From NCBI GenBank assembly GCA_905178155.1, contig CAJINV010000002.1, forward strand, positions 12,285,621 through 12,349,620: a stretch of DNA of 64,000 nucleotides, in the 5' to 3' direction. How positions within the stretch are numbered: the stretch's first letter is position 1; the number at the start of each line of letters is the position of its first letter. The position numbers were made by a program, and so were the translations under genes. The notes under the pieces were generated by a model that made no database searches, had not been told where the DNA came from, and worked only from the letters and a program-made list of their open reading frames with translations. Below, piece by piece: positions 1-64,000 of the stretch. This stretch comes from Amoebophrya sp. A120 (lineage: Eukaryota > Protista > Dinoflagellata).

Positions 1-119
1 TAGGAGACCTTCTCAAAACCTGTCATGCTAGGGCGTGCATGGTATACCTTCTGGATCATGCCAAAGCTGCATCACAAACCTCTGCATTTTTCCAGACCCA
101 GACATTTTTACACTTGATA
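1..119. mobile_element. Introner family A, partial (right end only)
   Basis: Ends in ttccagacccagacatttttacacttgata, the family A TIR. Internal sequence matches the end of the 49848-50109 copy. Confidence 0.9.
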
Positions 120-3100
120 CGACGAGGCCGGCGGCAGTGGTTGCGCAGAAGACGCAGATGCCCCGGAGCCACTACCACTCGCTGCTGCTTGCGCAAATGG
201 TGCACTGCTCGACGAGGAAGAACTCGAAAGCGTTCCTTGTCCTTGCTGCAGCGCGCTGTTGCTGTTCACGAGCAGGTGAGCAGGTGTTGCAGAGTGCACT
301 ACGGTTCCTGCAGATGATATCATGCCACCGACAACCCCAGCTCCACCATCGTCAAAGGTAGACCCCGCCACACTGGTGCCTGTTGAGGATCGACCACTTG
401 GAACCATTCCTCCGCCGAGCGTTGCCGATTGGTGGGAAACAGACGCCGGTATGGCGGGAAAATTCACGTTACTTGCTGACGAGCTCACACCTCCCAATGG
501 CCCTCCACCGACCGTGGTGTTCACCGTCGTGCGAATGCCCTGAGAGGCGAGCGCTGGCGCAGCAAACGGGTCGACCGAATGCCGCAAAGCCATGCTCTGG
601 AGAGGACCGCCACTGGTAGTGATTTATTTTTCTTTTTGTGAATATCAATTTTTTTGAAAATTTATCACAGATCACAGATACATTCGTTGCTGGAGTAGTG
701 AACTCTTGTGGTACCGTGCGGTTGCCAGCGATGCTCGTATCATGGCGTCCTCTGCGTCACGCGTGGATCTTCGCAGTGGCTCCGATTGAACCATAAATGA
801 AGCGGAGTTATCGAGGACCGTGCTGCCCAAGTTGTCTCCACCCCCATGCTCCATGACCCCGTCGAGCATTGTAGCGGAACCCCCTGCGAGGGGTCCCCCG
901 CCAACTCCCCCCGGTTGCCCCGCCCCGGGTCCTCGCTGCGGCAAGCCGAGTCCGAGTTGCTGCTGGTGCATGGTATTCAACACCTCGGGTTCGGGTGTGG
1001 GGGCAATCTGGTGAAACTGTGAAATTCGGTACACGATCTGATTGTACGCGTCTGGATATTTTTTCTTGACAATGTTGTTCAACGCGTCCGCGGTCAACTT
1101 CTCGGCAACCGTGTAGGTCTGTGCGCGGACGTACGCCGTCCGCTTCTGCCCCTTCTGGACCAGCGCAGTCTCGCCAAAGTAATCACCTAGGTTTGTTCGT
1201 TCATGACTTGTTTTTCTGCTCACTGGTGGCGGGTTGGACAATCCTTCTGTATCGGTCCATACACACATTTCAAGTTAGGTTTATTGTAGGTTCTGTTTCA
1301 TATATTGTGCGTCGTGCGCAGCTGTGGCGGGAAAAATAGGTGTACGTGTATCTATAAACAGGGAATACTACACCACGCAAGTTCGTGCGATAAACATCGT
1401 ACGGTGGAGACAAGGAGTAACTTCTACTCTAACACCAACTCTTGGAAGGAATATTTTTAGCACAAGACCACGACCAGAAGCACCTTCTCTTTTCTGTGCG
1501 ACGACGAGCTTATTTCGTGCGGTGGGAATGCCATTGGGTCCCGGCATGGAGTTTCGCCGGATGACGACGACGTCACAGAGACCGCGCAGAATGAAGTACA
1601 TTTCGAAGCCCTCCTGCCCGAACCGAATGATGTAGTCCCCCGGGGAAAACACCTCCTCGGCAAAGTTGTCGAGAATTTCAGCGACTCCGGCGGGGTGCAA
1701 GTCGCGAAAAAAGGGCGCTTTTTCAATCAGCGAGGCGAAGAGGCAAATCTTGATTTCCAGCACCAGTGCCTTCGAACTCGTGTTGTAGAGCAGATCGCAG
1801 GCCTGTTTGTCGTGCTGGACCTCTAGAAACTGGTGGTACATATTGATCCGCTATCAAATGTAAAAATGTCTGAGTCTGGAAGATTGCCAGGTTTGTCATG
1901 CACATTTTGCATGACTCCTGATGTCTATGATGCATGCCCTAGCGTCACAGATTTTCTGAAGGCTTCCTAATGCCTATTCCGCATGACAAATGCTCTTTCC
2001 GTGTTGCAAAACTTGGACTCTCTTTGCTGCTCATGCAATACAGATTTTTTTAGAATCCAAAATCAGCATGACAAGTTAGATTCTTCCAGACCCAGACATT
2101 TTTACAGTTGATATCCGCTTGTGGAGATTGGGCGGAAGCTTAATCTGCGTATGGGGCTCTCAAACGTTACATTCTCAACTGTTACATGATTTGTCATGCA
2201 AAAACGCTATCACTTTTCATAATTTCAAACCTTCTCCGCATGACAAGTTCTCGACGCGCTAGATAGCATTGTAATCTGCTCCAAACCTGTAACGCAAAAG
2301 GAGCAAGCTTTTCCCTTTCACTTTTGCCATTCTTGCATTACAAATTTCATGTAACAGTTGAGAATGTAACAGTTGAGAGCTCCATACTGCGTCATGGCCG
2401 CGTTGATCGCTGCCTGTTGCTCCAAAGTTTTACCTCAAGTCAATTTAAAATATGTTAGCTATGGCTGTGTATTGCGTGACGTGGACGTGAGCCCGAAAAC
2501 GAAATCGCCTTTTTGCACATAAATTTGCATACTCATCAAGATGAATAAGAATACAAGACGAACCCTGGTGCACCAGGAGGTCCATGACTGAAAACAGCAA
2601 CGCAAGATCATGTACGCTGTACTTTTTAAAATCATCATCCGCTGCTCGATGAGCACGATGCGTGCGAAAATGACGGCTTCGGCGAAAGCTCCGATGGGCC
2701 GGAGCATGGTGATGCAAAGAACCACGCTGCTGTCGTCTCGATCTGTCATAGAAGTTGGAGGGGAAGCCGAGAACAGGAGTACTGCATCGCGCAGGGCCAG
2801 AATGTAGAACCTGTAGTTTTTATTATGGAGGAACTGAAGCTGCAACTAAGCTGATACACTGATAGCGATTGATAAAAAAGATAAAACCCTGTTCTGCTTT
2901 TTCGCACGCCCGATGTAGAGGATGAGCGATGAGAATGGCGTGGAGGACGAGGCTAGTACTAACAACATCTTCACAAGACGAGTTGCATTTCCAATGCGCC
3001 AGGCAATCAAGTAAGTACTGTCTGGTGCACCTCCTAATGATCCTGATTTAACCACGATTCACACATACTGAAATCAGGCTCAAGCACAGCCAGGTAAACA

Positions 3101-5728
3101 AGAACGACGAGTCAATACTTCCAGACGGATATGTGTTTGACATCCGCTTCGTAGGTGGTTTCCTGATCTGTGTCATAGAGGACGTAAAACCAGGCGACGG
3201 CAAACAGGTGCACAAGCAGAAACATCATGAAGACGAGCTCTGCGCCGGCCCACACGCCCTGGCGGTAGGGGCTGATGACGACCCCGCCCTGACTGGCGGC
3301 CGCGCGGTCCCGCCGCACCGTTTCGTACCGCAAAAGCCGTAGCAAACCAAACCAACTACAGGCAGTCCTGGTTGTCGTAAATTTGATGTTGAATCAAAGG
3401 AGCGGTTTAAAAGTCACTCTTGGGACGAAGTAGTCGTCGTATCTACAGGCCGACTCTGCAACGAAAACTGGAACAAGGGGAAGGGCAACATGTCAGGACC
3501 AACGAGCATAATTTTTCTTCAGGTTCAGTGTAATGGAGGTCCCAGCCCAACTCGTACTACGAATAGCACCTCCACCAGGCAACAGCATTTGTCTCTGCCT
3601 CACCTTTTTCCGGACTGGCTCATGGCATCCACCCAGAGGAGGTTTCCTAGTAGAGTCAGCCAGTTGGCCCAGTACGCCGTTTTGCGGAACAAAATGCGGC
3701 GGATGTCCGCTGGCTCCACGTATTCCCGGCCCTCCTGAATCTCCACGATGCTGGTCCGCAGGGGAAAGAGCAACTCGAAGATCACGAAGGCAAACTCGGC
3801 CACCATGTCGAACACGAAGACTTCTAAAAGGTTGTCCGACCATTTCTTGGTCTTGTCCCCCGCTAACGGGTAGAAAAACCCGAGGTAGAAGGTGGTAAAA
3901 ATCGCGTTGTACAGCATCAGAATGGAGCACAGCTTCCGGCCGAACAGCAGCAAGTCGGAGTGCCCCGCGCGCCAAAACACGGACAAATGCGTGGGCAGCT
4001 TGCCGTACAGCTGCGTGGCAGTGGGGTTCACGCTGTCGGTGTCGGTGTCGCGAATCTCAAACTGGTCGAAGGAAAACCGGCTGAACTCCACCACCGCGCC
4101 GAGGTCTATCGTCGTGCTGGCCCGGGCGTGGTGGCCAGTGGAGAGCGACATGCGGCGGCCGATCGCCGCGCGCGCGCCCGAGCCCCCGCCGGGCCCGCTG
4201 CCGTGGTGAGCGCCCGTGAGCTGGTTGATCCGGCCCATGCTGCCCGGGAACATGGAGATGGAGAAGCTGCGCTTCCGCCCGAGCGTGGGCGGCGCGGTAT
4301 GTATCTTGCCAACCGTCACATTTCCGTCCACTGGTATTGCAATCAAAAACGCCCCCACCCCCGAACGTGGAAGCATTTGTATTGCAAACCTTTCAAAGTG
4401 AAACACTCGCCCTTTTGCATCTCTCAGCATCACAGATTCCCGATCGTGAATAGCAAAAATTTGCATTGCAAAAGATCCCTCCAGCAAAAGCGGCGCTTGT
4501 CATGCAAGCGATGCGATACTTACACGCCTAGACTCTGCATCAGAAAGGTTCGCACTCCTTTCATGCATGACAAAAAGTTTTTATTTGGAAACTTCGCATC
4601 ACAAATTTTTGCAACTTTGCGGGTGGTGGCATTTTTCCTCGCGATAACTGGCGGGAACTGATCGTCCTCCTCCCCGGTTCCGTCCGTACTGGCCGTTTCG
4701 TGCGACACGATGCTCATCTTTCTGGACCTGTCGCCGCCGAAGGGCTCGGACTTGCTCGGGTCCACCCCGGTTTGCATTTGCTTCCCATTCAGCTGCTTGC
4801 TCATCGCGTTGCTCGCCCGTTTTTTCACCTGCCGCTTGCTGCAGTGGTGCAGGTCTGCGGAGGCCATCAGAAAATCCTCGGAGGAACTGCTGGTATTCGT
4901 CCGCGCGTCTTTCCGCGGGTCCTCAGCACTTGAGCTCGACGCCGCGCTTGTGTGCTGTGTGTGGTCCACCTGCTGTGCGGAGGAGCTACCACCGGCCTCG
5001 TCAGGATCGGTCTTTTTCTTGATGGTGATGCCCCCCTTCGAGGAAGATCTCGTTGATATTGCCTGACCAGCCGCTCCGCCCGCGGCGGCGTGACGCACTG
5101 AAGGTTCCACAGCCTCTTTTTCCATTTCGTTGTCAAAATCCTGCAACAAAGTCCTCCGGCCTTTCGTGTTGCTACTTTTATCTTCATGGTCGCGCGGATC
5201 TTTTCTGTGTCCGCCGGCACTCCCCGCTGGTAAAAACGGTGTTGCGTAGGAACAGCTTGCCTCGAGTCCCAAGTGCTTGTCAACTCCTGCGCCTTTTCCG
5301 ACTGCACGGGCTAATGTCGTACTAGCTGTACTCGCGCTGAAAGGTGTAACGGTCGCTGGACCAGGTGCATTTGCTCTACCTGCTGGTGCTCGATCTACTT
5401 CATCGGCGTTTGGATTTAAAAATCCTGTTTGTGTTTCCAGCCCGGTCGTGTTGTAATTCGAGCTGTTTGTTGCATTTCCATACTTGCGTGCTTCCTCGAC
5501 GACGACGCGGCCCGCTGGTCCTCGCGCTCCGGTTCCGACCCTACCGCCGGGTTGACGCTCTTCAATATCGTCCGCGCCCGCCTGGTGACGGAGCGGTGCA
5601 TGGGGAGATTGAAACCCACTGTCGGCATAATCATCTTCCGTCAGCGACACCTGGTCATCGTGTAGTACCTGGCCCCGTGGGGTTTCCCTTTTCTCGTTCT
5701 CGCCAACCCTCGTCTCGTCCCCGACCAT
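120..5728 (-). CDS. Cyclic-nucleotide-binding 6TM cation channel (CNG/HCN/EAG-like), multi-exon, 3' end outside the window
   Basis: Spliced exons give TM helices, S4-like WFGLLRLLR, C-linker TQIKLPPNLHKRINMYHQFL (only after introner removal) and a cNMP-binding domain (APFF...FSPGDYIIRFGQEGFEMYFILRG...GDYFGETAL...RTAYVRA). It has GT-AG introns plus 4 introners. Start codon is tentative. Confidence 0.85.
1852..2113. mobile_element. Introner family A (262 bp), non-canonical intron in the channel gene
   Basis: TIR tatcaaatgtaaaaatgtctgagtctggaag / cttccagacccagacatttttacagttgata. Direct repeat tccgc at 1847-1851 and 2114-2118. Removal gives in-frame LHKRINMYHQF. Confidence 0.95.
2150..2386. mobile_element. 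Introner family B (237 bp)
   Basis: About 40-bp TIR tatggggctctcaaacgttacattctcaactgttacatga. Direct repeat ctgcg at 2145-2149 and 2387-2391. Removal gives AAINAAMTQIKLP. Confidence 0.95.
4335..4646. mobile_element. Introner family G (312 bp), diverged TIR
   Basis: tattgcaatcaaaaacgcccccaccc versus reverse complement of the right end tatcgcgaggaaaaatgccaccaccc. Direct repeat actgg at 4330-4334 and 4647-4651. Removal joins ORFs 4520-5740 and 3600-4487 in frame (QFPPVDGNV). Confidence 0.88.
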
Positions 5729-7196
5729 AGTTCTTGCCACACGGATCGCTAGCCGCCCCCGCCTACAACGGGACGAGCTGCAAACCCCCTACGCAGCTGC
5801 AGTCCCGACTACGCTGCCCCGAGGCGAGGACAAACGCAAGCTCCTTGTTGTCATCTGCTGCTCGTAGCCGTAGCTGCACTGATGAACGGGAACCGGATCC
5901 AACATCTTGTCAGTCAATTTTCCACCTGCTCGATGTAGTTGCGCGACCGTCGAAATTCGACTTTTGTCGTTGTCCCCACATCTTGTTGTACTTGTGGTGG
6001 ATTTTTTTCTCTTCTTGATGAGGAATTTTATTGTTTGACGTTCTTGATGATCAAATTCCAGAAACGGAGACGAAGGACGCATAATTACCGGGTGCAGAGA
6101 TAATTTCCAAACTTTTCATTCAATTTCAATGGCGAGCAGCTGCCCCAACGCCAATTCCGCCGGTTGCTCTAGCCGAGAGTGCTGGGCAATTTCGTTTTTC
6201 CTCTCGTCCTCATCCATTTCCTCGAGCGGCGCCTCGGTGTGCGTGTGCGTAGAAGGATACGATAGATCATTCATCATTGCTATGCATGGCACGACCACAT
6301 GCACACGTGAACATCGGGCACGACCGCTTCAACTTCAAGACCTTATTTACAACAGAAGTGCCAACATCACTCGGAGTCACTCACATCTGCAGCTACAATA
6401 GCGGCGCCTTTGGTAGTTGAAGAACAAGGTCTCCTGAGCGAGCGTCGCTTTGGTCCAGTTGCAGTGGTTGAGACCGTCTCTCTCTCCGTCTGCCGTTGTA
6501 CCAGCACCGCATGAAGATTCATACCTCCAAGACTCGTTTTGCACGTCTGTTTTGGGCATCAAGGTCTTTCCGTCCTTGATGAACGACAACAAGAAGAAAA
6601 CAAGTTCTGGCGCGGCCTTGCTTTTTCTTGTTTTGCGACACTATGTGTTCAGTGGAAAATAAAAAGCCAAAAAGAACCATGATATGCACTTTCTCCATGT
6701 CTAAACTTTTTTTCTCATTACCGTCGAACAATAGATCAGTCATTATGTACTTGGAAATAGAGAGGTAATCACATATATCACTCGTCTCGTTTGGAGATTT
6801 GAATTAAGCACTATAACATGAAGTTCATGTTCATCTAGAAAGAACTACTTCAACTGCTACTTATTCATACATTCGCTTGGGCTGTCGTTCTCGTTACAAC
6901 GAAGCGCGCGAGGGATGAAATAGTGATAGAACAAGACAGAGGACGAGCTGATTCGGCCGCTTTCTCCTGGAGTCACAGTGAGGAGCCCGTCACACTCTAG
7001 AACCTCCCCGTGTCGCGTAGTTATACCCACTAGTACCGCTTACACCGTTGTGGTTGGCACCCACTGTGTGGACGCCCCTCCGCCTCCTCGTTGGTGTGCT
7101 GCTGCGGTTGCATTCACATTCACACCTGCCCCTGCAGACCATGATTCTGTTACAACGTTATAACTCGTAGATCCGCCGATGCTTGCCGCTGCAGCA

Positions 7197-9725
7197 CTAC
7201 CTAGAGCCAGAAGTGACTGTTGATGAAAGGTTCGCTTTCACTCGGTTGCGCAACTGCAGCTCCTCCGCCAACTCACGCAGCTGCCTCTCCCGGTCGTTTC
7301 GCGTGCCTAGCATCGACTCTGTGTGTCCGGGGACGGGCCCCGCACGGTAAATCAGATCAAAACCGCCGACCCGGGTGATCTGATCGTGGTAGTCCAGCGC
7401 GTTGCCATTTTCGTCTACCTGCGCCAAGTACTTCTCCAGATCCAGAATAGTCAGCACGTCGTCCAGTGTGGCGAACTTCATTTCGTAGTCCGCCTTCGTG
7501 TTGGCGGTCAAGGACGGGCTGGCGTTCACCTCAATCAAGGTGGGGTTAAAGTGCGAATCGATCATGATATCGTAGCCGTACATTTCGAAGCACTTGCGGT
7601 CTGCAATCATCACCCGCTGCACGGCCAGCAGACTGTAGATGATGATTTCCTCGAAACGATTGAAGAGGTCGATGGTGCGCTCACGGCCGATTTTGGAGAT
7701 CAAGTACTGCTTCATCCGCGGGATTTCCCACTTGCCGCCGGTGCGCTGGTAGGTGTTGTCCTTGGAGAAGAGGTTTTTCTGCACCGCCACGTTGGTCAGG
7801 TGCGAGGACAGCTTGGTCGGGTCCCGCACTGTGTCGACCGAGTATCGGGTCAGGGAAAACCGCGCGAACCCTTCTCGACTCAGCCACACGGTGAGCGGCT
7901 GGTAGGAGGTTACTAGTGCATAGATGCGCAAGTCAAACTTCCGCCCGCCGATCAGCAGCGGATTCTCGATGTACTTTTGCACGATGTAGGATTCCGCCGG
8001 CCCCTCGTCGGGGTCGAAATCGTTGCCACCCGCGCCCGCGCCGCCGTAGCCGCCATCGCCCCCGCCGCCGGCGCCGCCCCCGGTCGCGGGCTTCCAGTTC
8101 GCCAACTGGCTCAGCTTGGTGACCATGAAGATGCCAGTGCCCTGACTCCGGCCGACGGGCTTCATAATCCACACCTGCTTCCCGCACCGCCGAAACTCTT
8201 CGACGAACATGCTGTATTCCTGAGGCAGGAGAAACGTGATGGGTATCATCTCCTCGTACTTTCGGGCCGTTTCCAGTGACTGCGCGCTACCTTCCTTTTC
8301 CAACGCACGCTTGTGCCGCTTCACGTTCTTTGCTAAGAGGTCCTTGCGGGTCAGCTCGTAGTGGTTGCGAAAATGGTTCACGCGCTGCCAGGGCTCCAGG
8401 TGCAGCTTTTCCAGCTCCCCGTGAATCCAGTCCTTGTCTGCCCAGTGGATGTGCCAATCCTGCTTCAAGTGCTTCGTGCTCACCGCGCTGGTACCCGCAG
8501 GAGCAGCCACTGCACCTCCGCCAGCACTCGCGGATGTTGACGTGCCTGTCGCTCCTGTAACCGCAGAGCCACCACCGCTGGCAGTACTCGCAGGACCTCC
8601 CAGCTGTCTGGCACTTCCGGGCGGAGACGTCGTCGGGGGTGTGCTCGAAGAAGCAAGGAAAGAAATCGGTTGACCGCCCATACCAGATGCGCCGCTAGTA
8701 CCAGGTCGCGCAGATACAGATGAACCTCCTCCCTTCGTTGCGGCAGTAGGTGTTGTACCCGTTGTACTGCAGCTGGTGGCAACTACCCCCGGAATGCTGT
8801 CATTAGTCGTTGACGCAGACGCACCGGCACCAGATCCTATAGCAACGCCCCCAGAAGTGGACATTGTGGTTGTTGACGAAGCCGATTGCCCCGCTCTCCC
8901 GGTTGCACTCCCGCGGCGAGCGACGTTTGAACTCGACGCAGCAGCACCACCTCCTCCCGTTCCTCCGCCTTCCGTGCCGGCCGCGGCCGACGCAGACGAA
9001 ATCACGGACGCGCCGCTATCCTGAGTAAAAACGTACCCACACCAGAGTCAAGATGGGGAATCGGCTAGACAAATCCACAAGTTTTGGCTGTTTTGCATGA
9101 CAAATTTGGATTCGTAGTGTAGTGCTGTTTGAGCTAGCTCAGCAGCATGACAGATCTAGCATATCATGCTGATTGGAGCATGACAAATTGCAAAACACGA
9201 CTAGAAAACGCTTCTCATGGGGCTCCGCATGAGAAACATTTTCAGCATGCAGATTTGCATGACAACTATGGTGTGGGTACGTTTTTACTCAGGATAACCG
9301 CTGCGCGGGGTCCGCGGCGACGGCAGGTCATCGACGCCCCATTCCTTCCACCCCCGGCTCTTGAAAACGTCATTATGGAGAGAAAAAAGTTTGTCACAGT
9401 CATGTCACTAAGTTGCAGATTTTGCATTACAAATTTTTTTAGCATCACAGCTTCTCCTTGTATAATTGCAGAAACACTAGGGAAATCCCTTATGAAGTGT
9501 GGCTGTGATGCATTTTTACGCATGACAGACAATTTTGTATTGCAAAAACGCCCATTAGTGATCGTGACGAACTTTTTTCTTTTGATAGTCATAGATGGTG
9601 TTGTAGTGCGAGCTTCCCTCCCCCGTAACCGCGTCCGTGACGCGATGCAACTTGGCGCAACGAAATTTGATCTGTTGCCACGGCGCCGGATCCCGTTTAA
9701 TGATGCGGCGAAAATGCTCGGACAT
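7197..9725 (-). CDS. TTLL9: Tubulin polyglutamylase TTLL9-like (TTL family), 3 exons split by two introners
   Basis: Motifs IKFR...NTIYDVFKSRGW (restored by introner removal), HFRNHYELTRK, WIMKPVGRSQG, KFDLRIY, HLTNVAVQK, FEMYGYD and EVNASPS. Confidence 0.85.
9017..9296. mobile_element. Introner family C (280 bp)
   Basis: TIR tatcctgagtaaaaacgtacccacacca / tggtgtgggtacgtttttactcaggata. Flanks gccgc and accgc (4/5 match). Removal gives PRTPRSGASVIS. Confidence 0.93.
9374..9587. mobile_element. Introner family D (214 bp)
   Basis: TIR tatggagagaaaaaagtttgtcac / gtgacgaacttttttcttttgata. Direct repeat gtcat at 9369-9373 and 9588-9592. Removal gives NTIYDVFKSRGW. Confidence 0.92.
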
Positions 9726-10356
9726 GGCAACCGGAAAATCTTCTCGCACCACTCGAAATCGAAGTAGATCTTCATGCAGCTTCTAGATATTGTCTTCAAC
9801 ACTGAGTCATAGAAGCACGAGAAAGAGAAAGTATCATCTTGTCTGGAACGGAATCGGAAAACAACATTGCTTTAATAAACTTTTCTCTCAGCAACTCTTT
9901 TTTATTTTTACAGTCAGGCGTGTCGATGCATTTTCTTTCTACTATCCTCAATGCTACAACAAACCCGCCACGCCGTCAACTACTCCATTGTCATTGTGGT
10001 CTTCTCTTCTCCCCGTTCTTGGTGTGAATTAGTCTTAGTGACATCCCGTTGCCGTACGTACCACTTTTCAAATCCTTGATGAATGTTCATCCGCCTCGCC
10101 AATCCGACGAAAACCAAAACACGACTATCGTGGCCGCCAAGTCTCTGCATGGAACTGACACTGTATCATGGAGTGTCAGCTTGCTGTAAACAAAACTACA
10201 ACGAACTTCAAGCTCCCAGAGCCAGACTTATTTTGACGAAAAAAACTCCATCGCGTTAAGACTGAATTCGATGTCAAAGATGATTGGCGCTTTTGTCTCG
10301 TCAAAAGTCAAGTTGCATGCTTCACCACGCTCAGTGAAAAACAGGATGAAAGCTAC

Positions 10357-13300
10357 TTAGCCCGGCGGAGAGCTGCCAAAATGCTTCACACGAAATTGCC
10401 AAATTCCCGAGTGCCCATCGTATCCAAGAAATTCCGCGCCCTTTTCGACCGTCATGTTGCGCACTCGATCTAGGTACGCCTGGGGGTCTGCGAAGTTCGC
10501 CGGCGGCAGACAATTGTACATGATCACGGAGGCCGGTTTGTTCAATCCCTCACCAACGGGTGGCTTCGTCTCCTCCGAGAACAAAGGCGGAGGGTACACC
10601 TTGTTGAAGTAAACGGATACGGATCAAGTTGAAGTTAAAATCTGGATCTCTTGCTTGTGCTTATCATATTAATGCGAAAACATAAAACTGAAAAACGATA
10701 ACGACGGGATTGCAGATATTACTTAGGGCTTTTATCTTCTATGTATAATCTCTATCATCCCCGACCTCGAAAAGGAAAACAAAGAATCAAGCCGGCAAAT
10801 TCATCGTCTACTAAGTTAGTTAATACCACGACACATCCCCTAGACAGCTGCACGACCTCGCGGAAGTTGATTCCGCGGACGTCTGTAACGCCGTGGAAGG
10901 TGACCTGACCGACGTCGCGCTTGTGGACGGTCAACTCGTGCACAAACAGCGAGGAACCGTGCCGTCCCACGACGTCCTCCCGGCTGGGATCTAGGGTGTC
11001 CAAATCTGGAAAGAGTTCGAACTCCCCCGGATCCACCAGGAACCGGGTGTAGTTGCTAGCCCGCCCGAATTTCCGCTCAAGGGTCAGCTTGCGCTGCTTT
11101 TCCAGGTGGTACTCGGAGAATGGCTTCTGCTGCTTGAATTTGGTCTCCTCGTGCTGCTGCACGACACGAAACCGTCGGTCTTCGTCTTGTTGGAGGTGCT
11201 GCCCCGGCTGTTGTTGATGCTGTTGCGGCGCAGCCGACTGAGCGACCGATAACTGCACCTGCAGTTCGTCCTCCGCACAATACGGGACCGGTGTACTAGT
11301 TGTAACACACTCTTGGAGTCCTCCCGCAGGGTCCAGTGGGCGAGTGTAGTAATTTTCACGTGCAACTTCGTCGTAAGGACGGGGCGCTTCGCTTCGGGGG
11401 GCGTCGCTTGTCGAGGTGGACGGACGGTGTTGCGCTGCGTTTTTCTGCTGCTCTTCGTCGACATGAAGCTGGGACTGAGATATTAAGTGGTCATGTCGAG
11501 CGATAGAATAAGAATATCATCATAAAGCAGATCGCTGGTGATGTTGTTTTTTTTCACCCACGCATTCTTTTGTTTTTTTTTAATGATACGCGTACTTCCA
11601 CTTTTTTGCAGCAAGAGCCGTCTCACTCGATGTACTCGTACAGTACTGAAAGTCAAAAATAAACAGATGTACTCCTCGGTGTTCGAGATTGTTCCCCTGT
11701 TCGACGCAGAGAGGTGGCTGTCCTCCCACGGACTGATCTTGAGAAGCGCTAACATTCCGATGCTCATGCTCTTCCGCATGTGCAGGATTCGCGGCTGCGC
11801 CGGCATTGCTTTGACCAACAGTCCCCTGCAGCTGCTCAGATGACTCCGTCGAATCCTGCACAGCGGCCAGGTCGGCGTTAAACTGCGCCTTTACCGCTTG
11901 GTACCATTCCCGGTACTCATTCACATTAAACTGCGGAATCTGCGAGTGGGCCTTGAGATTGGCGATCTCTGGGCCGGGCAGGCTCTTATGCCTTGTCAAT
12001 TGCAGATAGAACATCGCGCTGCGCACGAAGCGTGCGTAGGGGGCGAGGATCGCAGACACCTCCAAGACCGCCTCTTCGTCGTACGCCGGGGGGCGGGGAA
12101 CAGCGGAGGAAGTGGCTCTTTCGCGATCCTGCTGGTGGTCAGCTTCTGCGGCACCTCCGTGCTCGGAACCATGTGGATCGAGCAAATATTCCTTCACGCG
12201 GAGGAACGTCTGCCGGGGCACTTTGTTGATCTGAAACAGGTTCAGTCGCTGCTCGAACATGCCCTTGCTCACGTAGCCCAGAATCGAGGCCCAACGCAAG
12301 TCGTGGAACTGCAGCAGTGCGCAGACGGACTCCACCACACGCTGGATCAGCTGCCGGTTCTTTCTGTGCTTCAGCGACGACGAAGGAGAGGAATTCGTCG
12401 AGGTCGGTTGCTCGCCTCTGCTTTGTCCTCTTTCTTCTTCTGCCACTTCTGCTGCAAATGAAGTAGATGAGCCGCCGGCGCCTTTTGCTTTTGCAGCGCG
12501 AGTACTGTTTGGTACTGACAAGTGCGCGACCATTTCGGCAGCACTGGCGACGTCAACTTGCCCGGGAATACCCGCGGCCGACGTCGGCGCCACGAACTCG
12601 TACTGGTGTGACAGCACGAAGTTGCGAAAGTCAATTTGCGCGTCCTTGCGGCGGATCAGCTCCAAACTGACGCGGATGCACTCCAATGATTCTTCCACCT
12701 GCATGGCGTTGTAGTCCTTGAATGACAAACCGTACTCCCGTTTCATGTAATGGTCCATGATCAGATAATCGGGGTCGTTTTCGGTGTCTGCCGCGTTGAC
12801 CTGCCCGCTCTGGCTCTGGCCCAGATGCGACACTGAAGCAGCAGACTCCTGAAGAAAGTCCCGCGGTGGCGGCGCGTAATCGTCGTGGTCAGGAGATGAG
12901 GTAGAAACACCACTTGTTCTCTGGTGCTCGCTTGCAGCTGCAGGCAAGGCGGACCGTGTGGAGGCCCGGTCGTTTTTGATTTCCTGCTGCGGCTTTAGAG
13001 TCTGATGGGCAGCTTGTTGTTGGCGTTCTGCAGTCAACGTGGACGAAGCGGTTCCCGAATGATGCAATCCAGCTGCTGTAGCACCAGGACGAGAGCCAGG
13101 AGCTACGTTCAAAACAAGTTCTCGGTGCTGTGTGCTCGGTTGCGCCGGTGGAATTCTGTGCACCAAATTGGAGCTCTTCGAGGGAAATGAAGCTGCTGCA
13201 CTTGCAGCGCTAGACGAGCCCCCGAGCGCGCTACCCGTCGGCGACTGTCGCTTCGAGCTGTTGCTCGATGTCGTTGTCGGCGAGGACTGAGCGGACTCCG

Positions 13301-16300
13301 TCGCGTTCACTGCTCCTGCTGCAGCCGTGGCGGAGGTTGTGCGACCGGGCGCATCAAACTTCACATTCTTGTTTCTCGTCTGGTGTGATAATTTGGCACT
13401 TGCTCCTCCTGTTGTGCTCTTACCACCACTACCACCAGCAGCACCGCCCGCGCCTGTACTTGACGGCACCCCGCCGGTAGAAGCAGTTGGAGGCACTTTC
13501 TTCCGCACGGATGAAGAAGGAACTGCTGGCGCTAAGCTGCTTCCAACGGCCATGCCTGGTTGTTGTTTCAGCGGCCGGCCGCTCGCTGCTGATCCTCCTG
13601 TGGCCGCGCCAGTGTTGGATCCGTAGGAGCCCGTACGGCTGCGGCCACGAGAGGATGCGCGCGCGCCTGCCACGTTTAGCGAAGTTCCTGGCTGAGCTTT
13701 TCTCACAAGCGCGGCGCGCGGTCTAGCGGTCGCGGCAGAACTCGTAGTGGTGCTGATACTATTTTGAAAGTTTGCCGACTTGACGGTCTCCAGAATATGT
13801 GGGGACTTTGTGCGTTTCAGCGTGCTGCCCTGCTGACGGTCGGGCAGCGCCTGCGGTTCTCCATGCCGCGTGACCTGCTCACCCGGATGATAACCCGCTG
13901 AGGATGATGAGGACCTCGTAGCTCCTTCCCCCGCACTCGTGCTGCTCGTCGCAGTGGATGAACCTTGCTGCATCGTGAGCTGCGGCTGGGGATGCACCGG
14001 ATTCACCCGTGCTTGGAAGGAAGATGCTGCTTCGGCAACAGCTGCTGGCGCTACCTCATCGAGCGGAAGTGCGACAGGAACGGTAGTCGACACGAAGCTG
14101 GGCTTGGTCGGTTCGGCGGGCTCTGTACCTGTCATGACCGCCAGTCTTTGTCGCAGCGCCAGCGCTTTCTGCTGCACCGAAGAAGTGAGCGGCCTGTAGT
14201 TGCTTTGGATTTTCGGACTGTAAGTGATTCGCAGCACAGGACTGCCCTCGTCGGGACTGGGTTTCGACAGTGTGGAACCCCCTCCAGCAGGTTGTGCTGA
14301 ACTGCCGACATCGTCACTCTCCTGGTCCTGGCTTGCCAGACCATGCTGAAGAACCCCAGCCGCGGTGGTCGCAGTCGTGTGTCCTTGTGGAGCTCCTGCA
14401 AGCAGAACGGATGACACTTGCGATGCTGCGGACGACGACGCGGGCCGCTGTAACGCAGCGGCAGCAGCAATGCTATGACTTTTGTCTGGGGTTGCGAAAG
14501 TGACGTTTGGAGGAAAATCATGGCACTGCGTTGTACCCTCGGTATACGCCCCACGTCCAACGGCCTGTTCTGAACCCAAGGAAGATCCACTGGGGTAGAG
14601 GTGCACGGCACTCTTGTCGTTTCCACTTACCTGAGTAGCCTGCACGCTGCCAGGTGTATAGGCTGCTTTTGTCATGTCGTCACGACCGGCGCAGGATGTG
14701 CTCGTGCTAGCCTGTAGAAAGATCGAAGTACTTTCTTAATTGCGATCGTGTTTTTCTTATGCCGCTCAATATCTTCGCAATCGCATCAGAGTCAGACTCA
14801 AAGTGAAGCTGCATGCGAATCAAATAAAATTTTTCTTTTTGTTCCTGCCACTGCGGGGAGTAAGCGTATCTTGTAGAAGATGAAGAACATAACATCCGTG
14901 TCATTTTCGTATTTCTATAAAAAAGCGTTATCTTACCTGTGCGAGCGGGGCTATATTCAGTGACGGCGCAGGACCCGCTCCCGCAGCGGTCTGCGACCCC
15001 TCCTGGTGTTGAGCAACGCGGGGCTGTGTCGCCATGACAGTTCGTGTCGGCGATTGCGCTCGTGGATGCATCAGCGCTGCTGACTGCATGCTTCGAAAGT
15101 GCAGGCCGGGCGACGCGTTTGTTTGAAGAAAGCCTTTCTGCGGGGTTACTTGCAAACTCGCACTCGATGGCGTTCCGGACAAACCCTGGCTCAAAGCACG
15201 GATTTGCGCGCCGCCACTGGCTGAAGTTGAGGTTGACGGGTGCTGACCGCCTCCCGCGATTGTTGGCCCGCCTGAACCCAGTGACACTTGGGCTCCAGCA
15301 ACCGCAAGCCCCGCCTGCAGCGTCCTCTGCTGCGCTTGCGCACTGTTCGGGGGAACATCGGTCGTGGGTAAAGCACCAGTCGAGGGCGCAGCGGATAAGC
15401 TTCCGTACTGTTTGTTTTGCGGGCTGAAGCCCAAGCGTGTGAGACTGGATGACCGAGAGGAGTGTTGAAATGGTGTTCCGCCGAAGAGTTGCACTCCCCG
15501 GAGGACGGGCCTCGGGGAGAGCTTCGGCGTGTGCGCAAGTGACGTGGGCGCTAGTTGACCGGCCGCGCGGTGTAGTTGTTGCCCGCTTGTAATTGTACTT
15601 TCCGGGGCAGCAAACGCAGCAGGCACAGATGACCCTGCAGCAGCAGAACATGCATCAGCAGAAGTTGTTCCGGTTGCTGGATGAACGGCCAATGTTGTTG
15701 TACTCGTGGCAGCACCCACGTTAGCTCCCGTATGCATTGCAAAAGCATCGTACTAGTATGAATCGCATCACAGATTTTTTCAATAACAAAAAAGCAATTT
15801 GTCATGCTAGTTCAGGTAGAAAGTTGGATTTGTCATGCATGACTGCAATTACTACGACTACGATACTTTTGCACAGGATATCCCGCCGCCCTGGACGATG
15901 ACGAAGACGATTCCGACGCCGAGAGGCTGGCTGAACTAGCAGCCCCTGTTGTAGCTCCACCTACTTCCGCAGATGCAGTTCCTGGTGTTCCGTTGCGCTG
16001 CTGTTCTTGCCGCTCCTCCTGCTTTTTAATCTGCTGCTGTGCGGCTCTGTGTGCTTTGCTGGAGAGACTGACAGGAGGTCTTGGCGGTACCGGTGCGGTC
16101 TTGACGCTCGAATTCGACGGCTGGTGCCCAGCACTTGATGACGGTAGTACTGGTGGTCTGTGCTGCTGTGCAGCCGTCGGGTGGTAGGTCGTCCGCGCCC
16201 CACCACGAGTCACCATCTGGAGGTTGCCGGAAGCCAAACCTCCTGGCTGCAACCCAACAAGCCCCCCGGAATGGCGATGGCCAACGGCAACTCCGCGGGT

Positions 16301-16855
16301 CTGCATACCGGGCGAGTGGTAGGCTGGTGGTCGATTGATGTTGCCGCTGACTAGCACATTCGCAGTCGTCGGCGGCGCAACCGGCCGCGTTGGGGGAGTG
16401 CTGAACAGAGCCGCGTTGTTGCGATATGGCGAGGTCGACCGCATGGCCAAGGGCCCGTCCGCCGAACTGTGGCGGACCGCTGCGGTACCCGTGACCGTCA
16501 CCGGCTGTGCCACGTTGATCGGCGTCGCTCCTGTTCTGGCCGCTAACTGCGGTGCGGGCGAGTTCGACGTTGGGCGAGAAGAAATACCCGCTAGGCTCAC
16601 CGGTGTCAGTACATTTAGTGCACGCCCGCGCTGCGGCGGTGTACCGTAAAACGGCTGCGGTTTGATGAAGCTTGGTGTGGCGACGCGTTCCTGAGTCGCG
16701 CCAGATGCCGCTGCAACAGTAGTGGCAGACGCGAACATGCTCTGCAAAAAGCCATCGGTGCCACCTCCTGGACTCGGCGCGGCGGGGCGCGCGCTTGCAT
16801 AATGATGCTGACCCGCAACCGTTCCGGCCGCTGTTGATGCTTGCTGCGGTATCAT
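10357..16855 (-). CDS. Large low-complexity protein with a dynein microtubule-binding-domain-like region and a C-terminal Nup98/Nup145-type peptidase S59 (Nucleoporin2) domain
   Basis: In-frame GT-AG introns at 10600-10826, 11475-11672 and 14712-14936, plus introner 15731-15880. C-terminus VGQVTFHGVTDV...VVVYPP...KPPVGEGLNKPA...GAEFLGYD...GIWQFRVKHF matches the S59 domain. Confidence 0.72.
15731..15880. mobile_element. Introner family F (150 bp)
   Basis: tatgcattgcaaaagcatcgta / tacgatacttttgcacaggata. Direct repeat tcccg at 15726-15730 and 15881-15885. Removal joins ORFs in frame (SSRAAGANVGAAT). Confidence 0.92.
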
Positions 16856-18169
16856 GTTCTCGAGTGAACAAAGCAGGTGAACACGCACTGCCACAACTTG
16901 CGCACCTCTTGGCTACCTGCCAATGCAACTGCTATGGGTGTAGTCGGTACTGCATTTGCCTTCGCGTTGTTCGGGGGTTTGTTTCGACATTGCTATTATT
17001 TCATTTTCATCATGCCTCTCTCGCAATTACGACGGCGAACGAGGACGCGGAGTCGCAGTCCAGGTCAATTGCCTTCTAGGACGTAGTCCTCGTAGGTCTG
17101 AGCTTTGTCCGTCGCAGGAGAGGTGGTGGAGGAGGATGAAGAAATTTTGAGAAGATGACGAACAATCACTTCACGCCTGTTCTTTCGCGCGTGAAGATCT
17201 GAGGCGGGCCGCCGTGAGGACCTCTGTCTGGTTATACACATTCGAAACGAAAACTCGCACAGATATCATGCGGACAGCAACGTCGTCTTCGCCTTTCCAG
17301 ACGAGGTTTAAACGTCGACGAAACAACAACCCTTTTTTCACTATGACAAGTATGTCGTGCCTCTACTTCAATATGTATTTGTGCTCTAGGGTCATCTATT
17401 TTCAATTTATTTGATTTGTTCTTTATTCTCTTGATGGTAAAATTGATTTCAACAACCTCCCGAAGGTCTCACGATGGTAGTCGGTTTCCATTTGGCAGCA
17501 TATTTGAGCGCTTTTCTCTCTCATACTCGATCTGTCTTCTGTTGCTGTCGAACTCGAAACAAATTTGGTTTTTTCCTTCCGCCACGACTGCAGTAGTCGC
17601 ACTTCTCGCAACAAAATAAAGGGTATTCGATTCTTGCTCTTGGACATGGACTTGGTTGAGGATGTTGGAGCGGACAATAAATATTATGTCCAAGTGGTAT
17701 GTAGCGGTCAGTATCTTTCAATAAACAAAAAAAGTTCTTTCCCCCGCCCGAACACGAAGACAATGCTGCCGAAGACGCCATGAGAAGCACAACAGAGAAA
17801 GTAAACACGACAACGATCACCTGTGGCGCAGTTTTCTACTCGGTCAAGGGCAGCCCGCCCGTGTCCGTCGATCATAATAAGATGTCCTTGTCACGACAAT
17901 GGTTTTTCTTTTTTCATCAGCTCCAATCTAAAGTATATCTTCATCTTGATGATGATCTCGATAATCTGCCGCGGTAGAAGTGCCCACCAGCACTTGTACG
18001 ACGTGCGAAAGCAGAAGTGGAACAAGTACGAGTGAAACTTGTTCGTGCACTTCTGTCCATATTTCGAATGATGGGGCGTAGCGCATGATGGACCGACGAA
18101 CCACAGAAAGGAAAGCAATTGGCGTATCCCGGCAGCGCGCCCTTCACGTTCAACGTGCATCCAAGACCC

Positions 18170-19358
18170 CTAATGATGAGCGGTGTGCGGATCCACGTAG
18201 CCCCACTTGTTTGCGAGCCGGGCCTCGATCATGTGGTCGATGGCGTGGTGATCAAGCTCCTTTCCGTACGCATACAGATCGAAATTGTACCAATACCTGG
18301 AGACCAGAACGACAGGCAGCTACATTGGCATCAGGAGCGTACCAATATTGCCATATCAAAATCTTCAATCATGGACGACTGTAAATCGAGAAATCAGAAT
18401 ACTGTGCCGGCTATTTGGACGGTTTCAAAGTAGACAAAGTTCAACATATGCCTATATCCGGAGGAGCGTAACAAGCACGAACACAAAAGTGCCTGCTCAG
18501 CTTCCATCACAGAAGTGCGCACCAAGAAATCAACTTATACTCTTCGGAGTCGCAGTAGTGCTCTGGAGGTTCTCGGCGAACGAAAAACATGAAGTTGAAG
18601 GCAATCGCGGAAAGTGGCATCATTACCGCCCAGAGCCAATATCGCTCGTTGTAAGCCTGCACAAACATCAGCTGCCAGTACTGCTTCAAAGACAGGGCGT
18701 GGTATCGGTCTGGGGTACAAGTGTTGGGTCGGAAATTTTTATCTCCAGAGCTGCAGTGCTGTCGAAGTCGATCAACTCTGGAACTGAAAGGACCATTTCA
18801 TGTTCATCGGCCGGCGCGACAAAACAATTTATTAATTTGCAAAATCAGAGTGGTTGTACCTTGCGCGTTGAAGTGCTTGGTCAAGTCGTAGGTCATTCTT
18901 GCGACTTTGTGGTTGTGATCGAGCAGCTTCGGGTGCCCGATCATAGGTTGGATGCCTCGCATGGCGTTGATGAGCGAGTATGGAGCCTGCCCGGGAAAGA
19001 CGAAGTAGCCACCCATTTCTTTGTGCCGGTACGGAAGATCCCCGGTCACACAGTTGATCGGACCAGGTCGCGCAGGCCAGTTGGGACCACCCTGTAAATA
19101 TTCGATGTCTCTCGTGCTGCATTTGCAAAAACCAGTCAAAGAAAAGAACGCGTAAGAGAATCTGTGGCTCGTGTGGATGTGTGGTGCGGCTGCTCTTTCA
19201 GTATAGAAACTTAGGCCGTCTTGACTTTTTCGAGGAGGGCTATGTAATATTCAAAATAATGTATTGAAGACTTAAAATAGAAAAGGACGCCATCGTCCTT
19301 ACGTCTTTCTGATGCCACCCGAAAAGCCGCATAAGGGGAGCTTCCCCTCTTCGCGCAT
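18170..19358 (-). CDS. Small multi-exon single-TM protein, possibly a mitochondrial inner-membrane (complex IV accessory-like) subunit
   Basis: Exons encode YLQGGPNWP...RMTYDLTKHF, YWQLMFVQAYNERYWLWAVMMPLSAIAFNFMFFVRREPPEHY and YWYNFD...DHH...EARLANKWG then stop. The function is a guess and the start is uncertain. Confidence 0.5.
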
Positions 19359-20428
19359 GGGCGACCCTGCTAGACTGCAACATTGTGCGTGAGGGCAGCT
19401 AGTACAACTTGAGGTCGACGACTGCCGCTGGGTATTCTCTTTGACGCTGAACCTCGCGTGCCGTCACTCTTCTCGGCCAGGGGCGAATTTGGCAAAAATT
19501 GGGCGCGCGACCCCCGCCCGCAATAGTGAGAACAATGGATTGGCGCAGTGCCACGGTTCTCGGTCGGCCAAGATCACATTTTTTGAGAGGTATTATATAT
19601 ATTAATCTGAGTAGAACAACTGCGAACTACGACTCTCCTCCTGCTACTCTCCCCCCACAAAGCAAAGAAGCTCAAGCTCTTAGATCTCTCCTGTTGTGCA
19701 ATCGTAGTACTGCGAAACACCTACAAGGTGGCAGTACAAACAACTGGAGTAGATTTTTTGGCATTTCCATTTGATGTACTTGAAACCTACCATCATCATG
19801 AAAGAAGAAAAAATAGCAGCTGTCGGGGCATCGCTCGTCGACGTCTTTCTTGCCTAGTGTAGTCCGCCTCTGCTCGCATGTGCTGGAAGAAGAGCGCCGT
19901 GACACATAATAAATACAGCTGCAAAGATAGAACGTTTCTCTGAACATCGAAAAGCAGTCCTTTGCTCAAATGAACAAAGTAAAGACGTCGTTAATCAGAC
20001 ACGACGAGCGACGTGTCGGCGCTGTTGGATGATTTTTTTATTTTTTATGTAGATTATTTTTGAAAAAATACACATGCAATGTCATGGGAGATTAAACGTT
20101 GTCAGCCTTCAGAATTTGAATTGCTGCATTTTTTGTTCCTCTTTGAAGTAGTTGTTGACTAGACCTGTCTCTAATATCATCAGCAGCTATGATAAAGTGC
20201 GAATTTTACGCGTGCGTCGTGAAAACTGTTCTCGGTAGATTCAGAGCGCCGCCTCGTGCTGAATCCACGACAATAATCGATTCCCCTCGTCTACGTCGTA
20301 CCAAGCTACTGGTAGCAAAGTACAACTAATCTTCGACTTGTTTACTTTAGCAGATGATACGTGATAGATCGAAAATCAACTCCAATTTTTTATGTTCATG
20401 CTTTATTCCTCCTGATGAGGTATTTTTT

Positions 20429-22600
20429 TCAACTCTTGTCCTCGTTCTCGTCGTATTCACGAAGACACAGCAGAGCGCGAGTTTCCTCCTCCGGATCGTA
20501 GTGGGGGGACGGCGCGGTAGACCCCGTCCCCGTTGTGGTCGCCGGACTAGGATCGTTGCGTTTGCTTCCCCCGTTCGACACGTTGCTCAAACGTGGGTTC
20601 TGCCCCTCCCCGCGGTTACCTGAATTGTGCGCACCGGCACCTGCTGTTGCTGGTAGAAGATGTTCTTCTTCTTGCCCATTCGTCAGATCCATTTGCAACA
20701 CCGGCCGTGGCGACGATGCAGCAGAGCTGTCAACCGACAACTTCTTGTGCAATTGTGGAGGCGTGCTCTGCAATAGTACGGGGTCGGATGTTCGTGTTGA
20801 GTTGTTGAGCACGACATGTTCTTGCGGGCCGACTTGAGGACCCGCAATCCTGCCTTCTCCCTTCTCTTCGTCTGCTCCACCCTGAAAGGACTTCAGCCTT
20901 CCGACGACCTGGTCGTAGGATTCCAGAACGTCGCCTCGGGACTCGAGGTCTAATTTCGACGCGACGTAATCCAGGTCCTCTCGGTCGATGATACCGGCAT
21001 GGTCCTCGCTGGCTGCTTCGTCCTCGAGCTCCTCGTATTCGTCCTCCTCCAGCTCGACGTCGGTGGTCGAGTCGACCTTCTTTTGCTTGATCTTCGCGAA
21101 ACTGTATATTCCCACCCCTACCGTGACGCAGGAAGCGCCCACGGTGCCGAGAACGGAGAACTTCTGTATGTCCGGCCACCAGGACCACGAGACCCAGGAG
21201 AACAGCTCGGAGGAGAGAAACACGACCGCGACGATCTTCATCATCTTGATCACGACGAAGGTGACCGCGCCCAGCTGCTTCAGCATGTACATCGTGGACG
21301 CGCGCACCACGATGCCGGCCATGAACAGAAACAAAAACCCGGCGAACAGGTTCTCCGGCTTCCCCAGGGTGTTCAGCGGCTCTTCGTTCGCGTAGATCCA
21401 CCGCATCGGCTCCACGATAAGCTCGTCGAACCGCGGCAGCGTGTACGCCAACTGCCAGATCAGCAGCAGGCTCAAATTTGTGAACCCCATGATCGCGGTC
21501 AGCAGCGGTCCCGGGATCTCCTCTTTCCCGTCGTTCGAAAATTTCTCAATCAGGACAAAGGTCACACCGTCCGCCACCGAGGAAAGCAGGATCAAGATGC
21601 TCCCGAGCATGAAATCGCCCATGCCGCTCCCGTTGGACGCTATGCTTGCCATCGCACCGCCATAGAGCCCGACGCCGGTGATCATGACAAGGAGCCCGAA
21701 CCACATCAACCAATTGGCCTTTTTTCCCATGATGAAGCGCGCTGCTAGGGCCGTGAAGAAAATCGAGCCTCCGGAGGAAAAAATCGTGTAGAGCGCGGGC
21801 GAAGTTTTTGCTAACCCGTTTTTTGCCAGAACCTGTGCGACCAGATCAGCGGGCGCGATAATCATCGCGCGAAAGATCTGGCAGCCGGTAAGGTCCCAAA
21901 TGGTCTTTTTGCAAGGCAGGTAGATCACGAAGCACATCGCCAGGTAGCCCGGAATGTCCTGCGCCAGGGCCCACATCTGTTCTGGCGGTGCCCCTTCCTT
22001 GCTGCTTCCCTTCCACGGAAGTCCGTTTTTCTTCATCATGTGAAACGCAAAGGTTTGCAGGATGTACAGCGTGAAAAAGATCGTCACCATCGGAATCAAG
22101 AAGCACCAACTGGCGGGGATCTCGGACACGTCCATGCGAGCGGAGGGGCTCATGTTATTTGCGATGTTACTTTCGCCCTGCTCATGATCTGCCTCTTCTA
22201 TCTCCAGTGCGTGTTCTTTTCGCTCGTCTTCGATTTCCTTTGCGGTTTCAATCACACCCTCCAGGTTCGTGATCTCGTCCGCACCCGAGTATACAGACAA
22301 GCGCTGATGATGCTGCGAACTGCGCCTCTGCCGCAAGTGCTGGTTGTGGTCAGATATTGCAGGAGGGTAGCACAGGTGACCATGATCGCGACTCTGCCTG
22401 CTTTCAGGATGAACACCGTTTGGCAGCAGCTCTCCCGGGACGGCAAGATGATGCTGCTGGTTGAAACTGTTTTTGTCAACATGACTGGCGCGGAAGCCCC
22501 CACTGCTCTTTACGGTGGATGCCCGTCGGCTCCCAGTGTTGCTAGCGGCTGCGATCATGGGTGACCCGGCTGTGCCTGTGCTCGTGCGTCGACGCACCAT
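20429..22600 (-). CDS. Drug/metabolite transporter superfamily protein (EamA/SLC35-like), single exon
   Basis: About 10 hydrophobic helices, with DMT-like segment ADLVAQVLAKNGLAKTSPALYTIFSSGGSIFFTALAARFIMGKK...WFGLLVMITGV. Confidence 0.85.
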   Translation of the reverse strand: MVRRRTSTGTAGSPMIAAASNTGSRRASTVKSSGGFRASHVDKNSFNQQHHLAVPGELLPNGVHPESRQSRDHGHLCYPPAISDHNQHLRQRRSSQHHQRLSVYSGADEITNLEGVIETAKEIEDERKEHALEIEEADHEQGESNIANNMSPSARMDVSEIPASWCFLIPMVTIFFTLYILQTFAFHMMKKNGLPWKGSSKEGAPPEQMWALAQDIPGYLAMCFVIYLPCKKTIWDLTGCQIFRAMIIAPADLVAQVLAKNGLAKTSPALYTIFSSGGSIFFTALAARFIMGKKANWLMWFGLLVMITGVGLYGGAMASIASNGSGMGDFMLGSILILLSSVADGVTFVLIEKFSNDGKEEIPGPLLTAIMGFTNLSLLLIWQLAYTLPRFDELIVEPMRWIYANEEPLNTLGKPENLFAGFLFLFMAGIVVRASTMYMLKQLGAVTFVVIKMMKIVAVVFLSSELFSWVSWSWWPDIQKFSVLGTVGASCVTVGVGIYSFAKIKQKKVDSTTDVELEEDEYEELEDEAASEDHAGIIDREDLDYVASKLDLESRGDVLESYDQVVGRLKSFQGGADEEKGEGRIAGPQVGPQEHVVLNNSTRTSDPVLLQSTPPQLHKKLSVDSSAASSPRPVLQMDLTNGQEEEHLLPATAGAGAHNSGNRGEGQNPRLSNVSNGGSKRNDPSPATTTGTGSTAPSPHYDPEEETRALLCLREYDENEDKS

Positions 22601-24289
22601 GGCCGGCAGTTGACTACAAGTGTAGTAGCTACAAGACACCACGACTTCTCCAGGAAACGAGCCTACTGGTCTACGCCTCCGAGAGACTTCTCCAACACCA
22701 ACATTTCGTCTACTTGTGGTGCATGTACTAGCGTACTAATTAATTCCCTACAAATGTTGAAGATGCGTCAACAAATGAAGATGCGTCAGCGTTTCAATGA
22801 ATAGTGTTCCAAACAGAAAGTGAAGAACCATTCATCAAGCTCTTCAAGGAAGCGCTTTTCTTGGATCGATTGTACTCTTGAGAGAAAGTCGATCTTCGTA
22901 TTCCGTTCCAAGAAGAAATACAAAGCAAAACAAAACCCTTTGTGCGTTTCCTTGATAAGGAAAGAAGGCTTGGATTGCAGCTTTTTCAAAACAAAACACT
23001 GAGCGCAGCGATCAATCAGGCGTCAACAAAAAGCTGAGAAAAAATTATCTGCTTATGTGCGAGCGTGCGTCGAGGTACATAAACGCGTGATAGATGAATT
23101 AGAGATGATTTTCTATGCGTCGGTAGAACTAGGATGATGCAAAGATTTACTTTTGCGTGAAAATAGTTGTCATAAGGATTGTACAGAACAACATCACAAC
23201 AAAAACAAACCTGTTGGTTGGAGGAGAGAATGAAAATTTGCATCTATTATGTCATTTCCCACACAGCATCAGCAAAAAATATGCCTTTTCGTCTCATGAT
23301 CTCAGATTTTCTTTGTTGTTGCATGATCAACTTTTGATGTTGTTTCATATTCATTTCATCGGATCGTTTGAGAAAAACTAAAGACGTGGCGAGCTGATCC
23401 ATTTGTCGTGATTCGCTTTGGATTGTCATCTTTTTTATTCCCAAGATTTACTCGGAGATGGAGATGCAGAGGCAGAGCTAGAATTTTGTTCATTTGCTTT
23501 CTGGGCGAGAATGATTCATATCTTTCAGCGACAGTGCAGCAACGGTCCATGGTATACACTCTTGAATCGTTGGTCGTGGTTGTGTGAAGATCCATCATGT
23601 AGCACTATGCCTATGACAACTATGTCTAGTATCTAATCCTATTGGCATTTCTAGGTGGCTGAGAACTACGAAGAGACCGAGTTCTCGCTTGATTCACCTC
23701 ATACTTTTTCGCTGCGTGTCAATTTTCGCATGTCGCTCATGTTGGGATGATCGCATATTCATCGTTGGAGTTGGTGTTCTTGTGGTGCGCAATCCAACTT
23801 GCGATTCGCTCAAGGTCAACCGTCCCGTCGGCATCAACATTCACCCACCTTCCCTCAGCGACCACCGCGCCAGCGCTGCTCGGCATGGGAATTCGTGCTC
23901 GCATAATTCATTGGTTGTTTTTCGCAAGGAACCCACAACCACCAACCTTCTGCGCGCAGGTTCTTCCTAGTGCAGCACGAAGCCGGCTATAATTGTTCGT
24001 TCTTTCCCGAATTGCTTGATCTCGCCTCGGTAAGGTTGCTATGGACGAACAACCCACGCCCGTTCTCCCGTCGCCTACCGACCAATCGCGACTACACTCA
24101 CTCTACGGCTAGCAGCCGCACAAACCGGAACTCCTGAGCCACACGACACGCTGCCAGCAGCTGCCGCCGTTCCCGTACCAAGGCAACGAGGTGCGCCACG
24201 ACCTGTGCTCCTCGTCTGCTAGACCACCTTCTTCGTGGTCCCCTACGTCGCCTGCCGGTATTTCGTGAAGATTACGTGCGACAGCACCC

Positions 24290-27200
24290 TTACGGTGTGG
24301 CGAATCCTTTTCTCCAGCCACTGCACCCAATTTCTTGCCCGCACATTTCCAGCCGGAGGTAGTCGGTCGAGGCCTTGATCATGTGATTCACGATGATGAT
24401 GCAACACGAGTGCAGCCTGTGCGAAATGGATTCTTCGTCACTGTCCCGGCGGTACACGTCCATGTTTCCTTCAGTTTTCATCGTTTTCTCCACTTGCGAG
24501 GTGAATTCCACCTCGTCCTTCCGTTTCCAACAGACTTCGTCGTCCTCCAAGCAGCACTTGCAGCAGGACAGGGGCGGCTTGAACTCGCAGTAGTACTGTG
24601 CCAGTACCTGCCGCAACACTTGCCCGCCGAGCGTGCAGATGTTCGGCGGGCTGATCTCGCGGCTCCCATCCGTCGCGATGACGGACTGGTGCTCTTGGCT
24701 GCTGTGCACCGCGATCTCTGGGTCGGTCAGCAGTCTCGTCACCTGCTGCATCGAGGAGAAGACGTCCGAATGGTCCACCAGAAACTCGTGCTGTTGCACA
24801 ACGCCATAGATGTTCGGCAGTAGGCAGTACCCGAAATCCGGTATCCCCTTGATCCGGACGGGATGAAGGGACGTCGAGAGGAGGTCCGCCATGGTGCTTG
24901 TTTGCGATGCTGTTTGTTGAACTGTATCGCTTTTCTCCTCGTCACCTGAATGACGAGTCTGACCCGTAGTTGCCGAAGGGTCTTCAGCACCACCAGCTGC
25001 CAGTGCAATCGTCCCCTTTCTTGAAAGTATCCTTTGCTGCACGGCGCGGTGAGTCGTCTCCTGATCAGCCAGGCCGAGGGTGTGGGCAGGATGAAGGGAC
25101 TCTAGAGAACTGACAGCTGGGTGGAGCTGGAGGTGGCCACCTATTACCCTTGAACCATCACTCGGCACGCCTGACACATCGTCTACCTCGTACAGCGTGT
25201 GGCCTGGAAAGCTGTCCGTCGCTCCAATGTAAGGCTCCGGCAAAACGCGGCCCGATCGGCCATAGATTTCCCGCAACAGCCTGCGGTGGACACCCATCTG
25301 GTCACGAAGCATCTGCTTCTGGAGCACGAAGGAGGATTTTAGATTCAAATGCTGGCGAGGAAAATAGCTTGCAGTGACGCGCCTCTTTCGGTGGCGCCCC
25401 CACCGCCACTTGCTCCAGTAGGAGCGGAAAAGCGACGTGCTACTGTCAACTTTCAGTAATTCCACTTGTCGCTTCAGCCAAGCTTCAGCGGTCGTGGCAC
25501 GACCATCAGCTTCAAAGTCTTCGCCGTTCTCTCTCTCTGGAAAGAACCACAGCCTGTGAAACGCCGCCGCTTCCTTCCCGCTGAAGGATCGTTTCCTTTT
25601 GGTGTCGCCGTCCGCGTTTTGTTTCTCTACTTCAGCATCTGACCTTGACGCTCCGTGGTCTTCACCATGATGGTGCGTCGCAAACTCCAGAAAACGTCTT
25701 GCTGCTTGTCGTTGTTGCCGGGCGTGCCAGAACACAGGCGCAAGCTTGTTTATCTCCAGTGCCCGCCTCTTCACGCGTGCCTCGGCGCGCTTGCTAGTTG
25801 AGAAACACGGATGTCCACCTTCTATATCCAAGTCAGGAAAGTGCTCGCTCCTTGGCTTACTCGTGGCGTTCTCCTGGATTCCTTCGCCTGTCGTGCGTTG
25901 CGTTCTTTCACTCTCCGGTTGAGGTATGATTGCATCCTGGCCGACCCTCGCCGCACTTTCGTCCAAAAGCCGTTCCAAGGGGCGGCGCGCGCGTGTGGGA
26001 AACAAAGTTTCAAGGAAGGGAAGCAGCTGTGACTCACAAATGTCGAACTCGTGTGGGAGGCGCTTCAGCTTTACGTGATGCCGCGTCTTTACATTGAACA
26101 CGAAATCGGAGAAGGACGATGAAGCTTCCCTGGCACTGGTAGTCGGCAGCGCAGCAGCATCGTGCGTGTAGCTCTGTGGCTCGCTTTCTTCTCCACTTCT
26201 GCTCATGGTACTAGCCTTATGTTGGTCATACAGAAAACGAACCACATTCTGCAACGTCTGCTGGGGTTTCCGTTGCAGGCTGTAGGTGCTAACGTAAAAT
26301 AGATTCTCGTCCTGAATCTGGTTCGCGAAGACCTTCGTGTACTTCTGGAAAAATGCCGGGAGGCTTAATGCCCTCTGCGTTTCCGAGGAATCGCTCTGGT
26401 CCAAATTAGCAAGAACCCCAGCATCGGAATCGGATGAAGCTGAAGATGCGTCACTTCCCGCACAACTGGTTCTGCTGGAAAAGACAGTGAAGCGCAGCTT
26501 CCGAGCGTCCTCTGTCCCTCCGGCAACGTGCAAAATCGAGCAGATGAATCCTCGTCGATTGTGTCCTTCGTCCGGAATGAGCTGGGAAAACCGCGAAATG
26601 CACAGTTTTGGTAGTTTCTGTAGTGTGCGAGCAAGGTATTGAGCTAGCTTACTGTCTTCATTCCAAGAATCATCAGGCTTTTCTGCTCCGTCAGGAACGT
26701 CTCCGTCAGATCGTTGTACTAAGCGAATCTGGAAAAACGATGCGAAGTCAAGTTCCATCGTGAGCGGGTCATGAGGCGTGACGTGATGCACCATCGGACT
26801 TCGTGCAGATGTGGGTGTCGCTTCAGCGGAATCCTGATCAGGAAAAAGAAGCTCCAGCTTGCCTTTCGCTTTGCACTCCATCAAAATATCGTCCATGGAC
26901 GATGGAGACGTAGCTCCTTCTTGCCCACATAGCCGCTCGTCTGCAAACTTTCCGGAAGTGCTTCTACTTGTTCCAGCAAAATTTCCTTGGATTGCGCCGC
27001 TGGTCCCGAACACGGTTTTCAAACAATCTGCTATCTTTTCCGCGAACTCGCTGTTTGCCTCGAGGTCATCCCACAGACGAGCAGGCGTGTCACGATGAGG
27101 ATCTGGAGCAGTTTCGTTTTCGACTTCCTCGTTTAGCACATGCATGGCGGCCTGGTTTTCGTAGAGTAACCTATCCTGGGCAACTACGTTTCCCGCACGA

Positions 27201-28057
27201 CCTCGTTGATTTCCGGCTGCTCGCACAGCCAGCAAAACCGCTTCCGCCACCACAGCCAGCACCCCACGGACAAACTTCTCCTGCAAGTTCCCATCGAGCT
27301 CGGGCGTCAGAAGGATTTTCTTCGCCGTTTGGATTTCTTCGTGCAACAAGCCGACGGACAAATGAATGGGGTCGTCCCAGTGCATCAGCCACGGCGTTCC
27401 CGCGTGCAGCCAGGACAGCATCATCCCCAATGGATCGCGGATTAGAAAGATCACCTTCAAATCATTGGGGTTCCGGACCCGGTACTTGACGAAGTGTAGC
27501 ACCTCCGCGCTGAAGGCGAGCAGTGGGTCCTTGATGCCGCATTTCTTGCGCGCCTTGTTCCCGGCGGTGGTCCAGCCTGGGACAACTTCTAGGTCCTCGG
27601 GTCGAACAGGATCAACAACACCATGATGTGCCTGCAAAAAGCCTGCGTATCCGTTCTCGTTCCACCATTTTTCGTGGTCTTGCTGGGAGATCCGTCCGCG
27701 CCAAAAGATTGTGTCCTCTTCGTGGTACAGATACAGGAGCGGGTGCTGCCGGAGGTACTGCAAAATCGACGTGGTCCCAGACTGCGGAAAGCCGACAATG
27801 ACGAAATCAATGTCCATGTAGAAAAAGTCAAAGTCCTCCGGAATTTCGGTCGTGGCACCTTCAAAAATCAAGGGGTCCCCAGCAAGATCGCGATGCTTCT
27901 CAGAAGTTGCAGAAGATACCGGGTAGAGCTGGGAATCTTCCGTGGTTGCCGAAGATGGCTCGCTCGATAGATCACCGAGCACCTGCTGTAAAACAAACCG
28001 CAACAGGGAAAAAAGGCGCAACGATGCGACGAACGAACTGAAGCTCGACCGGACCAT
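24290..28057 (-). CDS. Signal-peptide-bearing sulfotransferase-domain protein (1255 aa ORF)
   Basis: Hydrophobic N-terminus, PAPS-loop-like DFVIVGFPQSGTTSILQYLRQHP and 3'-PB-like LKVIFLIRDP...S. Confidence 0.75.
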   Translation of the reverse strand: MVRSSFSSFVASLRLFSLLRFVLQQVLGDLSSEPSSATTEDSQLYPVSSATSEKHRDLAGDPLIFEGATTEIPEDFDFFYMDIDFVIVGFPQSGTTSILQYLRQHPLLYLYHEEDTIFWRGRISQQDHEKWWNENGYAGFLQAHHGVVDPVRPEDLEVVPGWTTAGNKARKKCGIKDPLLAFSAEVLHFVKYRVRNPNDLKVIFLIRDPLGMMLSWLHAGTPWLMHWDDPIHLSVGLLHEEIQTAKKILLTPELDGNLQEKFVRGVLAVVAEAVLLAVRAAGNQRGRAGNVVAQDRLLYENQAAMHVLNEEVENETAPDPHRDTPARLWDDLEANSEFAEKIADCLKTVFGTSGAIQGNFAGTSRSTSGKFADERLCGQEGATSPSSMDDILMECKAKGKLELLFPDQDSAEATPTSARSPMVHHVTPHDPLTMELDFASFFQIRLVQRSDGDVPDGAEKPDDSWNEDSKLAQYLARTLQKLPKLCISRFSQLIPDEGHNRRGFICSILHVAGGTEDARKLRFTVFSSRTSCAGSDASSASSDSDAGVLANLDQSDSSETQRALSLPAFFQKYTKVFANQIQDENLFYVSTYSLQRKPQQTLQNVVRFLYDQHKASTMSRSGEESEPQSYTHDAAALPTTSAREASSSFSDFVFNVKTRHHVKLKRLPHEFDICESQLLPFLETLFPTRARRPLERLLDESAARVGQDAIIPQPESERTQRTTGEGIQENATSKPRSEHFPDLDIEGGHPCFSTSKRAEARVKRRALEINKLAPVFWHARQQRQAARRFLEFATHHHGEDHGASRSDAEVEKQNADGDTKRKRSFSGKEAAAFHRLWFFPERENGEDFEADGRATTAEAWLKRQVELLKVDSSTSLFRSYWSKWRWGRHRKRRVTASYFPRQHLNLKSSFVLQKQMLRDQMGVHRRLLREIYGRSGRVLPEPYIGATDSFPGHTLYEVDDVSGVPSDGSRVIGGHLQLHPAVSSLESLHPAHTLGLADQETTHRAVQQRILSRKGTIALAAGGAEDPSATTGQTRHSGDEEKSDTVQQTASQTSTMADLLSTSLHPVRIKGIPDFGYCLLPNIYGVVQQHEFLVDHSDVFSSMQQVTRLLTDPEIAVHSSQEHQSVIATDGSREISPPNICTLGGQVLRQVLAQYYCEFKPPLSCCKCCLEDDEVCWKRKDEVEFTSQVEKTMKTEGNMDVYRRDSDEESISHRLHSCCIIIVNHMIKASTDYLRLEMCGQEIGCSGWRKGFATP

Positions 28058-28621
28058 TTTGTCTCTTTCCTTCCCTTTATTGTGTCCTTAGTCTTGTTTG
28101 CTTCAGGGACCGGACGTGACTGAGAAAACATTCGCAAACTTTCTCGTTGATCGGAATCCATCTGCGAATCTGACAATTGCTGGTACTAGCAGGGGGGGCC
28201 ACAAAAAGCGAACATGATCAAATAGGCCTTGTTGAAGAAGACAGCGCCTAAGCGGCGGGGTTCCAAAATGTAGCTTCGTCCGATTATTCTTCAGTTGTGC
28301 AGCGCTTTCAAGCTGCTCGTTGCAGCTGCAGTTGTTGCAGCATCAGCACTCCTTTTTTAAAGATCTGCGTTTCTTTTTTGCGCCAAGTCAATCATGCTCA
28401 TGCTAACTCATGCGCCATCAAACATCACATCCATCAACTCGCCTGTCGCTGCGAGTATCCCAGTATTCCGAATGGCTATCCGCAGATCAAATTATCGTAG
28501 AAAAATTTTCAACAGTCACGAGACACCAGATGCTTCAATTTTTTCCTTTTTCGAACGCCGAAACCAGATATGCCGGAACGCAGCGACATTGACGTCGTGC
28601 ACGTGGATGCAAAACAAAGTA

Positions 28622-29572
28622 TCAGAAAACTTGCAACTCCAACTTGACAGCGACTGCAGAAAATTTTTGCCAGCATACATATCTCCTTCCCAGCCCCACT
28701 TTCTTTGCGAAGCCAGCTCGATAATTCCGCACGCAGGTGCCGAATTTCACGCGTACCCAGCCTTCTTCTTCCGCAAACTCGATGATCTTGCCAATCTGAT
28801 CTGTGAGATGAGTTTTGCTCCAGTGAAAAATCAATTGTGTGCTCGCTTCTTCAGGCGAGCGAGTAACTGTTTGTCATACTAACTATGTTCCTGTTTGTAA
28901 ATAGCTGGCAACCAGTGTCTCAACTAGTCGCCACCAGAGCTTGACGAAACACCGCCCGTTTTAGTAGTGAACGGCCAAGCTCGGGGAGTTACCAGGTAAA
29001 AATCAAATTTTTGATGTGTGTTTTCTACTTAAGGCAAGCTAAAAGTAAATCAAGGCACCACAGGTAGTCGTAGTTTGTCTTTGTTGTGTTCATCACCACC
29101 TTCTTGCATGCTCATAAAGCAAACCACTGGAACGCCACAGGTTTCCAATTCCACTAGTACTTGGGTACAAAATAAAGTGTAGAGATTGCATTTGAGGCCT
29201 ACTTCATGATTATCACGCACCTGGCGACTCCCGGTCTTGATCTCCCCAAATCCAATCGGGACCGCGTACCACCTCCATACCCACGTATGCCGCTATCATG
29301 TCTTTTGCCATTTGTCCAACCTGTTGGTCCGCAGGATTGGCCGTTATCCTCGGTCCGTACCCTATCACGACGTCTGCCACCGGGTTTTGTATCTTCTTCG
29401 GCATGGCGAGCTGCTGCATTTGCCTCTTCTTTGCCGCTGGCTTCAAATTGTTGTTCGGCGCTAGCGCGGAAGAAGAGGACGATGATCCTCCCGCCGCGGG
29501 TACAGCTCCGCTGCTGGGCTTGTTTAGCAAGCCCGGAGCTTGTGGTGTCTCCCTTGCAGGCGTAGACGGCAT
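28622..29572 (-). CDS. MIB/HERC2 domain protein, multi-exon (3' boundary uncertain)
   Basis: VGMEVVRGPDWIWGDQD followed in a later exon by GKIIEF...GWVRVKF...NYRAG. Confidence 0.75.
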
Positions 29573-30193
29573 GGTCGTGAAGGAGATCTCTATTTGTATC
29601 AAATCGGTTTCAGGTTGTCACTCGTCGAGCAAAGTGTTGTATTGTAGTAGTAGCAGTTTGAGATTCGTGTGCGTGTGGGACGCAGTAGAATCATCAACTT
29701 CAAAAATCAAGTTGTGGGACGCAGTAGAATGAATGCTCTTGTCGCCGCCACGTGTCTTTCTACTCCTGGTTGAAAATTATATCCTATCTTTGTGTGCATC
29801 GCATTTCAAAAATGAGCATTAACTAAACTTTTTGCTTTGTTGATGATACAGCAGGTGGTCCAATGTCGCGCTCGCAGTCGCAACCGGCACGTCTAACAAG
29901 AAATCATCGAACAGTAATCTACCTCGAGTTATCTTCTTCATTTCACGAGATTCTCCGCCTGTTTCATTTTTTTCTTCTATCCAAAAGAAAAGCGGCGCCA
30001 CGCTTTCCAGGCGTAGGTCCTCCTTCCATCGTTTCTATATCTGTGTAGGTGCGTCGTTTCAGTTTCTTGCTCTTACTGTCTTTGTTTTGTAGGCAGCAAC
30101 AGCATAAGAACATCGGCAGCCGCAGCCTCACGAACAAGTTCTAAACGGAAACGTGCACATGGACATGCAGCAAGGTCAGTACAGAAAAATTTT

Positions 30194-33100
30194 TCAGAAC
30201 TGAACCCAGTACACGTAGTCGCTCACAACATGCATGGTGAGCCCGGTATTGCAGTATCGGCGGAAAGAATGTAAATCTTGTGTACTATTTTTATCGCGAC
30301 GGACTACATCGGAGTTCCGCGCTTCTGCGTCCTCCTTATCTTGTTCGAGAGCCAGGACGCCACAGTACCCATTCAGGAGCTCGTGGAAGAAGCCCAAAAC
30401 TCCGTGCGCCATGCCGGGAAAGGTGAAGAGCCCCAGATCGTGACCCGCGAGAATGCCACCAGGTTTCTTGACCTTCCAGAAGTAGTATTCCAAGTCGCTG
30501 CGCACGCCGGCCTCGCTGTGATCGCCATCTACAAAAATGAAATCGGCCGAGTTATCCGCAAAATGCTGGTGAACATCCTGGGCGTACTCCTGCAACACTT
30601 GAAAATGGAGCGGGTCACCACGGGAGGAGACGAGCTTCTCCTGGCCGATGGTGATTTTTTCTACTATTTTTTGTTCTGCATTTTTACTCTCCTGGTTCAT
30701 TTCCTCCGCTGCAGCTACCGGCTTCATTCTTTGATGACAAGGTGACGACTCAACCGGCGCGCCGGGTGCTGCCGTGGTCGAAAGGCCTTGTGCGATGCAC
30801 CAATCTTCCGTCGAGTGGTCCAGACCATTGGCGTTCGTGTTGTGCAAAAGTGTGTCCACCCGGTAGTCTCGGACATAGTTGCAATAATCAAGGATCCGGC
30901 TGTTTGAAATCGTGTTCATCTGAGACACGCCAGATGAGATGATCTGACGGCTGTCCTCTTTTTTGTTCTCGCACTTTTCCCATGCGAATCCCTGCTTTTC
31001 AGCATCAGTGCGTATGTTCCCAGCCTGTATCTCTGACGGCAGCAGTGCCACTTTCTTCCTGATCTCCTGCACAACGAGTGCCGCACAGGCCGCATCTCCC
31101 CGGCACGCGTCCACGCCAAGCTCCTCAGTGGTTGACGTGCGCCAGTCCTGCAGGCCGGGAATGTTCCGCTGTCCCTCCGGCCACGGATCGACTAGGTGGA
31201 AGAAGATCTTGTCTTGGAGTAGCGGGTCCTGCAGAACTCGTGTCTCGACCGCCGCGAGGAAAACCCCGATGCTGATGGTCTGGAGCTTTTCATCTTGCGC
31301 ATGATGTCCTCCTCCCTTGCCTGTCTGGCCCTGCCGTTTCGCGACGAGCTTCCGCAACAGAAACACCACCCAGTCGTAGTGTGTGATGCACGTGTCGTCG
31401 TGAAATTCGAACTGCATCAGCTCACGACTGGCTGCTTTCTGGTACGCGTCCAGACTCGCAAGGAGAGATATGCGCTCTGTGTCTTGTTTCTCATTCTCAC
31501 GACCGTCTTTTTCTGCTGTGAGTCTCTCCACGATTTCCGGAAAGTCTTTCCGGATTCCCTGCTGCAATGCGAAACCCAAAAACTTGTGTTTTGTCTTCGC
31601 GCCAACACGCAACTCGTTGTCGTTTCCAAAAAAGCGCGCAAGACTCACATCCCAACGCGCGCGTGCAGCCTGCTGCAAAACTTCGTGCCACGTGTGGCTG
31701 CGTACTAGGTCCCCGAAGTAGCGCAGCCGATCTTTCTCCAACAAGCAGGACGGTACGCGGAGTAGCGGGTAGCTGCACTGCATTCTGACCTCAAGGTTGC
31801 TGAGAGGCGTGACGGTTTGCAGAAAGCTGTCGTCCACCGGGAGAATTTCGTCCTGCGGCGGAGCCATCATAAACGGGTCGGAGCGCGGGATCGGAGCTTC
31901 CGTCCCGTTGACAAACAAACCCTGCAAGCCCGAAAACCAGCGTGGAAACTCCCGTGCGCGGATGTCGATCCTCGGTGATATTCGGTGCCCGCGCTCGTTC
32001 CGGACGTTCGGCGACGAGGCCCAGAATTTGTCCGCGGAAGAGGCATCCTTGGAAGGCGTGGACAAGCCGAGCATGTTCGGTGTCGCGACAAAGTCCAAAA
32101 ACGGATTGAACTTGTGTCCCTTGCGGAGCATCGCTTCCTGCATGGTAGGCGACATGAAGCCGTTGTTCGGCTCGTACACCGGAATGTGCTCGTGGTCCGC
32201 TGTGATTCGGCCGAGTAGCAATGCGCCGTGGAAGCTTTTCTCGATACCCAGCTCCCGATGGTCGTACTCCACACCGAGCCACTGCCTTGTGTACTCGTGC
32301 GGCGATTGGCCGTTCTGCGCGAAAGAGATCGGCGACTTTCCTTCGCGTAAGTGCCGCACGTTAGACTGTTTCACCATCGTGAAGAACGAATGCAGCGCCC
32401 GCCACTCGAGGATATCCAGCTTCGTCCGAGCCAGGTCGGTCGCGTTGCGAAAGGCAATTTCGTCCTCAGAAACGAATGTTGCGTCGTTTTCGTCCGCTGC
32501 GGCGCGCTTCGTGTACTCGGGATGCACGTCGGGAACGGCGACAAGCCGAGCGAAAGTGGCGCCGAGGCAGTTGCTGCGCAAAAGGGAATCTGCAATGCGG
32601 TTGGCCATTCGCTTCAAAAACTGCAGGTGTTTTTTCTGGCGATCGGCGTTTTCCAACACAATGCGTGTTTTCGTCAGCCGCAGAAACGCAGCGAGAATGC
32701 GCTTCGATTTCTTCTCAAACGCAAGTTCTTCGACCTCCGCTCCGTCGATGCTGGGGACCACATCGGAACGCAGGTCCCGGACCGCAAGCAACCCACGCTC
32801 GTGGGCTTTCGGTCGTGGTGCTGCGTTGGAAAACTTGAAGTTTTGCGCATCGCTCGACGACGGAATAAGGAGTCTGCTCTTGGAAAGCACGGCGGTAGCG
32901 ATGATTTTTGTTGCCTTGTTGTCCGTGCTGCCCGGGTCAAGGAAATCCGAAAACTCTTCGAAATCTTCTTGTACGACCTGCCCGCCCGCTTCTTCGTCGA
33001 AGTTTGCGAAGTACGGCGTCAACGCTCCCTCTGTGAAAAGCCGTCTCGTCGTGCTGGTGCTGCTGGTGGTCGAACCTGTTTTACTTGTGTCTGGAGACTG

Positions 33101-34633
33101 TGTGGCCGACGAAGCAGCTCCGTCTTCCGCATTAATCGCGAAAGCCTTCACCCACGCGGCTTGCAGTTTTTCGACCTCTCCCAACATCGCGTCCACCATA
33201 TCCATAACATCCGTCAACGACGACGCCCACATTTCAGCTGCTTGGCGCAAAAAGCCGCGGAAGAGCAGCTCGCTGCGCGGACAAAATCGCAGATCCAGCG
33301 AAAAGTGGTCAGGAAGAACTTTGTTTTTTCGCAAGCTGAAATCAGCCAGCAGCAAATCTTCCTTCAGAGCCGAAACCATCTGATCCTTGAGCCCATGAAC
33401 CGCTGCACGTGCCTGCATTTTCCTCGCATCCGCATCCTCCGCACTGTACGACGGCGCCTGCGCTATCTCCTCGCCCGCACGTCCGAGTCTGACAAAAATT
33501 CCGTGCGTTATGTCCTTCGCGAACCTGTCGGCGAGAAAGGGGTTTGTGAAGCGGAGCTTCTCCGTGCAGTACAGCTTTTCGTACGACTTGACCGCTTCTT
33601 GCATGCTGTAGAGGACTTTTGCGGCTAGTCGGTCGAACAAAGACGCAACCTTGAACAGGTAGAAATCCGCGAATGCGAGGTCCTCGGACACCCAAGCCAT
33701 CGTTTCAAATTTTGCAAGATGCCCACGCAGTCTCGCCGTCAAAGAGCTTAATTTTGCTTCGTCAGTTTGACCGCTCTGCCGAAACTGCAGGATTTTCTGA
33801 ATTGCTGCCAGGGTCTCTCTGATCGTGCTCTCGCTTGGAAGGTAGTCGTCGGCGGCGGCAGGTGGCCCGTGGCGCTCATCTTCACGATTTGAAGCCGTTG
33901 TCGAACTGGTCCGTGTCGTTGCTGACGTTTTTGCAAAAATCTTCGTAGAAGTACTTGGCACCGATTGCAGAAACTTCGAAACCACGTTGTTCTCCAAGTA
34001 CTCGACGGCGTGCTCAACCAGTTTCGTGAGCCCCAGGCTCTCGTTGTGCATAAACTCGGACTTGCCGACGCCACCGCCGGAAGTGAACCTGTCCTCATCT
34101 TCCCGCGTAACCGGCGGCACCACGTGCATCACCCTGTACATCACGAATCTCTTCGCCAGCGCGACAAACCCCCCGGCCAGCGGTGCGAAGTACGCCTGAA
34201 CCTCTCTGTCGTGGAAATCCTGGGCGAGAAAGTCGACTTTGCCAAAATCGCGAACGAGCGAAAATGACTCCTCTGCTGTTTGTCTCTCTGAGAAAGTGTC
34301 CACTTGCACTTCTGGAGCGGGTTCGACGAGCGTCCTGGGCGACCAAATCTTCGCGGCCTCTGCACCGTGCACGGAACTCGTCACGCTTCTGGGCGGGTGC
34401 AAGTGGGGGTCCGGTTCGAGGTCGAGCGCTTGTAGCTCTTGCAGACCCCCTTTCGCGAACGTGACGAGTGAACAGCTCGCGCTGCCTGTCAATACCACGA
34501 GATGAAGGCCAATTTTCCGTCTCCATTTTGGCACGACCGAAGCGCTTCTGCATGCGTATGCAACAGATGATCTGACTGACGCGGCGCCTCCCCAAGGAGG
34601 CCGCTGATCGTGATTCTTTCTAAGCAAGGTCAT
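30194..34633 (-). CDS. 1479-aa protein with an N-terminal hydrophobic segment and a C-terminal class I SAM-dependent methyltransferase domain (Methyltransf_24-like)
   Basis: Single long ORF with FADNSADFIFVDGDHSEAGVRSDLEYYFWKVKKPGGILAGHD. Confidence 0.8.
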   Translation of the reverse strand: MTLLRKNHDQRPPWGGAASVRSSVAYACRSASVVPKWRRKIGLHLVVLTGSASCSLVTFAKGGLQELQALDLEPDPHLHPPRSVTSSVHGAEAAKIWSPRTLVEPAPEVQVDTFSERQTAEESFSLVRDFGKVDFLAQDFHDREVQAYFAPLAGGFVALAKRFVMYRVMHVVPPVTREDEDRFTSGGGVGKSEFMHNESLGLTKLVEHAVEYLENNVVSKFLQSVPSTSTKIFAKTSATTRTSSTTASNREDERHGPPAAADDYLPSESTIRETLAAIQKILQFRQSGQTDEAKLSSLTARLRGHLAKFETMAWVSEDLAFADFYLFKVASLFDRLAAKVLYSMQEAVKSYEKLYCTEKLRFTNPFLADRFAKDITHGIFVRLGRAGEEIAQAPSYSAEDADARKMQARAAVHGLKDQMVSALKEDLLLADFSLRKNKVLPDHFSLDLRFCPRSELLFRGFLRQAAEMWASSLTDVMDMVDAMLGEVEKLQAAWVKAFAINAEDGAASSATQSPDTSKTGSTTSSTSTTRRLFTEGALTPYFANFDEEAGGQVVQEDFEEFSDFLDPGSTDNKATKIIATAVLSKSRLLIPSSSDAQNFKFSNAAPRPKAHERGLLAVRDLRSDVVPSIDGAEVEELAFEKKSKRILAAFLRLTKTRIVLENADRQKKHLQFLKRMANRIADSLLRSNCLGATFARLVAVPDVHPEYTKRAAADENDATFVSEDEIAFRNATDLARTKLDILEWRALHSFFTMVKQSNVRHLREGKSPISFAQNGQSPHEYTRQWLGVEYDHRELGIEKSFHGALLLGRITADHEHIPVYEPNNGFMSPTMQEAMLRKGHKFNPFLDFVATPNMLGLSTPSKDASSADKFWASSPNVRNERGHRISPRIDIRAREFPRWFSGLQGLFVNGTEAPIPRSDPFMMAPPQDEILPVDDSFLQTVTPLSNLEVRMQCSYPLLRVPSCLLEKDRLRYFGDLVRSHTWHEVLQQAARARWDVSLARFFGNDNELRVGAKTKHKFLGFALQQGIRKDFPEIVERLTAEKDGRENEKQDTERISLLASLDAYQKAASRELMQFEFHDDTCITHYDWVVFLLRKLVAKRQGQTGKGGGHHAQDEKLQTISIGVFLAAVETRVLQDPLLQDKIFFHLVDPWPEGQRNIPGLQDWRTSTTEELGVDACRGDAACAALVVQEIRKKVALLPSEIQAGNIRTDAEKQGFAWEKCENKKEDSRQIISSGVSQMNTISNSRILDYCNYVRDYRVDTLLHNTNANGLDHSTEDWCIAQGLSTTAAPGAPVESSPCHQRMKPVAAAEEMNQESKNAEQKIVEKITIGQEKLVSSRGDPLHFQVLQEYAQDVHQHFADNSADFIFVDGDHSEAGVRSDLEYYFWKVKKPGGILAGHDLGLFTFPGMAHGVLGFFHELLNGYCGVLALEQDKEDAEARNSDVVRRDKNSTQDLHSFRRYCNTGLTMHVVSDYVYWVQF

Positions 34634-35789
34634 TGACGCATCTCCGTTCTATGCTGATTTTCCTTTACTCAATTCCAGATCGCGGTGTCGAACTAGCATT
34701 CGTTTGTTCCCCTTTCTCAATGACGCTGTCAAAAAGTATACAGCCACACGCAACGTACAAAGAGATTCGCGTCTCAACCGGAACAAGTTCGATTTTTTTT
34801 CGAATTCAGAGGTAATGCCTACCAATCTTGCATTGTCTGCTGCAGTCCGTCTCAATATCGTCTCGTCACGTCGTGGTGTACAAGTTCATCTTGCACAGTT
34901 GCAAGTTGTTCGCGGCAATTTGTTGTACTATCGCTAGTCTTGAATTGTACAAGCCCACAGGGGTAGTCAGCTGCAAAACTTATTTTAGAGGGACGATAAA
35001 ACATAGAGTTCATCGGAGACAGCCTGTTCAGCTAAGTTCTAGCAGAAGCACTAAACTTGTCTCTGTTGCTTGTGGTGCGTGCTGTCTTTTTTTACGAGGG
35101 TCGCCTGGCTAGTGTACGTCGTCGTGAAATACGACGCAAAACTAAAGACAAGTTCATCAGAGAAACTTCCGAAGAACCTCTCGTAGTGAAACTGTGGTAG
35201 AAGTAGACCTAGTTTAGAGAGAGAAGAATAAGGGTGATTATACAATGAGTTCATTTGGATTTGGACAGAAATGTCGCGAAGATAGAGTTAGAGAGACAAC
35301 ATTTTCAGGTACTGCTGTAAACATTAACATAACTTGTTTCCGTAGCTGCTATATCAATCTGTCAGTCTTACTTTCTGCAGCACAATTGCGCCGCTTGCAA
35401 AACTTCGATAGTTGAAATGCGAAGCGATGAATCATTTTTGCTGAGACCCTTACCGAAAACCGATGAATCATGTCTGCTGGTTTTTGATTTCTTTTGTCTG
35501 ATAGCTAATCGAGAACTAATAGTTGTTTCAATCTGCTAAAGTCAGTCAGTCGACGTTCATTTTGCTAGTAAGAAGAATAACGGATAGGAGTTCATTTCTT
35601 CTCGTGGAAGAGTTTAAACATTTGGAAACGGTCCTTTCTGGTAGCTGTGCTTGTGCTCCTTTCTCGACTCCAAATTTTTTTCGTAGAAGTAGCTTAGCTT
35701 TAGTTTCAATTTTTGCATTTGTTCCTGCAGTATTTTTTACCTTCTGGTTCTGCTCAGAGAAAGTTGCAGTTGCATATCACATACCTTTT

Positions 35790-38700
35790 CTAGTACAACT
35801 CCTCGGTTTCATCCGCCGGCGTGATCATGTGCGTTGCCTGCGTCGAGTGCCCAGAGGCCGCGGACTGGGGGCGGCCGGTCGCCGTGGAGGCGGACTGCGG
35901 GCGGGTGCTCAAACCCATGATTCCGCTGTCTTGGGACTCGTAGGCGGCTTGACCTGTGGATTAGATTTGTCCAAATGATATACCTAGAGGAGGAGGAGGA
36001 GGAATAAACTCTACAGTCAGCTTCTAACTACTAAGCTACTCTCTCTGTGTAAGCTAACCATAGGAAAGATTTTCGCTGGGACTAGGTGCTGCCTGCCGAT
36101 GGTTTGTAACGCTTCAACTTTCCAGATAGCTGTAGCCGGTTGTCTCTTTCGGCTGGTATGCGACCCCCTCAGCAGGTCTGCTCACGAGTGTCCTTTGTCG
36201 TCTTCGCTGCTTCATAACAGTGGCTCTGTGGGACGTGTTGATTTTGTTGCGATCTGCCTCTGGGTCTTAGTTTTGTGACGTTCTGACTACCCAAGGGTGG
36301 GCAGCCGAAGCCGCCGTGGCCAAGAGATGTCAGGTTGCCCCTGAGGGGACTTATTCGCCACTGCGGTAGGAAGAAGTGAGCCACTGCGACGGTTAGTTGT
36401 GAGGACGCCCGAGGTAGAGTTACCCGTCGCGTGCCGCCCGCTGCAGAGGATCTAGAGTCCCTCCGCAGTGACCTAGAACTTGTCCTACTCTCTGATTGGT
36501 TATTAGAAACTGGATCAACCCGCTTTAGATCGCACATGATTTTGCGATCTGCAAGAGAAATATTTTTGGGAGCATATGCTGGACACGGGCGAGACAACGA
36601 ACAACGCAGCTTCGGTCACTGTTTTGGCCAGTGCTCGCCTTTCTCCGACCTGTTTCTGTGTTTTTGTTTTCGCTGTTTTCTAGTTCTAGTTCTCTTCTGC
36701 CTCTGGGCCTATTTTCTATCGTTATAACTCTTCTTCCAGCGTTTTTTAAGAACCTAGAGCTAGTCCGGTGTGGATGACCGCGTCCTCGTCCTGGTGCAAT
36801 TTGAAAAAATATCGAGAGAAGACACACGAAAAAAAAAATCAATGTCGTGCAGCCTCACCTTTCATGATCAGGACGGTTTGCGACGTCTTATCCAGACACT
36901 GATTCGACGCCCATTCTTTCATGTCGATGAAACCGCTCATGTCGGCATCCATGGTCTGCCACAGCTGGTTCATCTTCAAAGCCGAGACTTGTTTTCCGAC
37001 CAACGACGGAAACCTCTCCATGAAATCACCGTAGGAAACCTTGAAATGATGATGAGAGTCTTTTTACTGTTTCTGTTCGTCATTCGTCCACGATTTGTTT
37101 GATTGACACTGGATCATTTCGATCCTCCGTGGTCCCCTCAGAATAGATAGAAATCAAGTTCAAGTACCAAAGCTGCTGTACTATTTATGGGCTCTTCATC
37201 ATCTACTTACCTTGAAGTCGCTGCTGTTTACTGCCATCTGCCGGAACGCAACGAGCAGATTGCCGTGTTTCTGCAAGCACAGCGCTCGAATCTCGTCGCC
37301 GGTCATAGTTTCGATGTCTCTGGAACTGAGGTCGCCGCCTCTTGCTATCATGGGCACCGTCATCTCATCCGGCTCGTCTTGGTTCTCGTTAAACTGTTGC
37401 ATTTTAGCATTGGTGTGGTTGTTCTTGCCGTATATTTCGATAAATTCAAAATTTTTTGCAACTAGCGTGCTAGTTGTAGGGACGAATGCACATGATCGTC
37501 TTCTAGCCTATCCGCCAAGTCAGAAAAAGCTGTTCCTGTAGCAGGAGGTAGAAGAAAAACTACGAACAATGTTCAAAAATCTTACCTCGTCCTTGTCCAT
37601 TTCGAAGTTAAGTTGGGTCTGTGTTCTTGACACCGAATGCTTCGTTTGCCTTCTGCCCGCCCCGGAGCCGTGGAGTTTCTCCGCGAGTTCGTCCTCTTTC
37701 GTCTTAAATGCGACGTCGCGATGCAACGAGGCGGTTGCCTGGAAGTCATTTCATAGGTAGGTTACGTTAGGGTTGCCGTTACCGTATTAGAGGTCGTGTT
37801 AATAAAAACAGCTTATCCACAAGTGCAAACAACCAGTGGCCTTCATCTTGCAGAAGTGAAGCTGTGAAAGTGCAACACATCCATGTAGTAAACTCTCGTG
37901 CCGCAAAAAAGTACTCTGACTCTACTTGCTTACTCCATTAGATTAAGATTAGCACCTTGTAAGCGGCGAATTTCCTCGCGAATTCCTGGTAGGCAAGCGC
38001 CCCCGTTCCGTCGGTGTCCGCCATCTTCCAGATGCGGTCGACTATTGCCGGTGGCAAATCGACGCCCACGTGTTTCAAGCCGACGCCGAATTCCTTGCGG
38101 TTTACCTGTCCGTCGCCGTTCTTGTCGAAGGACTTGAAGGCGGTCATCAGTGTTGCGAATTTTTTCTTCATCAACGCTCGCAACTCCTCATCCGTGATCG
38201 ACATCTTGCCGCCAATACCCTTATATCTGTGGTGTGTCGTCGTAGAAAAGTAGATTGCACATCTAAGTCAAGAATGAACTGCAACATTTTTGAAAAATTT
38301 CGGTACGTTTCGACGTCATTTTTCAATTCAATTTTTCATGCGTGATAGTACACCAAATTAATGCGATGATCACAAAAAAAACTGTACTTCTTCTTCGGTT
38401 TTGGCACTTCTGCTACTGGATGCCATCCGCCCATCTGCTCGACCGTTTCCAAAATTTTATCGACCGCAAAGTCAGGATTTGGCCACTTGCCCTTCTTGAG
38501 TTTCGAAAAGACTTCCCGTCTGTTCTTGCCTTTGTTCACGAAAATTTCGAATGCGCCAATGCGGGGATACCTGCGGAAAGCAATTAGTTGTCACTCGAAG
38601 GATTTTCATTCATGATCATCGCAGTTTCGTTCCTCGAACAAGGAGGACCTTCTACCTAGGACGTACAAATCCATGCTCATGTTGGTCCTAGAAATGCAAT

Positions 38701-39742
38701 TATGCTATAGCTGTTTATATTTTTTTTTTTGGATTCAAACAGAACGCAAGTACAAGAGCTTACCTGAAGACTTGTGTCTGGTACCACTTTCCCGTATTTT
38801 CGTTGAGGCTGTACGCTGCGTACAGAAATGGATTGTATTCGCTCCTTTTGCAGTTCACGCCATGACTCTTTGGCCCCGGGTTTTTGACGAACTGGCAAAT
38901 TTGGATATTTTCAAATTTGTTCTTCGTCTTCACCGGTCTGTGTCAACATGAATTAACTACAATACATAGTTCGAGTTGAAAGATGAAAGTAGGTCGTGAA
39001 ATTGGAAAAAAAACTGAAATTATACCTTGTAGGGCATCCCTGCGGGTACTTTTCCGTCGAGTGATTCAGATATTTGTTTCTCGTAGTGGTCATATTTCTT
39101 CTCGTCGTGTCGCGTGCAGTACTCGTGCGTGTGACAATCGAAACACCTTTCCAGTTCGATCCAGACCCCGTTGTATGGGTTCTCCTTTGTCGGAGCCTCC
39201 GTGTCCGCCGGCATGCTGGGCAGTTGAAGTAGCTTCTACCTCTTAGGTCTACAACGTCAGACGAGCCGTAATGTGAGGCAGGTTGTCGTGCAAGTTGAAG
39301 TTAGTAGGAACTGCGAATTTGTCGGACGTTCCTCCGAAATAAGCTTGATGCGCCCTCGCTAACGCTTTCTCCAGTCTTCTACTTGTCCCCGCAAGAGTGC
39401 CGCGGGTGACTGCAGCTGATGTGGTCCTGTCGGGCCTCACCTCCAGACCAAGGCACTTTGTTGAGACATCTTGCTCCTCGTCGAGCCCGTCTCCTTCGAG
39501 AACACGGCTAGTTTTCTGATCGAAACAAACAAAAACGCGCAGTAGAAGTTCGATACTTACTTACCTTCGTTCTCTTTCAGTGCGACATGTATTAGCACCC
39601 GATTCTCAAACCATGACCAACAAACAGAAACATGAGCATGTGGAAAAATTGTATCGGGTGGTGTGTCTGACGCAATTGAAATTGTTGACATCGAGTGCGA
39701 AGGAATCGAAATCGACACACGAACGACCAACTGAGGAGACAC
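35790..39742 (-). CDS. Rdx (SelW/SelT/SelH-like thioredoxin fold) plus EF-hand protein, many introns (5' end uncertain)
   Basis: IELERCFDC...CTRHDEKKY, YPRIGAFEIF...VFSKLKKGKWP, and EF-hands DKNGDGQVNRKE, DTDGTGALAYQE, DADMSGFIDMKE. Stop at 35790. Confidence 0.7.
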
Positions 39743-40215
39743 AACTTGAGTGACACAGTAGACACTTTACGACCTAGTGCTGCCTGCTCTCACGACGATT
39801 GCTAGCTTGTCACTCACGATTACGAAATCGAAAACGCTGTTGACGGTGACGACCCTGTATAGTAACATTTCGAGTCAAGCTCGAGCTCGAGGTAACATTC
39901 ATGGGCCCTTGATACGGCGCATAGTACAGACTACATGGAACACGAAGAGAGAATCTAATATCTAGCAGCTCTTCTTTTCGTAAAATTTGGTCCATCGACC
40001 AGGGAGTGCAGCAATCAATCATACGTGCAGGTGAACGTGAAACGCAAAACCATCATTTGTCTAGAGGAAACAGAAACGTTCAATTCTACTACCAGATTGG
40101 AGGTGGTCAGCTCAGAAATCATTCATTCTACTTGGTCCGTCAAAATCATCGAAACAAAGTTCACCAAAAGATCCACCTCGGACAGTGGTTTTCATCTAAC
40201 AGGCACAGGACCGCA

Positions 40216-42860
40216 CTACAGAAAGGCGACCCCGAGCGCGCTAGACGATTCGGGAGAAGCGCCCTGTTGCTCGCTTCCAGCCAGCGGTTTTCCGAAGATG
40301 TCCAGGGATTCCTTCTGCAATTTCAAAACCGCGTTGGCTGCTTCTCGTGCTTGCTTGGCAAAAAGATCGGCTCGCTGGGTATACTCTTCCGCACGAGCAT
40401 ATGCTCTTCGCGCCTTTTCCAGGTCCATATCGGCACGATCGAGAATGAGCTTCGCTGGCCGCGGGTCGTCCAGGGGGTCGTACTCTGTTCATTTGTGCAA
40501 GAACAACGGTTTCAAACTCAAACGTAAGTATGAAGAGAGACACCACAGCACATCAAATTCAGCCCTTAGCAGCGCGTATCTTGTAGTTATGGTGTGCAAG
40601 TTTCAGGATACTGTGCAGACTATTTTTTGGCGGTGAATGACCAAAAGCGCGGGAAGTCGCGTAGCTAGTGTGACATTCAAAATCGCTCATAGGCAACATC
40701 CTTTCTCGTCATACTATCTTTCTGAAACAAGAAATAGCAATACTCTCTGCGCCAATGACTCCCATGACTCGCCCGTTTATCGGGTATTTTTTCCGCATGA
40801 AAATCCAATCTCGGTCCTCGGCCGTGATCGGATCCTTCTGCGCCGGGATGAAGATGTCCATGGGGTATTTGTCCACTTCCGTGATACGCAGCAAACCAAC
40901 GGCGGCCTTGATAAGCTGCATCATCAGCGTTGCCGCCGCGGGCGTGAGCTCGCTGAGGAACCACATAAAAAAGTCCCAGATCTCGCTGAAGGCCTTGAAC
41001 AGCATCTCCAGAAGTTGGAACGGGTTTGGGAGATTGTCGAGAAACACCTTCAGTATCTTAAAGGTGGCTTTTACCATGGCAATCAGCTTCGGGACCAGGG
41101 CCAACAGCTCGCCAATTTTCTTGATCACCACCTATCCCACAGAAAATCACCCTGCTCACCCAAAACTTGTATTATGATGCGAACAGGCGCTGGTGCAAAA
41201 AAAAATTCGGCTGCAGTACCTCATGCAAAGCAATGCAACGGAAGCGGAACGTCGCTTCCGCGCTACTACTTCACTTCTTTGCCCTGTTTGCAACATCACA
41301 ATATCCGTCTATCATCATGAAGGTGAAGGTGCAGACTTCACTGAGGATATTGCCTGTGCGGTTTTGATACAGGAGCCGACCAGTTTAAAGAACTGGGTTA
41401 TCGATAGGTCGTATGTCATCGCGGGCTTCGTGCCCAACATCAGTTTCCAGGGCTGGTAGATGAACGGCCGCACGTTCTCGAGCTTGGAAAGCTCCGCGGG
41501 TTTCAGGATGTGATGGTCGAAACGTGGTCCCGTTGGGTCAAAAATGGACTTCAGGTTCTTGATCTGGTCCAAAAAGTTCGAGGTGTCGGTCAGCATCCCG
41601 CTCCCGGCGCCCGCCAGGCCGCTCAAGGAATCGGCACCACCGTGTATGCCGTTCGTGATCGCGCTGCCCATGTCCACGCCCAGCGACTCGCCCGCGACCA
41701 TCCCCACGGTGGACGCAGACGCCCCGCCCGTCGCCCCGGCAGCGTATCAACTGTAAAAATGTCTGGGTCTGGAAGAATTCATGTTTGTCATGCTTGTCTG
41801 GCATGACTCTTAACTCTGTCATGCACGTTACCCAAGAGCTCCGTTTTTCTGTGATGCAGAGGCGCAGTTTGTCATGCAGAATAGGCAACACCTAGAAGCT
41901 CAGAAACTTGTCATGCTGAGCCAGCATTTGTAGCCTCATCATGAGACGCCACCCAGCATCACAAGTTCCCAGACCCAGACATTTTTACTTTTGATACAGC
42001 GAGAGTGAAGCCGACGAGGGGGGCCAGGTTCTTCGCACCCCCCTATCGAAAGGAAAAATCCCCCCTCCCCATATCAAACCGGAAATTTGTGATGCTGATT
42101 TGTGACCACAAATCAGCTTTGTCTTGCAGTATAGGAGTGCAGGCAGATACAAAGCCTGGAAGGGGCTGGCTAGAGGTGGGCGCCCAGCATGGCAGACGTC
42201 TGCCCTGTTGGTGCAGCAGCATGACAAATCGCCTGCGCAAAGCGGCGAAAGCTCTGGCTTTGCTCTCTTGCAAGACAAACCTGATTTGTGACCACAAATC
42301 AGCAACACAAATTTTCAAAAGGATGCCTTTTCGATATGGGGAGGGGGGATTTTTCCTTTTGATACCCCCGCAGCGTCCTTCATCGGCAGTTGCTTCTGTA
42401 AGGCCTGGCCGGCTTGCTGCAGCGGGGCGGGCAGGGCGGCCATCACGTCCGGACCAAAGCCGTCTTCCATCACGGAGGGCGGCGAAACGGAAAAATTTTG
42501 CGGCTTCAGCAAAGACATCGGGTCAAAGCCTTTGAAAAAGTCCATGGCCTCACTCAGCACAAAACTCGTCGTGGAGAGTCGCTGTGGTCGTTGCCTGGTG
42601 GTGGTTATTCTACCCGCAAGAGGTGGGGCCGGAAAAGAGGAGGACGAACTCGAGCTCGACGGGCATTGTCGTGTGGCATGACGAACACTTGTCGCACGCT
42701 TGTGCGAAATTGATGGGGTCGTGGGAGAGGAAAAGAAGCTCGAGAACAACGATGTCGCAGACGAGCCACCGTCGTCGCAGCTGGTTGTATCCTCGCCGTA
42801 CAAATGATCTGGAACGCCACTACCGCCTGGCCCCGAGATCAGAAACCGCGAGAGCACCAT
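40216..42860 (-). CDS. Hypothetical protein with amphipathic/hydrophobic helices, multi-exon
   Basis: ORFs 42315-42860, micro-exon 41997-42043 and 41315-41707 join in frame after removing two introners. Further ORFs at 40709-41131 and 40216-40428 are probably downstream exons. Confidence 0.6.
41745..41996. mobile_element. Introner family A variant (252 bp)
   Basis: Family A TIR. Direct repeat cagcg at 41740-41744 and 41997-42001. In-frame removal gives FTLAAGATGG. Confidence 0.94.
42044..42364. mobile_element. Introner family E (321 bp)
   Basis: About 35-bp TIR tatcgaaaggaaaaatcccccctccccatatc. Direct repeat ccccc. In-frame removal gives KDAAGGAKNL. Confidence 0.93.
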
Positions 42861-45374
42861 GATTGATGATGATGAAAACGCGCGGACTGAAACAACAAAT
42901 CTTTGTGACTTTTCACGTCAAATTCTACACGGCGCTTCTACCTTTAATACAGACAATGACAAATACAATATTATACGAAAACAAACATACCTACTCGAGC
43001 TAGCGCGTAATTGCTCCGCGATTTTACAAATGTCTATTCTTATTTCGCTCTGGGCGGGCCTCGCCTGGTCTGTCTCGCTCTCGTCTGACGCAGCTGATCC
43101 ACTATATAATTGTTGTCTGCTCCAACGGGGGCGATACGACCAATTGTCAACACTCGACGAGGGTAACGAACAGAAACATGGTCTCGAGCTCAATCCGAAC
43201 ACCACATCTTACATACGATGAGGGACAAAAATCAGCCAACTCAAATATCAGATGCCCACAGCCTTCCCCTATCGAATCTGCGCGTTTAGGATTTTCAAAT
43301 TGACATTGTACATGGGGACTCGAAGTTCGTGATGCTGGGCGTTCATTCTTCTGGCTTTTGTCGCACTGGCGCTTTGTTTTCTGCCCATTGATTGCGAAGG
43401 CTACAAGAGGTACAAGTAGGACGAGGAGCGAGAGCTTTTATACGTTACAATTAGTATCTTGTTTGCTCTCGCGGCTGTGGCCTATATTCCCAGGGGGGGA
43501 AATACATAGGTCGGACGATAAAATCGCTCGCGACCAGCTGAGCGAGCGAAGAGGGCGGCCCGCATGATCTTCACGTGTTGCTTACGACCCTCCTCACATG
43601 GCTCAGCTACGACTGTCGCAAGATCCATTCCGATACTTTTTCCTCCGTTCTCTACAGACGAGGTGGAAGAAGCTACCCCGGCTTATTTTAGTTCTTTCGT
43701 ATCTTATTGTATTAAATTCAGCGATGAATACGCTTTCTCGTTGCGGTGCATCTTGGTGTGGTTATAATCGGTATCCCTTAGTTACCCTTGTGCACAAGAA
43801 GTTTTCACAAACGTGAACTCGTTATAAGTACTTGTCTGTGGCAGAGAATACCGACCTACTACACACTTGATGGTTACGTTACAACCAGTGGCAGTCGCAC
43901 CGATCCCGACAGTGAAAGTAGCCGGGATTCAGCGCTTGCGCGCACACAAGTTCATTATTTTTGCGCTTGCTTCCGAGAGGTCTAAATCTCCTGACAAAAC
44001 ATACGTGTGTAATGCTATCTATGCCTGTGGTTCAACAACCTGCTTCGAAGCTGAGTTCTTCTTTGCATAGCACGCAACATCGTAGACTCGCTTGAAATGG
44101 AACTGCTAGCAAGCTAGCAAGCCGTTAGCATTTTTGATGCAAACAACACCAAGTAAATCTTCGTTTTTGTCGTGCCTGATGTAAGTATTCAGATACTCAG
44201 AAGTAGCAGAGAGATGTCTTGTTTCTCCATGATCTGCTGTTTATTTGCAAACCAGCTACAACTACATCTCCTACCGGCGATGTAAAAGCGGCGTTCTTGC
44301 AAAACAAGAACCAACAACAACGAAAGTCACGTTGCGCAGAGCGACCCGCCTAGACCTATCCAGTCGAGAAGCAGGCGTCCCTCGTAAGCGACAATCCATA
44401 AAAGACCGAGCACATACAGATTGGTTTACTGACGTAGACGTTGACGCAGATACAATCCTTTGAAAGTACGAGCGCCAGCGGTAAATAAATATACCAATAA
44501 CGGTGCAGCACAGGGAGAGCACAATTTATTGGCGCTCTTGTTGTATTCTCAAGAATTGTCAAGAACCTGTCAGAAGTTGTAATTGTTGTCATCCAAAATC
44601 TACAAATAAATGAGCTGTAGAAGAACATCATGAACATATGCTTTACTTGCGGAAAGCACTCCCTGTAGGCACATTTCTGGTCTCTATTTTTGTGCAACAT
44701 GTACTACTACTAAAAGTAGAAGTCCTCTATGTGCTGGCGTCATGAAAATTTTGATATACTCGTCGAACATTTACATTTATGTTTGCTAATATGTGTGTTT
44801 TACTTCTATGCCTGCGGTATCGGTAAGAAGTAACTAGCGTTATGGTCATGCAATTTCTTGTGTGGCACTGACTCGTCGCTTCGGTGCAGCAAAATTTGCA
44901 ATCAAAAACTTAGTACTTCTCCAAGATGGCGCACATAAACTGTTTCCACTAACACGAGCCTCTTCATCTGCGCAGTGACTACACAACAATGGACATCGCA
45001 TCGATCTACATCTTGTGTCTGTCACCTATGCGATTCTACATCTACGGTATTTTTTTGCGGCGCTCTGGGTTTTGTATTATTTGCAGCAACTTGGACTTGC
45101 TCAATCCACCTGTGAGGAACCTAAACCTATGGGCGATGTCGTAAGTATGTACATGTAGTATTGAAATTGATTCTTGATATAGTTGGTGGTGGCCGTGCCA
45201 ATGTTGAAAAGCACAACCACCCACTCGTCTTACCAAAAAAAAATTCCCTCCTGCTAGGTTCCGACAACCGGTTTCTTCGATGCTGCCTCTGCATTCATTC
45301 ATCATTGTCTTCGTGGGTATAAAGTTGTGTATTACTTGGACTACAAGAATGAACATTACCGCCTGGTGTTCCCT

Positions 45375-48300
45375 TTAGGATTGGAAGTACTGGTAGTCGA
45401 GGATGAAGCTCCAGAACTTGTAGTTTCCGGTGGGTAGGGGCTGAAAGACCGGGATTTCAACCAACCCGAAGCGGGTTTTCATCGCATCCACACCGTCCGT
45501 GCCCAGAGCGACGAAGGCCGTTCCGGCTCCGTAGATGATCTGAATGGCAGCGATGACCAGCAGGACCCAGTGAAAGATGCGTTCGCCAAGCGATCGCTCC
45601 GTCTTGTAGACGACGGCGTAAGCGAGGAGCGGGTAGGGAACCTTCACATTTATGTATTTTTACGGTAAACTCGTGTCTAGTATGGGCGGTATCGACAACA
45701 AGTTCCATCTGTAGAACTATTTTCATATTGATCAAGCTGCAATCCAATGGCGAGTACATCACACAATTATTATGAAGAACTGCGAGTCACCTGCCCAATA
45801 TGCAACCAAACCTAGCACGAACTTCGCGAAAAGTTAGAAGAGTACCTAGCTCTGATTCGCTATTTTTGGTCCTATGTAGTAAACGCAAAAACTCAGAAAA
45901 AGTACCTGAGTCAAAACACAGCCGAATGCCGCGACGAGATCGACGAGCTGGCCGAAAAAGGGAACGACCCACACGATCAGGGCGGCCATCCAGATGATTA
46001 GGGTACGGCAGACCTTCGATTTTCCCGGGGGCACGTCCTCCACGGTTTTTACCTTTGCGAACTTCATTTCCAGGTGCAGCAGCGTGCTGTTCATGATCAG
46101 GGCGAAGGAAATGAACACGTTAACCACGATCATCAGTGCGACCGTGATCCCCTGCCAGGAGGCGGCGTTTCTGTGGTTCGCCGGGTTCACAAAGTCGTGT
46201 CGCATGGAGTCTACGATACTGCTGTCAATCGCGGAGCCGTAGGTGAGGTAGCCGCAGATGCCGACCACGAAGTAGATGAACGCAATGGTGAAGGAGGACA
46301 TGAGGATGGAGCTGACAATGGTGCTGGGTTCGACCATGCTGGTGTACAGCGCGGGGATCATCATGACGAAGGTGAAACTGAAGAACACTTTGTTGACGGG
46401 GGCGACGATCCAGGACAGACTGGCGATGGTGGAGGACCAGCCAGAAATATTTTCGGTTCGCGAAGCGGGGAAAACCAGTTGGTTGGTGATCGGGAGATCC
46501 AGGAGAATTCCGTCCGCACTCTCGTTGACGACGCCCGCGGTCGTTGACGCGCTCGAGAAGTATGCGGGATACTGTTGTCGCCAGCTTGCTGTGTCATCCG
46601 CGGTGTAGGCCTCCGCGCACAGAACCTTTCTCGGCTTTTGGGTGGCTTGTGACTTGCTGTCGAGGTCCGGAACGATGTAGGTGAAGTGCAGTGTTTCGAA
46701 CGGTGCGGTCGTGGCGTCGGACTTGTATTCCAGCGTGCATCGGTTGTTGGCGCGGTCGACCCCGATGGCGGTCGGACCTGGAACGATGTCCTGCGGCAGC
46801 CGTTTTGCCGCGCTGCTCATGATCTGCAGCGCGTCCCGCTTGCCGTTCGCCGTGGACAGTGCGCGTTCCCGGGTCACCTCCTGCCAGGACAGGGTGTCGC
46901 GCTCGTCCGCCGACAGGGAGTCGTGAAAGTGTCGCAGCTTCTCCGTCAGGCCGGCCACCTTGATCGTCAGCAGCTCCACGTCAGCGGGCAATGCGTCAGC
47001 CCTGCTCGCGGCGGCGCACAACTCCTGATATTTGGCGCGGTCAGATTCCGCCTTCTTCCGGTCCTCATCACTGACAGTGGTTGTGTCGGTGTTTTTCGGG
47101 AGGGCGGGGTACCGCCAGTAATACAACGCGTAGTTGTCCATGCGCGTCAGCCAGCACCCATCAACGCCCTCCTGCGCCGCGCACACGAGCTCATTTTCTG
47201 GCGTTGCCGGATTGAGGCAGGCCTGCTCGATCTCCTTCAGCAGGGTGTAATCCGCGGCGACGGTGCCGTCTGGCCGCGTGTACTGGTAGGAAAGCTTGTT
47301 GCGCACAAATTCGGGCGGGGAAACCTCCTGACTTAAGTCCAGCGCACTCACGACTGGCAGCTTCTGCTTGGTGTCTGAAACTGCCACACGTTGCATGCGC
47401 CACTCGACCGGGCGGTCTTGCATAATCAGGTAGGAATTAAACTCGTTGCCGTTCGCTTTCGCGTTCCTCTCGCAGAAGTCCGCGTCCACGTCCAGCGTTT
47501 CGGGGATCGCGCCTGTAGTAGAGGTCAAAATAAAGTTGTGCGATGCTTGACCTTGCTCCTAACTGCAAAAGCCGTTTTATATATAAACCATCTTTACTAG
47601 AGAGCGAGAAACACAAACCAAAGTCGAAATTCGACAACTACAAAGTAGAAATACAGAAACTCCTCGACAACAAGAACAACAGAAAAATAATCGCTTGAAT
47701 ACTTCCATCCGTCGGCTTCTGAACGGCGACGCGTAAATATTCAAGAAAACCCTGCCACTCCGTTCTTCCGCTGTCCGCTTTTCGTGAGGTGTACCAGCTA
47801 AATTCACAGGCCTTCTCGCCATTCGTCTCAAAGTAGTAGGAGTCTCGCTCGTCCGGAAATGTGTCCCAGCGGAAAACCTCGCCGGCAATCCCGGTGCCAG
47901 AGAGCTCCACGACGGCGTCCTTCAGCAGGGTTATCCTTCTCGCCGACACGCTGGGCATGGTTATGGCGTTCTCAAACGTTACATTCTCAACTGTTACATG
48001 AATTTGTCGTGCAAAACTACCTTGAGCCGGTAGATGATCAAGCTGCTTCGCATGACAAATCTCCGAAGGGCTAAACAGCACCTAAATCGGTGCCAAATCT
48101 GTGATGCGAAAGCAGCAATTTTTGCACCTTTGACTGTTGCGGCTCTTGCATCGCAAATTCATATAACAGTTGAGAATGTAACGTTTGAGAACGCCATAAT
48201 GGTGTCGGGCGGGTTCTGCGTCAAGTCCCGGTGATACCACTGTCCGGAAATCCAGGCGACTGGGGTGTAAAACGCGGCCTCCGTGGCGGGGAATTTGTGC

Positions 48301-50575
48301 TCCTCTACGACGGTGCCATCCGCGTTACCGCCGGTCGAAAACGCCAAGGTCGCTTCGCCCCGCACGCCCTTTCCGGTGTCGCTCATTTTCACCAGTTCCA
48401 CCTTTCCGCTGTCCGTGAGCAGGCAGCTTTGGCCGTATTCACAGCTTCGGTAGGGGGCCCACTTCGGGAAGTCGAGGTACTCGTTGTTCACGTCGAAGGG
48501 CTGGGCTTTCATGTCCAGGACAAATTTCCCGCCCGCGGGCTGGTTTGCATCCTGGCTTACGGTTTGCAGTTTCCTGCCACTACTGATGTCCGGGTTCTCG
48601 CTGACGCCACGCGCACTGTCGGTACCCACCTCAGTGAGGCCCGTTCGTCCAAAGTAGTCGTTCACCTCGCCTTGCTGCGGACCAGCGAACAGCTTCAACA
48701 AGGAAGCAGACTCGGTGTAGGCAGGACCGTTGAAAGCGACCACTGTGAAAAGGAGTTAGTGTTTGGTGTATATTTATTTTTCCGGCAAATGCTAAACATG
48801 TCTTGTCTATAAGCAGCAAGGTCTCAGAACGCAGGAGAATCTGAATCAGGAACAGGAAGAGAGCGTGATTATTGAAAGTGAAAGTATACCGTACGTAAGC
48901 AAAATCATATTTTCGTGGCACAAAAGAAAACAATACTGGCATCATCTCCGGTCTTAGCTGGATTCAGGATGGAGTTGAGCGCAACCACCAAAATGACCAC
49001 GATGCAGCTGAGCCATGCTACAAAGGACACCCGCGCGAGCACGGACACGTCCCTCAACCAGCACAGGAAGGTAAGAATCAGGGCCACCGTCACAATCCAA
49101 CCGTTCTTCGTCAGAGCCGGAATGTAGTCGAACAGAATCACGAAGTTCATGGCCAGCAGCAGCATGAACACCGTTCCGACCAGAATAATGAAGGTATGGT
49201 AGAACTTGGAGTAGACTGTGATGCAAATTTATTTCGTAACATTTTATGAATTTATGTGTTTGAGGAAAAGCATAGCTGTACTTGTAGTACAACAATATCG
49301 GTACAAAAATGTATGAGCCTCAGCGTCCTTGCAGTAGTCAAAGTCAAATTTCGAACGTGAATGGAGATGAAAATCATAAAAGTTCAGTACCAGCCGCCCA
49401 GCACTTTCCGAACAGGACCTTTGTTAAAGATCCCATCTGCGACATATCCTCTTGATCGACATTCAGGTCTTCAATACGCTGCATCACTTGTGCCTTTTTT
49501 ATTGCCGCCACGATGGATGCAGCAGTGCAGCTGTCATATTTTTTCATTTGCATTTTATCAAGTTACTGATGTAATTTGATCGGCATTTGCAAAACGTTCA
49601 ACATCATTAAGTTTCTGCTGAAGATGGACATCACGAGGCCACGCAAAGACGAAGACTTTCTTGTTAGAGCGCTCCGAGGTGAAGCAGTAGGTGCAAAAAA
49701 ACATGTTCAAGTTCATCATCAAAAGAAAAAGATTTGCAGTTCCAGCACTGCAGCAAAAGTTGCAAATACAAGGCCAGGATGAAGATCGCTGGGACGTAAC
49801 CCGTGGACTGGAAAACGCTTGGAAGGGTAACGATACCGGCCCCGATGTATCAAATGTAAAAATGTCTGGGTCTGGAAGAATGCAACTTGTGATGCTGCGT
49901 TTCGATGACTAAAAAATTTGTGTTGCATGAGCAGCAAACAGAGTCTAATTTTTACTACGCGGAGAGGGCATTTGTCATGCGGAATGGGCATCAAGAATCC
50001 CTCAAAAAACCTGTGATGCTAGGGCATGCATTACAGGCATCATGGGTCATGAGAAATATGCATGACAAGTGTTGCATTCTTCCAGACCCAGACATTTTTA
50101 CATTTGATACGATGGCCGTTGTGACGATGGAAAAGATGGACTCCCACCAGGTCGTAGTCCTTCCGAATCCCGCGCCTGGGTCGGAAAGGGACCCCCTTGA
50201 TATCATATGCAAAAATGTCTGGGTCTGGAAGAATGCAACTTGTCATGCTATATCTGAAGCATGCAAAAATCTGTGTTGCATGATTACCAAAAGTCGTCCA
50301 GTTTTGGACAAGTCGGGAGGGAGTTTCTCATGCAGGATAGGCATGAGAGAGATCGCACAGAATCTGTCATGCTAGGTCCTGCATTCCAGGCTTCATGGGT
50401 CATGGAAAAGCTGCATGACAAATCGCGCATTCTTCCAGACCCAGACACTTTTACATTTGATACTTGACCTTGAGGAACCATCGCTGTCGCTCTCCGCATG
50501 GGACTGCAGAATGCTTTTGTGGCTTTTATACGAAATCCGGCTCAGCCCCGAGGGCGGGATCAGCGGTGCCGTTTC
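45375..50575 (-). CDS. Amino acid/auxin permease (Aa_trans, SLC36/38-like) with a large loop insertion; first exon not located
   Basis: TM1 motif SIFSIVTTAIGAGIVTLP (restored by introner removal), LCWLRDVSVLARVS, FSFTFVMMIP...M..P, VGICGYLTYG and VPFFGQLVDLVAAF. N-terminal ETAPLI fits an acidic dileucine sorting motif. Confidence 0.85.
47962..48198. mobile_element. Introner family B (237 bp)
   Basis: 45-bp TIR with 1 mismatch (tatggcgttctcaaacgttacattctcaactgtta[c/t]atgaatttg). Direct repeat atggt. In-frame removal gives PPDTMPSVS. Confidence 0.96.
49848..50109. mobile_element. Introner family A (262 bp)
   Basis: TIR tatcaaatgtaaaaatgtctgggtctggaagaatgcaac. Direct repeat cgatg. Splits the TAIGAG motif. 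Confidence 0.96.
50201..50462. mobile_element. Introner family A (262 bp)
   Basis: Family A TIR. Direct repeat cttga at 50196-50200 and 50463-50467. In-frame removal gives GSSRSRGSLS. Confidence 0.95.
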
Positions 50576-51359
50576 CTGTGAAGATCAAGATTTTGATGTA
50601 GTAGATGAATTGGCATTGGGTTCTGGAGGTTAATATGGTTTCTATCATGTAGGTTTTTCTCATCTTCATGATCATCCCAGCAGTGATTTTGAAAGCGTTC
50701 CATACGAGAGCAAAAAGATCAATACGCTCTGCCTGCTTTTTCGTGAAGGCATTTTGGTTCTTTTGTTTGCGGTTGCAAAGAGGCACGAGGCAAAACAAAC
50801 TCACATAGGTGGAAAGAATCGGTCGTAAGGTGGGAAAGCTTGTCAAGAGTTAGTTTTCATTTTCAATCTTAAGTAAGGTTATGTGAGTCGTGTCAACATG
50901 AATGCAGCGAGGTAGGAAAGCAGTACAAGTGGATGTCAGATCGCAAGTTGCATGCAACAACGTCTTCACATGATAAGACAAACCCTGCAGAACCATTCAA
51001 CTTCTAGGTTTTCATAAGGAAGAGCCTTGCTGAGCCAGAAACTCAGCTTGATCTTCCATTTTTTCTGCGCAATTGCAAGTTGAATTTGAAACCGACAAAA
51101 GTGTTGTACCGGATCCATAAGACGGAGCGCAAGATCTTTCAATATTTAGCAATGACCTTGTGGGGCTGTTTGCTGTCGCGATAGACTTTTTTTTCAAATT
51201 GATCGCAATTTTTGCAAACAGAGGCGCCTAAGCTAAGTACTTAAATACTTTACAAACGAAGCATTTACAGAATCTGATCATCTACAGCCCCCTTTCTTGC
51301 CTCTCAACAGATGGAAGGCTTGTTATTTGCGATCTGATGTATTCAGTACACTCTAAAAC

Positions 51360-51929
51360 TCAATGGCCGATCTGAATTATGAGCATGCCTCGACAGCATG
51401 GTTTCTGCCCAACACTACTTTGGCCTATCGTGCAAGACGCGCTCTGTTTGATGTGATCAGAACCGCAACAACGGCTTCTAGAATATTGCGATATATTGGT
51501 ATTGCGTTGTGTTTGAACCGAATGCAGCGAATCATCTTCCGTTCCATCAAGAATCATAGATGGCAACAGTATTTTTGCAATCTTGCGGTGGTTCTTTTGC
51601 GCCTCTCATCCTTCTCCCTCAAGTCTGGGGAGGTAGTTTAAGCTCATGACCACACAACCTGCAGAGAGCAGGAAGCTACATGAAACCCACTGGTTGGTTC
51701 CCGTGGCCGCAACGAAGCTTTCCCAGCCCGGGGGCGCGGCCTGTGCCTCTTTGCTTTCCATCGTCGCCAAAAACAGTATGAAGGAGAGCACCATCATCCC
51801 GGCGCCGCTAAGAAAAATGTACGCGCTGCGGCCGGCTCGGAAAAAGGCAAGAAGTCGCTGGACGGTGTTCTGTCTGTACTGGATCAGATATATCACGAAC
51901 TTCCGGAAATATTCTCGGAATACCGACAT
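51360..51929 (-). CDS. Possible small TM protein or exon(s), hypothetical
   Basis: ORF 51606-51929 has a hydrophobic helix (AYIFLSGAGMMVLSFILFLA). Boundaries are uncertain. Confidence 0.35.
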
Positions 51930-54462
51930 GATGGTTGGAGATTTTAAGACTTTTAGTAAATGGCTCTCGCTATCAAGTAGAAGTCAAGGTTTAAGCTTTA
52001 CAAGGGAAAGCGGCTAATTGGCGGGCGATTCGAACTTTTCCAAAACTTTTCATTTGACTTTTCAGGATTTCAGGGCATTGAAAACGATTTGATAAAGCGA
52101 GTCAGAACGAAAAAACGCAGTGAAGATACTCCAAGCGACAGAACAGGGGCGCTTGCGAGGTCTTGGGCGCCGACGCCTCCTCTTGTCCCGCGGGTGATCG
52201 GCGAATCCCGAGCGACCGCCTTTCCACCCGCCGAAGCGTGCGCGCGCGCCGGGTACCCGCCGACCGCACGCAGCCAACGGCTGCCGGCGCGGGCGCCCTA
52301 AAGAAAAAGGCCATGACCGCCCATCGCACCCACCCGCCCCCCAGGCCCGGAAGGCCTACCCGGGAACTGACTAGGAGGAGGGCTACCGACACAGGGAAGG
52401 GGGCCGGTCCGCCAGACCCTAAACCCGACGCAACCGGGCACCCGGCAACGCGCGCCCTCGCCAAAAAACGCGCGCGCCCAAGCCTCACAAACACCCGGAA
52501 TCGCGGCGCCAGCCCGCGCCTCCTGCCGCCGGCGGGCCGCCACCGCGAAACGGCCCGACCCTGGCAGCTTTCTTAATGCAAAGCAACCACCGGCCAAAAG
52601 CTGCCGGCGGTGTGTGCTGCTGTTTCGCGCTTTTCCACATGAGGAAGATCAAAGCGCGCCAGCCTGTTGGGCTTTGTTTGACTTCAACGAACCGCCGGCG
52701 CCGGGTTCTATCGGTCGCCGGCTGATAATACTAACGACACAGGAGGGCCGACAAAGAAAAGGGGCACCCCGCTGAGGCGCCGGCCGCGTGGGGTTCTGGC
52801 GATTTGGGGCGCGCAAAAGAGCGCCCCAAAAAACTCGCGGCAAATCAGAAAAGCGAAGCCGCACGACAGGGCCGGGGCTCCGTTCGGAGCATTTGGCCGG
52901 CCGCGAAAGCGGCCGCCGCCTTTTCGCCGGTTTCTATGCGGCGGAAGCTTTGCAAAGGGTGCCGGCGCGCAAAGAAAAAACACAGAAAAGCAAAAGCGCG
53001 CCAAGCGCGCGAGGCCAATCCCCATGCCATGGGACCGGTTTGCCTTCGGTTTCAGGGCGCTCCACCGCGGCGCCCGGATCGGCCCCATACCGCCAGGGCT
53101 AGCTTTCGGACAGGGGTTCTGAAAATTTGGCAAAGAACTACCATGCTTTCCAAAAGACGGCCAAGCCACGCGGCATGGCCATACCAAAAGCGGCACGGGG
53201 GGCCCAGAAAAAAGACACAGTGGCTGGCCAGGGCAACGGCCGGCGGGCGGGCAAGGCAGCCAGCGGCACCGACCTCACCACCTCCGCCACGGAGGCTATA
53301 TTTGGCACGCTGGGCACACGCAGCAGCGGCTTACCGTCCGACAGCCCCACACGTAGCAAGCAAACAGGCCCCGAGGGTAACTAAGCCCCCACGACGTCCC
53401 CTCCCCTACGTCGCACGCAGGGGCGCAGTTCCGCCCGTGCACCAACCACATCGCCCGGCGCCCCAACATGGCTCGCCCCGCCCGAAACGGTGTCGAGCGT
53501 GCCATGCGGTCCGACGTCGGACCGCACGGTATGCTTGTCGGAAAAGCAAAACAGCAAACGCACAGGCCCCGGCTGACCAGATAGAGACGAAACAGATCGC
53601 CCAATCCCGGCCCACAGGGTGGGGCGCAGGGCGAGCGAAGGGCGAGACGAACGACGGGTGGCAATCGGGCCGCCGGCACGTAGGAAGTAGACCCGCGGCG
53701 GCGCCGCCCGGTATTCCAGGCGCGCAGGCAGGCCGGCGGGGCCCAACATGCAGGCGCGCCCCCATATCAGAGGGCGGGAGGCCCCCAGACAGGCCGGCCC
53801 CGGCCGGCTGGCGCCTGGCGGATGCGGCGGAATCGCTTCGGCGCCCCAATAACACGCCTCCCCCGCCCGGGCTCAGCAGTGCGCAGGGAGGCGCCACGCC
53901 CGCGCGGCTGTTGCCGGCCGGCACACTGTGGCCCCGGTCTAGGTCGGTCGCGGGCGGGGGGGGCGAAGGACTGGCGCGGCCGGGCCGGGTGTTCCTTCCG
54001 TCTATGGGTTTGGGCAAACCGACGCCAACCCCAGCGGCGCCCGGGCCCCCAAGAGCCCGCCGGCCGCCGCAAGTGTGGAGTACGCGGAGCGCATGCCCCG
54101 CACGCGCCCCGAACGGCGCAACGCGCCAACCAAGTTCAGGGGGTCGGTAGCAACCGCCGAAGCCCGGGCGCCCTCTCTTGGTTCGCAGCAAGCTACACGC
54201 GCACCGGCGCCCCCGGGGCGTGAATCCGCTGCCCGGTGGCGCATGCGACAACGTAGCGCCGGCCGCCCGCCGGGGCGGGGCCGGCCGCTTGCCTGGCTAC
54301 GTGCGCAATAACCGCAGGCGTGCCTGCCGGGGGGCTGTGCCTGCCTCTTTTCGGGCGCAAGGCAGCCGCCCGAGGGCGGCCCGGCTGGCGGGCAGGAACA
54401 AAGGGCAGGCGCCGGGCGGCGAAACTTTTCCGCCCCTCTACCGAAAACTCTGCCGGAAACTT

Positions 54463-54680
54463 TGCCGAGAACTTGCCGAAAACTTTCCCCCGAACTTTCC
54501 CGAAAAGTCGGCGAAAGCCTTCCGCGAAACCTTCCCGAAAAATTCTCCCGTTGAAAAGTCGACCAAAAGTTACAGACCGGGAGTTGAAAAGTCAGCCAAA
54601 AGTTTTCGAGTCCGAAAATGATCCCGAAGCGGGAAAGTTTCGGGAAAGTTCGGGGGAAAGTTTTCGGCAAGTTTTCGGCA
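54463..54680. repeat. 43-bp inverted repeat built from ~11-bp ccgaaaacttt-like units
   Basis: 54463-54505 versus the reverse complement of 54638-54680 has 1 mismatch. Confidence 0.9.
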
Positions 54681-56207
54681 CTCAAGCAGAAGACTTCGCC
54701 GCGCCCTCAAAAGCCGAAAAGCCTGAAGGCTTGCGCATCCGCCAGGCTTGCGAAGAATCCTGCTGCCCCCCCCCTTTTCTACATGGCTGAGGCGGTCTCC
54801 CCGAAAATGGGGACAGAGCCTCCTGGGCGAACTTATTGCGCGCGCCGGCGGGGCAGCATGTGAGTGGCGCCCCGCGCGCGCCCCTGCTGCGCCGGCGCCC
54901 TTTCTACTCGCGAAAAGCCGGCCGCGCAAGGCCGCCGCGACCGAGGCGGAGCACTCGGGAGCGGCGGCATGGTCTCGGCGCTTTGTATGTAAGTGCGGGG
55001 GGGCGGCGAATATGAAAGAGAAAGGGGCAGGCCGGACGGCCTCTAGCTAGCGCCCAAAGAAAGGCGCCGAGCCAAAACGTGAGGCGCGGGCAGCTCCACC
55101 GAAGCGTAGCGCGCCACGCCATGCGGCCCGAACGTGCGAGGCCGGGCCGCCCGCGCGGCGTGCTGCGCGCCTACTTCAATGCGCCAAATATGGCCGCCGG
55201 GGCGGAGATAATGAGGCCGGCGCCGCTTCTTTGCCCGCCGACCTTGGCCCACACCACTTTTTTGCTTTTTCTGGGCCCGCCGTGCCGGGGTGGGTAAGGT
55301 TATGCCGCACGGTATGGCGGCCGGTTGGGGAAAATGGCAGACGTTGGGCAACTTGCCAAAACGCCTTCCCGAAAGCCAACCCCGATGCTATCGGGCCGGC
55401 CCGGGCACCGCGGGGGGCGCCCAAAAACCGAGGGAAAAGCGGGCCCATAGAATGCGGGCTGGCTTCGCGCGCTTGGCGCGTTTCTTCTTTTTTGCGTTGT
55501 GTGTTATTTTTCGCGCCCGCGCCTTTTGCAAAGCTAGCGCCCCCCCGCTGAGAACCCGGCAAAAGGGCGGCCGCTTTCGATTCGCGACCGGTTTCGCGGC
55601 CCTGCCATACTTACGGCTTCGCTGTTCTGGCTTCGGGCGGGTTTTTTGGGGCGCCCTTTTGGGCGCCCCAAGTCGCGCGCCAGAATCCCACGCGGCCGGC
55701 GCCTGAGAAGGGTGCCACGTTTGCCGACCCCCCTACGTCATTTTTTCAGACAGTCTTTCCACCGGCGGCCGACTGAGCCCACCGGCGACTGCATTCATTG
55801 AAGACAAAACCAAACAGGCGGGCGCGCTTGGGTTTTTTTCATCTTCAACATGCGAAAAAATGCGAGCCAACGCCCCAAGCCCCCGGCCGTTTTTGGCGGT
55901 TCTTGTCAGGAAAGCTGCAGAGATAGAGCCGGCTCACGGGGTCGCTGCGGTACATCTTACAAGAGAAGGCAAACCACCCAGGCACACAGGCTCGTGCTGG
56001 AGGGCAACATACCAGAGGGGCCACGGGGCCCCGCCCGCCGGCTCGCTTGTGGGGCGGGCCACCCGGGGGAGTTGCGTTATCCATTTCCTGAACCAAAGAA
56101 CACCCCGCCGGGGAAGCCCACCCAACCGGGGGGGGTCGGCCCCACATCGCGATGCATGCCGCACGCACGGACGGCCTGGCGCGAGAGGCCGGCCCACCAT
56201 CGCGCGC

Positions 56208-56243
56208 CATACCATGCGGTCCGACGTCGGACCGCATGGTATG
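56208..56243. repeat. Perfect 36-bp palindrome (related copy at 53502-53529)
   Basis: cataccatgcggtccgac|gtcggaccgcatggtatg. Confidence 0.95.
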
Positions 56244-57698
56244 CTGCCTCTTTGCTTCTCTCGTTCAAGCAGGCGAAGCAGAATAGACGGGCAACCGAAA
56301 TAGACAGGTGGCGCCACCACAGCGCGCCACAGACCCACATCACGCGCCGGCCATCGGGGTGGCCCCCCGACCGCAGGCCCTTGACACTTCTGCCACCGCT
56401 AGCGAGACGAGCGGAGGAGCCGCCTCTGCCCGTTGGTTGCAAAAGGGGGGCGCCTTTGGCGCACGCTTCGGCCGCGTCGCGTAACCGCGGAAAGGCGGGC
56501 AGGAAACAGACGGCCGGGGCGCGACGGCCTCTATTTTGTAAGAATGGGCAAGCGGCGGGCCAGAATGTAGGGGGCCGAAGGTACGTCGGACAGCGCGCGG
56601 CCGGCGTGCCATCCAAGACACCGCGGCGGGGCGGCGCGCCCATTCGGGCCCTGGCAGTGGCAGCCAGTGCCATTGCTTATTTAAAAGGCGCTCAGGGCGA
56701 AGAGGGCCGACGCGCCCCGGCATTTCCGAAGCGCGAGGCGGCGATCAACATCCGGGCGAATACTGAAAGGCCAAAGGCCAGCGCCCGCGCACCACTTCAA
56801 AAGGTGCACAAAATGCGCACAGGGCCCCACAGCGCTCGCGAATAATCGCGAACAACCGACCACGGAGGCGCTGCCCGTCCGATGCGCGGCGGGTGGCATT
56901 TCCCGCAGCCTGCTTGGAGGCGTCGATCAAAATGGCAGGCAGCTGGCGGGCACACGCCGCGGCGAAGAGGTGCCGCCCTTTCATGCTCTGCCACTCCCAA
57001 AGTGCGGACTTACCAGCAAAAGGCAGCACGGTCCAAACAATTGTCGCAAAGCATGGATTGCCGACGATCAAAATAGCGACTTTGCCAAAAGTCAAAGTAA
57101 AAGTTTTGGAAAAGTCGCTATCCCGTTTCAATTACCCGTTTTCCCTTGTAAAAGCTTGTTGCCTGTAATACTTCACCTCCCTCCAGTAGCAGCGTCTGAA
57201 GTCTTTACTTGTACTGGGCAATACCAGACAAGAACAAATGGGCAAATTTTGATTACGACCACTGTAGCTTCACACTGGTCGACGCGAAGTCATTGCAAGC
57301 GCTCGTCCTCTCCTGAACCAGCCTAATCAACTTGCACCTCCTTTCTTTCAGATGATCATGATTCAAATCCAGTAGTGCGTCGTTTAAATCGCGCTAATTC
57401 AAAGATACAAGCGCACGGCACGCGTTTGAAGCATCATGAACAACAACTTCAATTTCAATTGCTGTCACCGTCGTGCGGCATTAATGATGGGCGTTTCAGG
57501 CGAAAATGCGACAGGGCGAGTCATTGTCTCCTTACCCGTAGTTTAGTCGGTTTTTTTTTCCGCTTTGCGCCTGTCGTGCACTGGAATTGCTCCCAGGAAC
57601 TCTGACTCTGTAGGGATCGCCCCAGGTAGCGGAAAGAACAAACCAAACGAAACTTACAGTCAATCACAGGGATCACAGGAAAGCAGAAGCTTTTGAGT

Positions 57699-60619
57699 TC
57701 ATGTGTCTTTGTTATCCTGCTCCACCAATAGCGCCAGAATATCGTCCCATCTCTCGTCGTATCCGGCCTGTTGAAAGTGCGCGATGTACCGCGATCGGAT
57801 CAAGCGATCCACTGCTGCGGGCTGCTCCAGGACATCTTTGAAAACGCGTCTCTCGATGATCCGCATCACGTCGGCAAGGCACAGCGTGTTTCCGGTTAGC
57901 AGCTGCAAGGAGTCCAACACGCGGAGTATCCTGAGTAAAAACGTACCCACGCCCGAGTTGTAATGCAGATTTGCAAAGACAGGAAGACTTGTAATGCGCA
58001 TCCCCATGAGAGCCATTTCCAGTCGTGTTTTGGAATTTGTGATGCTGTGAACAGGATGAGCAGACGAATCTGTGATGCGGCTGCACTTGCTAACCTGCAC
58101 TACACTGCATAGTGCAACTTGTCATGCGTGACTCCCAAAACTCCTAGGTTTGTGTTGCAAAATCCCCATCTTGACTATGGGGTGGGGACGTTTTTATACA
58201 GGATACGGAGAATGTCCACGTGCGGCGTTACCGGCTTCGGACCTCTGCCTTGGGCTGGTCTTGCTATCCTGTGCAAAAGTATCGTAACGTACTCGTATGG
58301 AAATCATGCATTACAAAATCCTTTGTTAAGGTAAATCAGCATTACAAATTTTATTTCTCATGCTGAGGAAATTTGTAATGCATTTATACGAGTACGATAC
58401 TTTTGCAGTTCATACTTGCGCCCGCAACACCATGCGTTTTTGATCGCGAATCCACGACTCGTTGTCCCCCTCCTGGCGAGCTGCAAGAACCTGCAACACC
58501 CCCAGATGTGGATCCTGCGGAATTACTCTGGGATGAATGTTGCTTGATTGCATTGCACAAGATCCAACTCTGTCCGGAGACAGACAACAGTTCCTGCTTT
58601 CCACGGGCTGCAAATGCGTCAAACGTTTTCTGATACTTCTTGGACACAGAAGAGTCATTGGTCTGCCCAGCGTGAGCAGGGCTCTGCAGGCTTTCCTCAG
58701 TTGTAGTTTCGTTCCGACGGGAAGTGGTTGGAGACATGGAAGAACCGCAAGAAGCCCCCACGATCTCCTGACTGCGGGCCCTTTGCTCGCGTTCCGCAAG
58801 CTCCTGCGACATGCCGCGAGTGTACAACAGGGCCGTCGAGTTCAGGAGCTTTGCAAGCTCCGCCGCCGGGAAGTTGCTGTGTGGACTGTTGCTCCCGGCG
58901 CACTGACTATCCATCTCCTGCAGCACACGATTTGCGAACACCGCCAGGTCGTGCAACGGAAAAGCTATTTCCCATCGACTGAAGACAACCAAAACCGCCG
59001 TCAAGTCCTTCAGCTCGAACAGATGCAGCGAGCTCAGAGAGTACTTGCGAATCTTCGCGTATAGGGAGCGGAGGAGAGAAAGCTTCTGCTCTACCTTCGT
59101 GCTTGAAGTGGAAGGATTTTGTGCGTTGCAGCTGACCACTGCAACATGTTGACCAGTGTCTACAACTTTGCGAAGCCCGGTTTCGTCAACATTGCTCCTA
59201 GAAGTGCTGCCCGTCTGACTAATGTTGTCTGGACTAGGCGAGGAAGAGGTTGATGTCGTCTGCGCAGTGTTCGCGAGCATTTGCGTTTGCTCCAGTCTCT
59301 GCGCTACGGCCCGATAGTACTCCAGCAGCATGCCGAAGGCGTATGCTACCGTTGAGAGCTCAGCGGGGGTGTTGAACAGAAGTTTCTCGCCGGCGCTGCT
59401 TACGCAATACCGTACGAATTGTTCCTCGTCCATGCCGCACCGTGCGAACGAGTGGATCACGCGGGCAATTTCAAGTGGCGTTGCCTGTTTTAGGTTTTAG
59501 CGTGTACCAGAAGTAGTCGGCTCGAGTGACGAAGTTTTGGTTATGGTTCCCCTTCATCACTCCAATCGGAATATATTAAAAAAAAACCGTACTCTATACA
59601 ATTGCAAAGACGTATAGGAGTTGTATGTCGACAAAAGCAAAGCATCAAGCTTAAACTCGTGACGACCCAACAACATCACAAACGGGTTCGGCTGTTTTAC
59701 CTCGCCGATTGTGAACTTGGCGTGGTAGGCAATGCTCTCAAAGAGTCTCTTGTCCTGCACTACAGCGGCGTCCGCAAAAGCTTTCGCGATGACGGACAGG
59801 TCGCGGATGTGAAACGGCTCCACTTGCATGCGGGTTTGCAAATGCGTGGAAAGCCTTTTCCACAGTTCGTCGTCATTCAGTTCAAGCTTTGTAATTGCGT
59901 TAATGAACATGGTTTGCTCCGTGGTCTGTTGCAAGTCCGGCACCTGTGATGTTTTTTGTGTTGAGGGTTGATGCAGCAGCAGTGCAGGCAGTCTTGGCTG
60001 AGTCTCAATTTTGGCCACTACAAGTACCAACCAGCGTAGCTGGCCCACATAGGAAGCATAATCAACAGTGGGTCATATAATCAGTATGATCTTCTTCATG
60101 TTCTATTATACCCGTATTTTCAACTCCTTAACCATGACCAGCCGCTCGGATTCTGTCAGTTTCAGGCCGCATTTTCCGAACGCCGATAGCATCATGGCCA
60201 GATAGGTCGCATTGAAGTACGCGATCTTCTCGAAGAAGAGCTTGCGAATCTCGCCCTCGGGCCCGACAATCATCGGCAAATACCGTTTATCAAATGCAAA
60301 AATGTCTGGGTCTGGAAAAGTGTAAACTTGTCATGCAGGTTTTTCATGACCCATGAGGTCTGGAATGCGGGACCCAGCATGACAGAGTCTGCGAGGTCTC
60401 TGCCATGCCTATCCTGCATGAGAAACTCCCTCCAAACTTGGTCTAAAGTGGACAGCTTTTGGCACTCATGCAACACAGATTTCTGCATCGTTCGGATTTA
60501 GCATGACAAGTTGCAATCTTCCAGACCCAGACACTTTTGCAATCCATACCGTTGCCGAAGCGGAACCTGCCGCGAGGCGGACGACGAGGAAGATCCGCCT
60601 CCACCGCTCTGGGATTGTC
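57699..60619 (-). CDS. Helical-repeat protein (HPR/OPR/FASTK-like, probable organellar RNA binding); 5' exon(s) not located
   Basis: Repeats such as FNATYLAMMLSAFGKCG, FHIRDLSVIAKAFADA, TPLEIARVIHSFARCG, TPAELSTVAYAFG and FELKDLTAVLVVFSRW. Three introners are removed in frame. Confidence 0.65.
57927..58205. mobile_element. Introner family C (279 bp), inverted relative to the 9017 copy
   Basis: TIR tatcctgagtaaaaacgtaccc / gggacgtttttatacaggata. Direct repeat cggag. Removal gives VDILRVLDSL. Confidence 0.94.
58265..58414. mobile_element. Introner family F (150 bp), inverted relative to the 15731 copy
   Basis: tatcctgtgcaaaagtatcgta / tacgatacttttgcagttcata. Direct repeat cttgc. Removal gives VAGARPAQG. 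Confidence 0.92.
60288..60548. mobile_element. Introner family A (261 bp)
   Basis: Family A TIR. Direct repeat ccgtt at 60283-60287 and 60549-60553. Reverse-complement homolog of 50201-50462. Removal gives PLRQRYLPM. Confidence 0.94.
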
Positions 60620-62095
60620 CTACAGTTAGAGCTTTAACACTCGTTAGCATGAGAAGTGGTGAGTTTGTAGTGAATTTTGCATGACAAATAGCAGAGGAGA
60701 CTGCCGGGACATTGTCCCTTTTGCTCTTCTGGGAAGTGGGTTCTGCACACCGCAGAAGTTAGTTGTCCAGGCTTATGCGGCGGGCAGCTGGACATGGCCT
60801 GGGCGTCATTCTTTGGCCATGTGAGTTTCGTCTTCCTGTGCTTGCAAAAGAGCAAGCACTGCAGCAGCCGCGGCAAACACGCCAAAAACAAGAGCCGCGA
60901 AGCACATAAGCGCAGTTTTTTTAGGCAAGATGAAGGCGCGGAAGCAAAGGCGAAAGGACCCGGCCGAGAGCTTTGACGCGTCTATCCGGCAGGCGCGTGA
61001 ACTCTCCAGGCCTTTTCGGCAGAATATAGATTAATCCTCCAAAAAATGCATCTCTACCGGCATCATTGCAAAACATAGCATACCACATCCCAATACTGCA
61101 ATCTCCGGGCGTCATTCTGAACGACGAAAACCATCCTCCGAGCGCAGTTTCGGCTCGTTGCGGCTGGTTGATCCTCGAAACCGGAACTGTGAGGCCACGT
61201 CACCGATCGAGAGCCATGGTTGGCCGTGGCGTCGCGCGGGGTCGTCTGGAACTGCGGAGCTGGAGATGTGGTAGCGATGGCCCACATGGTTCGGCTTCAA
61301 ACGTCGGCGGGAGGAATCTGATATAAGCTTGCTGGCGGGATAGCTGTGATGGTGGATTCGTGGAAGCTCTCCGAATTGGAGCTGATGAGCAGGGGCCCCG
61401 CGAAGCGTCTGCTACAGAACCAGGCGGATTGAGCAACGGAAGGTAGTTGATTTTAGTACTTGTCATGCAGTACTTCTAGCGATTAGGCTTTGGCAGGTCT
61501 TGAAAAAACGACGCCCGCGCGAACGGCTCTGAATCCATGTAGTCGAGTGGTATAATTCCCCCTTGTCATTTTGCACGTTAGCTTCTTCAATTTCCAGGCC
61601 CGTAGCTGTTTCCCCTATGTCATCTTCCTCTGCCAAAACTGAAACTAAGATACGCCACCCCGCTACCAGCCGCGGAACCGCCCCTGGCGTGGGTCTGTAG
61701 AGTGGGGCCCTTGGGAGCGGCCCGGGCAAGAAGGTTTGGTCCATCAGTTCGGCGTGTTACTTGGCGGCGCTGCTTTGGTGAATGCCCACTCGGTGGGACC
61801 GCGTTGCAAGCCGCGACACGTCTTCCCCGGAGCAACTCGACAAAGTCTGCTGCGCGAAGGCTTCCCTACGAATAGGCAGAGCAAGCTTGGAGCTGTTTCG
61901 TTTCAATGACAGCAGTGGCGGGCTATGTCCCGGTGAGCAATGGTGGAAAATCGGCAGACCCTTAGCGCCGAAATTAGTAGCACAGCCTAGATGTGTTAGA
62001 TTCAGAATTTGAAAGAATAAGCGGCTGCATTTGTACAGAGCCGCCCGAGTGGTTTTATTTTTTCCCATGCACAGGTCGAGCCTCGTGAAAGTAAT

Positions 62096-63929
62096 TATGG
62101 ATGGACACTTGCCAGTTGCGGAACCATCCAGAGTTCGATACTGAGCGGAAAATAATTGCGCTCAGTATCGAAAATGCGCGTATTCGCAAGGCCACAGAGA
62201 CCGAAATCGGGTCGGGCCGATGGGTGTGACGCGTGGCCCGCAACGAACGAAGTCGCACGACCAAATCCCACACCCCCTGGCCCGCCCCAGCAGCCAAGGA
62301 AATTTGTAGTGCTGCCGACCCATTGCACCTACCCAAGTAATCGGCCGTGGGCGACAAGAGCTTGGCGCGCATTCCCTCCGCTGCAACGAAGCTAGCAGGT
62401 GGAGCCAGGACAGACGCACCACGGGCGCCGCGCGCGCCGCCGTTACAAAACCAAAGTCAAGGATAGCTTTGCTGCGGCACGGTCCGCGTCACAAGCTGCG
62501 GCGCCGTGAGTCAGTGCGACGGCAAGCAAGCAATTCCTCGGGCGCGGCTCCATCGATGCCGGGTGGGGCGGGCGCGGGCGGTCTGCGCTGCTCGGGCATT
62601 AAGGGGAGCAGGCAGAGGGCAGTCTGGCAGGCCGGCCAGACCTCACGGTGGCCGGCCGCGACGGACAGCCACGCCCTGGCGGCGGCAACGCAATTGACCA
62701 ACGCAGACGCTTTTTTTTGGCGCCGCGGGGCTGCAGCAGGGGGCGGGGGACCTCGGGGCAGAGCGGTCGCAACATTGCACAGACGGCCCATGCCGCATGC
62801 GGCATAGAGGGGCGCGACCCCTTCCTGGCCAAGCGGAGCGCGCAAATTTCCGCCGGGGCCTGCGCAAAAAAGGTAGCAGCGGTGGCTGCGAAGCCCACAC
62901 ATTCGCAGGCGTGAGGCCAAGAAAAACGGAGGCGCCACTCGGCATGCCCCACCGGCACATTTTGCGATCAGAGCGAAGAAACAGCTGCTGTGCGGGTGTT
63001 TCTTCCGCTGATCGGAAGAAACACCTGCACAGCGCCTGTTTCTTCGCTCCGATCGCAAAATATCGGCGGTGTCACGCGTTTCCGAGCGATCGACTTTTGG
63101 CTTGCGCGAACGCTGCGACGCGTTCTGCGCGGGCCGGAGTCGGGCGTGGAGGTGCGGCGCTTTTCCCCAGTGCGCGCGCGAGGGAACGGTGGGTCACGGG
63201 CGAAAAATATCAGCACATGTATACAATAAACGAGTCGCGACGCTGCCTCGGCCCGACAGGCCACCTAGAGTGCGCGCCTGCGCATGCACGCAACAACAAT
63301 AGGCAGCAAAATGGGCCCAAAGGGGGGCGGCGCCGAAGCTCACGCACTGAGTTGTGCCAGCACACGCCCCAGGCAGAACTAGTCGCAGAGACCCGAATCG
63401 CCGCGAGTGCGCTTTGGGCGATGCGTGGGTGGGACGGGGGGGGCGGGTCCAAGCAAGGGTGCGGCTGCGGCGCCCGGCCGGGTATAACCCGATGGCGGAC
63501 CCGGCCAGATCGCGCCAGCTCGCACACTCGCGCGCGGGCGAGACCTTTTGCAAAAGTTGCGTCCCCCGAGCTGGCGAAGCAGGCACGACGGGAATAACAC
63601 ACGCTGCGGGGCTGACGGCTCTGTTGCGGGGCTTCAAGTGGCGCATGAGCATGCGGCGCATCTGCTAGCCACCACCCAGGAAATATCTTACACAGAGATA
63701 CTGCGCGGGGCCGCGCGGCTAGGGCCTTTTTCCGGGCTAGGCGCGCCTTACCACAGTTACGTTGCAGTTGCGCGGGCTCTGGGAGAGCGCAGGCGAAGCG
63801 CCCGCCATAGCTACAAAACCCTTGAAAGTGGCTGCTTTTTTACGACTGCCCGCAAGCGCCTTTTGCGATTGATTTTGCGCTCAGTAGCGAACTCCCGATG
63901 GTTCCGCAACTGCATTGTGTCCGTGCATA
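62096..63929. mobile_element. 1.83-kb GC-rich non-autonomous TIR transposon with an 8-bp target-site duplication (hAT-like TSD length)
   Basis: About 60-bp imperfect TIR tatg.a.ggacac....cagttgcggaaccatc..gagttcg.tactgagcg.aaaat. Perfect duplication aaagtaat at 62088-62095 and 63930-63937. Confidence 0.9.
62959..63061. repeat. Hairpin with 49-bp arms and a 5-nt loop
   Basis: Arms 62959-63007 and 63013-63061 have 4 mismatches. Loop ctgat. Confidence 0.92.
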
Positions 63930-64000
63930 AAAGTAATTCTGTATTGAAGGCCAGTAAGACGGCGTCGTCGTTCGTTTTTGTTTCCAAAGAAGATGAAAAT

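Follow-up and report, generated by a model that had tools for sequence, protein, structure and literature searches.

The short inserts that interrupt the genes of the window, the whole stretch of 64,000 nucleotides analysed here, are the published introners of Amoebophrya sp. A120, bounded by TAT…ATA terminal inverted repeats and a 5-bp target duplication. They occur with equal frequency in either orientation relative to the host strand and are missing, in both orientations, from RNA-like contigs. The reading that we prefer, with a probability of roughly 0.6, is insertion of a DNA transposon followed by hairpin-guided removal from the pre-mRNA. The question bears on the means by which Amoebophrya disposes of its tens of thousands of non-canonical introns.

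A scan for TAT…ATA ends flanked by a 5-bp direct repeat recovered 14 complete elements of 150-321 bp in the window, in addition to a cut copy at 1-119 (Table 1). The flanking repeat is perfect in 13 of the 14, with one mismatch in the element at 9017, and the strict form of the rule gave 13 hits in the window versus none in 10 Markov controls. The terminal inverted repeats extend ungapped over 22-63 bp, and the arms follow a pattern of TAT (by construction of the scan), seven bases and at least three A, with A at positions 13 and 14 in 28 of 28 arms. A sub-terminal motif, GCAT(G/C/T)ACA, was found 57 times in the window, on both strands, with 50 occurrences falling within elements. Each element is predicted to fold 2.9-18.4 SD below its shuffles, into a hairpin of -44 to -169 kcal/mol lying between the direct repeats, with a terminal stem in which 7-15 of the 15 end bases are predicted to pair end to end. 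The interiors of 9017 and 42044 are partly self-complementary (40 and 62, compared to shuffle maxima of 23 and 22). Searches of Rfam and of viral contigs returned no matches, and no transposase was found in the analysis. Stops are present in all three sense frames in 11 of the 14 elements, and the remaining three have stops in two or three frames, or shift the frame; something must therefore remove these elements.

Table 1. Introners and host gene features located in the window (orientations 1 and 2 refer to family A; X3-X6 are RNA-like runs)
Feature	Position	Strand	Remarks
Family A introner, cut by window start	1..119		Opposite to 1852; in cNMP-domain channel gene; P0001 runs past
Family A introner, orientation 1, repeat TCCGC	1852..2113		Removal gives P0001 junction peptide; A25 collinear
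Family B introner, repeat CTGCG	2150..2386		End/repeat scan, alignment, P0001
Family D introner, repeat ACTGG	4335..4646		X3 joins 4329 to 4647 (317 = 312 + 5); DNA contigs bridge both ends
Family C introner, TTL-family gene	9017..9296		Repeat with one synonymous mismatch; scan and alignment
Family E introner, repeat GTCAT	9374..9587		End/repeat scan
Family F introner, repeat TCCCG	15731..15880		X6 record 15 joins 15725 to 15881 (155 = 150 + 5)
Family A introner, orientation 2, repeat CAGCG	41745..41996		Joint 41739-41997 in X3, X4, X5, X6
Family G introner, repeat CCCCC	42044..42364		Joint 42038-42365 in X3, X4, X5, X6
Family B introner, orientation as 2150, repeat ATGGT	47962..48198		Joint 47956-48199 in X5, X6
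Family A introner, orientation 2, repeat CGATG	49848..50109		Removal suggested by an X6 piece that begins exactly at 50110 (side 86)
Family A introner, orientation 2, repeat CTTGA	50201..50462		Joint 50195-50463 in X5, X6
Family C introner, opposite to 9017, repeat CGGAG	57927..58205		Joint 57921-58206 in X6
Family F introner, opposite to 15731, repeat CTTGC	58265..58414		Joint 58259-58415 in X6
Family A introner, orientation 1, repeat CCGTT	60288..60548		Joint 60279-60546 (266 = 261 + 5) in X6
Host cNMP-domain channel gene, in-window part	120..4151	-	Match to P0001, Amoebophrya sp. A120
Open frame with last exon of host TTL-family gene	7197..9047	-	Pfam

The first-pass annotation had described 1-119, 49848 and 50201 as inverted relative to 1852 and 60288, and families C (9017/57927) and F (15731/58265) as inverted pairs. 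Pairwise alignment of interiors from which the terminal repeats were trimmed bears this out, and adds 41745, which that annotation had missed, to the first set. The same- and opposite-orientation scores were 19 and 182 for 1852 vs 49848, 25 and 207 for 50201 vs 60288, 14 and 52 for 1-119 vs 1852, and 25 and 101 for 9017 vs 57927 despite the self-complementary interior of 9017; the weakest pair, 15731 vs 58265, scored 21 and 37 (shuffle maximum 23). Orientation is thus meaningful, because the interiors are asymmetric and align in one direction only. Family A accordingly comprises one set with 1852 and 60288 and another with 1-119, 41745, 49848 and 50201, while 2150 and 47962 of family B form a same-orientation pair.

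That the host genes all lie on the minus strand was likewise borne out: Pfam hits to TTL, cNMP, Aa_trans, sulfotransferase and methyltransferase domains are all on minus-strand frames (6 of 19 frames tested), and 11 of 11 ordinary introns derived from RNA contigs read GT…AG on this strand. The channel-gene exon is 100% identical to P0001, a protein of Amoebophrya sp. A120, which corresponds to the translation of the channel gene once each element and one repeat are taken out. P0001 crosses 2150 and 1852 and then continues for 187 residues beyond 1-119; the channel gene therefore carries both orientations, as had been claimed. The alignment with the A25 orthologue of the channel protein is free of gaps across the insertion sites, and this collinearity indicates that removal restores the ancestral protein. 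In P0002, the gene model of a relative, a TTL domain is fused with the channel, and the TTL-channel gene order of window positions 7200-120 is likely to be conserved.

Removal was followed in contigs assembled from four runs, X3-X6, which represent two samples from a single study; a program flags them tentatively as RNA, and they skip GT-AG introns. Among the joints listed for these runs, at least nine of the 14 complete copies (4335, 15731, 41745, 42044, 47962, 50201, 57927, 58265 and 60288) are skipped exactly, by the length of the element plus 5. Neither orientation remains unspliced, since the exact skips cover both orientations of family A (60288 vs 41745 and 50201) and of family F (15731 vs 58265); for family C, the joints listed include one orientation only (57927). 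Furthermore, the skips are mostly found in the same contigs that lose GT-AG introns. Indeed, the GT-AG intron at about 14712-14936 is missing, together with the introner at 15731, from X6 record 15. The introner at 50201 and the GT-AG intron 50576-50725 are skipped at equal depths, and the skip of 60288 in X6 has the same depth as two GT-AG skips.

The tally of orientation versus host strand was extended to metagenome contigs, in which a pattern scan located at least 146 loci (551 kb, overlapping) with 322 distinct elements; the control gave 1 hit in 500 kb of Markov sequence. The 77 loci listed all belong to one public assembly, the second assembly below, whose strain may differ from A120, and no long unique sequence is common to the window and any of the 146 loci. 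Host strand and full flanks were available for 258 copies, 244 of the 322 from the loci and 14 from the window. Strands were called with a coding model at 69 loci, in a per-locus version that was right for 11 of 11 window chunks (a partly circular check) and that replaced a noisy per-element model (9 of 14 correct); these remain model calls, with which an independent splice-word control agreed in only 41 of the 69 loci and disagreed in 25. The 246 stranded copies that could be placed in families represent 16 of these, and all 16 occur in both orientations at approximately 50:50 (A 52:50, F 16:18, C 8:11, G 7:12), with no departure from even at p < 0.05 and a lowest p of 0.08. Same-family pairs within loci, which require no strand call, comprise 41 in the same and 42 in opposite orientation, and near-identical pairs (at least 93%) comprise 8 and 11, respectively.

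Of 232 intact elements, 209 are located within coding frames, versus 809 of 1500 random positions (54%), an excess which could reflect either selection for intact ends in exons or an insertion preference. Among the 233 exonic copies, the 5-bp repeat begins at codon position 3 in 104, at position 2 in 71 and at position 1 in 58, and this skew may derive from a mild preference for a C…G palindromic target. Elements of ~1 kb with the same ends were also observed (L015 505-1608, L073 6551-7698, L055 5001-6031 and L063 5001-5972), representing two families, each in both orientations; these are possible transposase remnants. The longer elements as a group (457-1148 bp) contain open frames of at most 238 aa.

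The repeat length is 5 bp also in a repeat-blind scan, where 244 of 302 copies were perfect and 39 had one mismatch. Its sequence is nearly free, with G at position 5 in 76 of 233 copies and C at position 1 in 74, and 35 repeats have no G at all. A bias towards G before TAT, seen in the window (9 of 15), disappears in this larger set, where the G count is mirrored by that of C at position 1. Only 12 of the 233 copies would permit a GT-AG intron in any of six registers when the sense strand is read, and 9 when the antisense strand is read; for G(T/C/A)-AG the counts are 25 and 18, respectively. The two strands are alike in other respects: base counts match between the 5' and 3' arms, folding energies are equal (-94.8 vs -94.2 kcal/mol), and after correction no alignment column in six families differs between orientations. 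The equality of orientations, the lack of recruited GT/AG sites and the unbiased ends together narrow the signal to the symmetric ends and the 5-bp repeat, against both ordinary splice-site recognition and RNA-based spreading.

Mismatched repeats provide suggestive evidence as to the register of the cut. One-mismatch repeats are synonymous in 16 of 26 cases, versus 10-11 expected for a fixed cut with one copy free (p 0.01-0.05). The excess resides at the edge positions of the repeat (12 of 15) rather than in the middle (4 of 11), and a sliding cut predicts otherwise.

DNA transposition is supported by the combination of a fixed 5-bp duplication and random orientation. The latter also argues against reverse splicing of RNA, which would be expected to preserve orientation. 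In the reading that we prefer, a DNA transposase would have placed the inserts in exons in either orientation, generating the target duplication; in the transcript, the predicted stem of paired ends would bring the two copies of the repeat together, and both would be cut in the same register, so that the element and one repeat are lost. The suggestion that removal proceeds through the symmetric stem and the direct repeat therefore holds in part: both orientations are removed, and stem and repeat are the sole features that they have in common. A guiding role for the stem, however, we infer from the anatomy, because the arms lack the preference for G·U over A·C mismatches on the sense strand (157:160, and also 221:206) that would be expected of a selected RNA hairpin. 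Symmetric removal would explain how a transposon could flood exons at little cost, and natural copies in opposite orientation that are up to 97% identical constitute ready test pairs.

By analogy with euglenids, we favor a non-standard cut-and-join over ordinary splice-site recognition. The nonconventional introns of these protists (PMC12501133, PMC11282704), as far as the portions of these papers covered here describe them, share with the present elements the lack of GT-AG, terminal pairing, boundary repeats and a proposed MITE origin, and their excised RNA is reported to be circular. However, the Euglena signature, N3CDG…CH'GN5-6|R, is asymmetric with a purine after the 3' junction, whereas here the ends are TAT…ATA and the flanks are free, as judged by base counts. 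A bolder proposal, which we advance tentatively, is that these introners represent a splice-site-free and fully strand-symmetric class of intron, handled outside the spliceosome by an apparatus, either an RNA endonuclease with a ligase or a domesticated transposon protein, for which the paired transposon ends would be the only signal. If so, any insertion, whatever its sequence or direction, would be silent at once, and the cut might slide within the 5-bp repeat.

Comparison with other described elements places the symmetry in context. The A120 introners were reported by Farhat et al. 2021 (PMC7789003) with arms of TAT, seven bases and an A-run, direct repeats of 3-5 nt, a mean length of ~240 and RNA-supported removal, and the elements of the window resemble them in organism, arms, direct repeat, family structure and absence from transcripts. 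The sections of that report considered here argue against mobilization by a transposase, none having been found in A120, and give variable repeat lengths, whereas the fixed 5 bp and 50:50 orientation observed here point to DNA transposition; where orientation is mentioned in these sections or the supplement, it concerns genes rather than elements. In two further publications (PMC9860276, PMC12130899), again as far as covered, A120 families are mostly unknown TIR elements with many non-canonical sites, 'TIR DNA, unknown' being the usual label among 19 of the 58 A120 table rows of PMC12130899; no orientation tally appears in the portions covered. The introners of Polarella glacialis and Aureococcus (bioRxiv 10.1101/2020.10.14.339549) are DNA-transposon-like and act as introns in either orientation, but according to the portion of the preprint consulted they draw their GT/GC/GA and AG sites from the duplication or from one end of the element, and classes 6, 8 and 10 are biased to one orientation, whereas here no sites are recruited and no bias is seen. 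MITEs and other TIR transposons are similarly short and non-coding, with terminal inverted repeats, sub-terminal repeats, a fixed duplication and random orientation; unlike them, the present elements are removed from transcripts. The elements themselves are thus already known; what distinguishes them from other introners that act in two orientations is complete strand symmetry without recruited splice sites. Searches of the mainly open-access literature recovered no account of such symmetry in Amoebophrya.

The main rival is a relaxed, U1-less spliceosome, which would act on linear signals made available by the inverted repeats whichever way the element lies: an N|UAU(C/G) donor (like the host GUAU) or a UA-N acceptor, a U-run and a UGAC-like branch. 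In this regard, the earlier assertion, that neither a strand-specific branch point nor a polypyrimidine tract could be required, was overstated, since inverted repeats and sub-terminal motifs render the last ~50 bases nearly alike in both orientations. A U-run is present at -8 to -17 in 228 of 258 copies, and in family A the motif GCAU(G/C/U)ACA lies at -35 to -50 in 25 of 30 and 25 of 35 copies, depending on orientation. Canonical donors of the host read GTA(A/C/T), with GTAT in 5 of 11. The A120 spliceosome is nearly complete, with U2, U4, U5 and U6 reported and U1 missing, according to the sections of PMC7789003 covered here; a strain with canonical introns has U1. The sense 5' end of family A is also slightly more conserved (divergence 0.073 vs 0.086; 33 vs 49 copies), a weak signal and the only hint of asymmetry, which would suit a spliceosome. 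Against this, removal can be exact only if both ends are cut in the same register, which leaves at least one splice site arbitrary in sequence; several ordinary host introns end A-rich rather than pyrimidine-rich; the G count given above represents no enrichment at the would-be +1 position; a branch-like variant occurs 61 times at the sense 3' end and 72 times in the mirror position; departures from TAT are similar at the two ends (10 vs 7 of 195); and the stem would bury the signals. No strand-specific selection on the branch-like motif or the U-run was found among these copies. On balance, we regard a spliceosomal route as rather unlikely, if a serious contender.

Two further explanations dispense with RNA splicing altogether. 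Strong hairpins between direct repeats are a known setting for reverse-transcriptase jumps (PMC8240250, in the part covered), and all of the RNA evidence is cDNA; the skips could then be artefacts, with the cell bypassing the insert by polymerase skipping or by ribosome hopping, for which a 5-nt repeat would offer one full codon in any phase. The joined form, however, is the listed contig at a depth of 91-136 in three runs, and the stops described above require removal. Ribosome hopping is discarded, as take-off and landing codons must match and 7 of the 26 one-mismatch repeats alter the amino acid of the codon. We therefore consider the artefact explanation improbable. Excision at the DNA level, in the manner of ciliate IESs, had also been proposed; it would take place at some life stage or in one of the nuclear copies, and the TA-bounded ends, the single direct repeat left behind and the full strand symmetry would indeed suit a DNA reaction. 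Ciliate IESs are TA-bounded, transposon-derived sequences that are precisely removed from the DNA of the somatic nucleus, leaving one repeat. Here, by contrast, the DNA retains the elements: unitigs of the DNA-like run X1 pass from host sequence into elements at a single-copy depth of 43-45 (reaching at least 31 letters to either side of each end of 4335, and 23-29 letters at a further seven ends), and the second assembly also retains them, in coding frames. No element-free DNA joint was present among those listed for X1, the one DNA-like run, whose contigs drop rare variants, and the contigs that show the RNA-like skips have lost GT-AG introns as well. In one X3 contig, 4335 is absent but the GT-AG intron 3368-3603 is retained, as a DNA event might produce; since this contig has a break at the following exon boundary (3117) and then continues, it is read as partly spliced RNA. 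To our knowledge, no second nucleus is known in dinoflagellates. Excision from DNA is consequently the least probable of the explanations considered, and the proposal is not sustained. The retention of intron 3368-3603 where the upstream introner at 4335 is absent may reveal the order of removal.

Larger elements are also present in the window. A GC-rich element of 5.15 kb, at about 51999-57150, is bounded by terminal inverted repeats of 66 bp (TAC…GTA) with imperfect AAGCTT flanks, and a further inverted repeat, of 750 bp, is nested within it; two of its frames gave no Pfam hits, and RNA contigs of four runs provided no cover at 52518-57095. At 60564-60620, the X6 contig doubles back over 57 bases that differ slightly from those of the window, which may reflect a tandem-repeat allele or an assembly difference. 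Transposons of the hAT type have YA..TR ends and a duplication of 5-8 bp. A 1,834-bp element at 62096-63929, which on account of its ends and duplication we take to be hAT-like, has TAT…ATA ends, inverted repeats of ~59 bp and a perfect 8-bp duplication AAAGTAAT. It contains a 299-aa frame without a Pfam hit, and an internal 49-bp hairpin is located at 62959-63061.

Follow-up and report, generated by a model that had tools for sequence, protein, structure and literature searches.

Inverted-repeat elements in the window

The 64-kb stretch of Amoebophrya sp. A120 DNA analyzed here (the window) encodes a cNMP-binding (channel-like) protein, TTLL9, a MIB_HERC2-like protein, and an amino-acid transporter region, all interrupted by inverted-repeat elements with TAT...ATA ends. 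We count 14 such elements of 150 to 321 bp, 13 of which were recovered by a strict scan demanding TAT...ATA ends, a match of at least 13 of 20 positions between the terminal inverted repeats (TIRs), and a perfect 5-bp direct repeat (DR). The remaining one, at 9017-9296, has a DR matching at 4 of 5 positions (GCCGC/ACCGC), the difference being synonymous in TTLL9. The first-pass annotation had reported this number and size range with about seven families, and BLAST indeed sorts the 14 into seven groups; its statement that all have 5-bp repeats holds for the 13 perfect cases, with 9017-9296 the exception. Twenty block-shuffled windows gave a single strict-scan match in total. When the repeat was no longer demanded, a loose TIR scan performed at chance level (45 matches versus 23 to 64 in shuffles), and the two older elements at 28493-28677 and 41133-41349 therefore rest on RNA joints rather than on the scan. 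These two, and a partial copy ending at position 119, had been overlooked in the earlier inventory. The features, with the evidence for each in parentheses, are as follows.

1..119, minus strand: introner of the group of 1852, truncated by the window start (BLAST, 79% to 1852)
1852..2113, minus strand: introner, group A, DR TCCGC, in the cNMP-binding (channel-like) gene (scan, Pfam, frame test)
2150..2386, minus strand: introner, group B, DR CTGCG (scan, frame test)
4335..4646, minus strand: introner, single, DR ACTGG (scan, frame test)
9017..9296, minus strand: introner, group D, 4/5 DR, in TTLL9 (absent from A120 model P0084)
9374..9587, minus strand: introner, single, DR GTCAT, interrupting HYNTIYDV of TTLL9 (scan; P0084 and A25 ortholog P0001 align over the junction)
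15731..15880, minus strand: introner, group C, DR TCCCG (scan, frame test)
28493..28677, minus strand: older introner, 4/5 DR, in the MIB_HERC2-like gene (RNA joint; weak Pfam match below the cutoff)
40485..40743, minus strand: canonical GT-AG intron sharing a transcript contig with three noncanonical introns (joint 40484>40744)
41129..41350, minus strand: exactly mapped noncanonical intron AT...TG, old element 41133-41349 (RNA joint)
41745..41996, minus strand: introner, group A, DR CAGCG (RNA joint)
42044..42364, minus strand: introner, single, DR CCCCC, with an unused in-frame GT-AG option of 323 nt (RNA joint)
47962..48198, minus strand: introner, group B, DR ATGGT, amino-acid transporter region (scan, Pfam, frame test; no joint among the matches listed)
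49848..50109, minus strand: introner, group A, DR CGATG, interrupting TAIGAG (scan, translation; no joint among the matches listed)
50201..50462, minus strand: introner, group A, DR CTTGA (scan, frame test)
57927..58205, minus strand: introner, group D, DR CGGAG (scan, frame test)
58265..58414, minus strand: introner, group C, DR CTTGC, with an off-register GT-AG option (scan, frame test)
60288..60548, minus strand: introner, group A, DR CCGTT (scan, frame test)

The ends of the window elements fit a pattern of TAT, seven variable nucleotides, and at least three A residues, with a shorter A run in group B (CAAA/TTTG). In a relative, the signature TAT+7 nt+AAA is found at 422 of 490 element ends, and 245 of 337 elements at the relative's loci have an exact 5-bp repeat; exact flush repeats of other lengths are rare there (three of 4 bp and five of 3 bp). 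Complementarity between repeat positions 1 and 5 or 2 and 4 is not above chance in these 245 (62 versus 63 and 57 versus 63, respectively), so the C...G look of the 14 window repeats is small-sample noise. Orientation within genes is random (45:36 in the relative's largest cluster). Eight elements exceed 340 bp, some of them nested; none of the eight has a stop-free stretch longer than 151 aa, and neither an ORF-bearing copy nor a transposase with the same ends was found in the window or in 400 kb of loci. The elements thus combine the traits of MITEs: TIRs, a fixed-length 5-bp repeat, and no long ORF. No TIR match was found in viral contigs.

Coding context

When an element is deleted together with 5 nt, the minus-strand frame is open to either side of the junction in all 16 cases (the 14 plus the two older elements; the best minus frame was picked per case), whereas retention leads to a stop within 5 to 43 codons in every one of them. 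This bears out the earlier claim that removing the element and one repeat copy restores the frame. A coding model assigned 14 of the 16 to the minus strand and narrowly preferred the plus strand at 47962 and 49848, a region whose Aa_trans Pfam matches lie on the minus strand. The window TTLL9 without its two elements is 100% identical over 418 aa to the published A120 gene model P0084, and its HYNTIYDV junction aligns with that model as well as with the A25 ortholog. Among the conserved motifs said to be restored, HYNTIYDV is therefore anchored in homologs, while TAIGAG and the channel C-linker are visible in translation alone.

Removal from transcripts

We examined transcript contigs from four runs (two samples of one study; none of the runs listed as containing this sequence is registered as RNA, and the label "RNA" for these runs is our guess), which display the main form only. 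The spliced contigs lack 2 of the 14 elements and both older ones, each by the element plus 5 nt: joints 28487>28678 (190 nt, two letters ambiguous), 41128>41351 (222 nt, no letter ambiguous), 41739>41997 (257 nt, 252+5), and 42038>42365 (326 nt, 321+5). These four noncanonical joints and nine canonical GT-AG joints were each present in all four runs, and in every run one contig carries one GT-AG joint along with three noncanonical joints, confirming the earlier observation that canonical introns coexist with the elements. Removal evidence thus covers 4 of the 14, two through RNA joints and two through model P0084. Between 41300 and 61000 the joint table is dominated by repeat copies and gives an RNA answer for two of the eight elements there; the raw-read runs X8 and X9 returned 78 and 4 reads, almost all of them partial matches to element copies. 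Precise non-GT-AG removal alongside canonical splicing is supported by these data.

A hairpin flanked by direct repeats is a setting for template-switch artifacts. The joints might accordingly be reverse-transcriptase switches across the hairpin, with the mRNAs retaining the elements; cDNA-only "falsitrons" are on record, and the RNA evidence here consists of assembled contigs throughout. We regard this as very improbable: the 41128>41351 joint shares no letters and ignores a 2-letter match left in its decayed repeat, retention would bring a stop within 43 codons in all 16 cases, TTLL9 included, and the noncanonical joints share a contig with canonical ones. Even less credible is excision from DNA during part of the life cycle, in the manner of ciliate internal eliminated sequences. 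Such a process would fit the TA-rich inverted ends and the precision with which the target site is restored, and there is room for rare DNA joints, the joints of the DNA-like run X5 having been judged among the matches listed. However, contigs of X5 (flat depth of 43 to 53 in unique bins) extend 24 to 27 nt into elements at nine ends, the runs lacking the elements also lack GT-AG introns, and the relative's assembly has hundreds of intact elements.

Position of the cuts

At the old element 41133-41349, decay of the repeat removes the ambiguity that a perfect repeat creates, and the cut can be placed exactly as N|TAT...ATA NNNN| on the sense strand: the intron 41129-41350, with the ends AT...TG, extends beyond the element by 1 nt on the 5' side and 4 nt on the 3' side. 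Joint 28487>28678 fits the same 1/4 register, as does locus L004, where the A120 homolog reads EG, corresponding to the fifth base of the downstream repeat copy. With one exact and two compatible cases, it is probably the general rule that the 5' cut precedes TAT by 1 nt and the 3' cut follows ATA by 4 nt. Locus L123 has a gene call on an unspliced contig, and its homologs fit net removal rather than the register; a homolog search for L034 found none. Base composition gave no signal for the register (the AT bias of repeat mismatches was 13:14, scored in 36 of 44 imperfect elements), and the distribution of mismatches over repeat positions (9, 6, 6, 3, and 3 in 27 oriented elements) is suggestive only.

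U2-type GT/GC...AG ends are absent from the mapped intron and from all 14 elements in any register (GT-AG in none over six registers on two strands), and the register scan gave a single AT-AC option, at 49848. The first-pass annotation was right that sliding the boundary yields no GT-AG but overlooked off-register, in-frame GT-AG options (+3 nt) at 42044 and 58265; the one at 42044 is unused in the contigs. The mapped joint likewise bypasses an in-frame AG at 41133. Among 148 oriented elements, 10 have GT-AG in any register and 11 have AG at the 3' cut, G before TAT shows no bias (43 versus 46 in the mirror position; P = 0.80), and CTRAY occurs near the 3' end of five (versus three of nine canonical introns).

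These observations bear on the possibility that a modified U2-type spliceosome accepts NUAU as a relaxed donor, the paired ends supplying a 3' site without AG. The mapped register does place U at +2, NUAU resembles a GUAU donor, A stands at -2 in eight of the nine top motifs, and A120 is reported to have U2, U4, U5, and U6 together with 83 of 89 spliceosomal proteins (Farhat et al. 2021, Table S4 for the motifs; PMC7789003); Fritillaria, with its divergent U2AF, offers a precedent (bioRxiv 2025.08.15.670264; PMC11282704, as far as cited here). The snRNPs, however, are required for canonical introns in any case, an AG adjoining the stem is bypassed twice, the first and last two intron bases are unconstrained in the 148 young elements, branch-like motifs are few, and in six of eight folded elements the donor region is predicted to be paired from about +2. 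We consider this explanation possible but place it second.

We favor, at a probability of roughly 50%, a cut-and-ligate route that is guided by the element ends and independent of the spliceosome, with cuts 1 nt before TAT and 4 nt after ATA. In this proposal a DNA transposase making a 5-bp target duplication would have inserted the element, as the repeat implies; the element would persist in DNA, as seen at the nine ends in the DNA-like run, and leave the RNA together with 5 flanking nt, as at the four joints; the cuts would be placed by the symmetric ends, read as a hairpin or as the TAT-N7-AAA sequence, rather than by GT/AG; and a putative endonuclease and RNA ligase would perform the chemistry. 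The earlier suggestion of a structure-guided second route stands as regards precise non-GT-AG removal. Its structural part drew no support from the stems, where G-U versus A-C mismatches show no sense-strand bias (112 versus 134 in 172 elements), and the end sequence is consequently as likely to be recognized as the hairpin; stem positions 4 to 10 are paired in only 878 of 1,204 cells.

Comparison with known systems

The window elements are the published introner elements of Amoebophrya A120 and share with them inverted ends, direct repeats, non-GT-AG removal, division into families, and the host itself. With the class published in 2021, our finding is a rediscovery. The first-pass annotation had cited the right paper as a parallel, but the identity with P0084 and the TAT-N7-AAA ends make it the same system in the same organism. 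Farhat et al. (PMC7789003) recorded TAT-N7-AAA ends on about 29,850 A120 introners, RNA-supported noncanonical removal, and a hairpin model. They gave repeats of 3 to 5 nt (5 bp in the Fig. S19 legend) with an unknown or variable border, and a figure legend describes the splice sites as varying in position with respect to the hairpin. In our elements the repeat adjoins the TIR directly with a constant length of 5 bp, and for one of them the border is known to the base. What this adds, as a minor point, is that the cut position is likely fixed at 1 base before and 4 after the paired ends. In their Table S4 all nine of the commonest noncanonical A120 motifs have T second, in line with the 1/4 register. 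Eight of them are NT-AN, a pattern that points either to a preferred A at -2 or to an additional, symmetric register, the latter unseen here. A fixed register, if true, would reduce "highly variable splice sites" to the single rule N|TAT...ATA NNNN|, make the ends of the excised RNA predictable and a lariat-versus-circle test simple to design, and explain how a transposon can insert harmlessly almost anywhere and in both orientations.

The part of Gozashti et al. 2025 (PMC12130899) drawn on here derives A120 introners from TIR DNA transposons and describes a family 38 with TIRs and an integrase-like ORF, unlike the ORF-less copies of our window and loci; elements of that type are candidate mobilizers. 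Introns of Fritillaria borealis are likewise MITE derived, with TIRs, target site duplications (TSDs), and non-GT-AG ends, but in the sections of the reports cited (PMC11282704; bioRxiv 2025.08.15.670264) they prefer AG-AC/AG-AT ends and are removed by the spliceosome, whereas the young elements here have no preferred end dinucleotides.

Euglenid introns, as portrayed in the cited parts of PMC12501133 and PMC11282704, resemble the A120 elements in their paired ends, TSD-like repeats, lack of GT-AG, coexistence with canonical introns, and fixed spacers, the 3' spacer being 2 to 3 nt longer; circular excision products are reported in Euglena. The lineages are unrelated, and Euglena has CAG/CTG at N3/N5-6 where A120 has TAT/ATA at N1/N4, the ends here reading N-TAT...ATA-N4 rather than the euglenid N3CDG...CHG N5-6|R. 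The A120 elements may work like euglenid introns without being members of that class. Tentatively, A120 might possess a nonspliceosomal second machine that uses the transposon ends to set a fixed 1-nt/4-nt register, disregards in-frame GT/AG, and arose independently of that of Euglena.

Inverted-repeat elements in coding frames

By scanning the window for TAT...ATA pairs (inverted match of at least 13/20 plus a perfect 5-bp flanking repeat), we recovered 13 elements; the same strict scan gave a single match in total across 20 shuffled windows. The first-pass annotation had listed 14 elements with 5-bp repeats, and all were found, the 14th (9017-9296) having a repeat of only 4/5. Its sizes (150-321 bp) and its roughly seven families (seven BLAST groups) were reproduced, as was the absence of GT-AG, in any register and on either strand. 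Its claim that removing an element with one repeat restores the frame extends to two older elements (28493-28677 and 41133-41349): excision of element plus 5 nt leaves the minus-strand frame open on both sides in 16/16, and in each case an element kept in the transcript brings a stop within 5-43 codons. Host regions include TTL and Aa_trans domains, whose main exons score above the Pfam cut-off, and cNMP-binding and MIB_HERC2 matches below it.

These elements are the introner system of Farhat et al. (2021, PMC7789003); the first-pass observation is real and correctly described, yet already known in A120. The TTLL9 exon has its top match in Amoebophrya A25 (75%) and is identical to the published A120 model P0084, at 100% over all 418 residues once the 9374-9587 and 9017-9296 elements are taken out. 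The portions of Farhat et al. used here give 65% non-canonical introns in A120, 29,850 repeated ones, direct repeats of 3-5 nt, and inverted repeats of TAT, seven variable bases, and then at least three A. GT-AG introns are used by strains Kv and AT5, according to part of PMC12005148.

Removal from RNA

Contigs of four sequencing runs (X1-X4; two samples of one study, labeled RNA by our guess and possibly overlapping the source data of the published annotation) were compared with 28300-43100. They yielded 13 joints, each in 4/4 runs; nine are GT-AG introns, which marks the contigs as spliced RNA. The other four are non-canonical.

Non-canonical joints and skipped lengths
41739>41997, minus strand, non-canonical joint, 252+5 nt, 4/4 runs
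42038>42365, minus strand, non-canonical joint, 321+5 nt, 4/4 runs
41128>41351, minus strand, non-canonical joint, 217+5 nt, 4/4 runs
28487>28678, minus strand, non-canonical joint, 185+5 nt, 4/4 runs

The transcript-joint check proposed at first pass is borne out for 2/14 elements by RNA contigs and for 2/14 more by the published model, and covers only these. That the joints are artefactual or the elements excised from DNA is, taken together, very improbable: a single contig per run carries one canonical and three non-canonical joints, and contigs of the DNA-like run X5 reach 24-27 nt into elements at nine ends.

Other features of the window

Most of the nine canonical introns (28800-40744) have no polypyrimidine tract (pyrimidine share, 0.41-0.76), and an exonic AG precedes seven. 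Within canonical intron 28801-29220, two short stretches that may be a relic repeat (28826-28859 and 28990-28998) match contigs from elsewhere in every one of the four runs. A weak TAT...ATA pair (10/16; chance level of a loose scan) at 40529-40713, inside intron 40485-40743, is possibly a decayed introner. One 8374-nt X2 contig (29221-39567) spans an EF-hand gene and a long ORF with a methyltransferase domain, both on the minus strand; neighboring transcripts may overlap or read through, but a contig alone does not prove a single transcript.

A GC-rich repeat of about 5.1 kb (51993-57157) has inverted arms of 71 nt at its termini (80%) and of 750 nt internally (69%), the latter flanking a center near 54560. 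X5 contigs reach a summed depth of 240-1270 over it, versus about 45 in unique bins, and its 471-aa ORF is without Pfam match. It resembles a foldback-type element. In a second GC-rich stretch (about 62050-64000), 62950-63071 is a 123-nt hairpin, and 62095-62153 is inverted relative to 63872-63930 over 59 nt.

Signals in a relative's elements

A pattern scan recovered at least 148 stretches from a relative, of which 145 (400 kb) were analyzed; none shares a flank with the window, and family sizes are biased because the scan used one family's end. Among the matches listed, the 5-bp repeat is exact in 245/337 end pairs and 4/5 in 44, with exact repeats of 3 bp in five and of 4 bp in three. Orientation could be assigned with a clear margin to 148 of the 245 listed exact-repeat elements, the largest cluster dividing 45:36 between the two orientations. 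Among these listed 148, neither GT (43 vs. 46) nor AG (11) is supplied by the repeat in excess on the sense strand, a GT-AG intron could be formed in 10, and a branch-like CTRAY lies within the last 50 nt in five, versus 3/9 canonical introns. Three long elements with perfect 5-bp repeats and internal end motifs (L057:3001-4031, L061:3001-3972, and L041:3315-3945) are likely introners nested inside introners.

As both orientations work and GT/AG is neither supplied nor preferred, the removal signal is most probably located in the symmetric ends. In predicted folds, +2 pairs with -5 in 6/8 elements, both old ones included; among stem mismatches, G-U is no more frequent than A-C on the sense strand (112 vs. 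134), so hairpin and end sequence are not distinguishable as the signal. Inside the elements lies a motif, TGT[CG]ATGC, with 42 copies in the 3.3 kb of window elements versus four in 60 kb outside; it is present in 229/245 of the relative's elements among matches listed and in 0/9 canonical introns. Both old window elements are removed despite lacking it, which makes a role in transposition more likely than one in splicing.

Cut register and route of removal

A perfect flanking repeat conceals the cut position. At 41133-41349 the repeat has decayed, and joint 41128>41351 has no ambiguous letters: the sense-strand intron is A-TAT...ATA-GGTG, with cuts 1 nt upstream of the element's TAT and 4 nt downstream of its ATA (1/4 register), and a frame-keeping AG one base past the 3' end goes unused in contigs. 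The 42044 element permits a frame-keeping GT-AG intron of 323 nt, where contigs skip 326 nt. The 28493 joint is compatible with 3/6 registers, 1/4 among them. At the relative's locus L004, the two copies of the repeat have different fifth bases; a 92%-identical A120 protein carries the downstream copy's residue, ruling out a flush 5' cut provided that the homolog reflects the exonic base. In the parts of Farhat et al. (2021, PMC7789003) drawn on, all nine top non-canonical motifs of Table S4 have T as second base; against the 1/4 register, 8/9 are NT-AN and A120 splice sites are termed variable. Two additional tests of it gave null or uninformative results, and the register, exact in one case, is a lead and not yet a rule. 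We found no later publication on A120 register or machinery in the Amoebophrya introner/splicing/U1 literature, though Farhat figures S19-S25 or Roy et al. 2023 could already describe either. What this analysis adds to the known system is a duplication that stays at 5 bp, the 1/4 register, and two places where a canonical option is passed over.

We give a separate cut-and-ligate route a probability of about 0.5. Removal by a modified spliceosome, for which Fritillaria is a precedent (part of PMC11282704), is a tentative alternative. For the cut-and-ligate route the precedent is Euglena, where, in the parts of the sources used, non-conventional introns have fixed spacers of N3 and N5-6 (PMC12501133) and circular products (PMC11282704, PMC12621601).

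Follow-up and report, generated by a model that had tools for sequence, protein, structure and literature searches.

The introners of Amoebophrya sp. A120, a marine parasitic dinoflagellate, have been described as DNA elements with terminal inverted repeats and of unknown superfamily (PMC7789003, PMC12130899). As in the DNA analyzed here, they carry TAT and an A-run at inverted ends, and likewise have 3–5-nt direct repeats, 8–20-nt inverted repeats, lengths of ~150–320 bp, non-canonical splice ends and many families (Farhat et al. 2021, PMC7789003; Gozashti et al. 2025, PMC12130899). Gozashti 2025 (PMC12130899) mentions "tens of introns in a single gene", and the available text of PMC7789003 and PMC12130899 contains no analysis of inter-element spacing. 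U1 snRNA is given as undetected in Amoebophrya in the available text of PMC7789003. The host genome holds tens of thousands of introners and has unusual chromatin. It has long been asked where in genomes new introns insert, and existing models take the gains as independent or their positions as set by nucleosomes. Huff et al. 2016 reportedly found phased spacing in introners of Micromonas and Aureococcus, which are also MITE-like intron generators with non-random spacing not set by sequence. In the local hopping of P, Ac/Ds and IS30/IS911, and in MITE multimers, new copies lie near the ends of a resident transposon. The Micromonas and Aureococcus introners insert in nucleosome linkers, as cited in PMC9860276. 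Insertions of yeast Ty1/Ty3 at Pol III genes, of Ty5 at Sir4 and of Tf1 are confined to a short stretch adjoining a landmark that carries bound protein (PMC3545840).

The window, a 64-kb stretch of A120 DNA, was scanned blind for inverted ends with a 5-bp flanking direct repeat, which gave 14 complete TAT…ATA elements with 5-bp target-site duplications (TSDs), a length typical of Ty/Tf-type integrases. A stricter caller returned the same 14 and made no call in 10 of 10 shuffled windows, and a homology screen of the window revealed no overlooked element beyond them. TSDs were exact in 13 elements and had one mismatch in the other, and 10–14 of the first 14 bases were complementary between the ends of all 14. 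The left end consisted of TAT, seven variable bases and at least three A in 12 of the 14; the A-run starts two bases later in both family-7 elements. Each element had 4–128 full-length relatives (best identity 82–96%), and in a DNA run that matches the window perfectly, read-depth spikes were confined to elements. In-silico excision of an element plus one TSD restored long ORFs. The window elements are known Amoebophrya A120-type introners.

Ten of the 14 elements form five close pairs, and the gaps of 36, 77, 47, 91 and 59 bp (31, 72, 42, 86 and 54 nt minus one duplication) were recovered by the blind scan exactly as an earlier note on the window had claimed. All five micro-exons so formed lie on the minus strand. 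Pair 1 comprises a family 0 element (1852..2113, 262 bp, TSD TCCGC) and a family 7 element (2150..2386, 237 bp, TSD CTGCG) around a 36-bp micro-exon (2114..2149, a predicted 31 nt in mRNA), which is native coding DNA of the gene for a protein with a cyclic-nucleotide-binding domain (Pfam cNMP_binding on P0121); excision with the micro-exon retained gives a peptide identical to P0121 at 81/81 residues and ungapped against orthologues P0122–P0124. In pair 2, family 4 (9017..9296, 280 bp, TSD GCCGC/ACCGC) and family 9 (9374..9587, 214 bp, TSD GTCAT) elements flank a 77-bp micro-exon (9297..9373, 72 nt) belonging to the N-terminal region of a TTLL9-like tubulin polyglutamylase (Pfam TTL) matching P0100 at 110/110 residues; the first half of this micro-exon (YDVFKSRGWKEWG) is kept in P0001 and the second half is missing from it. 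Both genes, micro-exons included, are thus annotated A120 proteins (P0121 and P0100). Pair 3 consists of family 1 (41745..41996, 252 bp, TSD CAGCG) and family 5 (42044..42364, 321 bp, TSD CCCCC) elements, the latter with a family-typical doubled terminal repeat and 26 full-length relatives; a 1017-nt ORF is restored across both and the 47-bp micro-exon (41997..42043, 42 nt). Pair 4 is made of two co-oriented, 81% identical family 0 elements (49848..50109, 262 bp, TSD CGATG; 50201..50462, 262 bp, TSD CTTGA) around a 91-bp micro-exon (50110..50200, 86 nt) of a short candidate reading frame, and a homologue search with this spacer gave no match. Its partners are predicted to cross-pair around the exon, with an outer pairing probability of 0.98 at equilibrium. 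Pair 5, of family 4 (57927..58205, 279 bp, TSD CGGAG) and family 2 (58265..58414, 150 bp, TSD CTTGC), flanks a 59-bp micro-exon (58206..58264, 54 nt), and a 1356-nt ORF is restored across both elements. Single introners belong to family 11 (4335..4646, 312 bp, TSD ACTGG; excision gives a 1869-nt minus-strand ORF), family 2 (15731..15880, 150 bp, TSD TCCCG), family 7 (47962..48198, 237 bp, TSD ATGGT, within an amino-acid-transporter gene) and family 0 (60288..60548, 261 bp, TSD CCGTT). A partial family-0-like introner (1..119; families D2, D5) is cut by the window start.

Two further statements of the earlier note were borne out: four of the five pairs mix families (0+7, 4+9, 1+5 and 4+2; 40–57% global identity between partners), the exception being the 0+0 pair, and four long ORFs elsewhere in the window (11580–14735, 20429–22735, 24290–28087 and 30194–34648) have no introner inside. 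When 14 sites were placed uniformly in ~33.5 kb of coding sequence, close gaps averaged 0.45 and five were reached in 0 of 100,000 runs; given five predicted exons with two elements each, close pairing had P = 3.4e-4.

A pattern noticed by eye in a single window might be due to luck, so independent loci served as the deciding comparison. These were 144 loci with the window's element families (403 elements) and no flank homology to the window. All came from a single metagenome assembly, in which sampling centered on one family and whose strain may differ from that of the window. The 5-bp direct repeat was exact in 364/462 locus calls, the frequency of A at positions 11–13 was 0.82–0.90 (353 ends), and the strict caller made no call on shuffled loci. 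Adjacent gaps of ≤125 bp made up 123/289 in the 144 loci against 5/13 in the window (Fisher P = 1.0). With strict calls, 250 adjacent gaps included 7 below 30 bp, 91 of 30–100 bp, 23 of 101–200 bp and 10 of 201–300 bp. Across the 144 loci, the probability of encountering a further element was ~0–0.5/kb below 25 bp, 4–8/kb at 25–100 bp and ~1/kb beyond 160 bp. For 230 sides of elements chosen by search pattern alone, with overlooked elements added by homology, it was 0/kb within 25 bp (0 events, 5.3 kb), 3.9–6.1/kb at 25–100 bp (62 events) and 0.6–1.2/kb at 160–750 bp. The spacing kernel had a median of 66 bp (quartiles 47–85). Introners therefore lie 25–125 bp apart several times more often than by chance, and rarely within 25 bp.

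Fifty-eight loci, some of which overlap, contained close pairs, and their reading frames were restored. The claim that introners come in pairs held as clustering and failed as strict pairing, since clusters of three to five exist (sizes 1/2/3/4/5: 123/46/7/7/2). Neighbors on both sides were seen for 12% of elements, or 17% after overlooked elements were added, and left and right neighbors were independent (odds ratio (OR) 0.94, 95% interval about 0.57–1.55; 1.11 with overlooked elements). For the window's own genome, the perfectly matching DNA run gave end-to-start spacers of 6, 33, 37, 39, 41, 41 and 50 among the matches listed (at least seven). A published A120 gene has 4 of 8 consecutively numbered introners with starts 298–330 bp apart, which suggests gaps of ~40–80 bp as judged from the start distances. 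Spacers of 6–7 bp with overlapping TSDs also occur, so one element can land on the duplication of another, that is, later. The elements themselves were already known; the 25–125 bp attraction zone and the exclusion below 25 bp are new here, and this spacing rule was not found in the literature searched.

Of 172 distances among 256 elements in 84 ORF blocks, 89 were of 20–85 nt and 3 of 0–20 nt, against 39 and 15 expected from permuting sites within the blocks. Since the excess persists within reading frames, gene-level bias does not explain it, and a random model with such bias, named in the earlier note as the outcome that would tell against it, does not fit the spacing. Ordinary exon boundaries, which were predicted rather than RNA-derived, had no excess of adjoining introners (21 vs 20.8 of 108), whereas boundaries from the same predictor that resemble uncalled introners did (39 vs 20.8 of 92). 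Same-family neighbors were found in 11/123 close and 16/152 distant pairs, in line with the earlier view that tandem duplication is not involved, and the neighbor was the best hit in 2/123 close pairs. The pair correlation fell smoothly to 600 nt, gap length barely varied with element length, and baseline density was 1–1.4/kb at 160–500 bp vs 0.5–0.7/kb beyond 1 kb. No target-site consensus for insertions was found. The excess is blind to family, direction and helical phase.

We consider it somewhat more probable than the alternatives combined (about 0.55) that resident introners act as landing pads, drawing later insertions of any family just beyond their ends. This reading, which the earlier note had put as an existing element attracting insertions, fits best on two grounds: the effect is seen at introner ends but is missing at predicted ordinary intron boundaries, and chains grow beyond pairs.

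The alternative of unbiased insertion with biased survival, in which a new non-canonical intron is spliced better with a similar one within ~125 nt, through joint recruitment of their splicing machinery, and isolated insertions and exons below ~25 nt are purged, is unlikely as a form of the cooperative processing suggested in the earlier note, although it too predicts an introner-specific, family-blind and unphased pattern. According to PMC9860276, selection acts against the majority of new introner insertions, and introners are weakly depleted within 20 nt of ordinary boundaries as predicted (3 vs 6.6, P = 0.09), which would fit a lower limit on exon size. Close pairs from one family mostly run head-to-tail (9/11 vs 4/16 at >200 bp, P = 0.006), as expected if inverted neighbors mis-pair and are removed. 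A ≥5-fold excess, however, demands loss of at least 80% of isolated insertions relative to neighbors, and isolated survivors are no better substrates (GT possible in 24/63 vs 53/109, AG in 34/63 vs 47/109), with hairpin energy equal in isolated and clustered elements. Nor does micro-exon length show a frame bias (remainders 0/1/2 = 45/32/43), or neighbors an upstream or downstream bias.

Insertion of two elements per event ~65 bp apart, by a double transpososome or at a site briefly open during a burst, is family-blind and accounts for the fixed distance scale, and doubles are common with triples no commoner than quadruples (46/7/7). The cluster sizes hint at an even-number excess, which is against growth from resident elements. 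Simulated co-insertion nevertheless gave OR 0.16–0.50 and 3–6% of elements with two neighbors, against the observed 0.94 and 12% (17% with overlooked elements), while growth simulations gave OR 1.2–1.6 and 9–20%; best log-likelihoods were −13.1 and −11.2, respectively, a small edge to growth. By weak measures, neighbors were uncorrelated in age rank (rho −0.10, n = 108) and TSD decay (OR 1.1). We regard co-insertion as doubtful and somewhat harder to sustain than biased survival.

Insertion in nucleosome linkers with phased spacing, or a Ty1-like preference for the nucleosome surface beside an element, is very improbable. Linker preference is described for most introner-bearing genomes (PMC9860276), the 25–125 bp zone would fall on the first nucleosome adjoining an element, and predicted donors are in unexplained excess at 155–300 nt (21 vs 9.7). 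A lattice, though, predicts peaks near 0 and at one repeat, and both are low: 3 vs 15 expected at 0–20 nt and, under the ORF permutation, 3 vs 14 at 155–200 nt. The smooth decay of the pair correlation and the weak tie of gap to element length point the same way, and dinoflagellates have few nucleosomes (PMC11453091). The earlier suggestion of chromatin phasing was not upheld, as the gaps showed no 10.5-bp helical periodicity (P = 0.42) and no peak at 150–200 bp. Gene or region hot spots, local hopping, composite transposons and assembly artefacts are scarcely credible and largely refuted: density does differ between genes, and the four long window ORFs are empty, but the 2.3-fold excess and the exclusion zone remain under within-ORF permutation, neighbors are not mutual copies, every element is flanked by a separate TSD (those at the two outer ends of pair 4 differ at 4/5 positions), and the micro-exons are native and collinear with orthologues, with frames restored in the 58 loci.

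Under the landing-pad reading, a resident element, probably protein-coated, would draw incoming elements into the DNA beyond its ends. Insertions would be sequential, and growth simulations (q about 0.3–0.4) suggest that ~1/3 of them may occur via a resident neighbor. A shared transposase or host factor might bind the GCAT[G/C]ACAA arrays that every family has, and would either tether the incoming complex or hold the flanks accessible and at the same time cover the element and the first ~25 bp; alternatively, the exclusion zone could be a minimum exon size set by splicing. Sharp, element-specific spacing is a natural footprint of insertion or splicing machinery, with a ~25-bp shield and ~100-bp reach. 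A rigid protein bridge would give a 10.5-bp phase, and the absence of one counts against landing pads. The narrow insertion window with a stand-off beside a landmark resembles tethered integration, but unlike Ty/Tf the putative landmark is the element's own relatives in coding exons, with positive feedback, and there is no ~80-bp periodic series. Unlike P, Ac/Ds, IS30/IS911 and MITE multimers, introner neighbors are un-nested, not mutual copies, and stand off by at least ~25 bp. The A120-type peak differs from that in Micromonas and Aureococcus in being sub-nucleosomal (median 66 bp), single and introner-tied, with no 150–200 bp repeat.

A more tentative extension is self-seeding, in which transposase coating resident introners would capture newcomers of any family and place them 25–125 bp away, as target immunity in reverse; ~1/3 of new introns would then arise beside old ones and positive feedback would build micro-exon chains. 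If residents do attract insertions, introns would give rise to clusters of their own kind and cut genes into micro-exons; by the spacing rule, micro-exons and intron-dense genes could come about with no selection favoring them. The predicted mis-pairing of same-family neighbors around a micro-exon bears on hairpin-guided splicing.

The motif GCATGACA was present in 12/12 families of ≥4 members, in direct arrays 31–33 bp apart, as tethering by a shared transposase, proposed earlier, would need. Tethering itself went unsupported, in that motif count did not predict having a neighbor (rho 0.02, P = 0.79; within families P = 0.87), and no transposase was found in the sequences searched. Age proxies, which are weak, gave no insertion order within pairs. 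TSD mismatches were found in 35/123 isolated vs 33/176 other elements (P = 0.05), so that isolated elements look slightly older, not younger, the opposite of what simple growth would lead one to expect. In the neighbor-facing half of an element, fewer motifs were commoner than more (59 vs 37, P = 0.03).

For annotation of introners, that is, elements that begin with TAT, end with ATA and are flanked by a 5-bp target-site duplication (TSD), the window was scanned blind. Fourteen complete elements of 150–321 bp were found, all with complementary ends and a 5-bp direct repeat, together with one partial element at the window start. A stricter caller returned the identical 14 elements and none in shuffled windows, and a homology screen of the window found none that the blind scan had overlooked. 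Because the elements fit the A120 introner description in PMC7789003, they are introners already known from this organism; four of the five features of that class were found in them, with support for splicing coming through annotation only. For the stretch searched, no RNA data set was on record as carrying it. Among the matches listed, two raw RNA runs (X8 and X9) had contact with element ends only, and the RNA-like contigs of a further set (X1) gave one ordinary intron and no junction spanning an element. A search of viral contigs gave no matches.

As the earlier note had claimed, 10 of the 14 elements form five close pairs (1852–2386, 9017–9587, 41745–42364, 49848–50462 and 57927–58414, pairs 1–5), with gaps of 36, 77, 47, 91 and 59 bp, respectively. 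All window genes examined lie on the minus strand. Excision of each element with one TSD copy restored long ORFs of 555, 2079, 1017 and 1356 nt at pairs 1, 2, 3 and 5; at pair 4, the sole same-family pair (both family 0), it gave a 447-nt ORF that was less clear and of unsettled frame, and a homologue sought for this gene was not found. Two window genes were identical to proteins named Amoebophrya sp. A120 in the sources. For pairs 1 and 2, the peptides spliced in silico reproduced the annotated A120 proteins (P0121 and P0100) letter for letter, micro-exon included; orthologues align ungapped across the micro-exon of pair 1, and at pair 2 the orthologue match covers its first half. Because the spliced peptides match the A120 proteins and the orthologues are collinear, the micro-exon spacers are, on sequence grounds, native coding DNA older than the insertions. 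The annotated start of P0121 lies at 4151, and as excision of the element at 4335–4646 lengthens the same frame to 5788 (window 4152–5788), this annotation may be missing an N-terminus.

Within the window, none of 100,000 uniform placements reached five close gaps; with placement conditioned on exon, P was 3.4e-4. Because a window chosen by eye could be a lucky draw, independent loci were examined: at least 144 loci matching a family-0 end on metagenome contigs of one assembly (579 kb including overlaps, with full flanks for about 80 loci), which stand in for a genome-wide count. These loci share no flank homology with the window but contain its families (identity up to 96%), and they yielded 403 unique elements in total (360 strict), with no calls in shuffled loci. 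The 250 strict adjacent gaps included 7 below 30 bp, 91 of 30–100 bp, 23 of 101–200 bp and 10 of 201–300 bp. For next-element rates, elements were picked by the search pattern alone, and homology supplied 68 further uncalled segments. No next element was met within 25 bp (0/kb); the rate was 3.9–6.1/kb at 25–100 bp, 2.4–3.1/kb at 100–160 bp and 0.4–1.2/kb farther out; gaps of up to 160 bp had a median of 66 bp (quartiles 47–85). An apparent trough at 160–200 bp weakened, from 0.3 to 1.0/kb, once missed elements were added. With 5 of 13 gaps close, against 123 of 289 in the independent set, the window is typical. The genome of the window itself supplied two smaller samples. In a DNA run matching the window exactly, seven of the 12 rows listed (of 64; 40-letter view) gave end-to-start spacers of 6, 33, 37, 39, 41, 41 and 50 bp; in a published A120 gene, four of eight consecutive introners start 298–330 bp apart.

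Sites were then permuted inside each restored ORF, which takes up gene- and exon-level bias. There were 89 distances at 20–85 nt against 39 expected, and 3 against 15 at 0–20 nt. Because the excess persists under this permutation, gene-level insertion bias does not account for the pairing; the earlier note had named a fit to random spacing, with that bias included, as the finding that would undo its claim. Tandem duplication, which that note had set aside, fares no better: same-family neighbours made up 11 of 123 close and 16 of 152 distant cases, and only 2 of the 123 were best hits. Local hopping was ruled out on the same figures, the same-family share not being raised at close range, and a composite element by the presence of a separate TSD for every element. 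No target-site consensus was found and a sequence preference was not supported; spacer GC (0.55) was similar to that of other flanks. The proposed chromatin phasing failed, with no 10.5-bp period in 120 independent gaps (Rayleigh Z 0.86, P = 0.42) and no second nucleosome-scale peak; a helical phase hinted at by five window spacers (31, 42, 54, 72 and 86) did not survive the same 120 gaps. A120 introners fail the spacing test of the nucleosome-phased algal introners.

The spacing is symmetric: neither direction was favored (42 versus 32, P = 0.30), each of 12 families lacked a head/tail bias, orientation followed no rule between families (P = 0.30), and neighbours whose outer ends match were not under-represented. 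Orientation relative to transcription was skewed in the loci for families 1, 3 and 5 (26:10, 18:8 and 15:4; P = 0.011, 0.076 and 0.019, uncorrected, eight families tested), hinting at strand-dependent splicing. The spacing effect is also specific to introners and not general to introns, the ordinary boundaries being predictions: 21 of 108 had a nearby introner versus 20.8 expected, against 39 of 92 versus 20.8 expected for introner ends left uncalled but picked up by that predictor. An initial attraction to ordinary donors (30 versus 17.7) was gone after uncalled introners were set aside (9 versus 8.8). Introners were in excess 155–300 nt upstream of predicted ordinary donors (21 versus 9.7 expected, of 48), and not at acceptors, which may be a prediction artefact.

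Close pairing stood, but strict pairing did not: having a neighbour on one side was independent of having one on the other (OR 0.94–1.11), and clusters contain up to five elements. The motif GCAT[G/C]ACAA is common to all 12 families with at least four members, mostly as direct repeats 31–33 bp apart, at a density of 14/kb in elements versus 0.4/kb in close spacers; such a layout would be expected for binding sites of one protein. We favor, at a probability of roughly 0.55, a landing-pad model in which resident elements draw incoming elements to their nearby flanks. A shared transposase, or a host factor, would bind the resident elements and shield them together with roughly 25 bp of flanking DNA; newcomers, whatever their family, would be attracted into the 100 bp beyond that on both sides, via a flexible tether or locally open DNA. 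Insertion would be sequential, the protein and its mode of action both being putative. Against this model, motif number does not predict having a neighbour, motifs in the neighbour-facing half are more numerous in 37 cases and fewer in 59, elements that stand alone seem slightly older, and no transposase ORF was found in two long candidates or 10 ORFs of GC-rich blocks.

Cooperative splicing with purifying selection, an unlikely source of the clustering, predicts the same introner specificity, but isolated elements are no better splicing substrates. Because same-family pairs are head-to-tail in 9 of 11 close cases versus 4 of 16 at >200 bp (one of many tests) and predicted cross-pairing is 0.98 in pair 4 versus 0.00 in the four mixed pairs, selection is suggested to trim the spacing pattern; a lower limit on exon size may explain the exclusion zone below 25 bp. 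Co-insertion, less likely still, may contribute; in simulations, sequential growth in which roughly one third of insertions attach fitted better, though the margin was only about two log-likelihood units.

The spacing of A120 introners appears to work like tethered integration beside a landmark, as described in PMC3545840, the tether here being a candidate only. No analysis of Amoebophrya introner spacing was found in the available portions of PMC7789003, PMC9860276, PMC12130899, PMC11282704 and PMC11453091, among other literature, or of this spacing in those of the Polarella preprint 10.1101/2020.10.14.339549. The spacing rule is real and replicated and apparently unreported, in an element class already known.

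Across 100 kb of element sequence, no candidate case of one element nested in another was seen, and five or six element copies were broken by unrelated sequence. An apparent nested insertion at 42072 was dismissed, since doubled ends characterize family 5: in the window member (42044–42364) and 26 relatives, each end carries two units that start with TAT and lie 28 bp apart, which suggests that one element inserted into another long ago and that this state became fixed in the family. In one independent locus (L052, 5001–5972), a family-0 introner is split by ~690 bp of unrelated DNA with a terminal A-rich tail and a ~19-bp direct repeat on its flanks, the shared motif lying inside the repeat; the arrangement resembles a retro-type insertion within the motif. 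Spacers of 7 bp (locus L071, 8408–8414) and 6 bp (the DNA run that matches the window exactly) have overlapping TSDs and would leave exons of 1–2 nt after splicing, or represent double introns spliced in order.

Two further repeats were observed in the window. The 1834-bp GC-rich element at 62096–63929 starts with TAT, ends with ATA and has ~59-bp inverted ends, with a 49-bp hairpin at its center and a repeat of 8 bp (AAAGTAAT) on its flanks; three ORFs gave no Pfam match, and it is a transposon type different from introners. At ~51970–57170 lies a 5.2-kb GC-rich (63–70%) block of nested inverted arms with 71–87% identity, for which no TSD was seen and no Pfam match found in seven ORFs. A short stretch of this block was found again in L052.

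Follow-up and report, generated by a model that had tools for sequence, protein, structure and literature searches.

Why should introners with different terminal inverted repeats (TIRs) carry one and the same short motif in their interiors? The question is raised by a window of 64,000 nucleotides, the whole stretch of DNA analysed here, from the marine parasite Amoebophrya sp. A120, an organism with small transposon-like introns scattered through its genes. The introners described from it number about 29,850 and fall into 1,954 families, and in the available part of that account no transposase and no splicing route are known for them, no transposase is reported in A120, and a general mobilisation by transposase is ruled out (Farhat et al., 2021; PMC7789003). 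The motif, GCATBACAR or GCAT(G/C/T)ACA(A/G), had been explained in an initial annotation as the shared site of a single trans-acting factor, either a transposase or an RNA-binding excision factor, or as internal stems that fold the intron.

A motif specific to the introners

The elements of the window (Table 1) have TAT...ATA ends and a 5-bp target site duplication (TSD) and are known introners of Amoebophrya sp. A120, the proteins of the window being 99-100% identical to proteins labelled with that name. With those from metagenome loci they number 222 in 13 TIR classes, and they are MITE-like in being short (109-350 bp, class medians 112-329 bp) and non-coding, with TIRs, a TSD of fixed length and many dispersed copies. 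An exact 5-bp TSD is present in 119 of the 137 class A copies, which were called without using the TSD, and one of 6-8 bp in none; the duplicated targets are GC-rich (59% GC). A TIR with a direct repeat at the exon border, the mark of A120 introners (3-5 nt there), is present here too, and the ends follow the rule for A120 introners (TAT, seven variable bases, at least three A), positions 11-15 being 67-91% A when weighted by class and classes B, G and J departing from the A-run, while the TAT start was demanded by the element caller. The available text on A120 introners likewise describes non-canonical introns of ~240 nt with direct repeats and with a TAT start followed by seven variable bases and an A-run (PMC7789003). 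Contrary to the initial annotation, the TIRs of the families are not wholly unrelated. TAT(C/G) is common to every end, an A-run at 11-15 to most, the terminal 10-mers of classes A and D are identical, and the 13 TIR classes reduce to about nine lineages, several classes being recognisably kin even with the motif masked (H-I, z = 15; F-G, E-H and I-Q, z = 7 each).

Removal restores the reading frame for all 14 full elements of the window, and exactly the element plus 5 nt is removed for seven of them, with varying borders, in the annotated proteins P0002, P0121 (residues 1-190 of which lie outside the window) and P0122, this being annotation and not reads.

Table 1. Introners, candidate old copies and lone motif sites; positions are those of the window unless a metagenome locus (L) is named
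Position	Feature	Exact motif sites (strand)	Remarks
1..119	class A element, right part only	20(-), 69(+)	cut by window start; P0122 exon ends at 120
1852..2113	class A introner	1893(-), 1981(+), 2066(+)	5-bp TSD; in minus-strand gene with cNMP domain; removed as element + 5 nt in P0122
2150..2386	class B introner	2191(-), 2238(+), 2335(+)	removed as element + 5 nt in P0122
4335..4646	class L introner	4427(+), 4497(-), 4565(+), 4596(+)	31-bp pair; removal restores frame
9017..9296	class C introner	9095, 9145, 9178, 9257 (all +)	TSD 4/5; removed in annotated TTLL9 P0002
9374..9587	class E introner	9424(+), 9442(+), 9503(-), 9520(+)	interrupts conserved TTLL9 N-terminus; empty site spanned by A25 orthologue P0001 and by P0006
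15731..15880	class D introner	15765(+), 15799(-), 15830(-)	31-bp pair
41745..41996	class A introner	41785, 41816, 41849, 41869, 41908 (-); 41956 (+)	
42044..42364	class F introner	42087(-), 42219(+)	four one-mismatch sites in 32-bp pairs
47962..48198	class B introner	48050(+), 48099(-)	
49848..50109	class A introner	49887, 49972, 50011 (-); 50028, 50060 (+)	
50201..50462	class A introner	50240, 50364 (-); 50413 (+)	
57927..58205	class C introner	five, all - (all mRNA sense)	opposite orientation to 9017; removed in P0121
58265..58414	class D introner	58308(+), 58339(+), 58373(-)	31-bp pair; removed in P0121
60288..60548	class A introner	60328(-), 60377(+), 60501(+)	removed in P0121
60621..60763	possible old decayed element	60679	5-nt direct repeat, TIR gone; same-direction 32-bp pair with 60647 (one mismatch)
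49216..49224	lone exact site, outside elements	minus strand	overlaps apparent AG acceptor; background level
61460..61468	lone exact site, outside elements	minus strand	background level
L027:1584-1736	old copy, ends decayed		perfect sites or pairs kept
L048:~2516-2665	old copy, ends decayed		perfect sites or pairs kept
L060:~2360-2508	old copy, ends decayed		perfect sites or pairs kept
L017:1827-2005	old copy, ends decayed		perfect sites or pairs kept

The motif is real and specific to these elements. The window holds 55 exact sites, 27 on the plus and 28 on the minus strand, where 3.79 are expected and at most 7 occurred in 100 dinucleotide shuffles, and 52 of the 55 fall inside element sequence (3,598 bases) that was called without using the motif. 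Each of the 14 full elements has two to six exact sites, 50 in total against 0.5 after shuffling them (500 shuffles), and the six intervals on which the motif was first noticed are all TAT...ATA elements with three or four. Had the motif been equally common in canonical introns of matched composition, its specificity would fall; the seven annotated GT-AG introns (1,515 nt, GC 31-48%) contain none, where the element rate would predict 21.9, and 25,150 bases of GC-matched non-element DNA contain three. Of a further 208 elements, taken from 151 metagenome loci, 204 contain it as well (2 of 210 spans were dropped, as they enclosed other calls), including 75 of the 78 not belonging to the bait family, and a class-weighted de novo ranking of k-mers returned it as the top 7- and 8-mers; four elements longer than 400 bp are left out of the motif statistics. 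Its occurrence across the introner families is thus borne out, but its occurrence in both orientations is not general, classes C and K being essentially of one orientation (exact sites both ways in 0/14 class C copies, or 4/14 at one mismatch, and in 0/3 of class K). The three sites outside elements were considered as branch points of canonical introns, an idea that failed, and what might be a 22-bp extended site (upstream T-G-S-A at -10) resembles a degenerate opposed site instead.

Spacing and orientation of the sites

The sites obey a spacing rule. Same-direction pairs 30-33 bp apart occur in eight of nine lineages with unalignable spacers, against a null mean of 1.57 and a maximum of 6 in 5,000 trials, and none of 1,000 look-elsewhere trials reached eight; by class, 12 of 13 have such a pair. 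Class B is the only lineage without one and has an alternating spacing of 46-49 bp instead. For opposed sites the spacings proposed as allowed are about 16, 34 and 47-49 bp, while spacings of 20-28 and 41-43 are almost empty. Simple helical phasing at 10.5 bp, which the initial annotation proposed to examine, is rejected, spacings near 21, 42 and 52 being empty. The nine lineages may share deep ancestry, in which case the 31-bp pair could have been inherited as a single module. It is this rule that is new, the introners themselves being already known. No shared internal motif with a spacing rule was found in print in a search of the text of literature and supplements; the motif had no match in the text of 12 of 14 supplement files, and the one paper with both "Amoebophrya" and the motif sequence has it only in a primer. 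The available text on A120 introners covers ends and direct repeats and does not mention such a motif (PMC7789003).

The motif is indifferent to strand. Among the 61 of 218 elements for which the gene-strand classifier was confident (it assigned 47962 to the plus strand, whereas window context suggests minus), 102 sites are sense and 96 antisense, and class A copies are inserted in the two directions relative to the gene 15 and 20 times. Strand indifference, the two one-orientation classes and the want of stem covariation together make both RNA stems and a sense-strand RNA signal unlikely. The sense signal, which would be a branch point-like or RNA-binding protein site present on both strands to serve insertions in either direction, has in its favour that branch consensuses have a T-N-A-C core and the motif contains TNAC, and that 38 of 57 elements have their last sense copy at 34-46 nt from the 3' end, although this peak mirrors the symmetric outward-pointing sites. 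We consider it very improbable, and a spliceosomal branch-point signal was rejected, since the motif is absent from all seven canonical introns and 4 of the 61 elements lack any sense copy even when the pattern is relaxed. One of these is 9017-9296, which has no motif copy in mRNA sense yet is exactly removed in the annotated TTLL9 protein, and this disfavours a sense-strand RNA-binding factor.

Folding of the intron by stems between opposed copies is even harder to credit. Of 67 sites in the window, 30 are predicted to pair with another motif copy (probability >0.5), as are 78 of 235 at the loci, and class A has mirror sites ~41 nt from both ends, but such pairing is expected from any inverted copies within a hairpin and no covariation accompanies it. 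Agreement at the variable fifth base exceeds chance in none of eight opposed class A pairs (z ≤ 0.8), and in the mirror pair it is 27% vs 45%; classes C and K are unable to form these stems at all, and the dominant spacing rule concerns same-direction pairs. The left and right terminal bases 4-10 match no better than chance in the four classes examined, so that no tuning for pairing is seen in the outermost stem either.

Constraint along the class A tree

Class A spacers differ by a median of 46% between copies, while the core is 0-9% from consensus in most columns. On a tree of the 137 copies, changes in 30 core columns number 104 on tips and 19 on inner branches, and those in 144 spacer columns 1,220 and 740, giving core/spacer ratios of 0.41 and 0.12 (p = 2e-7). 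This test was made without the weak sixth class A site, which brings the core changes to 133 and 39. Trees built from other columns give tip and inner ratios of 0.40/0.11 and 0.37/0.14, and with fairer baselines the contrast weakens to p = 3.5e-4 (constant-rate simulation) and p = 0.01 (30 slowest spacer columns). Tips are also loaded by assembly errors and segregating mild mutations. The core is far more constrained on branches that left offspring than on tips, which points to selection at transposition.

The branch test largely refutes the idea that the motif is a functionless relic of one ancestral element, bearing a 31-bp repeat, from which all families descend. The kinship of masked classes and the TAT ends common to all would suit such an origin, but inner-branch core change at 0.12 of the spacer rate and the gap between spacer and core divergence would not, and a mutation cold spot would give equal ratios on tips and inner branches; we regard a relic as very unlikely.

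A stronger rival, which we hold to be unlikely, is that a DNA-binding protein of the host, or one domesticated from a transposase, recognises the array and labels the element for excision from the nascent RNA without normal splice signals, any part in transposition being secondary or shared. It is kept because no transposase was found and some very old copies retain their pairs. The exact removal of seven of 14 window elements despite varying borders accords with it, as does the retention of at least two strong sites in all 137 class A copies, and end-decayed old copies (L027, L048, L060, L017 and 60647/60679 in the window) keep perfect sites or pairs. U1, moreover, is reported missing in the available part of the A120 account (PMC7789003). 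A host factor would also account for one motif beneath many inner TIRs, with IHF as a precedent. An ApiAP2-type host factor, with the site TGCATGCA, was considered as a candidate. Such a mark predicts equal constraint per unit time on tips and inner branches, and the observed constraint is unequal. Core is lost almost as fast in copies of confident coding context as in others (22/1,110 vs 82/3,000, p = 0.22), and 23 TIR-decayed copies found without the motif lose it at near the spacer rate (core 54/523, spacer 190/1,431, TIR 69/507), although site redundancy could hide weak selection. The several very old TIR-less copies with perfect 31-34 bp pairs were themselves ascertained by the motif, and the possible old element at 60621..60763, just past an annotated AG acceptor, is weak as an element because one third of shifted removals likewise open the upstream frame. 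Old copies with perfect pairs are nonetheless not predicted by a role in transposition only.

A putative transposase-binding array

Of the proposals made for the motif, the results support that of a single trans-acting factor with a shared site, and its putative transposase-subterminal version fits best, the sites being strand-independent, of fixed spacing and selected mainly on transposing lineages. We consider it probable that the array is a set of double-stranded-DNA sites for a single shared transposase, probably of integrase type, which would mobilise all families. We infer protein binding, a single protein, a transposase and not a host helper, and an integrase-like nature. Protomers would bind four to six internal sites, with an extended consensus of about yyyw-GCAWBACAR-ATT, and the allowed spacings would set a nucleoprotein geometry in which the two TAT ends are brought together for a staggered 5-bp attack on GC-rich exon DNA, giving the target duplication. 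Spacers and inner TIRs could diverge freely, which would give one system the appearance of many unrelated families. Once inserted, an element would lose its sites roughly as fast as its target duplication, and the core tip rate (0.025 per site) indeed equals the TSD mismatch rate (17/670, leaving out 3 of 137 copies with TSD identity ≤2). Removal from RNA would likely be separate and rely on the paired ends. A double duty, in which one DNA-binding protein, reading the spaced internal code of tens of thousands of introners, both mobilises them and flags them at the DNA level, in either orientation, for precise U1-independent removal, is a rather doubtful extension; the code would then also be a safe haven for retroelements, which would insert at its second base and be spliced out with the host element. 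No transposase was found by Pfam in the 15 window ORFs, five long elements have no stop-free stretch beyond 118 codons, and neither set holds a cognate autonomous element sharing the ends (~0.3 Mb examined); TIR patterns had no matches in viral contigs or prokaryote genomes, and an Rfam search gave no hits.

Mu and En/Spm (TnpA) have subterminal arrays with several copies of one transposase site. The introner array is comparable in its repeated site, constrained spacing and selection for transposition, but its first site is not at a set distance from the cleaved end, the outermost sites lying 31-57 bp from the ends and pointing in or out. Spaced internal transposase sites have a further precedent in the Tn7/CAST ends with several TnsB sites, for which the available text describes several copies of one site, asymmetric left and right arrays, importance of spacing and tolerance of single-site mutations (PMC10201428). 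Unlike these, with their tight end-to-site distance, the sites here fill the whole element, point either way and lie under different inner TIRs, and, unlike Tn7/CAST, Mu and En/Spm, the element is also removed from mRNA. Within A120, fam38 is described in the portion available as having integrase-like ORFs and "5-bp TSD, TA/TA termini" (Gozashti et al., 2025; PMC12130899); it shares these ends, the TSD and the organism label with our elements, but is ~810 bp long with Copia/Gypsy integrase-like ORFs and TIRs of 49-53 bp. Among integrase-type DNA transposons, IS3EU/GingerRoot elements likewise have TA...TA termini, GC-rich target duplications are a further similarity, and the 4-5 bp TSD of Ginger2 is compatible with ours, whereas the GingerRoot TIRs of 100-150 bp and the TG...CA ends of Ginger are unlike them; the available text on these groups mentions no internal site array (PMC10045372, PMC6839031, PMC12730594). 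The elements were not assigned to IS3EU/GingerRoot, which have a 6-bp TSD, found here in 0 of 137 copies. Euglena non-conventional introns, as far as described in the parts available, also form hairpins, are flanked by TSDs, lack GT-AG and are removed by unknown machinery, but there the code consists of a short paired CDG/CHG signature next to the borders, whereas the signal here lies inside the element, recurs and is not under selection for pairing (PMC12501133, PMC11282704).

The sharing of one internal site and its spacing rule suggests that the introner families of A120 are one system with one trans factor. The 31-bp site pair is a concrete bait for that factor, the motif is a signature by which the autonomous element and old decayed copies can be sought, and the number of intact sites per copy is a variable to relate to RNA-seq, in asking whether the factor also drives excision.

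Motif content and kinship of the introners

The nine-letter motif GCAT(G/C/T)ACA(A/G) occurs 55 times in the window (27 sites on the plus and 28 on the minus strand) against a chance expectation of 3.79, and 52 of these sites lie within 3,598 bases of introners, the three outside being at chance level. These bases comprise 14 complete elements (150–321 bp) and a cut element at 1–119, the complete ones called only by their TAT...ATA ends, the complementarity of these ends and the repeats flanking them, with the motif unused. Shuffled window elements contain 0.5 sites. The initial annotation would have been refuted by a motif no commoner in elements than in canonical introns, but the seven GT-AG introns (1,515 nt) defined by A120-labelled proteins contain no site where 21.9 are expected. 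The motif also heads class-weighted k-mer lists, and the variants tolerated are chiefly an A as fourth base and a G as seventh or sixth.

Introners themselves are already known, and the element ends agree with the A120 introner description in the sections of PMC7789003 drawn on here. At 14/14 window sites the minus-strand frame is open once the element is excised together with five bases. Judged by protein annotation, not reads, a TTLL9-like ORF (100% identical to an Amoebophrya sp. A120-labelled protein and 75% identical to an A25-labelled one) matches the A120-labelled protein at 418/418 residues once elements 9017 and 9374 (named by window start) are removed, the empty 9374 site is spanned by homologues, and elements 1852, 2150, 57927, 58265 and 60288 are likewise absent from two further A120-labelled annotated proteins. 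The target-site duplication (TSD) measures 5 bp: among 137 class A copies whose calling did not use it, 119 have an exact 5-bp repeat and none has one of 6–8 bp. Of the long window ORFs examined, most are encoded by the minus strand, which resembles the blocks of co-oriented genes that have been reported for Amoebophrya. Pfam matches are to TTL, amino-acid transporter and Methyltransf_24, with weak ones to sulfotransferase and Nup98 autopeptidase. One homologue, P0123, with TTL and cNMP domains, matches two neighbouring window genes and may come from a related genome's gene model in which the two are fused.

A class A end used as scan query gave 151 metagenome loci (256 kb), none with a long match to the window. 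After removal of two composite spans, 204 of 208 locus elements carry an exact site, as do 75 of the 78 outside class A, the bait family. The loci hold 978 distinct sites: 631 within called elements, 295 no more than 350 nt inward of an element end and 24 at locus edges, which leaves 28 in the other 84,849 bases.

Hand-made patterns divide 222 elements into 13 classes of terminal inverted repeat (TIR). The earlier view of families with unrelated TIRs holds only in part: every element begins with TAT(C/G), an A-run at 11–15 is present in most, terminal 10-mers are identical between classes A and D, and motif-masked comparison aligns F with G and E, H, I and Q together (B and C are borderline), leaving about nine lineages. 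Part of the motif sharing is therefore due to common ancestry, and treating the whole set as a single superfamily fits best. At end positions 4–10, close copies in all classes differ at about twice the spacer rate (0.165 versus 0.072), with a small variant set common to classes A and D, which suggests end swapping or conversion between elements.

Spacing and strand of the sites

Same-direction pairs at 30–33 bp are found in 12 of 13 class consensuses and 8 of 9 lineages, and of 20 spacings of at most 70 bp between same-direction sites, 13 are in this range. Random placement gives such a pair in 1.57 lineages (maximum 6 in 5,000), and in a look-elsewhere test allowing any 4-bp window 8 lineages were reached in 0 of 1,000 trials. 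Opposed sites favour spacings of about 16, 34 and 46–50 bp, with 20–28 and 41–43 nearly empty. The spacing is a discrete geometry, near three helical turns; general 10.5-bp phasing does not fit the observed spacings, and the distance to the element end is variable (31–57 bp). A shared, spaced internal code of introners was not found in the literature texts and the 12 of 14 supplement files searched.

Gene strand is confident for 61 of 218 elements, and their sites divide into 102 sense and 96 antisense ones. Insertion directions of class A relative to the gene are 15 versus 20. Class C carries the motif in one orientation, 9017 having antisense copies only and 57927 sense copies only, and both are removed in annotated proteins despite their opposite motif sense. 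Internal stems folding the intron, as once suggested, are not upheld: motif-motif pairing is predicted for 30/67 window and 78/235 locus sites, yet 0/8 opposed class A pairs covary. Mirror pair agreement in class A is 27% versus 45% by chance, and what nearly all elements do share as a paired feature is the TIR (median 0.94). From the strand indifference, class C removal and absent covariation we infer that the motif acts as a double-stranded DNA signal. That the motif forms RNA stems or is an RNA signal on the sense strand is in each case very improbable, to about the same degree as its being a relic.

Timing of constraint and inserts at the motif

The tree built for 137 class A copies places 104 changes in 30 core columns on tips and 19 on inner branches, and for 144 spacer columns 1,220 and 740, giving core/spacer rate ratios of 0.41 for tips and 0.12 for inner branches (p = 2e-7). 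Since every branch is time of residence as an intron, equal constraint on tips and inner branches would be expected if splicing were the sole need, while inner branches alone have passed the filter of renewed transposition. The contrast persists on trees from other columns; the spacers themselves, however, have fewer tip changes than a constant-rate simulation gives, and against fairer baselines the contrast is weaker (p = 3.5e-4 for that simulation, p = 0.01 for the 30 slowest spacer columns). The core tip rate of 0.025 equals the TSD mismatch (17/670) and does not scale with the length of the tip (rho 0.06), which is what decay since the last insertion should give. Sequence errors could load the tips; the closest class A pair differs by 0.9% only. 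Copies in coding context are not clearly better preserved in the core (p = 0.22), and in 23 TIR-decayed copies found by motif-neutral profiles 10.3% of core, 13.3% of conserved spacer and 13.6% of TIR positions have changed.

All five elements inspected above 400 bp have a secondary insert at a motif. Three retro-like inserts in class A elements have duplications starting at motif base 2 (rough chance 3e-5, computed after the fact), and those of L007 and L048 are 70% alike over 249 nt with a common 3' end. This geometry suits target-primed reverse transcription, and introners may serve as a safe haven for a target-specific retroelement, recalling Tx1L inserted within the DNA transposon Tx1D as described in the sections used of PMC1950540. 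Five further cases comprise an insert with a poly(A) tail whose duplication spans the motif, another with an (ATG)n tail that lies within a site, and three truncations beside sites.

Coordinates of features in metagenome loci (L) and the window
Location	Feature	Duplication from motif base 2 (bp)
L007:1491-2745	retro-like insert	21
L048:1805-2435	retro-like insert	13
L047:571-1051	retro-like insert	8
L075:1491-2462	insert or break at or beside motif
L025:1804-2260	insert or break at or beside motif
L050, minus, from 1491	insert or break at or beside motif
L058, minus, from 1491	insert or break at or beside motif
L026:1916 onward	insert or break at or beside motif
L027:1584-1736	apparent old introner, GT-AG
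L048:~2516-2665	apparent old introner, GT-AG
L060:~2360-2508	apparent old introner
L010:969-1020	opposed perfect sites as arms of a perfect hairpin; element ends not nearby
Window 3603-4334, 7212-7568	neighbouring genes matched by P0123
Window 15881-41744	26 kb free of introners and exact motif copies, with long ORFs on the minus strand (768-1,484 codons); dense clusters elsewhere
Window 52100-57100, 62200-63900	GC-rich (58-66%), no Rfam match, no motif
Window 53502, 56208	near-perfect palindrome, 34-36 nt, no motif
Window 54441-54680	inverted array, units of 11-12 nt, no motif
Window 62959-63061	49-nt hairpin, no motif

The proposed factor behind the motif and the fate of old copies

The common trans-acting factor proposed initially gains from strand indifference, fixed spacing and the stronger inner-branch constraint, but no candidate transposase was found in the window ORFs and long elements examined, and Farhat et al. 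(PMC7789003) reported none in A120. In the available parts of Gozashti et al. (PMC12130899), a TIR family with integrase-like ORFs, listed as Ginger, has the same 5-bp TSD and TA/TA termini as the elements here. TA...TA ends are also typical of IS3EU/GingerRoot, whose duplications are 6 bp in the excerpts consulted (PMC10045372, PMC6839031, PMC12730594), and because of this difference the elements are not filed there. At Tn7-type ends, several spaced sites build the transpososome and a host factor can join, according to the portions used of PMC10201428. Given this precedent and the signature of the integrase-like family, we take the motif to be, rather probably, the binding site of a shared integrase-type transposase.

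Inspection of 18 outlying sites or clusters showed several to be old elements with little or no TIR and perfect sites, often 31–34 bp apart. Three apparent old introners of about 150 nt, without TIRs but with motif pairs 33 bp apart, today look like GT-AG or AT-AG introns and may show how an introner turns into an ordinary intron. Such copies would suit a reader of the motif that takes part in excision, whether a host factor or a domesticated one, but the unequal constraint on tips and inner branches opposes this reading, which we consider unlikely. As the copies were found via the motif, they are unable to show its retention, yet they keep this rival to the shared transposase alive.

Follow-up and report, generated by a model that had tools for sequence, protein, structure and literature searches.

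Introduction

The contact between dynein and the microtubule is well described: according to PMC4298687, two highly conserved residues of the microtubule-binding domain (MTBD), E3390 in helix 1 and R3469 in helix 6, pair with R403 and E416 of alpha-tubulin, and the equivalent human residues are given as E3306 and R3384 (PMC12706001; see also PMC4987762). Dynein-2 is reported to bind microtubules through a neutral to slightly acidic surface, yet it keeps this arginine (PMC12706001). At the nuclear pore, autoproteolytic domains (APDs) recruit Nup98/Nup145N to NUP88/Nup82, and human NUP98 is described as docking NUP88 via K814 and via a hydrophobic groove that takes an FGL loop (bioRxiv 10.1101/2021.10.26.465790). 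Nuclear pores and microtubules are brought together around mitosis by the animal RanBP2-BICD2-dynein system, which is described as using a full motor plus adaptors; the protein described here would serve a similar link as one motor-less polypeptide.

What is known of the attachment of microtubules to chromosomes and to the nuclear envelope during closed mitosis in dinoflagellates and related parasites comes from electron microscopy only. Amoebophrya is reported to be without classic dinomitosis (PMC6351617). According to Moon et al. 2015 (cited from PMC12114471), a cylinder of microtubules lies outside the nucleus in interphase, lodged in a nuclear depression, and later moves inside and forms the spindle. 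For the related Syndinium, kinetochore discs are described that lie within openings of the nuclear membrane (PMC2109247). A protein that carries both a pore-docking and a dynein-derived domain is a concrete candidate for such an attachment.

The locus analysed here lies in a 64,000-nucleotide stretch of the Amoebophrya sp. A120 genome (the window). Its gene joins a module that, by profile and fold comparison, is a dynein MTBD homologue to a C-terminal Nup98-type APD, and the gene models indicate that this fusion is conserved in two divergent Amoebophrya strains.

Structure of the gene

The host protein was identified as Amoebophrya sp. A120 CAD7937075.1 (GSA120T00016683001, annotated as 'unnamed protein product'), which has 1,897 amino acids and matches the window letter for letter in five exons, from 16855 to 10357 on the minus strand. 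A minus-strand frame (14735..11583) carries the MTBD motif string, from window position 12707 down to approximately 11995. The sequence-only reading had placed the fusion at 10357..12700; the end at 10357 agrees with the gene model, while the start does not, as the gene begins at 16855 and approximately 1,230 residues precede the module. The parts of the gene are as follows.

15881..16855, minus strand: exon 1, aa 1-325, start ATG at 16855; low complexity (A/S/T/G/P); exact protein mapping
15726..15880, minus strand: intron 1, 155 nt, non-canonical, introner-like; exact protein mapping
14937..15725, minus strand: exon 2, aa 326-588, low complexity; exact protein mapping
14712..14936, minus strand: intron 2, 225 nt, GT-AG, phase 0
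11673..14711, minus strand: exon 3, aa 589-1601, remainder of the low-complexity N-terminal part, then the MTBD-like module
11475..11672, minus strand: intron 3, 198 nt, GT-AG, phase 0, GC 0.37, between the MTBD-like and S59 exons
10827..11474, minus strand: exon 4, aa 1602-1817, linker, conserved pre-APD motif and first half of S59
10600..10826, minus strand: intron 4, 227 nt, GT-AG, phase 0, within the S59 domain
10357..10599, minus strand: exon 5, aa 1818-1897 and stop, second half of S59, end at His-Phe-Gly

The in-frame GT-AG introns that had been proposed between the MTBD-like module and the S59 end were both found to be used in CAD7937075.1 (11672-11475 and 10826-10600, each of phase 0), and the product spliced at intron 4 aligns without a gap to Nup98 at that point. 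The GC content of introns 2-4 is 0.36-0.38, compared to approximately 0.59 in the exons. Exon 4 depends on an upstream exon, since there is no Met in its frame. Intron 1 is bounded by a 5-nt direct repeat, which lets the junction shift by as much as 5 nt, together with imperfect terminal inverted repeats, and matches the introner type that PMC7789003 defines and reports in the A120 genome. Section 25 of that paper describes the A120 gene models as built with aligned transcripts and proteins as input and not ab initio, and the model at this locus includes the non-canonical intron 1, which a GT-AG predictor would miss; the gene id is absent from the one supplementary file of PMC7789003 that was searched. 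The N-terminal region of approximately 1,230 residues is of low complexity, rich in A, S, T, G and P, with a net charge of +46, and no transmembrane segment is predicted in the A120 protein.

Occurrence of the fusion

In Amoebophrya sp. AT5.2 the orthologue g11109.t1 (787 aa) carries the MTBD-like and S59 domains in one gene model and in the same order; its MTBD-like region is 41% identical to that of A120 (E 9e-72), and both S59 halves also match. The proposed single-gene fusion is borne out in this respect by one annotated gene model in each of the two strains. The MTBD-like module and APD blocks are 60-80% conserved between the strains, compared to 26% for the linker (pairwise alignment, 149 columns).

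Word-index protein searches (length windows of 432-2000 aa) retrieved only the A120 and AT5.2 proteins, and g11109.t1 is the only full-length homologue found besides the A120 protein. A HMMER search of 1.84 billion representative proteins with a two-sequence profile gave four matches at E <= 0.001, one of which (P0004) was dropped as false, being a bacterial-type cadherin-repeat protein. A third homologue, P0003, is a fragment of 141 aa from a contig of 1,071 nt (E 9e-8), which covers helices 2-6 of the MTBD and the family-specific motif behind it (post-CC2 motif, see below), is without the large insertions and ends soon after this motif; its alignments score 160 and 156, whereas 300 shuffles reached at most 44 and 53. 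The homologue set comprises two full-length proteins and this fragment. A search for the fusion in other alveolates, suggested by the sequence-only reading, returned none beyond the Amoebophrya strains: word-index and HMMER searches of limited sensitivity yielded no homologue from core dinoflagellates or from other alveolates, and because the HMMER search also missed the dyneins, absence from other alveolates or from strain A25 is weak evidence. Two metagenome scans gave 255 and 596 pattern matches, none of which was confirmed.

No MTBD-Nup98 fusion or motor-less MTBD was found in print, in a literature drawn mostly from outside subscription journals, and the portions of PMC6062611, PMC8421043, PMC11508785 and PMC12905489 that were available do not describe the fusion. 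It is a conserved and apparently undescribed combination of two known modules, with a narrow known range.

The MTBD-like module

The module and its surroundings were divided into the following parts, with identities between A120 and AT5.2 from the pairwise alignment.

12705..12776, minus strand: conserved helical segment that precedes the module, aa 1234-1257, 58% identical
12597..12704, minus strand: putative end of CC1 and helix 1, aa 1258-1293, 44% identical; assigned by eye only
12351..12596, minus strand: low-complexity insertion of 83 aa that separates putative helix 1 from helix 2 (42 aa in AT5.2)
12177..12350, minus strand: MTBD helices 2-5, aa 1376-1433, 64% identical (58 columns)
12090..12176, minus strand: insertion between helices 5 and 6, 29 aa (0 aa in AT5.2; also absent from P0003)
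11985..12089, minus strand: MTBD helix 6 and start of CC2, aa 1463-1497, 80% identical (35 columns)
11877..11969, minus strand: post-CC2 family-specific motif, aa 1503-1533, 71% identical (31 columns); also in P0003

Sequence homology to the dynein MTBD spans helices 2-6 and the start of CC2. The two insertions that had been noticed in the MTBD pattern are present in A120 (83 and 29 aa) and differ in AT5.2 (42 and 0 aa). The MTBD piece of the window gave no Pfam MT match and no PDB match, and a two-sequence profile gave no PDB match either, because the insertions mask the signal. With the AT5.2 piece, 22 PDB matches were obtained at E <= 10, all but one of them (21/22) to dyneins, with a best E of 3.6e-6. 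A three-sequence profile gave 41 PDB matches at E <= 1 (best E 6e-7), 40 of which are dynein heavy chains or MTBD constructs as called by title and length (these include two titled 'AAA+ ATPase', one 'MKIAA0325' and one 'radial spoke head 9', the last 4,583 aa long); the sole non-dynein match was a P450 (E 0.43).

Structure prediction from the single sequence was uninformative (pLDDT 41), and a search of the ESM Atlas with the window piece gave one weak, unrelated lead (0.76). A model of the AT5.2 segment from helix 2 to CC2 had a mean pLDDT of 66 (64-89 over residues 1-90), the confident part of which excludes putative helix 1. When this model was compared with 48,161 chains using VIA-align, the top five were all MTBD structures (Z 8.2-9.8). 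Helices 2-6 and the start of CC2 are alike in the module and in the dynein MTBD (middle of PF12777; PDB 3ERR, 5AYH, 3J1T, 3J6P, 6RZA and 6L4P), the model superposing on MTBD folds with Z 9.4-9.8 and an rmsd of 2.4-2.8 over 92-99 residues (for 3ERR, 2.8 over 99 residues). This is read as agreement with the sequence result and not as separate proof, because a Z below approximately 13 can reflect a common helical arrangement. As to the class of the donor dynein, cytoplasmic dynein-1 was best by sequence, and DNAH7 was tied by fold.

The dynein MTBD-like identity originally read from the motif string is upheld by the three-sequence profile and by the predicted fold (Z up to 9.8). The checks named with that reading gave divided results: Pfam recognised S59 (E 5.6e-23), but for the dynein MT model the AT5.2 piece gave a weak match under the cut-off (E 0.02-0.05); Foldseek ranked dyneins first for the AT5.2 model, but with a best E of 0.04 and none at E <= 0.001, while VIA-align reached Z 9.8.

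Further down the wide fold search, rank 7 was chain L of PDB 9ya2, from the Toxoplasma intraconoidal microtubule, residues 1245-1457 of which match the module with Z 6.9 and an rmsd of 3.5 over 92 residues at 12% identity; this chain was not among the PDB matches of the three-sequence profile (E <= 1). Judged from residue range and size only, it is probably ICMAP2 (TGME49_224700). ICMAP2 is described as having a resolved globular domain of approximately 10% of its 1,678 residues that binds between protofilaments (PMC12819142), and as having no recognisable domain in the paper that first reported it (PMC10774369); the main texts of these two papers make no mention of dynein in this context. Both the Amoebophrya protein and ICMAP2 are long alveolate proteins with a small globular domain of like fold, which in ICMAP2 sits on the outside of the microtubule, and no S59 domain is reported for ICMAP2. 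Going by the fold search, a solved Toxoplasma microtubule structure may already contain an MTBD fold without a motor, one that these main texts do not name.

Two axonemal chains also matched the module, at positions unlike the dynein stalk tip: 9fqr chain Xl (residues 1392-1494, Z 7.5) and 9e5c chain 2e (residues 237-432 of 507, Z 5.2). They may be further motor-less MTBD-like proteins.

The AAA+ ring and the long antiparallel stalk of the dynein heavy chain are missing from the A120 protein. Pfam found S59 alone in the 1,897-aa protein and no dynein-type Walker A pattern was present in six frames of the 64-kb window, in agreement with the earlier statement that no AAA motor is present. The place of the dynein stalk is taken by the post-CC2 motif, whose score in the comparison with P0003 was attained in 0 of 1000 shuffles. 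Compared to dynein, the Amoebophrya module is without ring and long stalk, carries insertions and altered contacts, and has a nucleoporin domain as its fusion partner. The reading as a broken dynein gene was rejected, as there is no motor sequence nearby and conservation is strong.

The face that contacts tubulin is altered. The helix-6 arginine (human R3384, Dictyostelium R3469) is replaced by Glu in all three homologues, whose helix 6 contains four acidic residues and none that is basic. In helix 3, K3336 is replaced by Ala and R3339 by Ile or Leu in both Amoebophrya proteins (positions counted on the AT5.2 PDB alignment; residue numbering as in PMC12706001). Putative helix 1 fits the dynein chain by eye with one extra residue, and HMMER gave no placement for it; on this by-eye assignment the E3306 position is kept as Asp, and the basic pair before the helix-1 acid is Arg-Arg in A120 and Lys-Glu in AT5.2. 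Given the changes in helices 6 and 3, canonical strong microtubule binding is unlikely. The module may bind microtubules weakly or in a different orientation, and the net-basic N-terminal region could add electrostatic affinity.

The Nup98-type domain

Two conserved blocks were delimited at the C-terminus.

10998..11132, minus strand: conserved pre-S59 motif, aa 1716-1760, 64% identical to AT5.2 (45 columns)
10378..10946, minus strand: S59/autoproteolytic domain (APD), aa 1778-1891, spanning intron 4, 60% identical to AT5.2 (111 columns)

The spliced domain matches Pfam PF04096 with E 5.6e-23 (its separate halves with E 1.4e-4 and 4e-14), and all 17 PDB matches of the full A120 protein are to the APDs of Nup98, Nup145N or Nup116, with E 4e-11 for the Nup98 APD; the C-terminal S59 domain proposed from the sequence is confirmed by both. 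The Lys and Asn of the catalytic site, whose roles are taken from a description of the Entamoeba homologue (bioRxiv 10.64898/2026.09.13.750810), and the His-Phe are kept. In place of the His-Phe-Ser/Thr of a cleavage motif, A120 has His-Phe-Gly followed by five residues, and the AT5.2 chain stops at His-Phe. With no cleavage serine and the chain ending here, the domain would not be cleaved and would have no Nup96 after it; the reading as a self-cleaving Nup98-Nup96 precursor was rejected, the serine being absent and nothing following the domain.

No FG/GLFG repeat region was found, FG dipeptides numbering 3 in 1,897 aa (A120) and 2 in 787 aa (AT5.2), and no GLFG occurred in the four window frames counted. 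The position of K814, which was located by counting on the alignment from what we take to be F863 of human NUP98, holds Pro or Asn, and its loop is without Lys or Arg (printed PDB alignments). Since this NUP88-docking residue is missing, the designation of the domain as pore-targeting is an assignment by family. A full C-terminal APD with the catalytic Lys, Asn and His-Phe is common to the Amoebophrya protein and to Nup98, Nup145N, Nup116 and Nup100; the former differs in having no nucleophile, Nup96, FG/GLFG repeats or K814, and has an MTBD-like N-terminal partner instead.

Proposed role and alternative readings

It is quite possible, judging from the domain content, that the protein is a static pore-to-microtubule adaptor, with the APD on the pore scaffold and the MTBD-like module weakly on microtubules. 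The uncleaved APD would bind a pore partner via its hydrophobic groove (a Nup96-type peptide or an FGL loop) and not via the lost K814 loop; the MTBD-like module would touch microtubules non-canonically, via putative helix 1, helped by the long net-basic N-terminal region (+46 in A120). With no stalk there would be no ATP-driven affinity switch, so the link is proposed to be fixed. In the cell, such an adaptor might keep the microtubule cylinder in place against the nuclear envelope while Amoebophrya undergoes closed mitosis. The sequence-only reading had proposed a pore-to-microtubule tether for closed mitosis, and this is still plausible, with both of its halves weakened by the residue changes in the MTBD-like module and in the APD. 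The similar fold of 9ya2 chain L, which is on a microtubule without a motor, speaks for an adaptor. Against it are the acidic helix 6, the lost helix-3 bases, the missing K814, the lack of FG repeats, the distance of 42-83 residues between putative helix 1 and helix 2, and the failure of searches of limited sensitivity to find a homologue in core dinoflagellates or other alveolates. The adaptor is kept as the leading reading because a pore-to-microtubule link would suit Amoebophrya mitosis.

The changes on the tubulin face may also be read as a loss of function. The protein would then be a divergent, FG-less Nup98 paralogue at the pore, the pseudo-MTBD of which has lost tubulin binding and become a protein-binding or dimerisation module. 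The charge reversal of the helix-6 arginine in all three homologues and the disappearance of the basic residues of helix 3 point this way, as do the well-conserved APD and the post-CC2 motif, which is conserved like the MTBD core (71%), as would be expected of a new composite surface. This is somewhat doubtful, however, as dynein-2 is reported to bind with a neutral to slightly acidic surface (PMC12706001), so that charge alone cannot exclude binding; in addition, the contact residues of putative helix 1 are seemingly kept, and a like motor-less fold appears on the microtubule in 9ya2.

The features that weaken pore docking, namely an APD without K814 and the cleavage serine in a protein without FG repeats, would fit a microtubule-associated protein that acts elsewhere (flagellar base, centriole or apical complex) and has reused the APD for a non-pore peptide. 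The nearest non-dynein folds (ranks 6, 7 and 12) come from doublet and intraconoidal microtubule structures, and PMC8421043 cites a report of Nup98 at the base of the cilium. A location away from the pore is nevertheless unlikely, given that every PDB match of the full protein (17/17) is to a Nup98, Nup145N or Nup116 APD and that the loss of one docking loop would still leave the groove. Moreover, non-cleaving APDs such as that of Nup116 stay at the pore.

A mis-joining of two adjacent co-oriented genes by gene prediction is very improbable: PMC7789003 reports long co-oriented blocks with short intergenic regions in Amoebophrya and a gene predictor, Gmove, that selects the longest ORF (section 25), the linker is poorly conserved, P0003 ends shortly past the post-CC2 motif and the fusion is known from gene models, but the same domains are joined in two independently annotated genomes, intron 3 (198 nt, GT-AG) is in frame and poor in GC, like introns 2 and 4, and the frame of exon 4 has no Met.

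The adaptor reading also has a more specific form, in which the protein would fasten the spindle microtubules of syndinians to pore-like openings of the intact nuclear envelope. This is decidedly unlikely; if true, a nucleoporin anchor and a dynein-derived microtubule foot would be combined in one chain, giving the dinoflagellate lineage a first candidate for a kinetochore or spindle anchor that is embedded in the envelope. Even if the protein has another job, two modules, each minus a canonical contact residue yet strongly conserved, have been recombined into a new adaptor.

Neighbouring genes

Directly downstream of the fusion gene is a gene of the tubulin-tyrosine-ligase (TTL) family (7197-9047, minus strand; Pfam TTL E 5.5e-76), with a likely upstream exon near 9300-9380; its adjacency is probably a coincidence within a co-oriented block. 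The 5' part of this gene is interrupted by an element of 290 nt (9012-9301), the ends of which carry a short direct repeat as well as terminal inverted repeats of 37 nt (92% complementary). This element has short motifs in common with intron 1 of the fusion gene and looks like a typical Amoebophrya introner. The upstream neighbour of the fusion gene is unrelated and ends near 18170. Elsewhere in the window, two large single frames on the minus strand (24293-28087 and 30197-34648, of 1,265 and 1,484 aa) gave a weak sulfotransferase match and a methyltransferase match. The block at approximately 52500-57400 differs from the remainder of the window in being GC-rich (0.63-0.70), in its strong AT skew and in its many long frames that overlap one another, and is possibly a repeat or mobile element.

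Follow-up and report, generated by a model that had tools for sequence, protein, structure and literature searches.

Two large TIR elements in the window

The window, a 64-kb stretch of the genome of Amoebophrya sp. A120, a dinoflagellate with a parasitic life, is crowded with small inverted-repeat elements and contains two large TIR elements, here called E1 and E2. E1 sits just upstream of a conserved gene, whose position is given together with the parts of both elements in Table 1.

Table 1. Features of E1, E2 and the neighbouring host gene (positions within the window)
Feature	Position	Strand	Remarks
Host gene; encodes a conserved myzozoan protein (107 aa), function unknown	51606..51929	-	protein homologues
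E1 left target-site duplication AAGCT, 5-bp	51993..51997	.	second copy 57152-57156
E1, GC-rich TIR element, TTA...TAA ends, 5,154-bp	51998..57151	.	missing from spliced-transcript contigs
E1 left TIR	51998..52064	+	three RACTTT repeats, 11-12 bp spacing (52033, 52044, 52056)
E1 module A	52538..53354	+	75% identity to inverted A'; A/A' axis ~54241, off-centre
E1 palindrome P	53496..53535	.	33/34 identical to P'
E1 central array, degenerate 11-12-bp units with TIR motif	54421..54680	.	
E1 module A', inverted copy of A	55132..55944	-	
E1 palindrome P'	56208..56245	.	
E1 right TIR	57073..57151	-	small inner hairpin 57073-57121
E2 left duplication AAAGTAAT, 8-bp	62088..62095	.	second copy 63930-63937
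E2, GC-rich TIR element, TAT...ATA ends, 1,834-bp	62096..63929	.	
E2 left TIR	62096..62172	+	inner 20-bp motif twice, as hairpin 62134-62172
E2 central hairpin	62959..63061	.	49-bp arms, 5-nt loop, ~-60 kcal/mol as ssDNA
E2 right TIR	63864..63929	-	inner motif 63872-63891

The interiors of both elements have 63-73% GC. Their TIRs align with 52/65 matches in E1 (51998-52062 / 57087-57151) and 48/58 in E2 (62096-62153 / 63872-63929), and the duplication flanking E2 can alternatively be read as 6 bp, in which case the ends become TTA...TAA. A preliminary description of this DNA had considered these large elements unrelated to each other, and this was confirmed: in cross tests of E1 against E2, 1995 and 394 of 2000 shuffles did as well, so that TIRs and centres differ between the elements. 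The 24 longest (>=150 aa) of the 48 ORFs in E1 and E2 gave no Pfam match above the cut-off, and thus no transposase; the longest ORFs were not beyond those of shuffled sequences (23 and 57 of 200). By this absence of a transposase ORF, both elements qualify as non-autonomous TIR DNA transposons.

The hallmarks of the hAT superfamily are an 8-bp TSD, a short TIR and a hAT transposase; the duplication of E2 has an 8-bp reading but also a 6-bp one, and the element offers no transposase by which to classify it. DIRS-like elements have an internal complementary region, and this class was ruled out by the duplications flanking both elements and by the lack of a tyrosine-recombinase ORF. Scans of viral and metagenome contigs with the TIR patterns of E1 and of E2 returned no matches, Rfam gave seven sub-threshold miRNA-hairpin matches and no family, and a search of longer proteins found no homologue of the ORF flanking E2. 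For the stretch 55000-64000, two sequencing runs contain fractions of 0.87 and 0.82 of its words; they are possibly the source of the assembly.

Amoebophrya introner elements were defined in 2021 by IRs of 8-20 nt and a boundary direct repeat of 3-5 nt, the intron analysis covering 40-1,000 bp only (Farhat et al. 2021, PMC7789003). The A120 families include fam38 (808 bp, TIR ~50, 5-bp TSD, TA/TA ends), fam103 (~1.2 kb) and fam86 (1,619 bp, TIR 84) (Gozashti et al. 2025, PMC12130899). E1 and E2 resemble these introners in having TIRs, a short flanking direct repeat, TTA/TAT starts and no transposase, although their TIRs exceed the 8-20 nt of the 2021 definition, and the direct repeat lies within 3-5 nt in E1 (5 bp) but outside it in E2 (8 or 6 bp). 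With its 5.15 kb, E1 also exceeds the range analysed in 2021. Short introners differ in their GC content (33-50%) and in their TTGTCATGC-type arrays, which are nearly missing here (one in E1, none in E2). A search of supplementary data yielded no introner consensus sequences. E1 and E2 probably represent large elements of the Amoebophrya introner type, cut-and-paste in mechanism and non-autonomous.

Absence of E1 from transcript contigs of its host gene

The 107-aa protein has a full-length match of 77% identity in A25 and further matches in Perkinsus and dinoflagellates, and the ATG of its gene follows the E1 junction ~63 nt downstream. In transcript contigs from two runs of one sample, taken as RNA, E1 is precisely missing, position 51992 being joined to 57152. 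The skipped 5,159 nt equal the 5,154-bp element plus one copy of the 5-bp duplication, and the runs with this joint also skip CT..AC introns. A GT-AG reading of the E1 boundaries was found in none of seven registers. Because of its precise absence from spliced-transcript contigs, E1 behaves as a giant introner and shares with the known Amoebophrya introners, in this one sample, a precise and non-canonical removal from RNA. Thus, E1 is apparently spliced out whole as a non-canonical 5-kb intron; alternatively, the contigs may stem from an E1-free allele or a reverse-transcription skip. Of the 78 and 4 reads obtained from two raw RNA runs, almost all continue into unlike sequence and are uninformative. 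The intron-like behaviour of E1 did not figure in the preliminary description.

Euglenid nonconventional introns are TIR-paired, TSD-bounded and non-canonical, reach several kb and are conserved in structure near their ends (PMC11282704). E1 resembles them in the first four respects but belongs to another lineage, and a midpoint site is not mentioned in the accessible part of that review.

Hairpins at the midpoints and their likeness to the TIRs

The positions reported earlier proved accurate for the TIRs of both elements as well as for a 43-bp inverted repeat in E1 and a 49-bp-arm hairpin in E2. The axes of the latter two (54571.5 and 63010) lie only 3.0 and 2.5 bp from the midpoints (54574.5 and 63012.5). 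The arms of E1 (54463-54505 / 54638-54680) are identical at 42/43 positions and enclose a loop of 132 nt, and this 'hairpin' is embedded in the degenerate 11-12-bp tandem array; those of E2 (62959-63007 / 63013-63061) are identical at 45/49. In each element the central hairpin is the best local one, scoring 40 in E1 (next 18) and 37 in E2 (next 10), and it exceeds all shuffles (maximum 14 in 50 for E1, 13 in 100 for E2). The central folds are stable, with z -9 as RNA and z -13 as DNA. No comparable central hairpin was found in 11 short introners. E1 remains centred in spite of an internal 816-bp inverted pair, A/A', which was absent from the preliminary description and has its axis ~333 bp from the centre.

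With uniform positions, such centring would be expected with a probability of 0.0014 (E1) and 0.0039 (E2), values calculated post hoc on both of the two large elements in the window. These values speak against the view that small repeats, nested or unrelated, came to be central by chance, such as a decayed mini-element of the same family in E1 or A/A' as the long TIRs of a nested 3.4-kb element. The pattern was indeed spotted post hoc in a window filled with such repeats, and the face-to-face array of E1 would fit a nested mini-element, but the edges of A/A' showed neither a duplication nor a TIR and no TIR tip was found beside the array, which makes this explanation improbable. An assembly artefact, for instance from long-read foldback chimeras, is most improbable, given that the arms are short, with imperfect identity (92-98%), the flanking sequence is unique, each element is bounded by exact duplications and the flanks of E1 are joined exactly in transcript contigs.

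The preliminary description had rightly stated that TIR and hairpin sequences differ between the two elements, but it had missed that each centre resembles its own TIR. Each centre reuses the inner-TIR motif of its own element, strongly in E1 and moderately in E2. All 12 interior RACTTT/AAAGTY sites of E1 fall within 54423-54662, and the central window has 68 six-mers in common with the TIRs against at most 30 in any other window when 3,155 of them were tested over the whole 64 kb, the tandem units of the array not being independent of each other. When the whole TIRs were aligned to the E1 centre, the fit was modest, being equalled by 22 and 80 of 2000 shuffles. In E2, the likeness to the inner-TIR motif lies in the outer 19 bp of either arm: the match to the right TIR reaches 18/20, which was equalled by 2/2000 shuffles (8/2000 for the other arm) for a 20-mer chosen after the match had been seen, and the likeness to the left TIR is weak (54 of 2000). 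The k-mer test was negative in E2, with 1,422/6,355 windows scoring at least as well, and scanning the window with its whole TIRs gave equal or better chance matches elsewhere. The outer 33-38 bp of the E2 centre show no resemblance to the TIR tips, as 389-846 of 1000 shuffles did equally well, so that of the TIR the centre retains the inner motif only. The same layout thus occurs with different motifs in two unrelated families, and the orientation of the motifs differs: face-to-face in E1, where it flips near 54501, and back-to-back in E2.

The first option of the preliminary description was a head-to-head foldback whose arms had decayed. It would give the centring by construction, the E2 hairpin shows a weak extension to ~105 bp, and the families recorded for A120 include short introners that are palindromic throughout (PMC12130899). 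However, the long mirror-image arms of a foldback element were not found: no interior windows were homologous on the central axis (0/11 in E1, 0/7 in E2), and A/A' lies on a different axis. Moreover, the AT skew keeps its sign across the centres (+0.40/+0.25 vs +0.20/+0.25 in E1; +0.24 vs +0.10 in E2; SE 0.05-0.09), whereas it does flip in a true inverted copy (A +0.24, A' -0.12). Because the arms lack homology on the central axis and the skew does not flip, a foldback origin is disfavoured and has little probability. The idea of a hairpin resolution site was not supported either: a hairpin-ended linear replicon or resolvase dimer should have identical inverted arms, which were not seen, and the Pfam-searched ORFs included no resolvase gene.

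The constant skew is what a tandem arrangement predicts, and a tandem-dimer junction was not among the options considered earlier. Two copies of equal length joined end to end would have left a TIR junction as the central palindrome, the halves having diverged while quasi-palindrome correction kept the arms alike. Tandem dimers of DNA transposons are known; in them both copies can be recognised, and the TIR junctions, with a TSD, are intact or deleted (PMC5932611). Two TIRs adjoining at the midpoint would resemble these dimers, and in E2 the geometry fits, with back-to-back motif copies 32-33 bp from the central axis, the distance to the true ends being 38 bp. In each half of E1, A and A' begin at similar offsets, the flanks of P/P' are weakly direct, and the lengths of A (817 bp) and A' (813 bp) at 75% identity show that length drift can be small. 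Against this neutral origin, the halves are not homologous in tandem register (E1, 0/13 windows at shift 2577 and 1/13 at shift 2710, this one being the P palindrome itself; E2, 0/10 windows), neither centre has recognisable TIR tips, and the motif orientation of E1 is reversed relative to an end-to-end junction. Neutral drift from an initially symmetric structure would preserve the centring with P ~0.13 and 0.19, so that it may account for either element by itself, a point against a maintained site; the joint probability, ~0.025 even at the divergence of A/A', is a point against the dimer. Of what marks a tandem TE dimer, homologous halves and a TIR-TSD-TIR junction, only the inner-motif geometry of E2 was found. 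E1 and E2 may nevertheless be very old dimers, a possible reading that ranks close behind a maintained central site.

A putative third end-binding site

The explanation that we favour, tentatively and with a probability of about 0.4, is that the midpoint hairpin is a maintained third copy of a putative end-binding site that aids end pairing, a proposal drawn from two elements. The functional central site offered as the other option in the preliminary description gains support because each centre reuses the inner-TIR motif of its own element, the function itself being putative. A transposase acting in trans would bind the inner-TIR motif, and the central copies would lack the outer cleavage-end sequence and hence be bound but not cut. 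Once bound or extruded, the central site would fold the element into two halves and bring together ends separated by 1.8-5.2 kb, help that short (<320 bp) introners would not need. Removal from RNA would likely proceed via TIR pairing, as proposed for short introners. We counted in favour of a central site the near identity of the arms next to flanking arms without homology; against it stand the number of elements (n=2, a single copy of each), the differing motif orientation and the lack of a transposase in either element. Selection on a flexible loop would also not obviously call for centring as tight as 3 bp.

Alternatively, the central hairpin and the A/A' pair might act in the RNA, helping a multi-kb non-canonical intron to fold while the TIRs pair for splicing. 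The stable central folds and the precise, non-GT-AG absence of E1 from transcript contigs are in line with this, and for Amoebophrya introners pairing of the ends has been proposed as the route (PMC7789003). Folding, however, should require neither a midpoint position nor reuse of a TIR motif, and no contigs or reads cover 61426-64000 in the four runs examined, which leaves E2 at most a putative part of a transcript. A role in RNA is unlikely to account for the central sites.

Among known systems, the proposed central site is comparable in its placement to that of phage Mu, in which a strong gyrase site lies centrally between the ends and is proposed to promote their synapsis; in the supercoiled 38-kb prophage host gyrase binds there, and experiments have tested the central position (PMC10052514). 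In E1 and E2, which come from a eukaryote, the site differs in that it repeats, as a palindrome, the end motif of the element itself, and it is known from sequence alone. The accessible text of PMC7789003 and 58 A120 rows of PMC12130899 do not mention a midpoint hairpin with a TIR motif. A literature search, mostly of open-access papers, found no precedent for a midpoint hairpin in TIR elements. A gyrase-like motor is not known in this setting, a further point against the proposal. Foldback/Galileo-type long-TIR elements have repeated transposase-binding motifs inside their inverted repeats, contiguous with the ends; E1 and E2 resemble them in repeating the end motif, but the array is isolated at the midpoint. 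Doubtful as it is in its full form, the proposal would be that large Amoebophrya introners constitute a eukaryotic transposon class, each being folded by a cleavage-dead end-motif copy at its exact midpoint so that its ends pair, as a counterpart of the Mu site, in at least two unrelated families whose elements can also be spliced whole as 5-kb non-canonical introns.

How introners move in Amoebophrya, and how splicing occurs without a detected U1 snRNA, are open questions (PMC7789003). The lack of canonical splice sites in a 5.16-kb intron suggests that very long introns can be defined by nothing more than end pairing, and the end motif repeated at the midpoint could serve as bait DNA in a search for the missing mobilising protein. 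The central site also allows a simple question to be asked genome-wide, namely whether its position stays central as length varies. If the centring is selected, it would amount to a geometric rule not expected in a eukaryotic transposon.

Two large elements with hairpins at their midpoints

The two elements with terminal inverted repeats (TIRs) named in the preliminary description, E1 and E2, and the inverted repeat at the centre of each were found where they had been placed, and the hairpin axes lie 3.0 bp (E1) and 2.5 bp (E2) off the midpoint. With a uniform position, the chance of such centring is 0.0014 and 0.0039, respectively, and in both elements the central hairpin is the best local one, far exceeding shuffles. 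We regard chance or nesting as quite improbable and an artefact as barely credible. As first described, the two elements are unrelated, with no detectable sequence in common.

E2 can alternatively be read with TTA ends and a 6-bp duplication. The interiors of both elements have 63-73% GC, host DNA about 51%, and ends and centres 40-55%. Among 48 ORFs found in E1 and E2, the 24 longest gave no Pfam match above the cut-off, the longest ORFs were not beyond the shuffle range, and an Rfam search assigned no family. TIR pattern scans of metagenome and viral contigs yielded no further copies, and the claim for a central site rests on two elements with one copy of each.

Both arms of the E2 hairpin (62975-63005 and 63015-63045) contain a 9-bp stem of their own and could therefore fold into a T shape instead; the predicted minimum is the simple hairpin. 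That the centres serve as an RNA-folding aid is unlikely.

Features of the elements and their surroundings
Feature	Position	Strand	Remarks
E1	51998-57151		AAGCT/TTA...TAA/AAGCT; TIR element with flanking duplication
E2	62096-63929		AAAGTAAT/TAT...ATA/AAAGTAAT; TIR element with flanking duplication
A/A' inverted pair	52538-53354 and 55132-55944		817 and 813 bp, 75% identical
P/P' palindrome	53496-53535 and 56208-56245		36-40 bp; once per half of E1
Conserved myzozoan protein	51606-51929	-	107 aa; 25 homologues
Short introner	1852-2113
Short introner	2149-2387
Short introner	9017-9296
Short introner	41740-41999
Short introner	42049-42359
Short introner	47962-48198
Short introner	49847-50110
Short introner	50199-50463
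Short introner	57927-58205
Short introner	58265-58414
Short introner	60288-60548

End motifs at the centres

On sequence comparison, each centre carries what appears to be its own element's end motif. The E1 TIRs contain RACTTT repeats spaced 11-12 bp, and all interior copies (12/12) fall within 54423-54662, in a degenerate array of equal period. This 240-bp window has 68 six-mers in common with the TIRs, and the count for any other of 3,155 windows is 30 or lower; alignment of whole TIRs with the centre was modest (equalled by 22 and 80 of 2000 shuffles). Each central arm of E2 matches, with its outer 19 bp, a 20-mer of the inner TIR at 18/20 positions (2 and 8 of 2000 shuffles for the right TIR, 54 of 2000 for the left). 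The k-mer test was negative for E2, with 1,422 of 6,355 windows scoring equally well, and whole-TIR scans gave chance matches as good elsewhere in the window. The TIR tips were unrecognisable at either centre. The motifs stand face-to-face in E1 versus back-to-back in E2. A small extra hairpin at the inner edge of one TIR (57073-57121 in E1, 62134-62172 in E2) is built from the motif also found at the centre. No midpoint hairpin bearing an end motif was found described in the literature covered, which is incomplete and includes part of a review (PMC11282704).

Origin and possible role of the centres

The proposal that the elements are head-to-head foldbacks decayed except at ends and centre is disfavoured: alignment about the central axis was found in 0/11 (E1) and 0/7 (E2) interior windows, while A/A', a true inverted pair inside E1, scores z 8-19 in the same inverted-homology test. 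The AT skew reverses sign between A and A' and does not reverse over either centre, which makes a decayed foldback highly improbable. The A/A' axis lies about 333 bp away from the E1 centre, and its alignment has 24 indels, yet a net length difference of 4 bp. Under indel drift derived from this pair, arm lengths as equal as those observed have probabilities of 0.13 and 0.19, which makes an old symmetric origin less likely, if still conceivable. Short parts of A/A' match transcript contigs at low depth; these contigs may stem from further copies or from intron that was retained.

Dimers of transposons have been described (PMC5932611), and the centres could be neutral relics of a dimer, which we consider possible, if rather doubtful. 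Homology in tandem-dimer register was absent save for the palindrome P, whose copies are identical at 33/34 positions despite diverged surroundings; E2 shows off-register direct similarity between 62360-62470 and 63736-63838 (z 6.4).

Our preferred reading, to which we give a probability of roughly 0.4, is that the central site is a maintained, cleavage-dead copy of a putative end-binding motif, which would help to bring distant ends into pairing; the E2 centre may have been born from a dimer junction. Binding, folding and an effect on transposition by this site are what we infer. The closest functional precedent is the central gyrase site of phage Mu, by analogy and not by membership, for which the middle position was shown to be best (PMC10052514).

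E1 as an intron and the relation to known introners

Contigs from two sequencing runs of one sample (X3 and X4), presumed to be RNA, show 15 listed joints plus 9 more; among the 15 listed, seven CT..AC introns are skipped, indicating spliced minus-strand transcripts. The contigs join 51992 to 57152 (depth 35 and 48) and skip 5,159 nt, that is, E1 plus one duplication copy, with zero depth over 52963-54915. Four short introners nearby are removed likewise in the same contigs; the E2 region has zero contig coverage. E1 thus behaves as an intron. GT-AG was absent from its boundaries in any register, and the join could possibly reflect an allele that lacks E1 or reverse transcriptase skipping over the TIR stem. 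The 107-aa gene starts about 63 nt downstream of the junction, so that the simplest reading of E1 is an intron in the 5' leader of that gene. The gene has conserved counterparts in A25 (77%), Perkinsus and dinoflagellates; its protein includes a hydrophobic stretch and matches no Pfam family above the cut-off.

Elsewhere, a 656-aa frame (about 57700-60760, minus strand) results from removing two canonical introns and three introners at transcript joints; Pfam had no match for two of its exon ORFs. A 57-nt joint that goes back (60564-60620) occurs in both contig sets at the upstream gene's 5' end. An ORF of the tubulin-tyrosine-ligase family in the window shares 99% identity with a protein of Amoebophrya sp. 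A120.

The many inverted-repeat elements of 150-310 bp in the window fit the description of A120 introners, intron-making mobile elements, in a study covering introns of 40-1,000 bp only (PMC7789003). The eleven listed represent several TIR families, with exact 5-bp duplications and TAT...ATA ends in 5/5 checked. A central hairpin comparable to those of E1 and E2 was found in none (0/11, ends trimmed); their top scores were 6-17, and the 17 comes from extended terminal arms. Families with different TIRs share TTGTCATGC/GCATGACAA-type arrays in their interiors, which are nearly absent from E1 and E2 and are candidates for a common site of a host or splicing factor. TIR introners of 0.8-1.6 kb are already catalogued in A120 (PMC12130899; 58 A120 rows, supplement file 8), so that the size of E1 and E2 by itself only extends a known class. 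Both elements are a variant of the introners known from Amoebophrya.
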